NCBI RefSeq assembly: GCF_030144855.1
Contig: NC_082729.1
Coordinates: 35,154,001-35,218,000 of the forward strand
Length of the DNA stretch: 64,000 nt
Reading direction: 5' to 3'
DNA from: Hypanus sabinus
Lineage: Eukaryota
Shown: piece by piece, positions 1 to 64,000 of the stretch
Numbering within the stretch: position 1 is the stretch's first letter
How the letters are laid out: the number at the start of each line of letters is the position of its first letter
Position numbers and translations under genes: made by a program
Notes under the pieces: model-generated
Database searches by the model: none
Told to the model about the DNA's origin: nothing
Seen by the model: the letters and a program-made list of their open reading frames with translations, nothing else

Positions 1-51
1 AATTAATGTTTGGGGTTAGCACCCTTTCCTTTTAAAGCTGCATCGATTCTC

Positions 52-640
52 AGACTTGTCAATGGTAAAATGATACACCCAAGTTTTACAAATCCGATCT
101 GGTTCCTGAAACTATCCGGGATAAAGTAGACAGTCTGCTAGATTATAGGGACGGCCTTCCGTCCAATTTGGAGTGGAGTCTACGGGCAAGACCAGTCGTC
201 CCAAGTGTCACGAGAATTCGGCTGCAGGATCTGTGGAGATTTTCAGTTCACCATCAATCCCATACTAACAGTAGATTAATACCCTTTGATCAGGGTAGAG
301 GATGTCTTTGCAAAACTTTCTGGAGGAAAACACTTCAGCACACTGGTCTTAGCCTACATAGAGCTGGACATGGAAGAAGAGTTGAATGAGAAGAATGGTT
401 TTTCACGCCATTACCACCTGCAAAGGCCTACATACAGATGGACAATGTGCTTCTCGCCATAACCACCTGCAAAGGCCCTTATCGCTAAATAGGCTTGTTT
501 GTGGAGTTGCATTTGCACCTGCAGTCTGTCAGAAAGCCATGGAGCAGCTTCTGCAAAGCTGCCGAGGAACTTAGATTGCATCATTGTCAGCGGTAAGGAT
601 GACAATGAACATCTCCAAAGTCTCATGACAGCTTTAAAAT
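52..640 (+). mobile_element. Gypsy/Ty3 LTR retrotransposon reverse transcriptase remnant
   Basis: Reads RICGDFQFTINPILTVD*YPLIRVEDVFAKLSGGKHFSTL and later LDCIIVSG (degenerate YLDD motif); stops and frameshifts present. Paralogous to about 49590-50300, 26390-26610 and 63650-64000. Confidence 0.85.
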
Positions 641-2207
641 AGATGAAAAGCTCAGGCGCTCTGAGCACGACACCAAGCATCCTTCAAAGGTGGCTGCGGT
701 TGTTTGCAGAGTCAGCCCGCACCATCATTGGCTGAAATGCGGCCGCCATCAAGAACATTTCAAGAGGACTGCATGCAGCATGAAAAACTCTTACCACCTG
801 GGGTCAAGCCCTCTTCTCGTTACAACTGGGAAAACAGACAGCAGATATAAAAACGGCGGGAGCCGCGGCTAGAATCTTCGTTTAGTACGCATGCGCACTG
901 CCGTGGAGGCTCCTGGGTTATGTAGTCAATATATCTATATCCTCAAATGAGTTTAAATCAGTTCTTCTTTTTATTGAACTTCTTGTCTGCCCTGTTCTGT
1001 TATGGATGGCAGCATGCTCGTGTAACAGGAAAGCGTGTAGTACAGAAACACTATTGTTACGCCACTGGCATTTAGGGCAGCAATAAAGATCCTCCGTCTC
1101 TGGCAGTGTTCATCATCGTCTCAGTTGCTTCCTGTCAGTTTGCACCACTGTCAGACATCCAGGGTGGAGAATCAGGAATATTATCGTGCTCAGATGTAGA
1201 AGGATTCTTAGTTGCTGTTTCCATAACTGTTTGGTTTTACTAGTCAGTGTTACCCTGTGCTGGACCCCCGACCCTGGAAGATCAGTGGATCACTCAGTCT
1301 GGGGTCTATCCCGAGATTTCTCTAGCATGGGAGACCCTATCAAGACTCAAAGCATATAGGCCTGACTCCAGCCAACATTGTTCTTTGGGCCATTGAGACA
1401 CACAAGCCTCCAAACCCAACGACGAGATTCTGGTCCTTTTGAAGGGATGAGGAGATTGAAAGAAAAGGCGGCGGGCGGTGGGGTAAATCCTTCTCCACTC
1501 GGCTTAGGTGAAATCTTAAGATTCAGCCGAGGTATTTAAAAGCTCGAAGGAAACAGGAATTTCGCCTGTGACTGGGGAGACACAGTGAGGAAGTCCTAAA
1601 GAGATTTTAGGCAGCTCAGTGGGAACCTGAGAATCAAGACCACCAGGGTAGTAATCGCTGGACTGCTGCCTGAGGCATGTGCCAGTGATCATGAGGATAG
1701 GAAGAATTACCAGGTAAATGTGTAGCTGATCAGCTGGTGTAGGGATCAGGCAGGTAAGGAATCAAATTTAGAGATCACCGGGATCTCCTCTGGGGAAGGT
1801 ATGACCTGTACAAAAAGGACGGAATACACCTAAACGCGAGGTTCGTTGAAGTTGTTCGGGAATGTTTTTGGCAGGGCAGTGGGAACAAGAGAGATAGTGC
1901 TGAATATGAGGCAGTTGGTTTCCAAACAGAGACAATGTGCAGTGAAGCTCCTAGCAAAGAAAGGCTAATGAAAGGGAAAACTGCAGTCAACAGGATGAGT
2001 CGCAAAGTAAAATGCGGACAAAATCGAAAAGGGTGATCAGAAGACTGTAGGTATTATATTTTAATTCGCACGGCATACGGAATCAGGTAGATGAACTTGT
2101 ATTGCAGCACAGTTACAGATTGGCATGTATGATGGTGTGGGCATTACTGAATCCTGGCTGAATGAAGATTGTAGCTGGGAGGCTAATGTCCAAGGATAGA
2201 CAATGTA

Positions 2208-4893
2208 TGGTCTGGTTCTGCAGTGCAGAAGGGAGAGGGGAAGAAGAGGAGAGCGGTAGTGATAGGGGACTCGATAGTTAGAGGTACAGACAGGAGGTAC
2301 TGTGGTCGAGACAGAGAATCCCGGATGGTTTGTTGCCTCCCGGGTGCCAGGATCAGGGACGTCTTTGATCACGTACACAGTATTTTGAAATGGGGGGGTG
2401 AGCAGCCAGATATCATAGTACACATCGGTACAAATGACGTAGGAAGAAAAGAGTGGGGAGGTCCTGAAGAGTGAGAATAGAGAGCTTAACCATATAACAT
2501 ATAACCATATAACAATCACAGCACGGAAACAGGCCATCTCGGCCCTCCTAGTCCGTGCCGAACTCTTAATCTCACCTAGTCCCACCTACCCGCACTCAAC
2601 CCATAACCCTCCACTCCTTTCCTGTCCATATACCTATCCAATTTTACCTTAAATGACACAACTGAACTGGCCTCTACTACTTCTACAGGAAGCTCATTCC
2701 ACACAGCTATCACTCTCTGAGTAAAGAAATACCCCCTCCTGTTTCCCTTAAACTTCTGCCCCCTAACTCTCAAATCATGTCCTCTCGTTTGAATCTCCCC
2801 TACTCTCAATGGAAACAGCCTATTCACATCAACTCTATCTGTCCCTCTCAAAATTTTAAATACCTCGATCAAATCCCCCCTCAACCTTCTACGCTCCAAT
2901 GAATAGAGACCTAACTTGTTCAACCTTTCTCTGTAACTTAAGTGCTGAAACCCATGTAACATCCTAGTAAATCGTCTCTGCACTCTCTCTAATTTATTGA
3001 TATCTTGGTAGGAATTTAAAAATCAGGGCCTCGAGGGTGGTAATCTCAGGATTGCTACCTGTGCCACGTACCAGTGAGGGTAAGAATAGGATGCTCTGGA
3101 GGATGAATACATGGCTGAGGAACTGGTGTAGGGGCAGAGTTTCAAATTTCTGGATGATTGGGACCACTTCTGGGGCAGGTGGGACCTGTACAAGAGAGGC
3201 AGCTTACACCTGAACTACAGGGGGATCAGTATCCTTGCAGGGTGGTTTGGTAGTGTTATTGGGGAGAGTTTAAACTATATTTGCAGGGGGATGGGAACCA
3301 GAGTGCCAGAGTAGATAGTGGAGCGAGGGTGAAAATAAATGTCAAAGTTTCATGCAAAGTCACAAATTGCATGTGGTGGTAATAATCTTCTGAGGTGTGT
3401 CTATTTCAATGCGAGGAGTATTGTGGAGAAGGCTGACGAGCTGAGGGCGTGGATTGAAACGTGGAATTATGACATTATAGCCATTAGTGAAACTTATCTA
3501 CAGGAGGGGCAGGACTGGCAGCTTAATTTTCCAGGGTTCCGCTGTTTCAGACGTGAGAGATGCAGAGAAATAAAGGGTGGATGGGGTGGCATTGCTAGTC
3601 AGGGAAAATGTTACAAGAATGCTCAGGCAGGACAGATTAGAGGGCTTGTCTACTTAGACCATATGGGTGAAGCTGAGAAGCAGGAAAGGTATGACCACAT
3701 TAATGGGGTTATATTATAGATCACACAATAGTCAGTGAGAATTGGAGGAGCAAATCTGCAGAGAGATAGCAGACAACTGCAGGAAACATAAAGTTGTGAT
3801 AGCAGGAAATTTTAATTTTCCGCACATTGATTGGGAGTCCCATACTCATATAGATCTAGACGGTTCAGAATTTATAAATCTGTTCATGGAAGTTTTCTAA
3901 ATCAATATATAAAGTTACCGACTAGGGAGGATGCAATATTAGATCCTCTATTAGGAAACGAGTTGAGACAGGTGAAGGAAGTGTGTGTAGGGGAACACTG
4001 TGGTTCCAGTAATTATAACGCCATTAGTTCCAACTTGATCATGGATAAAGACAAGATGTGGTCCTCAGGTTGAGGTTTAAACTGGTAAAAGGCCAAATTT
4101 GAAGAAATGAGAAAGGATCTAAAAAGCGTTGATTGGGACAGGTTGTTCTCTGGCAAGGATGTCATTGGTAACTGGGAGACCTTCAAATGAGAAATTTTGT
4201 GAGTGCAGAGTTTGTATGTTCCTGTCAGGACTAAAGGCAAAGTGAATAAGGAACCTTGATTCTCTAGGGATATTAGAACTCTGAAAAAGAAGAAGAGAGA
4301 TTTATGACATGTATAGGAAACAGGGCGCAAATAAGGTATTTGAGGATAATAAAAAGTGCAAAAAATACTTAAGAAAGCAATCAAGAGGGCTAAAAGAAGA
4401 CATGAGGTAGCTTCGGCAGTCAAGGTGAAGGATAATCTAAAGAAATTCTACAGGTATATTAAGTGCATAAGCATAGTAAGGGATAAAATTGGTCCTCTCG
4501 AAGATCAGAGTGGTCGGCTATGTATGGAAACAAAGGAAATGGGGGAGACTAGATAGGGCTAAATAGAATTATGATGGGTATAGATAGAGTGAATACAAGC
4601 AGGCTTTTTCCACTGAGGCTAGGGGAGAAAAAAAGTTTAAAGGGAACATGGGGGGGGGGGGCTTCTTCACACAGGGAGTGGTGGGAGTGTAGAATGAGCT
4701 GCCAGATGAAGTTGTAAATGCGGGCTCACTTTTAATATTTAAGAAAAGCTTGGCAGGTACATGGATGAGAGGTGTATGGGGGGGGAGATGGGCTAGGTGC
4801 TGGTCAGTGGGACTAGGCAGAAAAATGGTTCAGCACAGCCAAGAAGGGCCAAAAGGCCTATTTCTGTACTGTAATGTTCTATGGTTCTGTGGT
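2208..4893 (+). mobile_element. CR1 LINE with SGNH-esterase ORF1, APE endonuclease, large internal deletion and 3' tail
   Basis: ORF 2223-2474 has GDSIVR / VCCLPGA / HIGTND. ORF 3339-3719 has YFNARSI / DIIAISET. At about 4550 it jumps to the RT C-terminus and ends in a TTCTATGG-type tail. Absent from the paralogous site at about 31487. Confidence 0.85.
2488..3006 (-). mobile_element. Young 5'-truncated CR1 3' fragment nested in a CR1
   Basis: ORF 2576-2983(-) is nearly identical to the C-terminus of ORF 57858-59273; GTTATATG-type tail repeats lie at 2488-2513. Confidence 0.92.
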
Positions 4894-5569
4894 ATTGAAA
4901 GGTCAGGCAGGAAAGCACAAGGGAGGCATTACCCTCCTGGTGAAGAAATGAACTGATATCATTGCGGATAGAACTATGGAAGTGCAAGTGTAAGAAACCC
5001 TGGTTGAAGTAATTGTAGAATTGAGTAGAAAGCTTACGGTAAAAGACCCCAGAGGTGAAGTGATCATTATATAAACGGATTTACTCTGAGAAGGAGAAGC
5101 TAAACGTAGATATATCAGTATGACAGCAGAGTAACGGGCCAAGAAAAGAAGTTGAAGCCGACATAAAGCCTATCATGGGCTATATACTACAGCAAGAACT
5201 GCTAGAAATTTAGAGGATGAGCAAGCTTTTAACAACCAATTAGGGAAAAAAAGATGGAATAGGAAGGTAAACTAGCCAATAATATTAAAGAGGACACTAA
5301 ATGTTTCTTTAGAGACGTAAAGTGTTAGAGAGAGAGCGAGAGAGAGAGGTAATATTGGACCGCTGTACAAAGGTGCTGGAGAGATACTAATGGGAGACAC
5401 GAAAACGGCAGAGCACTTGAATAAGTATTTTGAATCAGTGTTCTTTGTGGACGACACCAGCATGAAGTGTCTGAATTCACTATTCCTAGGGAGAAAGTTT
5501 TGGGGAACCTCAAAGGTCTGAATGTAGATAAGTCACATGGACCAGATGGGGTAAATTTCAGAAATAACC

Positions 5570-6190
5570 ACGTCACCTCTTCTATCTACTTTACTTCTCA
5601 AAAATAAAGGAAATGTTTTGTTCTTTTCTGCTCTCTGAGTAAAATGTTATCTCCTGATGTCAACAACTCAACTTCCTCATATTGAGCTTCTTAGAACTTC
5701 GAACCCAGAGAGTATTTACCGAGGTGGACTAACTCATCTCTTCGGCTCATTCGGAATTAGGACCCAACCATTGCTAAATCAGCATCCAAATTCCGCACAG
5801 GGCACAACCCCTTGAAGTACCAGGAGCACCCGTTGAATCTCACCGTCGAATTTAACGTCTGAGTGCAAGTATTCAAAATTGCTTTGGACTGGAAACGTAG
5901 CCGGATGTTCCAGGGAAAGGTGAGATGCATTTCAATGGTATTTATATTAATTTGGAAATGTGGCGTCTGACCAGGGTGGCTGGTTTGCGGAAGAAACCCG
6001 ACCTTCCTACTTTTGGGAGGATTTTCAGGAGTTAACTCAGTAACTCAGTGAATGCAGGGCAGTAAGTTTGTTAACATTCAGTTCAATGAGGAGAACTCTA
6101 GAGATTACAGTTGCTGGTCTTGTTTTCCGTGGGGTCCAAGGACACTGACCGATGACTTGACAAAATAAATAATGATAACAGGTACAGAGA
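5570..6190 (+). promoter_or_regulatory. Putative promoter and non-coding exon 1 of receptor copy 1
   Basis: Block not recognisable as a TE, conserved in three copies. It has ACTTCCTCAT (PU.1/ETS-like, 5671-5680), ATTGCTAAAT (C/EBP-like, 5770-5779) and a splice donor AAG|GTGAGA (GT at 5920-5921). Function is inferred. Confidence 0.45.
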
Positions 6191-6275
6191 CAGTGTAGAC
6201 TGAATCATTTTCCCGTGCTAGGACAAGGAGCAAAATTCAGAGGAAGGCGTAAATTTATCTTGAGTACAGGAAATT

Positions 6276-6360
6276 AAACTCCCCACAGATCGCGGCGGGA
6301 GTTGAACCCGGTTCGTTGTCGCTGCACCAGAGTTATGCTAATCACTGCGCTACCATGCCG
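6276..6360 (-). mobile_element. tRNA-derived SINE head
   Basis: Minus strand reads CGGCATGGTAGCGCAGTGATTAGC (A box) ... GGGTTCAACTCCCG (B box). A longer paralog lies at 57085-57756. Confidence 0.75.
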
Positions 6361-6924
6361 TCCATCATGAACTGACACATTGAACGTGGCTGCCAGTGGA
6401 GGTGACAGACATCATCTGCAGTCAGTACGTTTCAGAGGAATTTACACAGACACGTGAATACATGAGCCATACGCAGTCACGGTTCCAAAGGTTTGCAAGA
6501 TAGATTAGTGAAAATAGGGAAATGGCAGGCAATGCCTGCAATGGCATGGACCTGTTTCTGTAGTGTATTTACAGCAACAATAATAGTAGTAACATTAGTA
6601 GTGCTAGTGATGGTAGTAATGGTGATAGTTGTAGAAGTCGTTTATGAGGTGATGAGAGGCAGAGATGGAGTAGACAGGCGGAATCTATTTCCCCAGTTTG
6701 AAATGACCAGTACCAGAGGGCGTGCCTTTAATGTGAGACGGGGTAAGATCAAAGGAGATGGGAAAGGTAAGTTAATTTTTCACAGAGAGCAGTGGGTGGT
6801 TGCAATGCAGTGAAAGAGTGGTGGTGGAGTCAGACATATTTGGAACTGATAAGAGACGTTTGGGTGGGCAAATGAATGTGAGGGAAATGGACATTGTGTC
6901 AGCAGACGCGATGAGTTACGTAGA

Positions 6925-7470
6925 CTGTGTGATTTCTAATTTAATTGATTCAGCACAATATTGTGGACTATTCCTGTGCTGGATTCTCGTGTGTTCTTCC
7001 AGGACTCTGCAAGCGTCCCAGGCACATCTCGGTAGCGAAGGTGACTGTGACTTTTATACGATACTACATTTGTCAACGTTTACCGGAGAGCGTCGGAAGG
7101 AAGCAAGGGATGCTGGGAATGGCGAAGGTGAAGTGCCTCGGGAGGGATGTGGGACAGGTACCAGTGTAGGCCTGGCAGGGACGATGTTGGGGGCGGTTGC
7201 TAGCGCGGATGCAGACACACGCGGATCTCAGACACCAGGGAAGGTCATTAGATTCTAAACAATTAGTGCATTGACCATTACAGAATGACCCTCCCTTGCT
7301 TCCCGCTTCCTCCCATGTCCCTTCCCCTTTTAAAACATGATTCCCTTCTCTCAGCAACCCTTACCAGTCTCCGTCCACAACAAAGACCCATATCAAAATC
7401 AGGTTTATCGTCACTCACATATGGCATGAAATTTCTTTTTCTTTTGGTGACGTTCCAATGCATTAAATTA
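6925..7470. repeat. Unclassified interspersed repeat block upstream of receptor copies
   Basis: Homologous blocks at about 20190-21660 and 43830-45250 (both split by a solo LTR) and at 59720-60250. Confidence 0.6.
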
Positions 7471-7701
7471 ATAAATTACTGTCTAGTAATAAGCCCTTCC
7501 GGCCCAACGAGCCGCATTGCCCTTCAACCTACTTGGTTAACTACAGGAAAGTTCACAAAGGTCAATTAAACTAAGTGGCAGAATGGTTTTGGAATGTGGG
7601 AGGGAAGCGGAGTACCCAGGGGAATCCCCCATGGTCACGATAGCTAGTATTATTTGTGGTAGTTTCTTGATCGTTCGAGTCCAGTATGATGTTCTTCTAA
7701 G

Positions 7702-10447
7702 TTGGTTAAGTGGCTGGGTCTGGACGAAATGGATAGGATCTACGAGCATTTGGAAAAGTACAGTCTACTCAAGAATAGTCAACATGGCTTTGTGAAGGGA
7801 AGGTCGTGCCTCTTGAGCCCAATTAAATTTTTTGAAGAGGTAACAAAATAAATTGGTGAGGGTAGGGCGGTCGATGTGGTCAACATGGATTTTAGCACGG
7901 CATTTGACAAGGTCCCTCACGAAGGACTCATCCAGAAAGTAATGAGGCATGGGATCAGTGGAACCTTGGTTGTTTGGATAAAAAAAATTGGCTTACAGGA
8001 AGAAAGTAGAGGGTAGTAGTGGAAGGAAAGTATTCTGCCTAGACGTCCGTGGCTAGTGGAGTGCCGCTAAATGACCTCTATGAAGTGGCGGAAGGATGGG
8101 TGAGTACGTTTGCGGATGACACGAAGATTGGAGGAGATGTGGATGGAGCTGTAGGCCTGTCGAAGATTACAAGAGGATATAGACAGGATGCAGAGTTGGG
8201 CAGAAAAGTGGCAGATGTAGTTCCATCCAGATAAGTGTGAGGTGATGCATTTTGGAAGGACAAACCAGAAGGCTGAGTACAGGGTTAATGGTGAGTTACT
8301 TAAGACTGTGGATGAACAGAGGGACCTTGGGGATCAAATCCATACATCCCTCAAGGTCGCTGCAAAGTTTGATAAGGTGGTTAAGAAAGCCTATGGCATG
8401 CTAGGCTTCATTAATAGGGGGATTGAGATCAAGAATAGAGAGATCATGTTGCAGCTCTGCAAATCTCTGGTGAGACCACACTGGGAGTATATTGCTCAGT
8501 TCTGGTCATCTCATTGTAGGAATGATGTGGAAGCAATGGAGAGGGTGGAGAGGGGAGATTTACCAGGATGTTGTCTGGATTGGAAAACAGGTTAGCGCAG
8601 CTGGGACTTTTCTCTTTGGAGAGTAGGAGGATGAGAGGGGACCTGATACAGGTCTATATGATTATCAGAGACTTAAATAGGGTGGATAGCCGGTTCCTGT
8701 TTCCCAGAGCACGAATAACAAACACCAGAGGGCACATGTACAAAGATAAGGCATGGAGGTTTAGGGGAGACATCAGGGGTAAGTTTTTTTACACAGAGGG
8801 TTGCGAGGTCCTGGAATGACTTGCCAGGGATGGTGGTAGAAGCTAAGTCATTAGGGATATTTAAGAGCCTCTTGGACAGGCACGTGAACAACAGAAAAAT
8901 GGAGAGTTGCGTGATAGTGTGCATTTAGTACTTTTATCAAGGAATATATGGTTCGGCACAACATCGAGGGCTGAAGGGCCTATAATGTCCTGGAGTATTC
9001 TAGTGTTCTAGTGTTCCAATGAAATGTACCCCAGGCTACTGTGGAAGCCGAGGGAGAGGATTGCTGAGCCTCTGATGATCTTTGCATCGGGAGAGGTTCT
9101 GGAGGATTGGAGGGTTGCGGATGTTGTTCCTTTATTCCAGAAAGGGAGTAGAGATAGCCCAGGAAATTATACACCAGTGAGTATTCCCTCAGCGGTTGGT
9201 AAGCTGATGGAGAGGATCCTGAGAGGAAGGATTTATAAACATTTGGAGAGGTATAAAAAGATTAGGAATAGTCAGCATGGCTTTGTCAAGGGCAGGTCGT
9301 GCCTTACGAGCCTGATTGAATTTTTTGAGTATGTGACTAAACACATTGATGGAGGACCAGCAGTAGCTGTATCGTATATGGATTTCAGCAAAGCATTTGA
9401 TAAGGTACCTCATGAAAGGCTTACTGAAAAGGCATGGGATCCAAGGGGACATTGCTTTGTGGGTCCAGAACTGGCTTGCCCACAGAAGGCAAAGGGTAGT
9501 TGTAGGCGAGTCATATTCTGCATGGAGCTCATTATAAATGACCTGGATGAGGAAGTGGAGGGATGGGTTAGTAAGTTAGCTGATGACGCAAAGTTTGGGG
9601 ATGTTTTGTATACTGTGGAGGGCTGTCAAAGGTTACAGCGGGACATTGATCGGATGCAAAACTGGGCTGATAAGTGGCAGATGGAGTTTAACACAGATAA
9701 GTGTGGTGGTTCATTTTGGTAGCTCGAATATGATGGCAGATTAATGGTAAAACTCTTGGCACTGTGGAGGATTAGAGGGACATTTGGGTCCGAGTCCATA
9801 AGACGCTTAAAGCAGCTGCGCAGGTTGCCTCTGTGGTTAGAAGGTGTGTGCTGTATTTGCCTTCCTCAACCGCAGAATTGAATTTTGGAGCCGAGAGGTA
9901 ATATTGCAGCTATATAGGACTCTGCTCAGACCCCATTTGGAGTACTGTGCTCAGTTCTGTTCGCCTCACTACAAAAGGATCTGGAAGCCACGAAAAGGAT
10001 GCAGAGGAGACTTTCAAGGATGTTGCCTGGATTGGGAAGCAGGCCTGATGAGAATAGGTTGAATGAAGTCGGCCTTTTCTCCTTGAAACGAAGGAGGATG
10101 AGCGGTGATCTGACAGATAAGTACAAGATGATGAGAAGCGTTGATCGTGTTGGTAGTCAGAAGCTCTTTCCCCATGGCTGAAATGGTTCCCACAAGAGGA
10201 CACAGGTTTAGGGTGCTGGGGAGCAGGTACAGAGGAGATGTCAGGGGAACGTTTTTACGCAGTGAGTGGTGAGTCAGTGGAATGGGCTGACGGCAATGGT
10301 GGTGGAGGCGGATACGATAGGGTCTATTAAGCGGCTTTTTAGATAGGGACATGGAGCTTAGTAAAGTAGAAATTTCTAAGCTAGGGACATGTTGGTCACA
10401 ACGTTGTGGGCCGAATGACATGTATTCTGCTGTAGGCTTTCAATGTT
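7702..10447 (+). mobile_element. Two stacked, decayed CR1 RT/3' fragments (about 7730-9018 and 9020-10447)
   Basis: SQHGFVKGRSCL, DFSKAFDKV and FADDTK motifs occur twice, with two 3' tails. Flanked by TTCTAAG at 7695-7701 and 10448-10454; the empty site is at about 60450. Confidence 0.88.
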
Positions 10448-10849
10448 TTCTAAGGGATTACCATCCGTGAGTCGCCGGTGGGCTGTAGAGGAGGATCCAG
10501 GATCCACTTAACGGCTGTGTTCGGATGCACTCCCGCATCCGTGATCAGCCGCGAGTGACTTTCTCTAACGTGGGGAAGCTAATGCACGGGCATACATCAC
10601 ATTGTCGTTGACAGATCGAGGACATGCCGGGGGATGTGGTGAAATTCCAGTGATTTGGGATGCAAGACGACTTGGTCTCTGCGCTGCCTTCACTACTGTT
10701 GCTGTGTCAAGTTTCAGTTCTGTGTTACATCTTATCTCTACTAGCCTTTCACTCCATCCCTGTTCGCTCTCGCCTCTCCTTCTGAATCTGTCGCCACTCC
10801 ATTCTGCACCCCTTTCACTTCTACAATATCTCCTCCTCCAGATCCGACA

Positions 10850-11839
10850 ATGTCGTTATCCGAAGGTGTGTCCAATTCGACGCTCGCTGGGAATCTGTCC
10901 TCCCACAATTCCACGGCCGATGGAAACATAATGGAGTGGGAAGCACTTTCCATCATGTCAACGGTCATCTTAACCCTCGCCGTCTTACTGGGCGTGCCGG
11001 GTAACGGCGCCGTCATCTGGGTGACGGGCTTCAAGATGAAGATTAAGGTCCACACGGTGTGTTTTCTGAACCTGGCTATGGCTGACCTGATCTATTGCCT
11101 GACTCTTCCCTTCCGCTTGGCCAACATGTTCCTGACCTACTCTGGGTACAAACCCTACTTTTCCCTGATGTGTATTGGATTCTTCATGATTTTCAACGCA
11201 TCCGCCAGCATATATCTCTTATGTCTGATCAGCATCTGCCGCTGCCTGGCTATTACTCGGCCCACGTGGTTCCAGCAACATCTGAGCCTCACGTGGGTGC
11301 GTGCGGCCTGCTTCGGAGTCTGGATCTTAGCCATCGTCATGTGCCTGCCCGTCCTCCTGCTTCCGGATTGGAAGAAGCAACGGACCGTCTTGGAGCTATT
11401 TTGGTTTGTTTTCATCTTCGGCCTCCCCCTTCTAATTATGATCACCTGCTACTCCCTGGCTGGCTGCAGGCTGCAAGGAAACAGGTTCACCAAATCTAAG
11501 AAACCTGTCCGCCTCATCATCACCGTGGTCGTCACCTTTATGATCTGTTGGATTCCCAACGCTGTCTGCGACCTCATATCAACCTTCTCCACACCGATCC
11601 CCGAAGCCTGGTCGTTACTCATTGTCGCCCTAGCCTCCTTGAACAGCGCCCTCAACCCCCTTCTCTATGTCTTCGCTGGCCGCGAATTCCACCAGGTCTT
11701 CAGGCGCTCCCTCCTCATCTCGCTCCATCTGGCCTTCACCGAGCAGAGGCTGGATTTGGAGACCCTGTCAAAGACCTTCAGCCACACCTCAATTAAGAAA
11801 GTCCGAGTCGTGGCCAGTCATCCCACCGATAACCCCTGA
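10850..11839 (+). CDS. Class A chemoattractant-receptor-like GPCR (C3aR/CMKLR1/FPR family-like), copy 1, intact, 329 aa
   Basis: Seven hydrophobic segments; GVPGNGAVIWV, FLNLAMADL, CWIP, NSALNPLLY; three N-terminal N-glycosylation sequons; polypyrimidine tract and CAG acceptor (AG 10840-10841) just before the ATG. Confidence 0.93.
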   Translation: MSLSEGVSNSTLAGNLSSHNSTADGNIMEWEALSIMSTVILTLAVLLGVPGNGAVIWVTGFKMKIKVHTVCFLNLAMADLIYCLTLPFRLANMFLTYSGYKPYFSLMCIGFFMIFNASASIYLLCLISICRCLAITRPTWFQQHLSLTWVRAACFGVWILAIVMCLPVLLLPDWKKQRTVLELFWFVFIFGLPLLIMITCYSLAGCRLQGNRFTKSKKPVRLIITVVVTFMICWIPNAVCDLISTFSTPIPEAWSLLIVALASLNSALNPLLYVFAGREFHQVFRRSLLISLHLAFTEQRLDLETLSKTFSHTSIKKVRVVASHPTDNP

Positions 11840-11915
11840 CTGCAGACATAGTTGACTGTCGGATGCAATTGTGGTCAGCAGTGGAGGCTTTCCTGCACCC
11901 CTAATTTAATCTCTC

Positions 11916-12395
11916 AGAACATAGAACATAGACCATTCGGCCTATAATTTGCCGTATCAATTCGATCAGTCGATAAATGCCCAATTAACCAAATCCCCAC
12001 GGCCTACCTTTATCCTTCCTTGATGCTGATTCCACCCATCTCAACATGTCTTAAAGGTCTCTAATCCATCTACTCTCACCACCATTCCAGGCAGCATATA
12101 GCAGGCACACACCACTGTTTGTGTAAATAAATTACCCCTCGCATCTCCTTTCGAAATGAATCACCCTCGCTGTAAATGCACGTCCGCTGTGTTAGAATTT
12201 TCAATCCTGTGAAACATACTGAATATCCATGCCTTTCATGATCTTCTAAATCTCATCCCGCCACCCCAGTGAAAATAAGTGTGTTCAACCTCTTGTAGTA
12301 GAAAATGCTCTCTAATACAGGCAGCATTCTCGTAAATCTCCTCTGCAAAACCTCGACAACTTTCCTGCAATGGGCGGCCAGAACTGTATACACCT
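11916..12395 (-). mobile_element. Old CR1-type 3' fragment downstream of the receptor
   Basis: AGAACATAGAACATAG tail repeat. Paralogs at about 35020-35510 and 61940-62420, with more diverged versions after copies 2 and 4. Confidence 0.65.
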
Positions 12396-12429
12396 CTTTC
12401 ACCAAGTAGTCTCCATGTTCCTATGACCT

Positions 12430-13040
12430 CTCTCCTTCCAAGTCATTTTCACACAGAGAACAGGATGTTTTTCTTTTCACAACTTTCTTTGTAAACTCTA
12501 CATACTGTCGTGCGTGAAAATCCCAATAAATCAGCAGTTTCTGAAATAATCAAAACAATCTGTCAGGCGTGAACTGTCATACGCGGTCAAAGTCACTTAG
12601 TTCACGTTTTTTCCCCATTCCGATGTTTGGTCTGTGCAACAACTGAATCACTTGACCATACCTGCATGTTTTCATGCATTGCGTTGCTGCCATCTGAGTG
12701 ACTGATTCGATCTTTGCATTAACGAGCAGGTATACAGGAGTACCTTATAAAGTGGCCTAATGAAACGTAAAGATTCTACATACCAAACTAATACTATAAA
12801 CAGCAGTAAATACTTAAAAAAAAAACAAAATCAGATCAATGTTTGGTGTTACCACCCTCTACCTTTAAAGCATCACTTCTCTTGCTTCCACAGTCATGCA
12901 GTTTTACAAGAACATCGTCTGGTAGGCCATCCCAAGCATCTTGGAGAACTTGTCACGGTCCTTCTGCACACCTTGGCTCTCTCGCTTGCTTCTGTTTCTC
13001 CAGGTAATCCCAGACAGCCTCAATGATGTTGAGATGAAGT
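12430..13040 (-). mobile_element. Tc1/mariner remnants (non-autonomous element end plus transposase C-terminus)
   Basis: TAAAGTGGCC TIR-like end near 12750; the minus strand near 13000-13035 encodes LNIIEAVWDYLE (Tc1 PDLNPIE.W motif). Confidence 0.75.
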
Positions 13041-13381
13041 CCCTCTGGAGACAATGCCATCCAAAACCACATATAAACGATCTAGCGTGCCGAGGACATT
13101 GGCATAGTGTTGATGTATCCTTTGATAGACAACATCACGGTGCACAGCACAACCAAACCCATGTGCCGCTTTCAAACCTGATAACCCACCTATCTGGATA
13201 TCCATACCTTTTATTGACATAGTATATATCACGAACAACTGAAATTACTAGCACAGCTCTGTGCGGACAACCGCCTGTCACTGACGTATGGTCAAAATAA
13301 CACACCCCCCACCCAACCCACTCCTCCCCACCTTCTATCGGCGTGCCGAAGTTGAATCCAGGGAATAAAGTCGCGGTGGAT

Positions 13382-16300
13382 CACGCCTACTACTGGCATT
13401 GCATGTAGATGTGTTTCTCCAACGGCTCCATTCTTTTTAAACTACTAAATCCAATCTGTTTTGAAATCTTACTTTTGAAGTATTATGACGTCTCGTGCTA
13501 AATCTTCTAAAAACAAAAGGATCCTTCTGTGACGATGGAAGCTATTGCGGAGCTAATTCGGAAAGCTCAGAGCGAAACGTCCGAACAACTTCTGGATGTG
13601 TATTTAAAAGTTGTCTAGGAGGTTAAATGAATGGGGATTCCGCTGCAGACTATTCAAAAAACTTCACAGGAACATGCTACTCAGATTCAAAAACATGAAA
13701 ATGCTTTTACGAGACTGATGACTTGGAAAAGTTCGGAGATAAACAATAGAAAATCATTGAATCTTTAAGACAAAAGATTGTCCCTTTGGAGAGTAGATCA
13801 AGAAGGAACAATATACGAATTTTGGGTCTTCCTGAGTTGGTTGAAGGAAACCGCCTTCAGAATTTTTGCAAATCTGTTCGTTCGCTTGTTCTCTGATGTT
13901 TTGGATAATCTGCCTAGAATTGATCGGCGCACCGTGCCCCAGTACTTAAATCATCTTCTGAACAAAAACCCCGACCTGTGATAACTGCTTTTCATGACTT
14001 CCAAACAAAGGTTACTATATTAGGTATCATTAGCTTTGAAGAGTACAAGATAAGCCTGGTCGAAGTTTATTCACCCGAGGTATTAAATGAACGTTTTTAG
14101 AACAAAAAAGTCATCTTTGAGTTATATAGCAAAGGCTATAAACCTTCACTAAATTACCCAGCGTGCCTCACAATCAGTTTGAAAAATTGATCTCCTAGGT
14201 TGTTTCTTTGGTTTGAGGAAGTGCACGATTTTCTTCAGACCGAATCAAGTCCAGAATAATAATTGTTTAATACTGTATTATGTAAACCATGCTTCCTTAG
14301 CTTGACCGATTCTTCGTTGTTGGAAGTTTGCAGTCTAAAGGTTTAGTACTTAAACTCCAGAAGTTTAACTGTATATTTTTGCTTCTTATAACCTCGTCCA
14401 CTCCGGCTGACTGATCAATCCGTTGCATTTTTGTAGTTTATTTGTTCAGCATTTCTTCCTTTGAATTATTCTTTTTACTTCGATATATTTTCATAAATAA
14501 TTATTTTTTTCCTCACGTTTTTTTCATTTTTGACTCTTTAGAAAATTAATAGACTTACGCTCAGTAAGCTTCCCTTGTAATTATTTTTGCAAGTACTATG
14601 TTTTGAATTTTTTTCAGTTCGTTTGAAGGTTATTTAGTCTATTTTTGGATTTCATTTTGTACTAATATTCTCTTAGAGCTCTGCCATAGGATATTGGGGG
14701 TGCGAATTATCACTAGGTTAGCTTTCTTGGGTGATTTCTTTCTTTGGGAGGGGTGGGGGGAGTGGGCCGTTTTTATTTTCTTTCTCCTATTTATCAGCTG
14801 TTTGGTTAGTTGCGGTTAAGTATTTTGAATGTTAATGTTTGGATTTTTGGTATATTCCAGTGGTTCATATGTTTAACCTCTCTAAACATATTTAAATGGT
14901 ACGCAATATTAATTTTCTTAGTTTAAATGTGAAAGGCTTAAACCACCCTGTGAAACGCAATAAGGTTTTTACCTATATTAAGAAATTGAATGCCTCAATT
15001 TTTTTTTACAAGAAACCTATGTTCGCAGAACTGACTGTGGACATTTGTTCAAACGTTGGAATGGACCAGCTTCCTTTCAAGCCAAGGCGAGAGTTACTTC
15101 TATTTTTATTGACAATTCAGTTGCGTTTGTTCAACATGATGCAATGTCTGACCCCAATGGGCGGTTCGTTATAGTCTCAGGGAAATTTGATAATAAACTA
15201 ATGGTTTTTGCTCATCTCTATGCTCGAATATAGATGATCTCGGCTTTTTTGAACTTTTTTTTTACCAGACTTAAATTTGTACTCTTTAATCTTGGGAGGT
15301 CATTTTAATTGTTGTCTTGACCCAGTTTTAGACCGTTCATATTAGAAACGATTGAATTATAGTCGATCTGCTTCCTATATGCAATCGTTTCTAATGAAAT
15401 GTGACACTATTGATCTTTGGCGTTTTTATATTCAACAAGTAGAGAATATTCCTTTTTTCTCATGTTCAGCATACCTATTCCAGGATTGATTATTTTTTGA
15501 CAATAGTCATTTGATACCCTCTGTTCGATCCTCTGAATATAAAGAAATTTCTGTTTCAGATCATGCCTCCGTCTTTTTATCAGTAAATATTCTGGGTGTT
15601 TCTCGATCAAACAGATGTTGGCGTTTTGATCAAATTTTACAATCGGATAAGGCCTTTTTTAATTTTTAAAGAGTCAACTTACTTTTTTCTCTGAAGAGAA
15701 TACGCTAGATGGCACTTCTAGCCTTATTATTTGGGTTGCTTTCAAGGCTTATATTAGAGACTGAATTATTTCCTATACAGCACGTATTAAGAAAAACGCT
15801 AATAAGAAGATTTAGCCAATCAGCGGAAATATTTCGATCAAAAATATGCTTTTAATTCGGATTCCGTCTTATATAAATTACGCGTTGAAAACTAAAAGTG
15901 ATCTGTTCTTAACTTAATCTGTTGAAACTCAACTTTTAAAAGATAAAAGTCAAATTTATGTTCATGGTGATAAAACAGGCAAACGTTTCGCTAATTAACT
16001 TAAAACTTTCATAGTTAAACGTCCAATTAAGGAAATCTCCAAAGCAATAGTGATATAACTTCTGATCAATTAAAAATATACGATACATTTAGAGAATTTT
16101 ACTTTAAACTCTCTTGAAGCCATTTTCTCTATGAATGAATTTCTAGATCGTCTGAACATTCCTTCACTTTCTAAGGTTAATCGATAATTGTAAGATCAGC
16201 CTTTTTTCTTCTGAGGAAGTTACCCGGTTTACCCATTCCCTGAGTTCCGGGAAGGCTCCCGGCCCGGATGGATTTTCTGGAGAGTTTTGTACGGCTTTCG

Positions 16301-18866
16301 TTCCTTTGCTTATTCCTCATTTACTTTCTATCCACCATCTTTTAAATTAGGCATTTTGCCAGAATCTTTTCATGACGCCTCTATTTCATTTATTCTCAAA
16401 AAGAATAAAAACCCGACTGATTGCTGTTCCTATAGACCTATTTCCTTACTTAATGTTGACGCTAAAATTTTATCCAAACTTTGGGCTCATAGCATGAAAG
16501 ACATTTGCCTTCTATTATCTCTGATGACCAGACCGGATTTCATAAAAATCGTTATTCTCATTTTAACATTCGTCGTTTGCTGAATGATATTTACTCTCTC
16601 TCTAAAGCGACTTAGGAATGCTCAATCTCATTAGATGCTGAGAAAGCCTTTGATGGGGTAAAATGGAGTTATTTATTAAAAATATTAGAAAAATTTAACT
16701 TTGGGTCCAATTCTATTCAATGGATTAAATTACTTTATTCATCTCCCACTGCACAGGTTCTTACTAACTCTCAGAGTTCTAAACTTTTCTGTCCCTAACG
16801 TGTACCAGACAAGAATGTCCTTTGAGTTCTTTGTTTTTTGATTTGGCTTCAGAGCCTTCAGCCATCGCGTTTAATGATTCCGTTGACTTCTCGGGTATTT
16901 TAAGGTATCACTCATTAGTTGTCGCTTTATGCTGATAAACTTTTGCTCTACATTTCTAATGTAAAGTCCTCTCTACCAGTACTTTCTTTACTTTCTGAGT
17001 TTGTTCAGTTCTCTGGATATAAACTTAGTCTTCATAAGAGAGAAGTTTTTCCTTTGACTAATTTAGCATCAGTCAACTCTGACCTTGCTTTTAAAATTGT
17101 AAGAAATCAATTTACTTATTTCGGCATAACAGTTACTAGGAATTATAAAATTCTTTTGAAAGAAAGCAATGTCACTCTTTTGGAATATGTTAAGAAGATA
17201 ACATCAGACTGGTCTCCTCTTTCTTTATCGCTGCTTGGACGTATCAATTCAATTCAAATAAATATTTTGCCTAAGGTTTTATATGTATTCCATACCCAGA
17301 ACGTTTTTATTCCTAAATCCTTTACTGACACTTTAGACTTGACTATATCTTCATATTTATGGAAGAATAACACCCTCCGATTTCACCTTCAGAAAAATAG
17401 AAAAAATGGGAATTAGCCCTACCCAATTTTAGGTTTTACTACTAAACAGTCAACAAACGCTACCTTACGTTTAGGTTATATTATATTAATCCTGATGACG
17501 ATCCGGTTTGGGTGCCTTCAGAAGTTAATTCAGATAATAAATATTCTATTATTTCTGTTCTTGGTTCTTCATTTCCTCTATCCTTGAGTAATTTAACTGA
17601 TAATTATGTAGTTAAACATTCTTTGAGGATTTGGTTAAAATTTAGAAAATTCTTTGGGATATTTGGTTTTTCACTCTCTGGTCCCAATTTTTCATATTAT
17701 TTTTTAAACCTTCTTTGACTGACGGAGCTTTTAAAGAGTGGAATAGACTGGTATTAAATGTTTTCAGCATCTGTTTATCTGAGAGGTCTTTCCTCATTTG
17801 ATTAACTATCTGTAAAATATAATCTTCGTAAAGCTGACTTTTTTTAGATGTTTACAAATTAGAGACTTCTTGCGTTCTCAACTTCATACATTTCCTAAAT
17901 GTTCAGATAAGAATTTAATTGATACAATTTTTTTATCTAAAACCTTTTCGTAATGGATCTATTTCTAATATTTATAGTATGTCGTTGGAAATGACAAACA
18001 TTCCGTTAGACAAAATTAAAAATCTCTGGGAAAAAGACCTGCAGGTTTCAATTGATGAGGATACTTGGAATGTAATTTTTAAACTTGTTCACACCTCATC
18101 GTTATGTGCATGTCACTCTCTTTTACAATTTAAAGTGTTTCATTCAGCCTGTATGACTGAAGATAAGCTCTCTCGTTTTCACTGAGATTTTTCTCCATAC
18201 TCTAATAGGTGTAATGTCGAGAGGCCTCTCTGATTCATATGTTTTGGTCCTGCCCTCAGTTTGATAAATTTTGGAAAGAAGTATTTAAAAATTCCTCAGA
18301 GCTTTTTAAAGTGAATTTTAAATCCAATACACTGACTCCCTTGTTTGGCATAATTGGAAGAAATGATTTTACTCTTCAGCCGACTGATCTGCATATTTGA
18401 GCTTTTATTTCTCTTTTTGCCAGAAGACTCTTGTTAGTTTAATGGAAAGATGCCGCTCCGCCTACTCATGCCCATTGGTTGATTGAGGTTATGTCATGTT
18501 TAAATCTAGAGAATTTCTATACCTAGACAATTTTTTTCACATTATGGGGACCTTTTTGGAACTAATTTCACAATCTTCGATTTGTTAAGCAATGATGATG
18601 GCCACTATTTGTTTGAATTTACGACTGTATGTCCCAGATTATTTCTTCTTCTCTTTTAACCAAGAAGCTGTTTCTCTCCCTCTTTTTTTGTGTAATGGGG
18701 TATTGTTTTTTCTTTAGATTAGAATAAAATATACATTTCCAATTTTATGGTTACCTTATTATACATAGATATGTGGCATTGTAACCTTGCTTCTGTTTCC
18801 ATGATATTACAATATTATAATATTGTATTCCTCTATGGAAGTAGTTAATATAAATATTGAAAAAGA
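13382..18866 (+). mobile_element. Full-length but decayed L1 LINE (ORF1 about 13480-14260; ORF2 from 14896)
   Basis: ORF1 ESRSRR-NIRILGLPE-like motif; ORF2 APE (SLNVKGLNHPVKR), RT (YRPISLLNVDAKIL, SLYAD), A-rich tail. 15-bp TSD AAAGTCGC(G/C)(G/A)TGGAT at 13367-13381 and 18867-18881. Many stops and frameshifts. Confidence 0.92.
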
Positions 18867-19208
18867 AAAGTCGCCATGGATTCCGTCCATAATATACACT
18901 CAATGACATCACCTCAGTGTTTTCGCCCCGTTGTACTTGAAAGATTGGCGCTCTCTACAGACGCACGACACTCGAGTATTTAAACCACTTCCTGCAAGCA
19001 GGGTGCTTTCCTCTTTCTTTCCGATATGAAGCACACAAGAGATAAGATCTCAGTTCATTTCTTATTTACCTTTGAAACAGCAATACCAATTAAGCTTTTA
19101 GTAATTTTAATAAAACGTTCATGGACATATTTGGAAGAAAATTTGTGTTTATGCTCCTTTAGACTGTATCAATATAGAGCACATGTACCATATAGTGTAA
19201 CGAGTACT

Positions 19209-20105
19209 TAGAAACATAGAAAACCTACAGCGCAATACAGGCCCATCGGCCCACGAAGTTGTTCCGTGCATGTCCCTACCCATAGCCCTCTATTCTTCTA
19301 AGCTCCATGAACCTATCTAAAATTCTCTTCAAAACTCCTATCCTATCCGCCTCCACCACCATTGCCGGTAGCCCATTTCACTCATTCACCACTCTTTGCA
19401 TAAAAATCTTACCCCGACATCTAGTCTGTAAGTACTCTGAAGCACCTTAAACCTGTGCCCTCTTGCGTCAGCCATTTCAGCCCTGTGAAGGAATCTCTGA
19501 CTATTCACACGATCAATGCCTCTCATCATCTTATACACCTCTATCACGTCACTTATCATCCTCCGTCGCTCCAAGGAGAAAAGGCCGGGTTCACTCAACC
19601 TGTTTTTACGAGGCATGTTCCCCAATCCAGGCAACATCCTTGTAAACCTCGTCTGCACCTTTTCTATAGTTTCCACATCCTTTCTATAGTAAGGCAACCA
19701 GAAATAAGCACAGTGCTCCAAGTGGGGTCTGACCAGTGTCCTACATAGCGGCAACATTACCTCTAGGCTCCTAAATTCAATTCCACGATTGATGAAGGCC
19801 GATACACCGTACGCCTTAACCACGGAGTCAATCTGCGCGGCTGCGTTAAGCGCCCTATGGACTCGGACCCCACGATCCCTCTGAGCCGCCACACTACCAA
19901 GTGTTTTATCATTAATACGATATCATTCCATCATACTTGACCTACCAAAATAAAACACTTCTCACTTATGTGGGTTGACCTCCATCTGCCAACTCTCAGC
20001 CCAATTTTGCATCCTATCAATGTCCCGGTGTAATCTTTGACAGCCCTCGATACAATCCACAACATCCCCAAGCTTTGTGTATTCAACAAACCTACTTACA
20101 ACAAA
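19209..20105 (-). mobile_element. CR1 RT/3' fragment
   Basis: ORF 19386-19892(-) LVRPHLEHC...RFTRMLPG; AGAAACATAGAAA tail. Paralog at 42839-43735; the left junction is empty at about 63643. Confidence 0.85.
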
Positions 20106-20563
20106 CTGGCACCGATAAGAGACGTTTGCATGGGCACATGAATGTGAGGAAAATGGACAGCAGACGGGATTATTATGTTGGCCATGCGATTACTAATCTA
20201 ATTGGTTCAGTACAATTTCTGTGACAATTTTGGACCATTTCTGTGCTGGATTCTTCTGCGTTTTTGCAGGACTCTGCAAAACGTCCTGAGCACTTTTCGG
20301 TACTGAGGGTGGCTTCGACTTTACCACAGTACTGTATTTATCAACGCAGTCCCGAGGGTGCCTTTGTAAATCTGGCGGGCAGTTCAACGGCTGTTGGGAA
20401 TGGCGAGGGTAAAGCACCACGGGAGGGATGTGGTAGAGGTGCCGGAGAAGCTGTGCTATGGGTGGTGAGGGTGGTGGTTGCTGTCGTGGGTGCAGACACT
20501 TGTAACTCTCAGACTCGAGGCAATTCATTTCATTCCATTCAATTGGTTTATTGATCATTACAG

Positions 20564-21468
20564 TGTTGCAATGCGTGTCTGTCAACAATAAATATGGAAG
20601 TGTCAACTTAATAAACAAATAATCAATTTATTGAACTCTGCTCAACAAAAATGAAAAGTAATCAGACGACTAACTTAAACGGAAGTTAACTGCTGTACGG
20701 CAACTCTAAAATAGTTCTTAAAGTGGTGAATGCGAAAACAGTCTTTAAGTGGTAAATGTGAAAGTCCTAGTGATTTATACAGTTAATTGGGAGAGACTTT
20801 CCTGAAGTAACGAATTCCTCGACGACGTGACGTTACTGCTACTCCCAGCCAAAGTATGCCTTGTCCGAACGATTCACAACGAAGGAAATAAAAACGACTT
20901 AAAGGAACTAACTTTTTTCTTGGTGAATGAACACTGCACAATCATTTATACTCTTACAAGTAGGGGTTATCTCAGATGCAGGTCACTATTTCCTAAACAA
21001 AGATTCAATAATGTCGATCCTGCAGTAAATATCCGACGACACCAACGTTACTCGATCCTTTGCGTTCCAGTACTTCGGTAAAATATTGACTCTCCAATAC
21101 ATAGTCTTTAAAATTAAATCAAAGATACGTCAAACATCACTGGCAGAGATTGGCAAAACTGCCAGCACAAAGATTCTGTACCTTACAGTGGAAAGTAAAT
21201 CTCTACTTTGAACGAAACTGCATCATAAGAGTAAATATGCAGCATAACGGAGTAACTGATCAGTTAAACGACGATTCAACACAAAAACTCGTGCGTCTCT
21301 GCAGGCTTTCCCGTTTTATACCTGTTGGAACCTGTCATCACGTGACCTCACACTGGCGGGAAAATTACATCACCCATACCATCACAAGACCATTACATCA
21401 TGCTCCAAGGACACTCAATTACATCACGGTCATAAGACAGTCACAAGATACCCACGGGGCATGTAAAA
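20564..21468 (-). mobile_element. Solo LTR
   Basis: Begins TGTT, with 4-bp TSD ACAG (20560-20563, 21469-21472). The minus strand has a TATAAAA box (about 21315) and AATAAA (about 20630). Empty sites at about 7280 and 60060. Confidence 0.8.
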
Positions 21469-22140
21469 ACAGAATGACTCTCTGATGCTTCCCGCGTCCT
21501 CCCGTCTCCATTCCCCTTTTCCAAACAATGATTTCATTCTCCAAGCCCTCTTCCCAGTCTCAGTCCACAACACGGGCCCATATCTGAATCAGGCTTGTCG
21601 TCACTCAGATACGTCATGAAATATGTTTTTATATTGGTGACTGTGCAATGTATCAAATGACTTAAGTACTTTGCAGTAATAGTCCCTTCCCGCCCAACGA
21701 GCCGCACTGCCCAGCAACCCACCTGGTTAAGCCTAGCCTAACCACAGGAAAGTTTACAAAGGTCAATTCACCAAAGACCCAGTATGCTTTTGGAATGTAG
21801 GGGTTAAGCGAAGCACCCGGAGGAATCCCGCACGGTCACGGGAGCTAATTTTACTGGTAGGAGTAGCTTGCTCACTCGAGTCCAGTCTCATGTTCTCCTG
21901 ACTGGTTGTCATCGGAGGGTCCTCAGCTGGCTGTAAAGAATGATCCAGGATCTACAGAACCACGATGTACGAGTGGATACCACAATGCAGAATGCCAGCA
22001 TGAAACGTTGTTTAACGTGCAGAATCTGATGCAGGGGCAGACACCACACGCTTCTTGAGTGATTGAGGGCTTGGGATGGGGCGATCAGGGTCCAGTGGTT
22101 GGAGAGCAAGACTTTGAGCTGGAGCAGACATCCGCCGCCT

Positions 22141-23665
22141 GACTATGGCTGATCTGATTTATTGCTTGACCCTACCCTTCCGCTAGGCGACAATCTCCCT
22201 GAGCTACTCTGGGCACAAAGCCTTTCCAGGAAGATTTTTGGAACCTTGATGTTCCCCAACGCATCCGCCAGCAGATATTTATGTATATTTATTTATTAGG
22301 TCATGTTTAACAAATGCATTAGAGTTTTTCGAGGAGGTTACAAGGAAAGTGGATGAAGGGAAGGCAGTGGATGTTGCCTACATGGACTTCAGTAAGGCCT
22401 TTGACAAGGTCCCGCATGGGAGGTTAGTTAGGAAGATCCAGTCGCTAGGCAAACATGGCGAGGTAGTAAATTGGATTAGCCATTGACTCAATGGGAGAAG
22501 TCAGAGAGTGGTAGTGGAGGATTGCTTCTCTGAGTGGAAGCCTGTGCCTAGTAGTGTATCACAGGGATCAGTGCGGGGTCCATTATGATTTGTCATCTAT
22601 ATCAATTATCTGGATGATAATGTGGTAAATTAGATCAGCAAATTTGCTGATGATACAAATATTGGAGGTGTAGTGGACAGTGAGGAAGGTTTTCAAAGCT
22701 TGCAGAGAGATCTGGACAAGCTGGAAAAAAATGGGCTGAAAATGGCAGATGGAGTTTACTACAGACAAGTGTGAGTTATTGCACTTTCGAAGGAAAAGCC
22801 AAGGTAGAACATACAACATAAATGGTAGTGCACTGGGGAGAGCAGTAGAACAGAGGGATCTAGGAATACAGATACAAAATTCCCTAATAGTGGCGTCACA
22901 GATAGATAGGGTAGTAAAGGGAGCTTTTGGTACATTGGCCTTTATAAATCAAAGTATTGAGTATAAGCGTTGGAATGTTATGGTGAGGTTGGATAATGCA
23001 TTGGTGAAGCCGAATTTGGAGTGTTGCGTTCAGTTTTGGTCACCGAATTACAGGAAGGATATTAATAAGGTTGAAAGATTTCAGAGAAGGTTTACAAGGA
23101 TGTTGCCAGGACTTGAGAGACTGAGTTACAGAGAAAGGTTGTATAGTTTTAGGTCTTTATGCCCTGGAGCGTTAAAGAATGAGGGGAGACTTGATAGAGG
23201 TATATAAAATTATAATGGGTATAGATAGAGTGAATGCAAGCAGGTTTTTTCCATTGAGGCTAGAGGAGAAAAAAAAAACAGAGGACGGGTTAAGGGGGGA
23301 AAAGGCTAAAGGAAACATTTGGGGGCTTCTTCACAGAGAGAGTGGTGGGAGTGCGAGTGGGAAATGCAGGCTCACTTTTAACATTTAAGAAATCTTGGAC
23401 AAGATCAGGTGTATGGAGGGATATGGTCCAGGTGCAGGTCAGTGGGACTAGGCAGAAAAAGGGCTCGGCACAGCCAAAAAGGACCAAAAGGCCTGTTTCT
23501 GTGCTGTAATGTTCTATGGTTCTATATTTGTTATGTCTAATCAGCATCTGCCGCTTCCTGGCTATTACTCGGCCCATTTGGTTCCAGCAACATCTGAGCC
23601 TCACGCGGGTTCGTGCGGCCTGCTTCGGAGTCTGAATCCTAGCCTTCGTCATGTGCCTCCTCCTC
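22141..23665 (+). pseudogene. Receptor pseudogene, copy 2 (TM2-TM4 fragment only)
   Basis: Homologous to copy 1 from MADLIYCLTLPF. It has a TAG near 22185, a small deletion, a CR1 insertion and a TGA at 23633-23635; the 5' and 3' parts are deleted. Confidence 0.88.
22281..23524 (+). mobile_element. 5'-truncated CR1 inserted in TM3 of receptor copy 2
   Basis: RT motifs (MDFSKAFDKV, FADDT) and ORF 22749-23207; the same insertion is at the same site in copy 4. Confidence 0.9.
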
Positions 23666-24186
23666 GCATTATGCTCATTCCACCTATCGAAACATCACTT
23701 AGAGGTCTCTAAACTATCTACTCTTACCACCATTCCACGCAGTGTATTCCAGGCACACACCGAGCTCTGTATAAATAACGTGCCTCTCGCAACTCCTTTG
23801 GTCTATAGACCTTGGTGTCTAGGGACTTGCTATTGATAGGTGGCAGGTACGGGTACGGATGCTCCTGCTGGAAAAAGTGTGGGTGCTGGCTGATTCTTTG
23901 TTGCTAATTGTGCGTGGGGGAGGGGATCGGTTTGAAGTTCTAGAATTTTCCTGTCATTCAAACTTTGGGGATCGTTTTATCTGTGTTTTGGATATCTGCA
24001 ATGAGTAATGATTTCAGGTTGTGCACTGTATACATTCTCTGGCATTACGTGGAAGCATGGAACCATTGACGCCTCCGAATGCTTTTAACTCCATTTCTCC
24101 CTGTGCACATCAGCTCTGTTATGTGTGATGAGCAATCCATGGGGAGATGGGGTCCAGAGTTGACACCCCCCTGTAATCTATGCTGC

Positions 24187-24190
<4 letters not shown>

Positions 24191-24250
<60 letters not shown>
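24191..24250 (+). repeat. (GA)30 microsatellite
   Basis: Perfect dinucleotide run. Confidence 0.98.
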
Positions 24251-24253
<3 letters not shown>

Positions 24254-24776
24254 AGAGGGAGAGAGGCACCATGATTCACATGCTGATAATGAGAGAGAGA
24301 AACAAGGATTTATAGTTATGGCTTCTTCGCTAATTGTTGACTACTTCCAAGGACTTTACCTGCTTGTGTGAGTCCCTGCTGATACAGCAGAGTGGTGTAA
24401 GGTGCCTGCTGAGACAGCAAGGAGTGGCCCAGTTTGATGGATATGGACATGGTCAGTTGACGGATGGCTGGTACACCAGCAGCGGAGATAAAAGACGAGT
24501 CTGCTAAGACAAAGACAGACAAACCACTGGAAACTGTGCAGAGTGTTGTGCACCCAGAGGAAGGTGGGGGCTTGGAGGATCTATTCGGGGGAATCTGTCA
24601 GATTCTCACAGTGTGCGAAGGCAGGCCGGTTGGGGGCTTGTGTGCGTGTCCACCCTCGCCTGGGTGTCGAGCCCACTACTGAAAAATTGTCTGGCCTGGA
24701 ACGGAAGGGTCATAATCGGTGACCACAACGACGGTACAACAGGACAAGATAACGAAGGTTTGCCTGCTGAAGCTGC

Positions 24777-24780
<4 letters not shown>

Positions 24781-24855
<75 letters not shown>
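24781..24855 (+). repeat. (CT)~37 microsatellite
   Basis: Perfect dinucleotide run. Confidence 0.98.
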
Positions 24856-24859
<4 letters not shown>

Positions 24860-25214
24860 TAACGTCACAACAGCAACTACCTCAACCCAAACTGAACTGA
24901 ACTGAACTCTGCATTACCTTAAGACTATTCATTTGATAGAGCTAATCTTTGATCGAGCTTGGTTTTGGTTTATATTTCCACACTTCTGTATATATCATTG
25001 CTAATCTGTTTTATATGTATACTAGCATTTTTGATTCTGTAGTACTTAGTTTACTAATAAACACTTTTAGTTACAGTACCACCGGACTCCAACTTATCAT
25101 TCCATTTCTATTGGTTAGGTAACCCAGTCAAGGGGTACGAGACAGCTCCAAAAGGGAATCATCTCACTCTTGTCTACATCAGCTATTTGTAGGTCCATAT
25201 CTGTAGCCAATATA

Positions 25215-25734
25215 CACTGAGTGGCCAATTCATAAGCTCTTCGAGGGCAACCCTGTGTGGTCTTCTGCTGCTGTAGTCCATCCACTGAAAGGATTGACAT
25301 GCCGTGCATTCAGAGATGCTCTTCTGCGCGCCGCTGTTCTAATGTGTGGTTATGCGGGGTACTGTCTGCTTCCTGTCAGCTTGAACGAGGCTGGACATTT
25401 TCCCACGACCTCTCTCTTCAGCAATACTGTTTCAACCACAGAACGGAATGTTTTTTCACACCTTTCTCTGTAAACTCGAGAGACTGTTGTGCATGAGGAC
25501 CTCATTTAATCAGCAGTTTCTGAAATATTCAAACCACCCTGTCAGGCTTGAACCATTATTCCACAGTCAAAGTCACTTCTTCCCCATTCTGATGTTTGGT
25601 CTGAACAATAACTGAACCTCTTGACCATGACTCCATGCTTTTATGCATTGCGTTGCTGCTACTTCATTGGTTAATAAGGTATTTGCATAAACAAGTAAGT
25701 ATACAGGTGTACTTAATATGGTCGCCATTGAGTA
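25215..25734. mobile_element. Tc1-like non-autonomous element (MITE)
   Basis: TA|CACTGAGTGGCCA...GCCATTGAGTA|TA degenerate TIRs with TA flanks. Paralog at about 48450-48968; partial copies at about 12430 and 35560. Confidence 0.7.
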
Positions 25735-25756
25735 TACAGCAGACTGTCCAATTATC

Positions 25757-26130
25757 TCATACACACACGTTTCAAAAATCCTGCAAAGTGAAGATGCTTT
25801 GAAACATAATGATGTGTTGAGTTTCTAAATATCAAAATAATGCTATGAAGAGCAGTAAACAGTAAAAATTAGCAAGATCAAACTAATATTTGGGTTTACC
25901 ACCCTTTCCTTTTAAAGCTGCATCGATACTCTTACGTGCACTGTCGTGCGGTTTTGTTAGAATCTTGGCTGGTTGGTTCTTCCAAGCATCATGGAGAACT
26001 TCTCACAATTCGTCTGCAGCTTTTGGCTATCTCGCTTGCATCGGTTATGCCAGGTAATCCCAAAGAGCCTCGACGATGTTTCGATTCGAGGTCTCTGAAG
26101 GCCGTGCAATCTAAAACCACATAGAATTAA
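25757..26130 (-). mobile_element. Tc1 transposase C-terminal remnant
   Basis: Homologous to 12760-13040 and 35870-36145; further paralogs at 48990-49340 and 1-51. Confidence 0.6.
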
Positions 26131-27129
26131 ATCTAGCATGCCGAAGATATTTACACGGTCATATATTTTGCTGAATCCTTTGATACCACTTCATGCGTAC
26201 GGGCTGCTTCTTTCTTTATTCACCCTTGAAACACTTACGCCCGAGACTCTTAATTTTAGCAGTTTTAGTAAAAGATTGGTTGACATATTTTGAAGAAAAT
26301 ATGATGTTTAAATTCATCCTCATGTCTATACCCCTACCTTCTGTATAGATATGTAATACATGCACCGTGTCCTGTTAAAAGTATCTGATTCCTATCTGAT
26401 AAAATCAGTAGAGCTAGGATGATAGGGGCGTGATTGTCTCAAGCAACAGCTACTTCTTTGGAGATCAATCAATTTCCATGCCATATTCCCGTCTTCCGCG
26501 TGTAAATTAAGAAAGTTACAGCTGCGCATGACGTCACAGCTCTTTTCAAGGATGGCATTGGGATCTTCAGACTTTTCAACGGTAAAATGATACACGCAAG
26601 TTTAAAAGCTCGAGAGAGACGGGAACTCCGCCAGTGACGGCAGAACAACAGAGGCTCACAGAACACGAGAAAGGCGGGGTCGGCAGCTCCAGAATCCTGG
26701 TGCACTGGACATCCCACACACCCACACGTTACCCTCAGCTCAGGTAATGCTGTCTTACTGTCACACACAGTGTGGAGGGTGTGAATGGAGCCCCGTACCG
26801 CCCCTGAATAACTGCGTGCGCGGGTAACAGGAAAGCGTGGCGTACAGGAACTCTGGCCTGGGAGAAAGTCCCGAAGGAGAGAGGGATGCAGGAACGGAGA
26901 AGTAGAAATTCTGTACACGACTCCACCCTCCACAACAACCTCACCCAAATAATACAAAAGCTAAAGGCAGACGAGGAAGACGAGGAACAAAACCCTACAG
27001 GGCCAGTGGGATTTTGAGGTCTTTTACGGTGGGGGAGAGAGCAGGACTTCAGACTTGTTACTTCCACCAGCAAACAGCTTCCTGACACAAACTACGACGC
27101 AGAATCTCTATTCCACTGTCTCGCAAACT

Positions 27130-28850
27130 CTAACAGCGATGAAGGTAGACCAGTAGTGGCTGACATTTCTGGAATCTATCAGAAGGCAAATAATCTAAGT
27201 AGCACAAAGTGCATGTATTCTCAAGGCAAGATAACGCAACCATGGTTAAAAAGGGAAGTCAGCGTCGACACAAAAACCAAAGCGAGGGTTTATCATAGAG
27301 CAAATTAGTGGAATGTTAGAGGATTTCGAACATTTTCAAAACCAACAGAAAGCAGCTCCAAAAGTCATTAATGTAAAGATCAAGATAAAAGTAAGTTTGT
27401 CAACAGTATTAAAGAGTATACCAAAAGTTTCCTCAGATATATGAAGTGTAAACCAGAGGCAAGAATCGGTATCGGTAAGTGATGCTAGAGGTGTAGCAGT
27501 GTGGGACAAAGAAAAGTTGGAAGAACTGACTATGCGTTTTGCATCAGTCTTCACTGTGGAAGACACTAGCGGTATGGTGGATGTTCAGGATGTCAGAGGC
27601 CATGACGTCTGTGAGATCACTGTTACTAGAGAGAATTTCTTCAGAAGCTGATACGTCTAAGGTGGCTAAGTCAGCTGGACCGATGGTGTACACCCCAGGG
27701 GTCCGAAAGAGATGGCTGAAGAGATTTTGCAGGCATTATTTGACGAAATAGCAAGAGGGATAGACAAGGAAGAATCGGTTGATGTTGTGTGCATAGATTT
27801 TCAGCAGGCTTTTGTGAAGGTGCCACACCTAAAGCTGGTTAACAAGCTGCAACCCCATGGATTTACGGGAAAGATTCCAGCATGGATAAAGCAGTGCCTG
27901 TTTAGCAGGAGACAGAGAGCGGGAGCCTTCTCTGGCTGGCTGCCGGTGACACGTTGGTTTCCTCAGTGGTCTCTGATGGGTCCGATTCTCTTTACATGAT
28001 ATGATCATAATTTGTAAGACGGAATTGATGGCTATGTTGCAAAGTTTGCAAGCGGTACAGATGGAATGGAATTTAGTTTTGGTGAAGTACAGAGGCTACA
28101 AAAGACAGATAAGGAGTATGGGCAAAGACGTAGCAGATGGAATACAGTGTCGGGAAATACATGGTCATGCACTTTGGTCGTAGACCTGAAAGTATTGACT
28201 ATTTTCAGAATGGAGAGATTTTTTTAAAACAACAAATGAGGTGTAACAGGACTTGTGGTTCCTTTTGCATGATACCATGAAGGTTAATCTTCAGATTGAT
28301 TTTGTGGAGAGGAAAACAGTCGTGTTGTCAGCATTCATTTCATAGGATACAGAACATAAAAACAAAGATGTAACGTTCAGAATTTATGAATCAATGCTAA
28401 AGTCTCACTTGCACTATTGTCATCGGTTTTTGGCTGATTAACTCAGAACGAATATGCTGATACTGGAAATGGCTCACAGGAGATACACGAAATTCTTTCC
28501 TGGATTGAAAGGCTTGTCAAGTGGAAAGCGTTTGATGGCTCTGCACCTGTATTTACTAGAATGAGCGTGGGCTAATTGAAACCTATCAAACAGTGAAAGG
28601 CCTTTATCGGGTTTCTGTGGAGAAGAGGTTTCCTTTGGTGGAAGAGTCTAATAATAGGGAACACAGCCTCAATGGCCTTTTAGAACACAGATGAGCAAGA
28701 ATTTATTTGGCCAGAAAGCAATGACTCTGTGGAATTAGTTGACACGGGCAGCTGTGGGGGCTAAGACTCTTGGTATACTTAAGGCAGAGGTTAATGAATT
28801 CTTGTGTGGCCAAAGCATGTATTGATAGGGATACGGGGGAATATAGAACA
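27130..28850 (+). mobile_element. Old CR1 ORF2 remnant
   Basis: ORF 27712-27999 VDVVCIDFQQAFVKVPH; paralog at about 53900-55250. Confidence 0.8.
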
Positions 28851-29309
28851 TTGTGACAGTGACGACCAACATAGACTTCATGGCGATTTTACTGAATACA
28901 GGAGATAACTAATAAAATAGCTGCTGACTGTACGGCAACAACTCGATTATTTTGTACAGATCTCAGATATTTGACCCCAACCACCGCCCCAACACAGACC
29001 CACAGTATAAAAAGCAGACACTGGACAGGATGAACCCCATTAACCATTTTCCTGTCATATTTTCAATTCACTTACATCCTTGTGAATCCTGTAACAATAT
29101 TGACAATATTCCCAACAATCCAGCGATGCCAATTCTTTTTTTTTATTTTGTAAATGTCATCACAAATGTACCCATGAGCACAACTCAAATTTAGTCCAAA
29201 TCCATTTAATCTGTCACAAGCAATAGAACTCTGATGACCAGTGTCTGCGCACGATTCCCTACACACGGACAGTCCGTCGTCTGTGGGAAAATTGGTTCTC
29301 AGTAAAACC

Positions 29310-29830
29310 TACCAAGTTCAACTTACAAAGTAAATTTATTATCAAAGTATACGTCACCATACACAACCCTGATATCCCTCTTTTCAGACCATTCACAGTA
29401 AATACAAAGAAACTATATACAATCAATTAAAAACTGTATACCAACATGGACAAACAACCAATGTGTAAAAGACACCAAATTGTGCAAATAGAAAAAAGTA
29501 AAACAAAATGACATCAAAAAAAATAACAAGAGTATTGAGAACTTGAGTGTAGAGTTCTTGAAATTGAGTCTGTAGGTTGTGAGAACTGTTCACTGTTGGG
29601 TGAGGGAAGTTATCTGATCTGATTCAGCAGCCTCGGATGGTCGATTGGGACATAACTGTTCCTGAACCTGGTGGTCCTCTACTGAAGGATCTGATGCCTC
29701 CTGCCCGATGGCTGCACAGAGATGTGAGCATGGCCTGGATGGCATGGGTCTTTGATGATGGATGCTGCTGTCCTGTGAGGGCTCTCCCTGCAGATGTGCT
29801 CGGGTGGTGGCCAGGTCTTACCCTATGATG
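29310..29830 (-). mobile_element. Rex1/Babar-like non-LTR 3' remnant
   Basis: The minus strand resembles the IIKDPxHPGH...LLPSGRR...RFRNS...IRLLN C-terminus typical of Rex1-type RTs, with an AATAAA and repeat tail near 29335. Confidence 0.55.
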
Positions 29831-30249
29831 GACTGCTAAAGTCCTACCAAGTCGCCGTGAATCCCATACACACCGCACAGTGAATGTGATACAGCAGAAA
29901 TTACTGCAATGCAGTATTTTGGAATTTACACTGCAACAAACTTTTCAAACTCGCTGGTTTCCGCGGATGTTTACGTCCAGGAAAGTCAATCTTCGGCCTC
30001 AACAAACTCGTGAGATTCAAGTGCGATCCCACCCTAAATCCCTTGTTTCTGTAGATGTTGTGTAATTCGCTACCCTGTTACAAACTGATGTCACGAAATA
30101 ACAGACAACGCACCACATGCGATCAAAAGATTTATCTTTGCAATTCCTGATTTGTCTACAGGGTTAGTAAAGAAAATGTCAAAAACAATGGCCCATTTTA
30201 ATGAAACAGACTAATATTCTCTCTCTTTGCTCTTTGCTCATTCCTCATA

Positions 30250-32330
30250 GTTCAGTGGCAATGGCTGCAGGAGTAGTGTTTTTTTTTTACTCTGTGTAGC
30301 GTGTGGGGTGTTTGTGAGACCTCCGGAGGCCCAAATAAACACACCTGAACCAGGTGCGTCGAGATGCAGTTCCTGAGACAACGTATTAAGGAATTGGAGC
30401 TGCAGCTCCACGACCTTCGACAGATACGAGAGAATGGGGAAGTGAAAGACAGGAACTACAACCAGGAAATCAATTCAAAAATTCAGGAGACATTAACTGT
30501 CAGGAGAAGGATGGGAAATACACGGCCAGTACTCCTGCAGCTGTTTCCCTCAATAATAAGTATACAACTTTAAATACTATTGAGGGAGACGAATTACCAG
30601 GAGAGGGGGGGCACAGTAACCGGGTCTGAGTGCTCTACATCCGCAGAGCAGAGAGGTGAAGACGACTGAAGTGTTGACCGTCAAATAAACGGAGATGATA
30701 TTCTCTGGGCAGGTGAACAACACCAGACTGGCATGTTGCCTCCCTGGTGCCAGGATCAGTGATGTCTCTAAACGGATCCATGGCATTCCCAAAGGCGAGA
30801 GTGAGCAGGCAGAAGTCTTCGTATGTATTGGCACCAATGAACTAGGGAGACAAAGTGAGGAAATCCTGAAGAGATTTCAGATAGGTCAATAGAAAGCTGA
30901 GAATCTGAGAATAAAGCTGAGAATAAAGACCACAGGGGCAGTAATCGCTGGATTGCTGCTTGAGGCATGTGCCAGTGATAGTGAGGAGAGGAAGGTTTGC
31001 CAGTTCATTGTGTGGCTGATGAGCTCGTGTAAGGAGCAGGCAGAGGTTCAGATTTAGAGATCACCGGGATCTCCTCTGGGGAAGGTATGGCCTGTAAAAA
31101 AGGGACAGATTACACCTGAATTCAAGTTTCGCTGAAGTTGTTCGGGAATGTTTTTGGCAAGGCAGTGGAAACAAGAGTGATAGTGCTAAATATGAGCTAG
31201 TTGGTTTCCAAACAAAGGCAAATGCGTACTCAGGCTCCACGCAAGGAAAGGCTAATGACAGTAAAAATTGTAGTCAACAGGAATGGTCACAAAGTAAAAC
31301 GTGGCTAAACTCGAAGTGTGTGAACAGGAGACTGAAGGTACGATATTTGAATTCACACAGCAGACGGAATCAGGTGGATGAACTTGTATTGTAGCACCGT
31401 TACAGATTGGCATGTATGATGGTGTGGACATTACCGGATCGTGGCTGAATGAAGATTGTAGCTGGGAGCTTCGGATAGACAATGTATCGAAAGGTCAGTC
31501 AGGAAAGCAGAGGGGAGACACTACTCTGTTGGGAAAAAAATGAAATGAAATCATTGAGGATTGAACTATGGAATTACAAGTGCAAGAAACCCTGGTTGAA
31601 GTAATTGGGGAATTGAGTAGAAAGCTTAGGGTAAAAGACCTCAAAGGGGAAGTGATCATAACATAAACTGATTTACTCTGAGAAGGAGAAGCTGAACGTA
31701 GATCTATCAGAATGACAGCAGAGTAAAGGGAATTAAACTCATGAGAAAGGAGTTGGCCAGATTGATTGGAAAAGAACACTGGAAGTGATGATGGCAGAGA
31801 AGCAATGGCTGGAATTTCTCGAAGGAATTCGGAAGGCAGGGCATATATAGATCCAAAAGAGGAAGTATTCTAGAAGCAAAATGAAACATCATTGCCAAGA
31901 AGAGAAATTAAAGCTAACGTAAAGCCAAACATCGGCTATATATTCCACTAAGAATTGCTCGAAATTTAAGGGAGGAGCAAGCTTTTAAAAACCAACTGGA
32001 AAAAAAATAAAAAGTAATTAAAACCCTCAAGATGGAATAGGAAGGTAAGCTAGCCAATAATATTAAACAGGACACTAAATGTTTCTTTAGAGAAGTAAAG
32101 TGTTAAAGAGGGAGACAGGTAATATTGGACCGCTGTAAAAAGGTGCTGGAGAGATAGTAATGTGGGACACGGAAAGAGCGGAACACCTGAACAAGTATTT
32201 TGCATCAATGTTCATTGTGTAAGACACCAGCATGAAGTGTGTGAATTCAGTATTCCTAGCGAGAAGATTTTGGGGAACTTCAAAGGTCTGAACGTAGATA
32301 AGTCACATGGACCAGATGGGGTTAATTTCA
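30250..32330 (+). mobile_element. Old CR1 5' portion (ORF1 with SGNH esterase, APE region)
   Basis: ORFs 30364-30573 (ELELQLHDLR) and 30695-30892 (CCLPGARISD, IGTNE). Confidence 0.75.
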
Positions 32331-32334
32331 GAAA

Positions 32335-32990
32335 TTAACCGCTTAGCCTCTTCTGTCTACTTTACTTCTCAAAAATAAAGGAAATATTCCGTTCTTCGCA
32401 TCTCTCTGCGGGAAGTATAACCTCCTGGTGTCAACAGCTCAACTTCCTCATATTGGGCTTCTTGGAACTTCAAATGCAGAGAGTTTCTACCGAGGTGGAC
32501 TAACTCTTCTCTTCGGCTCATTCGGAATTAAGACCCCACCGTTGCTAAATCAGCATCCAAATTCCGCACAGGGCACAACTCCTTAAAGTACCTGGAGCAC
32601 CCGTTGAATCTCACCGTCCAATTTAACGTCTGAGTGTAAGTATTCAAAACTGCTGTGAACCGGAAACGGAGCCGGGAATTCCAGGAAAAGGTGAGATGCA
32701 TTTCAATGGGATTTATATTGCATACGTGTAATTTGGAAATGTGGCGTCTGACCAGGATGGCTGGTTTGCGGAAGAAACCCGACCTTCCTACTTTTGGGAG
32801 GATTTTCAGGAGATAACTCAATAACTCAGTGAATGCAGGGCAGTAAGTTTGTTAACATTCAGTTCAATGAGGAGAACTCTAGAGATTATAGATGCTGGTC
32901 TTGTTTTCCATGGGGTCGAAGGACACTGACCGATGACTTGACAAAATAAATAAAGATAACAGGTACAGAGACAGTGTAGATAGAATCATT
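32335..32990 (+). promoter_or_regulatory. Putative promoter and exon 1 of receptor copy 3
   Basis: Paralog of 5570-6190, with ACTTCCTCAT at 32442-32451, TTGCTAAAT at 32542-32550 and donor AAG|GTGAGA (GT 32691-32692). Confidence 0.45.
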
Positions 32991-33004
32991 TTCAGAAATT
33001 CCAG

Positions 33005-33895
33005 AACGAGAGTAGAGATAGCCGAGGAAATTATACACCAGTGAGTCTTCCCTCAGCGGTTGTTACATTAATGTAGAAGATCCTTAGAGGAAGTATTTAA
33101 GAACATTTGGAAAGGTATAATATGGTTAGGAATAGTCAGCTTGGCTTTGAGATGGGCAGGTCGTGCCTTACGAGCCTGATTTCATTTTTTGAGGATGTGA
33201 CTAAACACAGTGATGAAGGAAGAGCAGCAGATGTAACGTATAGAGATTTCTGCAAAGCATTTGATAAGGTACCACATGCAGGGGTTACTGAGAAAGTAAG
33301 GAGGCAATGCCCAAGGGGACATTGCTTTGTGGATACAAACCTGCCTTGCCCACAGAACACAAAGATTGGTTGTAGGTGGGTCATGTTCTGCATGGAGGTC
33401 AGTCACCAGTCGAGTGCCTCAGGGATCTGTTCTGGACCCTTGCTCTTCGTGATTTTTATCAATGACCTGGATGAGGAAGTATGCTTGCTGATGACACAAA
33501 GTTTGGGGATGTTGTGGATAATGTGGAGGGCTGTCAGAGGTTACAGCACGATATTGATAGGATGCAAAACTGGGCTGAGAGGTGGCAGATGGAGGTCGAC
33601 ACAGATAAGTGTGAAGTGGTTCATTTCGCTAGGTCAAATATGATGGCAGACTATAGTAATAATGGTAAGACTCTTGGCAGTGAGGAGCATCAGAGGAATC
33701 TTGTGGTTCGAGTCCATAAGACGCTTAAAGCGGCTGCACAGGTTAACTCTGTGGTTAAGAAGGCATATGGTGTATTGGCCTTCATCAATCGTGGAATTGA
33801 ATTTAGGAGCCGAGAGGTAATGTTGCAGCTATAGAGGACCCTGGTCAGACCCCATTTGGAGTACTGTGCTCAGTTTTGCTCGACTCACGACGGGA
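33005..33895 (+). mobile_element. CR1 RT fragment, truncated on both sides by deletions
   Basis: ORFs 33107-33643 and 33481-33834; colinear with about 9135-9970. Confidence 0.85.
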
Positions 33896-33949
33896 AGGCT
33901 GTAGTGCACCCCTCTCACTTTCACAATATCTCCTCCACCAGATCCGCCG

Positions 33950-34903
33950 ATGTCAGTCTCAGAAGGAGTATCCAACACGACGCTCGCTGGGAATGACTCC
34001 TCCCACAATACCACGGCCGTTGGAAACATGGAGTGGGATGCACCTTCCGTCATGTCAATGGTCATCTTCATCCTCACATTCCTACTGGGCGTCCCGGGTA
34101 ACGGTGCAGTCATCTGGGTGACGAGCTTCAAAATGAAGATTAAGGTCCACACGGTGTGTTTCCTGAACCTGGCTATGGCTGACCTGATCTATTGCCTGAC
34201 TCTTCCATTCCGCATTACCAACAACTCGCTGGCCTATTCTGGGTACAACCCCTACTTTTCCTGGAAGTATATTGGATTCTTCATGCTCCTCAACGCATCC
34301 GCCAGCGTATATCTGTTATGTCTGATCAGCATCTGCCGCTGCCTGGCTATTGCTCAACCTATTTGGTTCCAGCAACTTCTGAGCCTCCGATGGGTGCGTG
34401 CAGCCTGTTTCGGTGTCTGGATCCTAGCCTTCGTCATATGCCTGCCCGTCCTCCTGATCCAGGATTTGGGCAAGTGGATGACCGTGTTAGAGCTATTTTG
34501 GTTTCTTTTCATCTTCGGACTCCCCTTTCTAATTATGATCACCTGCTACTCGCTGGTTGGCTGGAAGCTGCAAGGGAGCAGGTTCGCCAAATCTAAAAAG
34601 CCTCTCCGCCTTATCATCACCGTGGTCGTCACATTTATGATCTGTTGGATTCCCAACGCTGTCTACGACCTCATATCAACCTTCTCCACACCGATCCCCG
34701 GAGCGTGGTCGTTACTCACTGTCGCCCTAGCCTCCTTGAACAGCGCCCTCAATCCTCTTCTCTATCTCTTCTCTGGCCGCGAATTTCACCAGGTCTGCAG
34801 CCGCTCGATTCTCGCCTCGCTCCGTCTGGCTTTCGCCGAGCAGAGGCTGGAATTGGAGACCCAGTCCCAGGCCTCCAACTTCACCTCAAATACGAATGTC
34901 TGA
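33950..34903 (+). CDS. Class A chemoattractant-receptor-like GPCR, copy 3, intact, 317 aa
   Basis: Same 7TM motifs as copy 1 (roughly 80% identical by eye); branch-point-like CTCAC, polypyrimidine tract and acceptor AG at 33940-33941. Confidence 0.94.
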   Translation: MSVSEGVSNTTLAGNDSSHNTTAVGNMEWDAPSVMSMVIFILTFLLGVPGNGAVIWVTSFKMKIKVHTVCFLNLAMADLIYCLTLPFRITNNSLAYSGYNPYFSWKYIGFFMLLNASASVYLLCLISICRCLAIAQPIWFQQLLSLRWVRAACFGVWILAFVICLPVLLIQDLGKWMTVLELFWFLFIFGLPFLIMITCYSLVGWKLQGSRFAKSKKPLRLIITVVVTFMICWIPNAVYDLISTFSTPIPGAWSLLTVALASLNSALNPLLYLFSGREFHQVCSRSILASLRLAFAEQRLELETQSQASNFTSNTNV

Positions 34904-35559
34904 GGGAGTTAGTTGCAGCCAGATATCCCACCGAGATCCTCTGACTGCAGACATAGTGAACCGTCGGATACAATAGTGTTCGGCAGTGGAGGCTTTCCTA
35001 CACCCCTATTTTAATCTCTTAGAACATAGAACATAGACCATTCGGCCTACAATTTGCCGTATCAATTCAATCAGTCGATAAATGCTCAATTAACCTAATG
35101 GCCTCCGCCTACCTTTATCCTTCGTTTATGCTGATTCCACCCATCTCAACATGTCTTAAAGGTCTCTAATACATCTACTCTCACCACCATTCCAGGCAGC
35201 ATATAGCAGGCACACACCACTGTCTGTGTAAATGAATTGCCCCTCGCATCTCCTTTCGAAATGAATCACTCTCGCTGTAAATGCACGTCCGCTGGTGTTA
35301 GAATTTTCAACCCTGGGAAACATATTGAATATACATGCCTTTCATGATCTACTAAACCTCATCCCGCCACCCCAGTGAAAACAACCCAAATGCATTCAAC
35401 CTCTCGTAGTAGACGATGCTTTCTAATACAGGCAGCATTCTGGTAAATCTCCTCTGCACCCTCTGCAAAGTCTCGACATCTTTCCTGTAATGGGCGACCA
35501 GAACTGTATACACCTCTTTCACCAAGTAGTCTCCACGTTCTTATGACCTGTCTCCTTCC

Positions 35560-36145
35560 AAGTCATTTTCACACAGAGAACAGGATGTTTTTTTCACAAC
35601 TTTCTTTGTAAATTCTACGGACTGTCGTGCGTGAAAATCCCATTAAATCAGCAGTTTCTGAAATAATCAAAACAATCTGTCTGGCGTGAACTGTCATCTG
35701 CGATCAAAGTCACTTAGATCGGGATTCTTTCCCATTCTGATGTTTGGTCTGTACAACCACTGAATCAATTGACCATACCTGCCTGTTTTTATGCATTGCG
35801 TTGCTTTCATATGAGCGGCTGATCTTTGCATTGACAAGCGGGTATACAGGAGTACCTAATAAAGTGGTCTAATGAAACGTAAAGCTTCTACATACAGAAA
35901 TAATACTATAAACAGCAATAAAAACTAAGAAAAATAAAATCAGATCAGTGTTTGTTGTTACCACCCTCTGCTTGTAAAGGTACATCACTTCTCTTACTGC
36001 CACAGTCGTGCAGTTTTACAAGAAAATCGGCTGGAAGGCCATCCCAAGCATCTTGGAGAACTTGCCACGGTCCTTCTGCACACCTTGGCTCTCTCGCTTG
36101 CTTCTGTTTCTCCAGGTAATCCCAGACAACCTCAATGATGTTGCG
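35560..36145 (-). mobile_element. Tc1/mariner remnants
   Basis: ORF 35945-36319(-) ends NIIEVVWDYLE...WQVLQDAW...QAEGGNNKH, matching the Tc1 transposase C-terminus. Confidence 0.8.
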
Positions 36146-36477
36146 ATGAAGTCCCTTTGCAGACAATGCCATCCAAAACCACATATAAAAAAATCGAGCG
36201 TGCCGAGGACATTGGCACAGTATTGGCTGCATCCTTTGGTAGACATCTTCGCGGTGCACAGCACAACTAAATCCATGTGTCGTTCTCAAACCTAATAACC
36301 CACCTATTTGGATATCCAACCCTTTTATTGATCCAGTTTATATCACAAACAACTGAAAGTCATAGCACTGCTCTGTGCGGAAACCGCCTGTCGTTGACTT
36401 GCAGTCAGAATAACATCACCCCCACCCCTTCTATAACCATGCCAAAGTTGACTTCACGGAATAAAGTCGCCGTGGAT

Positions 36478-42498
<6,021 letters not shown>

Positions 42499-42838
42499 AA
42501 AGTCACCATGGATTCCGTCCATAATATACACTCAATGACATCACCTCAGTGTTTTCGCCCCGTTGTACTTGAAAGATTGGCGCTCTCTACAGACGCACGA
42601 CACTCGAGTATATAAACCACTTCCTGCAAGCACGGTGCTTTCCTCTTTCATTCCGATATGAAGCACACAAGAGATAAGATCTCAGTCCATTTCTTATTTA
42701 CCTTTGAAACAGCAATACCTGTTAAGCTTTTAGTAGTTTTAATAAAACGTTCATGGACATATTTGGAAGAAAATTCATGTTTATGCTCCTTTAGACAGTA
42801 TAAATATAGATTACATGTACTATAGTGTAATGAGTACT

Positions 42839-43735
42839 TAGAAACATAGAAACAGAAAACCTACAATACAGGCCCCTCGGCCCACAATGTTGTTCCTTGC
42901 ATGTCCCTACCCATAGCCCTCTATTCTTCTAAGCTCCATGTACCTATCAAAAAGTCTCTTAAAAACCCCTATCGTATCCGCCTCCACCACCATTGCCGGC
43001 AGCCCATTCCACGGAATCACCACTCTTTGCGTAAAAATCTTACCCCGACATCTACTCTGTCAGTACTCCCAAGCACCTTAAACCTGTGCCTTCTTGCGGC
43101 AACCGTTTCAGCCCTGGGAAAAAAGTCTCTGACTATCCACATGATCAATGCCTCTTATCATCTTATACACTTCTATCAGGTCACTTCTCATCCTCCATAG
43201 CTCCAAGGAGAAAAGGCCGAGTTCAGTCAACCTGTTTTCAATAGGCATGTTCCCCAATCCAGGCAACATCCTTGTAAATCTCGTCTGCACCTTTTCTATA
43301 GTTCTCCATCCTTCCTGTAGCGAGGCGACCAGAACTGAGCACAGTGCTCAAAGTGGGGTCTGACCAGGATCCTATATAGCTGCAACATTACCTCTCGGTT
43401 CTTAAATTCAATTCCACGACTGACGAAGGCCAATGCACCATACGCCTTCTTAACCACAGAGTCAACTGCGCGGCTGCGTTAAGCGCCCTATGGACTCGGA
43501 CCCCAAGATCTCTCTGAGCCTCCAGACTGCCATTAATACCATTAATACTATATTCTGCCATCATACTTGACCTACCAAAATGAACCACTTCACACTTAAC
43601 TAGGTTGACATCCATTTGCCACCTCTCAGCCCAATTTTGCATCCTATTAATGTCCCGGTGTAATCTTTGACAGCCCTCCATACTATCCACAACATCCCCA
43701 AGCTTTGTGTATTCAACAAACTTACTTACAACAAA
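42839..43735 (-). mobile_element. CR1 RT/3' fragment (duplicate of 19209-20105)
   Basis: ORFs 43108-43290(-) and 43388-43933(-). Confidence 0.85.
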
Positions 43736-44201
43736 CTGGCACTGATAAGAGACGTTTACATGGGCGAACGAATGTGAGGAAGGTGGACGTTGTGTCAGCA
43801 GACGGGATTGCTGCGTTGGCCATGCAATTGCTAATTTAGTTGGTTCGGTACAATTTCTGTGACGATTTTGGACCATTTCTGTGCTGGATTCTTCTGCGTT
43901 TTTGCAGGACTCTGCAAAACGTCCTGAGCACATTTCGGTACTGAGGGTGACTTCGACTTTTCCACAGTACTGTATTTATCAACGCAGTTCCGAGGGTGCC
44001 TTTGAAAATCTGGCGGGCAGTTCAACGGCTGTTGGGAATGGCGAGGGTGAAGCACCACGGGAGGGATGTGGGAGAGGTGCCGGATAAGGTGTGCTATGGG
44101 CGGTGAGGGTTGAGGTAGCTGTCGTGGGTGCAGACACTCGTAACCCTGACACACGAGGCAATTCATTTGATTCCAACCAATTGGTTTCTTGATCATTACA
44201 G

Positions 44202-45062
44202 TGTTGCAATAAGTGTCTGGCAACAATAAATATAGAAATGAGTCAACTTTATAAACAAATAAGCAATTTATTGAACTCTGTTCAACAAAAATGAAAAGTA
44301 AACAAAAGACAAACATAAACGGAAGTTAACTGCTATACGGCAACACTGAAACAGTCTTAAAGTGGTAAATGTGAAAGTTCAAGTGATTTATACAGTCAAT
44401 TAGGAGAGACTTTCCTGAAGTAACGAATTCCTCGACGATGTGACGTTACTGCTAACCCTAGCCGAAGTGTGCCTTGTAAATAGGATTCACGACGATGAAA
44501 ATAGAAAAGGCTGAAATGAACTGACCTTCTTCTTGGCCAATGAACACTGCACAACCATTTCGACTCTTACAGGTAGGGGTTATCTCAGATGCAGGTCACT
44601 ATTTTCAATAAGGTCGATCCGGTAGTAAACCGCCGACGACACCAGCTCTACTCGATCCTTTGGGTTCCAGTACTTCGGTAAAGTCTTGACTCTCCAATAG
44701 TCTTTAAAATTAAATCAAAGATACATCAAATTTCACTGGCAGCGATTGGCAAAACTGCTGGCACAAAGGTTCTGTTCCTTACAGTGGAAAGTAAAACACT
44801 TTAAAACGAAGCTGCGTCATGAGAGCAAATATGCAGCATAACGGAGTAACCGACCAATTAAACGACGACTCAACACAAAAACTCTTGCTTCACGGCTGGC
44901 TTTCCCGTTTTATACCTGTTGGAACCTGTCGTCACGTGACCTCACACTGGCGGGAAAATTACATCACCCAGACCATCACAAGACCATCACATCATGCTCA
45001 CAAGATGCTCAATTACATCATGGTCATAAGACAGTCACAAGATGCCCACGGGGTATAGAACA
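44202..45062 (-). mobile_element. Solo LTR (duplicate of 20564-21468)
   Basis: TGTT...AACA termini with TSD ACAG (44198-44201, 45063-45066). Confidence 0.82.
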
Positions 45063-45530
45063 ACAGAATGACTCTCTGATACTTCCCGCTTCCTCCCCTC
45101 TCCAACCCCCTTTTCCAAACCATAATTTCATTCTCCAAGCTTCTTCCCAGTCTCAGTTCACAAGAGCCCATATCAGAATCAGGTTTATCGTCACTCAGAT
45201 ATGTCATGAAATATGTTTCTCTTTTGGTGACAGTGCAATACATCATAAGACTTAAGTACTTTGCAGTAATCGGCCCTTCCCGCCCAACGAGCCGCACTGC
45301 CCAGAAACCCACCTGGTTAAGCCTAGCCTAACCACAGGAAAGTTTACAAAGGTCAATTGACCAAAGAACCTGTATGCTTTTCCAATGTACGAGTTAGGTG
45401 ATGGGTTGCAACCCATCTCCACTGGCCTATCGCTCTTTCCCTCTTCTCTCTCGCCTCCCCACCTAAATACGCCATCTCTCCAGTCTGCGCGCCTCTCACT
45501 TCCACAATACGTCATCCACCAGATTCGACA

Positions 45531-47751
45531 ATGTCGTTCTCCGAAACAGTATCCATTTTGACGCTAGCTAGGAATCTCTCCTCCCACAATTCCACGGCCG
45601 ATGGAAACAGAATGGAGTGGGGAGCACGTTCTGTCATGTCGATGGTCATTTTCAACCTCACCTTCTTACTGGGCGTCCCCGGCAAATGCGCAGTCATCTG
45701 GGCAACGGGTTTTAAGATGAAGAGTAATGTCCACAGGCTGTGTTTCCTGAACCTGACTGTGGCTGACCTGATATATTGCCTGACCCTGCCTTTCTGCTAG
45801 GCCAAAATCTCCCTGAGCTGCTCTGGGCACAAAGCCTTTCCAGGAAGATTTTTGGAAACTTGATGCACCTCAACGCATCGGCCAGCATATATTTATATAT
45901 ATTTATATATTAGGTCATGTTTAACAAATTTATTAGAGATTTTCGAGGAGGTTGCAAGGAAAGTGGATGAAGGGAAGGCAGTGGATGTTGTCTACATGGA
46001 CTTCGGTAAGGCCTTTGAGAAGGTCCCGCATGGGCGGCTAGTTCGGAAGATTCAATCGCTAGGTATACGTGGTGAGGTAGTAAATTGGATTAGACATTGG
46101 CTCAATGGGAGAAGTCAGAGAGTGATAGTGGAGGATGGCTCCTCTGAGTGGAGGCCTGTGACTAGTAGTGTGCCACAGGGATTTGTGCTGGGTCCATTGT
46201 TATTTGTAAATTAGAACAGCAAATTTGTTAATGATACAATGATTGGAGGTGTAAGTGGACAGTGAGGAAGGTTTTCAAAGCTTGCCGAGCGATCTGGACA
46301 AGCTGGAAAAATACGCTGTAAATAGCAAATGGAGTTTAATACAGACAAGTGTGAGGTATTGCACTTTCGAAGGAAAAACCAAGGTAGAACATACAAGGTA
46401 AATGGTAGAGCACTGAGGAGTGCAGTGGAACAAAGGGAGCTGCGAATACAGATACAAAATTCCCTAAAAGTGGCTTCACAGGTAGATAGGGTAGTAAAGA
46501 GAGCTTTTGGTACATTGGCCTTTATTTGGTACATTGGCCTTTATAAATCACAGTATTGAGTATAGGAGTTGGAATGTTATAGTGAGGTTGTATAAGGCTT
46601 TGGTGAAGCCGAATTTGTAGTATTGTGTGCAGTTTTGGTCACCGAATTACAGGAAAGATATGAAAAAGTTTGCAAGAGTGCAGAGAAGGTTTACAAGGAT
46701 GTTGCCAGGACTTGAGAAGCTGAGTTACAGAAAAAGGTTGAATAGTTTAGGACTTTATTCGCTGGAGCGTAGAAGGGTGAGGGGAGACTTGATAGAGATA
46801 TATAAAATTACGATGGGTATAGATAGAGTGAATGCAAGCAGACTTTTTCCACTGAGGCTAGGGGAGAAAAAAAAAGATGACATGGATTAAGGCGGAAGGG
46901 GGAAAAGTTTAAAGGGAACATTCGGGGGGGGGGGGGGCTTCTTCACACAGAGTGGTGGGAGTGTGGAATGATCTGCCAGATGAAGTGGTAAATGCGGGTT
47001 CACTTTTAACATTTAAGAAAAGCTTGGAAAGGTACATGGATGTCAGGTGTATGGAGGGATATGGTCCAGGTGCAGGTCAGTGGGACTCGGCAGAAAAATG
47101 GTTCAGCACAGCCAAGGAGGGCCAAAAAGGCCTGTTTCGGTGCTGTAACGTTCTATGGTTCTATAATTGTTATGTCTGATCAGCATCTTCTGCTGCCTGG
47201 CTATTACTCGGCCCAGTTAGTTCCAGCAACATCTGAGCCTCACATCGGGTCGTGCGGCCTGCTTCGGAGTCTGGATCCTAGCCTTCGTCATGTGCCTACC
47301 CGTCCCCCTGCTCCAGGATTTGGAGAAGCAATTGGCCGTGTTGGAGCCATTTTGGCTTGTTTTAAACTTCGCCTTCCACTTTGTAATTATGATCAAGTGC
47401 TACTCCGTGGTTGGCTGGAGGCTGTAAGGGAACAGGTTAGACAAATCTAAGAATTCTATCTGCGTCATCATCACCGTTGTCGTCACATTTATGATCTATT
47501 TGATCCCCAACACGGTCTGCGACCTCCTCTCAACCTTCCCCACACCGCTTCTCCCGGACCAGTTGTTATTTGCTGCAGCCCTGGCCTCCTTCATCGGCGC
47601 CCAAAACCCCCTTCGCTATACCTTCGCTGGCAGCAAATTCCGTCAGGTCTTCAGGCGCTCTCTCCTTGCCTCGCCCTTGCTGGCCTTCGTCGAGCAGAGG
47701 CTTGAACGGATGACCCAGACCCGAAAACACGCCTCAGATTTGAATACCTGA
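45531..47751 (+). pseudogene. Receptor pseudogene, copy 4 (near full length, CR1-interrupted)
   Basis: ATG at 45531, TAG at 45798-45800, CR1 at about 45895-47165, then TM3-TM7 with degenerate motifs (GAQNPLRY). Confidence 0.92.
45895..47165 (+). mobile_element. CR1 insertion in receptor copy 4
   Basis: ORFs 45963-46214, 46329-46559 and 46627-46890; same junctions as 22281-23524. Confidence 0.9.
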
Positions 47752-48449
47752 CGGAGTTCCTCGTGGATACACAGACAACCGATATCCCCAGACTAAAGAC
47801 ACAGTGGACAGTCGGATGCAGCTGTGGTCATGAGTGGAGGCTTTAATACACCCTTACTCTAATCACTTAAAACAATGCAGCACAGTAATGCGCCGGATCA
47901 ACTAAATCAGTAAATAGGTGGACAATTAAACTAATCCCCTCTGCCAACACAATGTGGATAACCTCCCATTATGCTCATTACACCTATCTAAACATCACTT
48001 AAATGTCTCTAACCTATCTACTCTTACCACCATTCCGGGCAGCGTATGCCAGGCACACACCGCGCTCTGTATAAATCACTAGCCCCTTGCAACTCCTTTG
48101 GTCTATAGATCTTGGGGTCTAGGGACTTGCTTTTTATAGGTGACAGGCACAGGTACTGATGCTCCTACTGGAACAACTGAGGTTGGTGGCTGATTCTTTG
48201 CTGCTGTGTGTGTGTGGGGCGAGGGGATGGGTTTTCCTTTCATTCTTTCTTTGGGGATTTCTCTCTCTGTTTTTTGGATGTCTGCAATGAGTAAGGATTT
48301 CAGGTTTGCGCTGAATGCATTCTCTGACAGTAATTAGAAGCTTGGAACCACTGACGTCTCCGAATGGCTTTAATTTTATTTCTCCCTGTACACATAAGCT
48401 CCAAAAGGGCAACATCCCAGCTATTTGTAGGTCCATATCTGTAACCAAT

Positions 48450-49340
48450 ATACATCAGCTCTACGAGGGAACTCAGTGTGATCTTCTGCTGCTGTAGTCC
48501 ATCAACTGGAAGTATCGACGTGTCATGCAGTTAGAAATGATCTTCGGCACGCCGCTGTTCTAACGTGTGGTTATGCGGGGTACTGTCTGCTTCCTGTCAG
48601 CTTGAACGAGGCTGGACATTTTCCCACGACCTCTCTCTTCAGCAAGACTGTTTCAAACACAGAACGGATTGTTTTTTCACACCTTTCTCTGTAAACTCGA
48701 GAAACTCTTGTGTGTGAAAACCTCATTCAATCAGCAGTTCCTGAAATACTCAAACCACCCTGTCTGCCCTGAACCATGATCCCACGGTCAAAGTCGCTCA
48801 GATCACACTTCTTCCCCATTCTGATGTTTGGTCTGAACAATAACTGAACCGCTTGACCATGACTCCATGTTTTTATGCATTGCGTTGCTACCACTTAATG
48901 TGTTAATAAGATAATTGCATAAACGGGTAGGTATACAGGTGTACTGAATAAAGTCGTCATTGAGTGTACAGAACACTGTCAAAATATCTCATACACACAC
49001 GTTTCAAAAATCCTGCAAACTGAAGATTCTTTGAAAGATAATTTGTTGAGTTTCCAAATATCAAAACAATACTATGAAGAGCAGTAAACAGTAAAAAAAA
49101 CAAACAAAATCAAATCAATATTTGGGGTTGCCACCTTTTCCTTTTCAAGCTGAATCGATTCTCTTAAGTGCACTGTCGTGCAGTTTTATTAGAAAATCGG
49201 CTCGTTAGTTCTTCCAATCATCTTGGAGAACTTGTCACAGTTCGTCTGCAGCTTTTGGCTATCTCACTTGGTCGGTTATGCCAGTTAACCCCAAAACAGC
49301 CTCGACGATGTTTCGATTCGGGCTCTCTGAAGGCCATGCA
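48450..49340. mobile_element. Tc1-like MITE plus Tc1 transposase remnant
   Basis: Colinear with 25215-26130. Confidence 0.65.
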
Positions 49341-49589
49341 ATCTAAATAGCATGCCGAAAATATTTGAACAGTCACATATTTTTGCTGATTCATGCATAC
49401 AAGCTGCTTCTTTCGTTATTCACCCTTGAAACATCAGTACCTGTGACTCTTGATTTTTAGCAGTTTTAATAAAAGATTGGTTGACATACTTTAAAGAAAG
49501 TATGATGTTTAAATTCATACACGTCTCTGTTCCCCTACGGACTGTGTAGATATGTAATATATGTGTCGCGTCCTGTTAAAAGTACCTGA

Positions 49590-50300
49590 TTCCGATGCGA
49601 TGAAAACAGGACAGCCAGTATGATAGGGGCGTGATTGTCTAACCCAACAGGAACTTCTTTGCAGATCAATCAATTTCCATGCCACATTCCCGTCTACTGC
49701 AAGTAAATTAAGAAAGTTAAGCTGTGTATGCCGACACAGCAATTTTCAAGGATGGCATTGGGATCCTCAGACTTTTCAACGGTAAAATGATACACGCAAG
49801 TTTTATAAAACCGATCTGGCTCCTGATACTGTACCATATGGGACAAAGTAGACAGTCTGCTAGATTATAGGAACGGCTTTTCGTTCAAGCTGGCGTGGAG
49901 CCTACGGAAAAGACCAGTAGTCCCAAGTGCAAAGAAAATTCGGCTGCAGGATCTGTGATGATTTTCAGATCACCATCAATCCGATACTGAAAGAGGATCA
50001 ATACCCTTTGATCAGGGTAGAGGATGTCTTTGCAAACCTTTCTGGAGGAAAAAAACTTCAGCACACTGCTCTCAGCTGAGGCCTACATACAGATGGACAA
50101 TGTGTTTCTCGCCATTACCACCTGCAAAGGCCCTTATTGCTTAATAGGCTTGTTTGTAGAGTTGCATTTGCACTTGCAGTCTGTCAGAAAGCCATGGAGC
50201 AGCTTCTTGAACGTTTCCGGGGAAATTAGATTACATCATTGTCAGCGGTAAGGATGACAAGGGACATCTCCAAAGTCTCATGACAGCTTTAAAATAGATG
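49590..50300 (+). mobile_element. Gypsy RT remnant
   Basis: RICDDFQITINPILKEDQYPLIRVEDVFANLSGG; paralog of 52-640. Confidence 0.85.
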
Positions 50301-51233
50301 AAAAGCTCGGGCGCTCTGAGCACGACACCAAGCATCCTTCAAAGGTGGCTGCGGTTGTTTGCAGAGTCAGCCCGCACCATCATGCGCAGACATGCGGCCG
50401 CCATCATCTTCAAGAGGACTGCATTCACCATTAAAAACTCAGAACATCATCGTGTCAGTAGCTTCCTCTCGGTTTTCACTACTGTTACCCATCCAGGGTA
50501 GAGATTAAGGAATATCATCGCACTCCGATGTAGAAAGGTTCTTCATTGCTGTTTCCATAACAGTTTTATTTTACGGGTCAGGGTTAGTCCTGAGCTGACA
50601 CTCGAGCCTGGAGAACCAGTGGATCACTCTTAGTCTGGGGTCTATCCTGAGATTTCTCAGGCATGGGTGACCCTATCAAGACCCAAAGCATAAAGGCCTA
50701 ACTCCAGAAAACATAGTTCTTTGGGCCATTCGGACACACAAGCTGAGTCGAGGTTCTTGGGCCGAGGTGTTTAAAGGCCCGAGAGAGACGGGAACGCCAC
50801 CAATGACGGCAGAACAACACAGACTCGCAAAACACGAGAAAGACAGGGTAGGCAGCTCCAGGATCCTAATGCTTTGGACTACCCATCTCCAACACTCAAA
50901 CATTCCAGTCAGCTCAGGTAATACTGTCCTGCTCTCACACGCACAGTGAGGAGGGTGAGACTAGAGCCCCGTACCACCCCTGAATGACAGCGTACGCAGG
51001 TAACAGGACATGGTGACTTACAGGAACGCTGGCCTGTGAGAAAGTTCCGAAGAAGAGAGGGAAAAGTCAGAGATCCATATACTATTCCACCCTCCACAGC
51101 AATCTCACCAGAACACAAAATCTAAAGGCGGCCGATATACAACACAAAGTATACTGCAGATGCTGTGGTCAATTAACACGTACAAACAAGCTGGTTGAAC
51201 TCAGCAGGTCGGGCAGCATCCGTTGAAAGGAGC

Positions 51234-51269
51234 AGTCAACGTTTCGGGCCGAGACCCTTCATCAGGACT
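51234..51269 (-). ncRNA. Minimal type I hammerhead ribozyme motif (Penelope-associated)
   Basis: Minus strand: AGUC CUGAUGA A GGG-UCUCGG-CCC GAAA CG UU/ GACU. Conserved core, 3-bp stem II, palindromic ACGU stem III. Predicted cut between 51238 and 51237. Confidence 0.8.
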
Positions 51270-52018
51270 AAAGAAGGAGGGGGCAGGGGCCCTATAAAGA
51301 AGGCGGGTGGAGGAGGAAGGTGCCAGGTGAAAAACCAATCAGAGGAAAGATCAAAGGGTGGGGGAAGGGAAGCATGGAGGGGATAGGCAGGAGTGGTGAA
51401 GAAGGAATCTAAGGAAAAAGTACTACGGGTGGTAGAAGAAGGCAGAATCATGAGAGAGGTGATAGACAGCTAGAAGAGGAGACGGAGTGAAAGTGGAATG
51501 GGGGAAGGGAGAGGGAGGGAATTACCGGAAGCTGGAGAATTCAATGTTCATACCAAGGGTCTGTAGACTACCCAGAATGTGTATGAGGTGTTGGTCCTTC
51601 AACCGGAGTTTGGCCCCATCATTACTGTTGAGGAGGCCATGTATGGACATATCCGAATGGGAATGTGAAGCAGAGTTGAAGAGAGTGGCAACCGGGAGAT
51701 CCTGTCTGTTGTGGCGGACGGAGCAGAGGTGCTCAACGAAGTGGTCCCCCAGTCTGCGACAGGTCTCGCCGATGGAGAGGAGGCCGCACCGGGAGCACCG
51801 GATGCAATAGATTACCCCAACAGACTCACAAGTGAAATATTGCCTCACCTGGAAGGACTGATTGGGGCACTGAATGGTGGTAAGAGAGGAGGTGTAGGGA
51901 CAGGTGTAGCACTTACGCTTGCAGGGATAAGTATCAGGTGGGAAATCTGTGGGAAGGGATGTGTGGACCAGGCAGTCGCGGAGGGAACGATCCCTGTGGG
52001 TAGAGGGAAAGATGTCTC

Positions 52019-52175
52019 TACTCTTCCACCCTGCACAGCAACCTCACCAGAACACAAAATCTAAAGGCGGCCAATATACAACACAAAGTATACTGCAGAT
52101 GCTGTGGTCAAATAACACGTACAAACAAGCTGGTTGAACTCAGCAGGTCGGGCAGCATCCGTTGAAAGGAGCAGT
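52019..52175. repeat. 157-bp direct duplication of 51080-51236 inserted inside the Penelope element
   Basis: 5 mismatches in 157 bp by manual alignment; flanked by an imperfect repeat at 51985-52016 and 52177-52211. Confidence 0.92.
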
Positions 52176-53899
52176 TGAAAGATCCCAGAGGGGTAGAGAG
52201 GGAAAGATGTCCTTAGTGATGGGCTCCTGCTGAAGGTGGCAGAAGTTGCGGAGGATAATATGTTGGATCAGGAGGCTGGTGGGGTGATAGGTGAGGACAA
52301 GGGGAACACGGTCCCTGTTGTGGTGACGGGAAGATGGGGTGAGGGCTGGAGTGCTGGAAATGGAGGAGATGCTGGTGAGGACATCATTGATGACGGCAGA
52401 AGGGAAACCACGATTCTTAAAGAAAGAGGACATTTGGGATGTCCTGGAACGGAAAGCCTCATCCTTGGAGCAGATGCGGCGGAGACGGAGAAACTGGGAA
52501 GAGGGAATAGAATTTTTACATTTGACAGGGTGGGAAGAGGTATGATCAAGGTAGTTATGGGAGTCAGTGGGTTTATAGAATACGTCAGTGGACAGTCTAT
52601 CTCCAGATATGGAGACCGAGAGATCGAGAAAGGGGAGAGAAGTGTCTGAGATGGACCAAGTGAATTTGAGGGATGAGTGAAAGTTAGAGGCAAAGTCGAT
52701 GAAATTGATGAGCTCAGCATGGGTGCAGGAAGCAGCACCAATGTAGTCGTCAGTGTATCGAAAGAAAAGTTGGGGAGCAGTACCAGTATAGATTTGGAGC
52801 ATAGACTGTTCCACATAACCCACGAAGAGGCAGGCATAGCTGGGGCCCATGCGAGTGCCCATAGCTACACGCTTGGTCTGAAGAAAGTGGGAAGAGCCGA
52901 AAGAGAAGTTATTAAGTGTGAGTACCAGTTCCGCCAACCTGAGGAGAGTGGTGGTGTTGGGGAACTGGTGAGGTCTATTGTCCAGGAAGTAGCGGAGGGC
53001 TTTGAAGCCTTCTTGATGGAGAATTGAAGTGTATAAGGATTAGACATCTATGGTGAAAATAAAGCGGTCGGGACTGGGAAACTGGAAATTATTGAAGACG
53101 TGGAGGGCATGGGATGTATCCCGGATGTAGGTAGGGAGGAACTGAACTATGGGTGACAAAATGGAGTCGAAGTAGGCAGATACAAGATCGGTGGGGCAGG
53201 AGCCGGCCGAAACTATAGGCTTACCAGGACAGTCGGGCTTATGGATCTTGAGGAGGAGGTAAAACCAAGCAGTGCGGGGTGTGGGAATTATGAGTTTTGT
53301 AGCTGAGGATGGAAGGTCTCCGGAGTTGATAAGGGTAGAGATGGTACGGGAGACAATGGTTTGATTTTTTTGGTGGGGTCCTGTTTCAGGTGTAAGTAAG
53401 AGGAGGTGTCAGAGAGCTGCCGTTTGGCCTCACTAAGGTAGAGGTCTGTCCGCCAGACCACTACGGCACCACCTTTGTCTGCGGGTTTGATGGTGAGGTT
53501 AGGATTAGTGCGGAGAGAGTGGAGGGCAGTGCGTTCAGAGGGAATAAGTTTGGAACAGGAGAGAGGCGTGGTGAAGTTGAGACGGTTGATGTCTCGGTGA
53601 CAGTCGGAGATGAAAAGATCGAGTTCAGGTAGAAGGCCCGCTGGGGGTGTTCAGGAGGAGGAGGAGGGTTGAAGACGGGATAAGTGGTCATCAGTAGGGG
53701 GAGGAGAATCCTTATTAATGTAGTAGGCTCGAAGACGCATACAAAGCAGACGGGGAAGAGAGCCCCACACGGCAGGTGGGAAGACACCAGCCTTTTCCGG
53801 TGAGGGAGAGGGCCGGACTTCATACTTGTTACTTCCACCAGCAACCAGCTTCCTGACAGAATATAAGGCGCAGATTCTCTATGCGAATGTCTCGCAAAC

Positions 53900-56310
53900 T
53901 CTGGCAGTGGCTGACATTTCTGGAAGCCATCAGAAAGCAAACGATCTATGTTGCACAAAGCGGATGTACTCTAAAGGCAAGATGATGAAACCATGAAAAG
54001 TGTTTTACTTCAGTCTTCACTGTCGAAGGCACTAGCAGTATGATGGAAGTTCAGGATGTCAGAGGTCATGATGTGTGTGAGGTCACCATTACTAGAGAGA
54101 AGCTGATACTTCTAAGGTGGCTAAGTCAGATGGAACGATGGTGTACACTCCAGGGTTCTGAAAGAGATGACTGAAGAGGTTTTGGAGGCATTATTTGACG
54201 AAACAGCAAGAAGAATAGACAAAGAAGAATCAGTTTATGTTGTGTACTTAGATTTTCAGAAGGCTTTTGTGAAGGTGCCACACCAGAGGCTGCTTAACAA
54301 GCTGCTTAACAAGCTTAACAAGCCCCATGGATTTACAGGAAAGATTCGAGCGTGAATAAAGCAGTTGCTGATTAGCAGGAGGTAGAGAGCGGGAGCCTTC
54401 TCTGGCTGGCTGCCTGTGACACGTTGGTTTCCTCAGTGGTCTCTGATGGGTCCGATTCTCTTTACATGATATGACCATAATTTGAATGAAGGAATGACGG
54501 CTATGTTGCAATGTTTGCAAGCGGTACAGATGGATTGGAAGTTACTTTTGGTGAAGTAGAGACGCTACAAAAGAGCAGACAGATAAGGAGAATTAGCAAA
54601 GTCGCAGATGGAATACAGTGTCGGCAAATATATGGTCATACACTTTGGTAGTAGAACTGAAAGTATTGACTATTTTCAGAATGAACAGATTTTTTTTTAG
54701 AGCTGTAAGAGGGCTTGGGGTTCCTTGTGCCGGATACGATGAAGGTTAATTTGCAGGTAGATTTTGTGGTGAGGAAAGCAGGCGTGGTGTCAGTATTCAT
54801 TTCAAGAGCATACAGAATATAAAAACAAAGATCTAATGTTCAGATTTTATTAATCATTGCAGAGTCTCGCTTGCACTATTGTGATCAGTTTTTGGCTCAT
54901 GAACTCAGAACGAATATGTTGATACTGGAAAGGGTTCACGGGAGAAAGACGAATATCTTTCCAGGGTTGAAACACTTGTCAAATGGAAATCGTTTGATGG
55001 CTCTGGACCTGTATTCACTAGAATGAGATGAACTAATTGAAACCTATCGAACAGCCCTTATTGGGTTGCTGTGGAGAGGAGGTTTCCTTTAGTGGAAGAG
55101 TCTAACACCAGGGAATACAGCATCAGTAGAGGAGAGGCCTTTTAGAACGGAGATGAGAAAGAATGTATTTGGCCAAATTGCATTGAATCTGTGGATTTCG
55201 TTGACACGGGCAGCTATGGAGGCTAAATCTCTTGGTATACTTAAGGCACAAAAAGCGTTTTCTCCTCTTGTATTGTCACTTACAGGTAGATATGAAATTA
55301 AATATCCGAGATCCGTCCTCATATCATGCTCCTATGGTCCACCCACTTACCGCATGCGTACCTCTGACATTTATACTCCCAAAGTGGGACACCACGTACT
55401 CTACTGCATGAACTCCAGTATGCCATTTCTCTGCCCATATTTGCAATTGCTCTGCATCCTGACTAACCCCATGACAACAAACTCTGTGGCCTCTGTATTA
55501 GGCACAACTGAGGCGTTACTCCGTTGGTAAAAAAAAAACAGCTGAAATGAAATGATTGCGGATAGAACTAAAGAACTGCAAGTGCAAGAAGCCCTGGTTG
55601 AAGTAATTATGCAATTGAGTAGAAAGCTTAAGGTAAAAGACCTCAAAGGGGAAGTGATCATAACATAAAGAATTTACTCTGAGAATGAGAAACTAAACGT
55701 AGATCTATCAGAATGACAACAGAGTAAAGGGAATTAAACTCATGAGAAAGGAGTTGGCAAGAATTGATTGGCAAAGAACACTGGAAGTGATGATGGCAGA
55801 GAAGCAATGGCTGGAATTTCTCGAAGCAATTCGGAAGGCAGGATATCTATAGATCTCACTCAGGAAGAAGTATTCAAAAAGAAAAATGAAACAATCATGG
55901 CCAAGAGGAGATGTTAAAGCCAACATAAAGCCTATCATGGGCTATATATTTCAGCAAGAATTGCTGGAAATTTAGGGAATGAGCAAACCAGCTGGAAAAA
56001 ATAAAAAGTCATTAAAACGTCGATAGATAGGAAGGTAAGCTAGCCAATAATAATATTAAAGAGGACACTAAATGTTTCTTTGGAGACATAAAGTGTTACA
56101 GAGGAAGACAGGTAATGTTGGACAACTGTAAAAATGTGCTGGAGAGATACTCATGGAGGATGCGATAACGGCGAAGCACCTGAATAAGTACTTTGCATCA
56201 GTGTTCACTGTGGAAGACACCAGCATGGATTTACTATTACTAGGGAGCAAATTTTTGGGGAGCTTCAAAGGTCTGAACGTAGATAAGTCACATGGACCAG
56301 ATGCGGTTAA
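53900..56310 (+). mobile_element. Old CR1 remnants (53900-55250 RT part; 55510-56310 APE/linker part)
   Basis: ORF 54167-54355 VYLDFQKAFVKVPH; colinear with 27130-28790 and 31520-32330. Confidence 0.75.
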
Positions 56311-56319
56311 TTTCAGAAA

Positions 56320-56975
56320 TTAACCAGGTGGTCTCTTTATCAAATTTAATTCTCAAAAATAAAGGAAATAGTTTGTTCTTCACAGCTCACTGAGTAAAAT
56401 ATTATTTCCTGATGCAACAACTCAATTTCCTCATATTAAGCTTCTTGAAACTTCAAACAAAGACAGTCTCCACCGAGGTGGACTAACTCATCTCTTCGGC
56501 TTATTCAGAATTAATGCCCCCCACCATTGCTAAATCAGCATCCAAGTTCCGCACAGGGCACAACTCCTTAATGTACCTGGTGCATCCGAGTAATCTCACC
56601 GTCCAATTTAACGTCTGACTGCAAGTATCCAGAAGTGCTAAGGACCGGGGACGGAGCCGGAGATTCCGCAGAAAGGTGAGATGAATTTCCATTGGATTTA
56701 TATTAATTTGGAAATGCGACGTCTGATCAAGGATCATCAGCGTGGCTGTGTTGCGGAAGAAACCCGACCTCTCTACTTTCGGGAGGATTTTCAGCAGATA
56801 ACTCAGTTACTCAGTGAAAACAGGACAGTGGGTTTGTTAACATGCAGTTCAATCAGAACACCTGGGATTGCGGAGGCTGGTTTTGTTTTCCATGCGGTCG
56901 AGTAACGCTGACCAATGACCGGACAAAATAAATTAAGGCAACAAATACAGAGACGGTGTAGACGGAATCAATTTC
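56320..56975 (+). promoter_or_regulatory. Putative promoter and exon 1 of receptor copy 5
   Basis: Third paralog of the 5570-6190 block. Donor AAG|GTGAGA (GT 56676-56677); the ETS site is changed to ATTTCCTCAT. Confidence 0.4.
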
Positions 56976-57084
56976 CCAAGGTCGGAGCAAAATTGAGAGA
57001 AAGGCTTACATTCATCTTGAAGACAGGAGATTAAAGTCGAATATAAGTGATATATTTTTTAAAGGTTTGTTTTAATTGTCATTT

Positions 57085-57756
57085 AGATTTAAAGATACAG
57101 AACGGTAACAAGCCCTTCAGGCCCTAGGAGACCGTCCGGCCCAATTACACCCATGTGATCAATTAACCCACTAGAGTCTCAAGCCTTCTGGTTATCATAT
57201 GAGGAAAGTTTTATGGTCCTGGGCTTCTACTCACTGAAATTCAGAAGAATAAGAGGTGACTTCGTTGAAACCTGTGGAATGTTGAAATGCCTGGATATAG
57301 TCGATGTGGAGTAGATGTTTCCTATGTTCCGGGAGGCTAAGAGCCTCAGAAGGGAGGGCCGTCCTTTTAGAAAGGAGATTCTGATTACTTTCTGAAGCCA
57401 GAGAGTGATGAATCTGTGGAATTCATTGCCACTGGGAGCGGCATGTTTCTGTACAGTATTTTTAAGACATAGCTGATAGATTCTTAATTTCTCAAGAGCA
57501 TGCTCGGAAACAAGGGGGAAGGAAAGAGATTGGGGCTGAAAAGATGGGGCGGAGCAGACTCGGTGAGCCAGATGGACTAATTCTGCTCCTATATCTTATG
57601 GAATTATAATCTTATGTGTGAGGAAACTGGAGCAACCAGAAGAAACCGACGCAATAGTGGAGAGAAATTCTAAACTCCCTCCAGACCGCGGCAGAAGTTG
57701 AACCCGGTTTGTTGGCGGGCCAGCAGAGTTATGCTAATCACTGCGTTACCATGCCG
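57085..57756 (-). mobile_element. tRNA-derived SINE interrupted by a + strand CR1 3' fragment (about 57200-57612)
   Basis: A/B-box head at about 57670-57756, SINE body at 57615-57670 and tail at 57085-57172. Confidence 0.65.
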
Positions 57757-57950
57757 TACATCATGAACTGACACATTGAACGTGGTTGCCAGTGGAGGTG
57801 ACAAACATCATATGCAATCAGGACGTTTAAGAGGTATTTACACAGGCACGTAAACACATGAGACATTCGCGGTCATGGTTCCAAAGCGTTGCAAGATGGA
57901 TTGTAAATAGGCCAATGACCGGTTTCTGTAGTGTATTTGTTTCTGTAGTG

Positions 57951-59353
57951 CATGTGGTTCCATTGTTTAAAAAGGGTTCTAGAAGTAAGCCTAGCAATTA
58001 TAGACCTGTCAGTTTGACATCAGTTGTGGGTAAATTAATGGAAAGTATTCTTAGAGATAGTATTAATAATTATCTGGATAGACGGGATCTGATTAGGAGT
58101 AGCCAGCTTGGATTTGTGCGTGGAAGGTCATGTTTGACAAACCTTATTGAATTTTTTGAAGAAGTTACGAGGAATGTTGACGATGGTAAGGCAGTGGATG
58201 TAGTCTATATGGACTTCAGCAAAACCTTTGACAAAGTTCCACATGGAAGGTTAGTTACGAAGGTTCAGTCGTTAGGTATTAATGCTGGAGTAATAAAATG
58301 GATTCAACAGTGGCTAGATGGGAGATGCCAGAGCGTAGTGGTGGATAATTGTTTATCGGTATGGAGGCCGGTGACTAGCGGGGTGCCTCAAGGATCTGCT
58401 TTGGGCCCAATGTTGTTTGTAATATACATAAATGATCCGGATGATGGGGTGGTAAATTGGATTAGTAAGTATGCCGATGATACTAAGGTAGGAGGAGTTG
58501 TGGATAATGAGGTGGGTTTTCAAAGCTTACAGGGAGATTTATGCCGGTTAGAGGAATGGGCTGAACGTAGGCAGATGGAGTTTAATACTCAGAAGTGTGA
58601 GGTTCTACATTTTGGCAGGAATAATCCAAATAGAACATACAGGGTAAATGGTAGGGCATTGAGGAATGCAGCGGAACAGAGAGATCTAGGAGATCATGTA
58701 GATAGGGTGGTGAAGAAGGCTTTTGGAACGCTGGCCTTTATAAATCAAAGCATTGAGTACAGAAGTTGGGATGTAATGTTAAAATTGTACAAGGCATTGG
58801 TAAGGCCAAATTGTGTGCAGTTCTGGTCATCGAATTATAGGAAAGATATCAATAAATTAGAGAGAGTGCAGAGACGATTTACTAGGATGTTACCTGAGTT
58901 TCAGTACTTAAGTTACAGAGAAAGGTTGAACAAGTTAGGTCTCTATTCATTGGAGCGTAGAAGGTTGAGGGGGGATTTGATCGAGGTATTTAAAATTTTG
59001 AGAGGGATAAATAGAGTTGACGTGAATAGGCTGTTTCCATTGAGAGTAGGGGAGATTCAAACGAGAGGACATGATTTGAGAGTTAGGGGGCAGAAGTTTA
59101 AGGGAAACACGAGGGGGTATTTCTTTACTCAGAGAGTGATAGCTGTGTGGAATGAGCTTCCTGTAGAAGTAGTAGAGGCCAGTTCAGTTGTGTCATTTAA
59201 GGTAAAATTGGATAGGTATATGGACAGGAAAGGAGTGGAGGGCTATGGGCTGAGTGCGGGTAGGTGGGACTAGGTGAGATTAAGAGTTCGGCACGGACTA
59301 GGAGGGTCGAGATGGCCTGTTTCCGTGCTGTGATTGTTATGTGGTTATATGGT
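57951..59353 (+). mobile_element. Young 5'-truncated CR1 with an open RT frame
   Basis: ORF 57858-59273 has YRPVSLTS, GRSCLTNL, GVPQGS and YADDTK. TSD TATTTG at 57934-57939 and 59354-59359; empty site at about 6565. Confidence 0.95.
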
Positions 59354-60882
59354 TATTTGCAGCAATAGTAACAGTAGTAATATTAGTAGTGATGGTAGTA
59401 ATGGTGGTAGTGGCAGAAGTAGTTTATAAAGTGATGAGCGGCAGAGATGGAGTGGACAGACAATATGTTTTCCCCAGTGTTTAAATGGCCAGTCCTAGAG
59501 GGCGTGCCTTTAAGGAGAAAGGGAGTCAGATCAAAGGAGACGTGAACGATAAGTTACTTTTTCACAGAGAGCGGTGGCTGGCTGGAATGCGCTGTAAGAG
59601 TGGTGGTGAAGGCAGATACATTGAGATTGTTAAGAGCCGCTTGGATGGAAACATGAACGTGAGGGAAATGGACATTGTTTCTTCAGATGCCATTAGTTAC
59701 GTCGACCGTGTGATTACTCATTTAATTGATTTGGTACAATATTGTGGACTATTCCTGCGCTGGATTGTTCTGTGTTCTTGCAGGACTCTGCAAACGTCCT
59801 GGGCAAATTTCTGCAGTGAGGATGACTTCGACTTTTGCAGAGTACTATATTTGTCAACGTAGACCGGAGAGCGTAGTGCGGAAGCAATGGATGTTGGAAT
59901 GGCGAGGGTGAAGCGCCACGGGAGGGATCTGGGACAGAGACAGAGACGGAGGGTTAGGGTCGGTGTTGGGGGCGGTTGCTGGCGCGGATGCAGATACGCG
60001 AGGACCTGAGACACCAGGGAAGGTCATTAGATTTTAAACAATTGGTTTATTGATTATTTCAGAATCCCTCTAGTGCATCCTGCTTCCTCCCATCCCCCTT
60101 CCCCTTTTCTCAAGATTTGATTCCCTTCTCCCAAACCTCCTAACAGTCTCAGTCCACAACGAAGAGCCATATCAGAATCAGGTTTATCGTCACACACATA
60201 TGTCATGAAATGTGTTGCTCTTTTGGTGACGGTGCAATGTATCGTTAATAAATTCCTGTTTAGTAATAGCACTGCCCATCAACCTTCCTGGTTAACTCCA
60301 GGTAAATTCAGAATGGTCAATTAACCTAAATACCACAATGTTTTTGAAATGTGGGAGGAAAGCAGAGTACCCAGGGGAATCCCGCACGGTCACGAGAGCT
60401 GGTATTAGTGCTGCGAAAAGCTTTTTCACTCCAGTCCAGTATGATGTTCCTCTAAGGGATTGTCATCCGTGGGTCCTCGGCTGGCTGTAGAGGCCGATCC
60501 AGGACCCACATAACGTCAGTGTTCGGATGCATTCACTTAATGGACATCGGCCGCGCGAAACTTTGTCTAACGTGGGGAAGCCAATGTACGGACATGCATT
60601 ACATGGTCATTTGCAGATCGGAGACATGCCGGGGGAGGTTGCGGTCAGGGCCCAGTAGCTTGGGATGCAAGATGACTGTGGTCTCTGTGCTGTTGCAGAC
60701 TTCCGACGACTTCACTGTCGTTGTGGTGTGTCAAATTTCTGTTCCCTATTGCAGCCCATCTCTACTAGCCTTCTTCTCGTTCCCTCTTCGCTCTCGCCTC
60801 TCCTCCTGAATTTCCATTCTGCGCCGCCTCTCCATTCTGCAGCCCTCTCACTTTCACCGTATCTCCTCCACCAGATTCAACA

Positions 60883-61820
60883 TTGTCGTTCTCCGAAGCA
60901 GTGACAATTTCGGCGCTCTCTGGGAATCTTTCCACACACAATTCAACGGCCGTTGGAAACACAATGGAGTGGGGAGCACTTTCCGTCATGTCAATGGCCC
61001 TCTTCACCCTCACATTCCTACTGGGCATCCCGGGCAACGGCCCAGTCATCTGGGTGACCAGCTTCAAGATGAAGAGTAAGGTCCACACAGTGTGTTTCCT
61101 GAACCTGGCTCTGGCTGACCTGATCTATTGCTTGACTCTTCGCTTCCGCATGGCCAACAACTCCTTGGCCTACTCTCGGTACAACCCCTACTTTTCCAGG
61201 AAGTTTATTGGATTCTTCATTATCTTCAATGCATCCGCCAGGATATATCTGTTATGCCTGATCAGCATCAGCCGCTGCCTGGCTATTACTCGGCCCACTT
61301 GGTTCCAGCAACATCTGAGCCTCACATGGGCTCGTGCGGCCTGCTTCGGAGTCTGAATCCTAGCCTTCGTCATGTGCCTACCCCTCCTCCTGCTTCCGGA
61401 TTTGGAGAAGGAATTCACCATTTTGGAGCCATTTTGCTTTGTTTTCATCTTCAGCCTCACCCTTCTAATTATGATCACCTGCTACTCCCTGGCTGGCTGG
61501 AGGCTGCAAGGAAACAGGTTCGCCAAATCTAAGAAGCCTGTCCGCCTCATCATCACCGTGGTCGTCACCTTTATGATCTGTTGGATCCCCAACGCTGTCT
61601 GCGACATCGTATCAGCCTCCACACCGATCCCTGACAACTGGTCGTTATTCACTGTAGCCCTGGCCTCCTCCAACAGCGCCCTCAACCCCATTCTCTATGT
61701 CTTCACTGGCCGCGAATTCCACCAGGTCTTCAGGCGCTCCATCAGGCTTTCTGCGAGCAGAGGCTAGAATTGGTGACCCAGTCCCAGACCCCCAACCACA
61801 CCCCAAATAGAATTGTCTAA
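60883..61820 (+). pseudogene. Receptor pseudogene, copy 5
   Basis: Start ATG changed to TTG at 60883; TGG changed to TGA at 61354-61356 (W4.50); 16-bp CGCTCC-microhomology deletion at about 61740; ancestral stop at 61818-61820. Confidence 0.92.
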
Positions 61821-62448
61821 GGGAGTTCGTCGGGGCCAGATATCCGACCGATTTCCCCAGACTACAGACACAGTGAAGAGTCAGATTCAATTATGGTCGG
61901 CAGTGGAAGCTTTGCTACACTCTTATTTTAGTCCCTCAGAAAATACAACATAGACCATTCGGCCTACAATGTACCGTATCAATTCAACTAATCGATAAAT
62001 GACCAATTGACCTCATCCCCTCTGCCTACACAATAGCGTTATCTTTCGTTTTTGCTTATTCCACCTATCTAAACATCTCTGAAATATCTACTCTCGCCAC
62101 CATTCCAGGCAGAGTACAATCCACTGTCTGTGTAAATAACCTGGCCCTCGCATCTCCTCCAGAATGACCTTCGTATCTCCTTCGGAATGACGCCTTCTCA
62201 CTTTAAATGTATGACCTCTGCTGTTAGACATTTCAACCCTGGGAAACATACTGAACATCCATGCCCTTCATTATCTTCTAAATCTCATCCCGCCACAACA
62301 GTGAAAATAACCCAAGAGTGTTCAACCTCTCGAATCCAGGCAGCATCCTATCCTGGTAAATCTCCTCTGCACCCTCTGCAAAGCCTCGATCTCTTTCCTG
62401 CAATAGACGACCAGAACTGTATACACTTCTGTCACCAAGTAGTCTCCA

Positions 62449-63411
62449 TGTAAGGGCAGATGTAGCACTTGTTCCATTTACAAGGATGAGTGCCAGGAAG
62501 GAGATCGGTGGGAAGGGATGGGGGGGACGAGTGGACAAGGGAGTCGTGTAGGGAGCGATATCTGCGAAAAGCAGAAAGGGGGGAGGGGAAAATGTGTTTG
62601 GTAGTGGGATCGTGCTACAAGTGCTACACCTGCCCTTACACTTCCTCCCTCACCACCATTCAGGGCCCCAGACAATCCTTCCAGGTGAGGTGACACTTCC
62701 CCTGTGAGTCGGCTGGTGTGGTATACTGCGTTCGGTGCTCCCGGTCGGGCCATTTATATTTTGGTGAGACTCGACGCAGAATGGGTGATCGTTTCGCTGA
62801 ACACCTATGCTCGGTCCACAAGAAAAAGCAGGATCTCCCAGTGGCCACACATTTTAATTCCACGTCCCATTCCCATTCTGATATGTCTATCCATGGCCTC
62901 CTCTATTGTCACAATGAATCCAAACTCAGGATGGAGCAACAACACCTTATATACCGGCTGGATACCCTCCAACCTGATGGCATGAACATTGACTTCTCTA
63001 ACTTCCGTTAATGCCCCTCCTCCCCTTCTTACCCCATCCCTGACATATTTAGTTGTTTGCCTGTTCTCCATATCCCTCTGGTGCTTCCCTCCCCCCCCCC
63101 TTCCTTCCTTCCTTTCTCCTGCGGCTTCCCGTCCCATTATCCTTTCCCTTCTCCAGCTCTGTATCACTTTTGCCAATCACCTTTCCAGCTCTTAGCTTCA
63201 TCCTACCCCCTCCGGTCTTCTCCTATCATTTCGCATATCCCCCTCCCCCTACTACTTTCAAATATCTTTCGGTTAGTCCTGACGAAGGGTCTCGGCCCGA
63301 AACGTCGACAGCGCTTCTCCCTATAGATGCTGCCTGACCTGCTGTGTTCCACCAGCATTTTTTGTGTGGTGCCGATTGAATTCCCAGCATCTGCAGATTT
63401 CCTCGTGCTTG
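62449..63411 (+). mobile_element. Penelope-like element 3' fragment (GIY-YIG) with inverted 5' segment
   Basis: ORF 62718-63011 VYCVRCSRSGHLYFGETRRRMGDRFAEHL...HF. Segment 62449-62612 is Penelope sequence in the opposite orientation. Confidence 0.9.
63275..63309 (+). ncRNA. Minimal type I hammerhead ribozyme motif (Penelope-associated)
   Basis: AGUC CUGACGA A GGG-UCUCGG-CCC GAAA CG UC/ GAC; GUC cleavage triplet at 63304-63306. Confidence 0.82.
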
Positions 63412-63649
63412 CTATATATACCACTTCCTGCGAGAAGGGTGCTTTTTTTGTTTCCTTCTGATACAAAGCACACAAGAGATAAGATCTCAGTTCGTTCTTT
63501 ATTTGCCTTTGAAACAGCGACCTGTTAAGCTTTTAGCAATTTTAATAAAAGGTTCGTGAACATATTTTGAAGACAATTCGTGTTTGTGCTCCTTTGGCCT
63601 CCATAGATAAAGAGTACATGTACCATGTACAGTAAAAAGTACTTGATCC

Positions 63650-64000
63650 TGAATGTAGTAAAACCAGAAGGCCCAGGATTGTAAGAAGCTGATTGGCTAA
63701 CAGAACTATTTTGGAGATAAATCAATTGGCATGCCACTTTCCCATCAACTGAAAGCGAATTAAGAGCATTGCTCTACGATGCCACAGCTGTGTTCAGGGA
63801 TGGCATTGAGAAACGCAAACATGTCAAGGGTAAATAAGTGTTAAATGAAAATGCCACACCCAAGTTTTACAAACCCCATCTGGTTCCTCATACCATCCAT
63901 GACAAAGTAGCCAGTGAGCTAGATCATATGGAGGCTGAAGACGTTCGACCAAGGTTGAGTGGAGCCTGTGAGCAACACCAGCGGTCCCAAGGGTCAAAGG
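63650..64000 (+). mobile_element. Gypsy protease-RT junction remnant (runs off the window)
   Basis: LGRNWL-like region followed by ATPKFYKP.LVP...S.WATP.VP-like sequence; homologous to about 49590-49930. Confidence 0.75.

Follow-up and report, generated by a model that had tools for sequence, protein, structure and literature searches.

Short-loop receptors of rays that lack the TM3-ECL2 disulfide and are probably derived from a C3a/C5a-type receptor

Introduction

More than 90% of class A GPCRs are stated in PMC9287403 to keep the disulfide between TM3 and ECL2. The window, by which we mean the whole stretch of 64,000 nucleotides of Hypanus sabinus DNA that was analysed, carries a set of related receptor genes in which this bond seemed to be missing. 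It raises the questions of where such receptors come from, whether they are still maintained, and what they might bind.

Results

Gene content of the window

The window holds two intact receptor genes and three pseudogenes, copies 2, 4 and 5 (Table 1). The original prediction had read copies 1, 3 and 5 as receptors; this stands for copies 1 and 3, while copy 5 is dead (lost start, stop at W4.50, 16-nt deletion). The two intact proteins match Pfam PF00001 (7tm_1) with 118–121 bits, and the class A traits of seven helices and a helix 8 are present in the predicted model. They share 79% identity, and copy 1 has an orthologue in Hemitrygon (P0005) at 93% identity. Copy 4 carries the same LINE-like insert (45912–47164) as copy 2, which makes the insertion older than the duplication of those pseudogenes. 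The arrangement of a CCAG acceptor shortly before the ATG is common to copies 1, 3, 4 and 5, all four that have an intact 5' end, and these genes may contain an intron in the 5' UTR.

Table 1. Features of the receptor locus (window coordinates)
Feature	Position	Strand	Description
Tandem duplication	10805..51135	+	Period ~23 kb; [copy 1 + copy 2] ~ [copy 3 + copy 4], 78-88% DNA identity; self-blastn
Splice-acceptor-like CCAG	10838..10841	+	3' of pyrimidine tract, 8 nt upstream of copy 1 ATG; putative, from sequence
Copy 1	10850..11839	+	Intact class A GPCR, single coding exon, 329 aa, short-ECL2 '35' class
Copy 1 codon 3.25	11165..11167	+	CTG, Leu replacing the disulfide Cys
Copy 1 Cys 3.27	11171-11173	+	Without ECL2 partner
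Copy 1 TM4-TM5 link	11360..11383	+	LPDWKKQR, without Cys
Copy 2	22138..23742	+	Pseudogene; fragments 22138-22284 and 23523-23742; stops; LINE-like insert between
LINE-like insert in copy 2	22298..23525	.	70% similar to RVT_1-bearing element 58125-59350
Copy 3	33950..34903	+	Intact class A GPCR, single coding exon, 317 aa (P0001), '35' class
Copy 3 codon 3.25	34262..34264	+	TGG, Trp; top positively selected site of the 35 class
Copy 3 TM4-TM5 link	34457..34480	+	IQDLGKWM, without Cys; predicted turn is residues 170-172
Copy 4	45531..47874	+	Pseudogene; parts 45531-45892 and 47162-47874; stops and LINE-like insert
Copy 5	60883..61850	+	Pseudogene; start lost (ATG>TTG, 60883), TGA at W4.50 (61354-61356), 16-nt deletion near 3' end

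Loss of the disulfide and shortening of ECL2

Position 3.25 was located by counting 25 residues back from R3.50; in a phmmer alignment against human C3aR the Cys of 'FLCK' falls opposite 'SWK'. The residue is Leu in copy 1 and Trp in copy 3 and ECL2 is devoid of Cys, so that the canonical TM3-ECL2 disulfide is absent, as had been proposed. Among the 207 proteins scored, all 128 long-loop relatives possess C3.25 and at least 46 residues between W4.50 and P5.50, a span of 56 in the parent-type ray/shark receptor and 35 in the window copies. The remaining 79 are short-loop proteins. A Cys at 3.25 does occur in six of the 79 stored short-loop sequences; jointly with an ECL2 Cys it is found in 0/69 short-loop tree rows versus 45/46 canonical rows.

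The TM4-TM5 link had been put at about 8 residues lacking Cys. The quoted sequences and the absence of Cys are correct and the length is not, the link being three residues in the AF2 model of copy 3 (TM4 146–169, turn, TM5 173–206), which has no strands of an ECL2 hairpin. A control model of a canonical ray receptor does contain them (173–178 and 183–188). The pocket of the short-loop receptors is thus predicted to be uncovered, in agreement with the open pocket first suggested. The accompanying statement that C3aR has a very large ECL2 does not hold throughout: in fish and coelacanth, proteins of that name have spans of 49–66.

A missing ECL2 exon was ruled out (the frame is continuous and the same junction recurs in four genera), and an assembly error was rejected as the source of the short loop. 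A conserved replacement disulfide was likewise rejected from the Cys columns of the aligned members: the short-loop receptors have no conserved Cys pair, and the 63 aligned members show no Cys columns at C4.64 and C5.33. The initial step was a 16-residue deletion that took out the ECL2 hairpin together with its Cys (span 56 to 40), and subsequent deletions led to spans of 35, and of 31 and shorter.

Origin and distribution of the clade

The short-loop genes have a single origin. In quick trees, with SH-aLRT support only, the 69 short-loop rows are one side of a branch in a 121-row tree (support 99), and under LG+C20 all 22 short-loop rows of a 69-row tree group together (support 100). They form one clade inside the C3AR1/C5AR1 group (support 98; chondrichthyan subclade 97–99). 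Uniting the canonical chondrichthyan genes without the short-loop rows was rejected (p-AU 0.006); for nesting within elasmobranch genes alone the p-AU of 0.074 is not significant. By these trees, the clade descends from a chondrichthyan C3aR/C5aR-type gene and is nested among the canonical copies of rays. As to orthology with C3AR1 or C5AR1, the AU test rejects neither (p-AU 0.59 and 0.57). The synteny marker PF07933 was matched on contig C77 and PF15266 on C29 and C16, not on C43; PF03587 had no match.

All 79 short-loop proteins among the 207 scored are named Hypanus, Hemitrygon, Mobula or Pristis, or come from the window itself; among the proteins scored the clade is therefore found in four ray genera only (stingrays, devil rays and sawfish). 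No skate or electric-ray member is named among the best 120 matches listed. The lineage-specific subfamily originally proposed is real, and wider than the window, with dozens of genes. At least 44 short-loop frames are open in genome G000. Fourteen of these are near-identical copies located on small contigs, which leaves at least 30 distinct short-loop receptors; six canonical copies are still present. Orthologues in Hemitrygon show 72–94% identity, and the identity of short-loop receptors to canonical ray genes is 45–54%. Judged from sequence, this is a tandemly expanded, ray-specific clade and a large family per genome. Many stop-bearing matches also occur in the genome and turnover is high, three of the five window copies being dead. 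The literature searched yielded no description of a short-loop ray receptor clade, and an Atlas search returned generic chemoattractant-receptor clusters only. The database names (C3aR-like, FPR-like, fMLF-receptor-like) mislead with respect to ligand, as had been anticipated; as a statement of ancestry 'C3aR-like' is fair.

Ligand-contact residues

C3a is contacted by R5.42, Y6.51 and D7.35 (PMC13635228, section 8). These are kept in 45/46, 44/46 and 44/46 canonical rows versus 2/69, 10/69 and 0/69 short-loop rows, and both window copies have W, N and S there. No short-loop row retains more than two of the four ligand residues checked. The N-terminal Tyr residues, three to seven in canonical chondrichthyan examples, fall to zero in both window copies. 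In the 35 class, R2.60, N6.51 and D6.55 make up a conserved polar set that is new and stands beside the ancestral E5.39; together they would suit a peptide or zwitterion bearing a basic and an acidic group.

It is most unlikely that the clade still binds complement anaphylatoxins, or their des-Arg forms, through a remodelled mode. The direct descent from an anaphylatoxin-receptor type and the rank of C3aR as best sequence and fold match speak for it, and G000 yielded no orthologue of the second shark receptor, which might leave a function to be filled; the loss of D7.35 and R5.42 speaks against it, as do the six remaining canonical copies and the mere five anaphylatoxin-domain matches in G000 compared with at least 30 distinct receptors. 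With the ligand supply not expanded, co-expansion of ligand and receptor was rejected. The ligands are thus probably not anaphylatoxins, in support of the original interpretation.

Switch residues

The residues of the activation switches are kept in the short-loop rows: D2.50 (69/69), R3.50 (68/69), W6.48 (67/69) and, in NPxxY, N7.49 and Y7.53 (69/69 each). Y5.58, a basic ICL3 and helix 8 are also retained, and because these and R3.50 are kept the receptors would be expected to couple to Gi/o-type proteins as the parent does, and to reach the cell surface. A further change, absent from the original prediction, concerns D/E3.49, which is missing in 69/69 short-loop rows; both window copies read CRC instead of DRC at 3.49–3.51. 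Basal tone may be raised as a result.

This bears on the proposal that the receptors act mostly without ligand, as constitutive tone-setters or as heterodimer or decoy partners tuning the canonical anaphylatoxin receptors of the same cluster. According to PMC3610872, a receptor that loses the D3.49 salt bridge should become constitutively active; in the peptide receptors of PMC10419011 arrestin was no longer recruited once the disulfide was lost, and PMC9287403 describes a high basal Gi activity of MrgD. The proposal is nevertheless quite unlikely: CysLT1 (FRC) and CysLT2 (VRF), as given in PMC10570957, are ligand-driven without D3.49, and it is hard to see, if there are no ligands, why dozens of paralogues should differ by subclass in their pocket residues and carry positively selected rim sites.

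Selection and gene conversion

Codon models were run with the author's own script, relative branch lengths being fixed, and M2a was compared with M1a on gap-free columns. The core of the short-loop receptors is under purifying selection, with omega of 0.35 (35 class), 0.30 (40 class) and 0.63 (31 class), all below 1 (p<=0.001); for the 35 class, the 40 class and all classes pooled it is 0.30–0.36 (p <1e-19). M2a was preferred in each class (2dL 18, 8 and 56 for the 35, 40 and 31 classes), and the canonical copies also show a weak signal (p 0.015). Pocket-rim sites, 3.25 included, are positively selected, the signal being strong in one subclass and weak in the window's own 35 class. In the latter the extracellular half has an omega of 0.81, not distinguishable from 1 (p 0.22), and only two sites exceed a posterior of 0.9, one of them intracellular, so that relaxed constraint accounts for much of the variation. 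Gene conversion was detected in the 35 class (p 0.014) and the 31 class (p 0.002). When the alignment was divided into thirds, the signal was weak in the 35 class (p 0.02, 0.03 and 0.65) and held in all three for the 31 class.

Might the genes be mostly surplus duplicates, left by the deletion with crippled ligand binding and drifting in a region prone to duplication? The many pseudogenes (three of five in the window, plus the stop-bearing matches elsewhere), the near-identical copies on small contigs and an omega close to 1 for the extracellular part of the 35- and 40-class receptors would fit. Against this stand the constrained core, the invariant switch residues and the retention of open orthologues across genera in a clade that spans sawfish and stingrays, which render the explanation very unlikely.

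Transcript traces

No RNA data set was listed as carrying copy 3. Four read runs were examined on copy 3 and four on the short-loop paralogue L031, X2–X4 being common to both. A 300-nt contig from run X4 (RNA presumed; depth 2.8) lies on L031 with 15 differences over 299 nt and no splice joint. By mismatch count, a 1883-nt contig from run X2 matches canonical copies. Neither contig is counted as support here.

Discussion

The reading that we favour by a little is of a ray-specific, C3a/C5a-receptor-derived clade that has shed its ECL2 hairpin, its TM3-ECL2 disulfide and the residues with which anaphylatoxins are gripped. Its members are likely to signal through G proteins and, being open-topped, to sense a variety of non-complement ligands in immune tissue or at barriers. 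These ligands would be specific to each subclass. Against this reading count the relaxed extracellular constraint and the weak selection signal in the 35 class, the gene conversion, the weak M2a signal of the canonical copies, the high turnover, the non-significant nesting within elasmobranch genes alone, and the lack of a replacement disulfide such as MrgD needs to reach the surface. It is unlikely that the clade was instead co-opted as an external chemosensory repertoire in nose, skin or mouth, in the manner of rodent FPRs that passed from immune cells to the vomeronasal organ. A large clustered repertoire, birth-and-death turnover, rim-focused positive selection and the precedent described in the same receptor group (PMC7873101) point that way; the parent is an immune receptor type, and the four copies with an intact 5' end share one acceptor-ATG layout, both of which point away.

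Returning to the sensor reading, a bolder form of it, which we advance only tentatively, is that rays independently re-invented an MRGPR-like repertoire from a complement receptor, with at least 30 lidless GPCRs per genome that would fold and signal without an extracellular disulfide and with hardly any ECL2, and with 3.25 and the rim as specificity sites under diversifying selection. If true, cartilaginous fish would possess an undescribed germline-encoded system for sensing microbial, parasite or environmental peptides. The clade also points to a large family of receptors, serving immunity or chemosensation in rays, that has gone unrecognised behind the C3aR-like and FPR-like labels of automatic annotation. 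Within a single genome the parent receptor is still found beside intermediates with spans of 40, 35 and 31 residues and dozens of further copies. This series is a natural test set for how lid and disulfide affect folding, ligand range, basal activity and the recruitment of arrestin, and bears on how a dedicated peptide receptor gives rise to a broad repertoire.

Comparison with known receptors

C3aR and C5aR1 are the best sequence match of the window receptors (phmmer E 1e-54). C3aR also matches the copy 3 model in fold (Foldseek TM 0.73; Z 28.3 and rmsd 2.1 across 259 residues, a rank that many class A receptors share). The ray receptors share with both the tree group, the single coding exon and a similar ICL3 and helix 8; they differ in lacking the hairpin, the C3.25-C45.50 pair, D3.49 and the N-terminal Tyr, in the replacement of R5.42, Y6.51 and D7.35, and in forming a set of dozens where C3aR and C5aR1 types comprise one or two genes.

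FPRs retain the TM3-ECL2 disulfide that the ray clade lacks. They score below C3aR in the search with the window receptors, and in a tree that represented FPRs by two frog FPR-like proteins the clade stands apart from these. The likeness to rodent vomeronasal FPRs lies in the expansion of an immune chemoattractant receptor, and its turn to new functions, within a single lineage, as PMC7873101 relates.

Melanocortin receptors have disulfides in ECL3 with no ray counterpart, and belong to a separate class A branch, no search having indicated kinship. They resemble the ray receptors in a short ECL2, the absence of C3.25 and a wide peptide vestibule (PMC9287403). Neither melanocortin nor MRGPR structures are among the best 50 rows of either fold list, which does not speak against either.

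A parallel in architecture exists with MRGPRD and MRGPRX, which according to PMC9287403 also lack C3.25 and C45.50 and whose ECL2 is not long enough to reach over the pocket, and which belong to locally duplicated families (PMC6504862). MRGPRs, however, possess a C4.64-C5.33 disulfide, reported for MrgD to be needed for surface expression, a Cys pair that is absent in the ray clade. In MrgD, S6.48 and a shift of TM6 are linked to the shallow site (PMC9287403), whereas nearly all short-loop receptors have W6.48, which does not bear out the shallow pocket originally suggested. Reports of MAS receptors begin with the amphibians (PMC6504862). Identity to two lizard MRGPR-like domains is 24–25%, and in the free tree the ray clade lies far from them, though their union was not rejected (p-AU 0.21, with these two long-branch domains as the only representatives). 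The sequences suggest that the resemblance of the ray receptors to MRGPRs is likely to be convergence.

Receptor copies in the window

Five receptor copies were located in the window by tblastn and blastn; its closest relatives among named entries are myliobatiform rays. Copies 1 and 3 are 79% identical, and in each a CCAG with its pyrimidine tract stands 8 nt 5' of the ATG. Copies 2 and 4 contain stops plus one common LINE-like insert; copies 1+2 and 3+4 form the two units of a duplication with a period of ~23 kb. Copy 5, cited as a receptor in the original prediction, proved to be a pseudogene, having lost its ATG, acquired a stop at the W4.50 codon and suffered a 16-nt deletion. Only ~45 nt separate the end of a reverse-transcriptase-bearing element from the downstream ATG of copy 3, so that just the acceptor and the tail of the pyrimidine tract are left; the element may alter splicing or expression of this copy. 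The Ribosomal_S8-family frame, which sits as an insertion in just one unit of the duplication, is probably a processed copy of RPS15A.

Location of receptor genes and other elements (C43, contig bearing the window at 35154001-35218000)
Feature	Position	Description
Copy 1	window 10850-11839	open 7tm_1 gene, 329 aa
Copy 3	window 33950-34903	open 7tm_1 gene, 317 aa
Reverse-transcriptase-bearing element	window 33000-33904	
Ribosomal_S8-family frame	window 41500-41892	intronless
LINE-type element	window 57831-59273	long open RVT_1 frame, 480 aa
First receptor block	C43, 22.1-27.0 Mb	sorted by class
Part of first block	C43, 22.3-23.1 Mb	40 class and canonical
Part of first block	C43, 23.7-26.9 Mb	35 and 31 classes
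Second receptor block	C43, 35.1-35.3 Mb	includes the window
L038	G000:C43:25333650-25334546	open member, 23 residues W4.50 to P5.50

Loss of the extracellular lid

The predicted loss of the TM3-ECL2 disulfide was confirmed: position 3.25 is Leu in copy 1 and Trp in copy 3, and the TM4-TM5 link lacks Cys. In both copies DRC has become CRC. The window receptors have 35 residues between W4.50 and P5.50 (35 class; the 40 and 31 classes are named likewise). Among the 207 of 209 stored homologues scored for this span, 128 have at least 46 residues, all with C3.25, and 79 have at most 42, a few of the latter being damaged gene models. In an AlphaFold2 model of a short-loop receptor (63-row alignment; mean pLDDT 75.8, ~78 at the turn), TM4 covers 146-169 and TM5 covers 173-206; a turn of 3 residues, rather than the ~8 anticipated, joins the two helices, and the model has zero strands. 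In a control model of the canonical (long-loop) ray receptor P0066, strands 173-178 and 183-188 flank Cys186, and this hairpin corresponds to the 16-residue difference between the 56 and 40 classes. The span of L038 implies that pieces of TM4/TM5 themselves were deleted. Cys (TGT) is back at 3.25, without an ECL2 partner, in a 35-class subgroup (L005, L008, L009, L011), probably by reversion given its nested position.

Origin and distribution

The 69 short-loop rows share a single branch (SH-aLRT 99) in a quick LG+G4 tree of 121 rows, for which SH-aLRT was the sole support measure and columns had to be occupied in 90% of rows; near-duplicate loci, proteins under Hypanus names and many of the outgroups were omitted. 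That branch lies within the canonical ray genes, which in turn lie within those of sharks, and chimaera is the sister group. Inside the branch, the 35 class and the 31 class are sisters nested among 40-class genes. The same clade (support 100) appeared in a 69-row LG+C20 tree, in which the chondrichthyan clade grouped with C3AR1 and C5AR1 (98) and stood apart from the FPR-like proteins of frogs and the MRGPR-like domains of lizards (two rows). The proposal of a lineage-specific subfamily is upheld. By AU tests, a clade of canonical chondrichthyan genes that excludes the short-loop ones is rejected (p 0.006), and the version restricted to elasmobranchs is not (p 0.074). C3AR1 as sister, C5AR1 as sister and a union that takes in both MRGPR-like rows (p 0.21) were likewise left unrejected. 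Copy 3 shares 45-54% identity with canonical ray genes, against 24-25% with the two MRGPR-like rows. Members occur in both sawfish and stingrays, which points to an origin in the Mesozoic.

A second shark anaphylatoxin-type receptor (P0178/P0186) grouped weakly with C5AR1. A whole-genome search of Hypanus sabinus found no orthologue, the best matches being canonical C43 copies (44-48%); rays may have lost it.

The genome search returned 125 matches out of 543 candidates, so family counts are lower bounds. Seventy loci were retrieved, 51 with a profile-spanning frame; these fell into the 35 class (25), spans of 39-40 (11), spans of 23-31 (9) and the canonical group (6). With L016 (internal stop) removed, at least 44 open short-loop frames were counted: C43 carries 28 of them, C377 carries 2 and small contigs carry 14, and 13 of those 14 are equal in length and 98-100% identical in DNA. 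These small-contig loci (L012-L027; C1020, C236, C1215, C1285, C2429, C2491 and others) hold a single 35-class gene in at least 14 open copies, and most of these copies have a stop-bearing partner ~15-20 kb away; the loci represent either a segmental amplification of very recent date or redundancy in the assembly. Among the matches listed, named short-loop proteins came only from Hypanus, Hemitrygon, Mobula and Pristis, none bore skate or electric-ray names, and shark and chimaera proteins were canonical throughout (1-2 per species).

Ligand-side and signalling residues

Four positions were checked: R5.42, Y6.51, D7.35 and, as our own addition, R4.64. The complete set occurs in 38 of 46 canonical rows, and the remaining 8 have three of the four; 46 of 69 short-loop rows have none, 21 one and 2 two. 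The first three are touched by the C3a C-terminus (PMC13635228, excerpt). The N-terminus, Tyr-rich and acidic in canonical chondrichthyan receptors, is Tyr-free with three glycosylation sites in copies 1 and 3. The short-loop receptors are anaphylatoxin-receptor descendants failing that family's ligand-site features, and retained anaphylatoxin binding is highly improbable. The genome has five anaphylatoxin-domain matches (80 candidates scored), so no ligand expansion accompanied that of the receptors.

D2.50, R3.50, F6.44, W6.48, N7.49 and Y7.53 are retained in 67-69 of the 69 rows and Y5.58 in 62; D/E3.49 is absent from all. CysLT1 (FRC) and CysLT2 (VRF) signal without D3.49 (PMC10570957, excerpt). 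The 35 class has a polar set (R2.60 in 18/20, N6.51 in 16, D6.55 in 15, E5.39 in 16), analogous, and only that, to the near-surface Arg and Asp with which MrgD binds beta-alanine (PMC9287403, excerpt).

Selection

Codon models were run with our own script on a DNA tree whose branches could only be rescaled together; site posteriors are naive empirical Bayes estimates.

Codon-model results for G000 paralogues only (omega on gap-free columns)
Set	Genes	Omega, core + intracellular	Omega, extracellular + pocket	2dL, M2a over M1a
35 class	10	0.35	0.81	18.3
31 class	8	0.63	1.78 (p 0.03)	55.7
40 class	10	0.30	0.92	7.8
Combined	28	0.36	0.88	29.7

Core omega was below 1 in every set. Position 3.25 was the top 35-class site (posterior 0.999; W, L, M, C, G, N), and 31-class sites above 0.9 comprised 6/30 extracellular versus 3/180 other positions (Fisher p 0.0003). 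Against diversifying selection, six canonical genes also yielded an M2a signal (p 0.015), gene conversion was found for the 35 class and for the 31 class, and with the alignment in thirds the 31 class alone was significant in every third. From the omega, M2a, gene-conversion and split results, the core is clearly under constraint and diversifying selection is solid for one subclass and tentative for the window's own. Beside this constraint, drift of the short-loop genes is quite improbable.

Proposed working and comparison with known receptors

In these receptors the lid, disulfide and complement-binding residues are gone, and the transmission and G-protein-facing residues are kept and constrained. 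The proteins would stand at the cell surface with an uncovered vestibule and Gi/o-type coupling as in the parent receptor. Basal activity may be raised and arrestin recruitment weakened, the latter because disulfide mutants of peptide receptors, mostly at the membrane, lost it (PMC10419011, excerpt). A role as ligand-independent modulators is rather improbable. Ligands would be non-complement and differ by subclass. We lean slightly towards immune or barrier sensing; co-option for chemosensation is unlikely.

The open-access literature searched, at the level of listings, gave no description of the family; gene-family tables of ray genome papers could list the expansion. A term search found no mention of C3a in the river-stingray genome paper (PMC10787021) or the catshark sensory paper (PMC11979771), and an excerpt of a vertebrate GPCR survey (PMC6504862) does not mention sharks.

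MRGPRs and melanocortin receptors offer a structural parallel (PMC9287403, excerpt). The C4.64-C5.33 bond and small 6.48 residue of MRGPRs have no counterpart in the ray receptors, and we therefore do not class them as MRGPRs. Among 134 new representatives, C3.25 loss is also sporadic in other chemoattractant-type receptors, P0305 (span 36), P0300 (the frog Hymenochirus) and P0322, which also lack the ECL2 Cys. These losses are independent of the ray clade, so the event is recurrent; all three keep D3.49, unlike the ray receptors. The short-loop family is real, a form of a known type of receptor that apparently has no published description.
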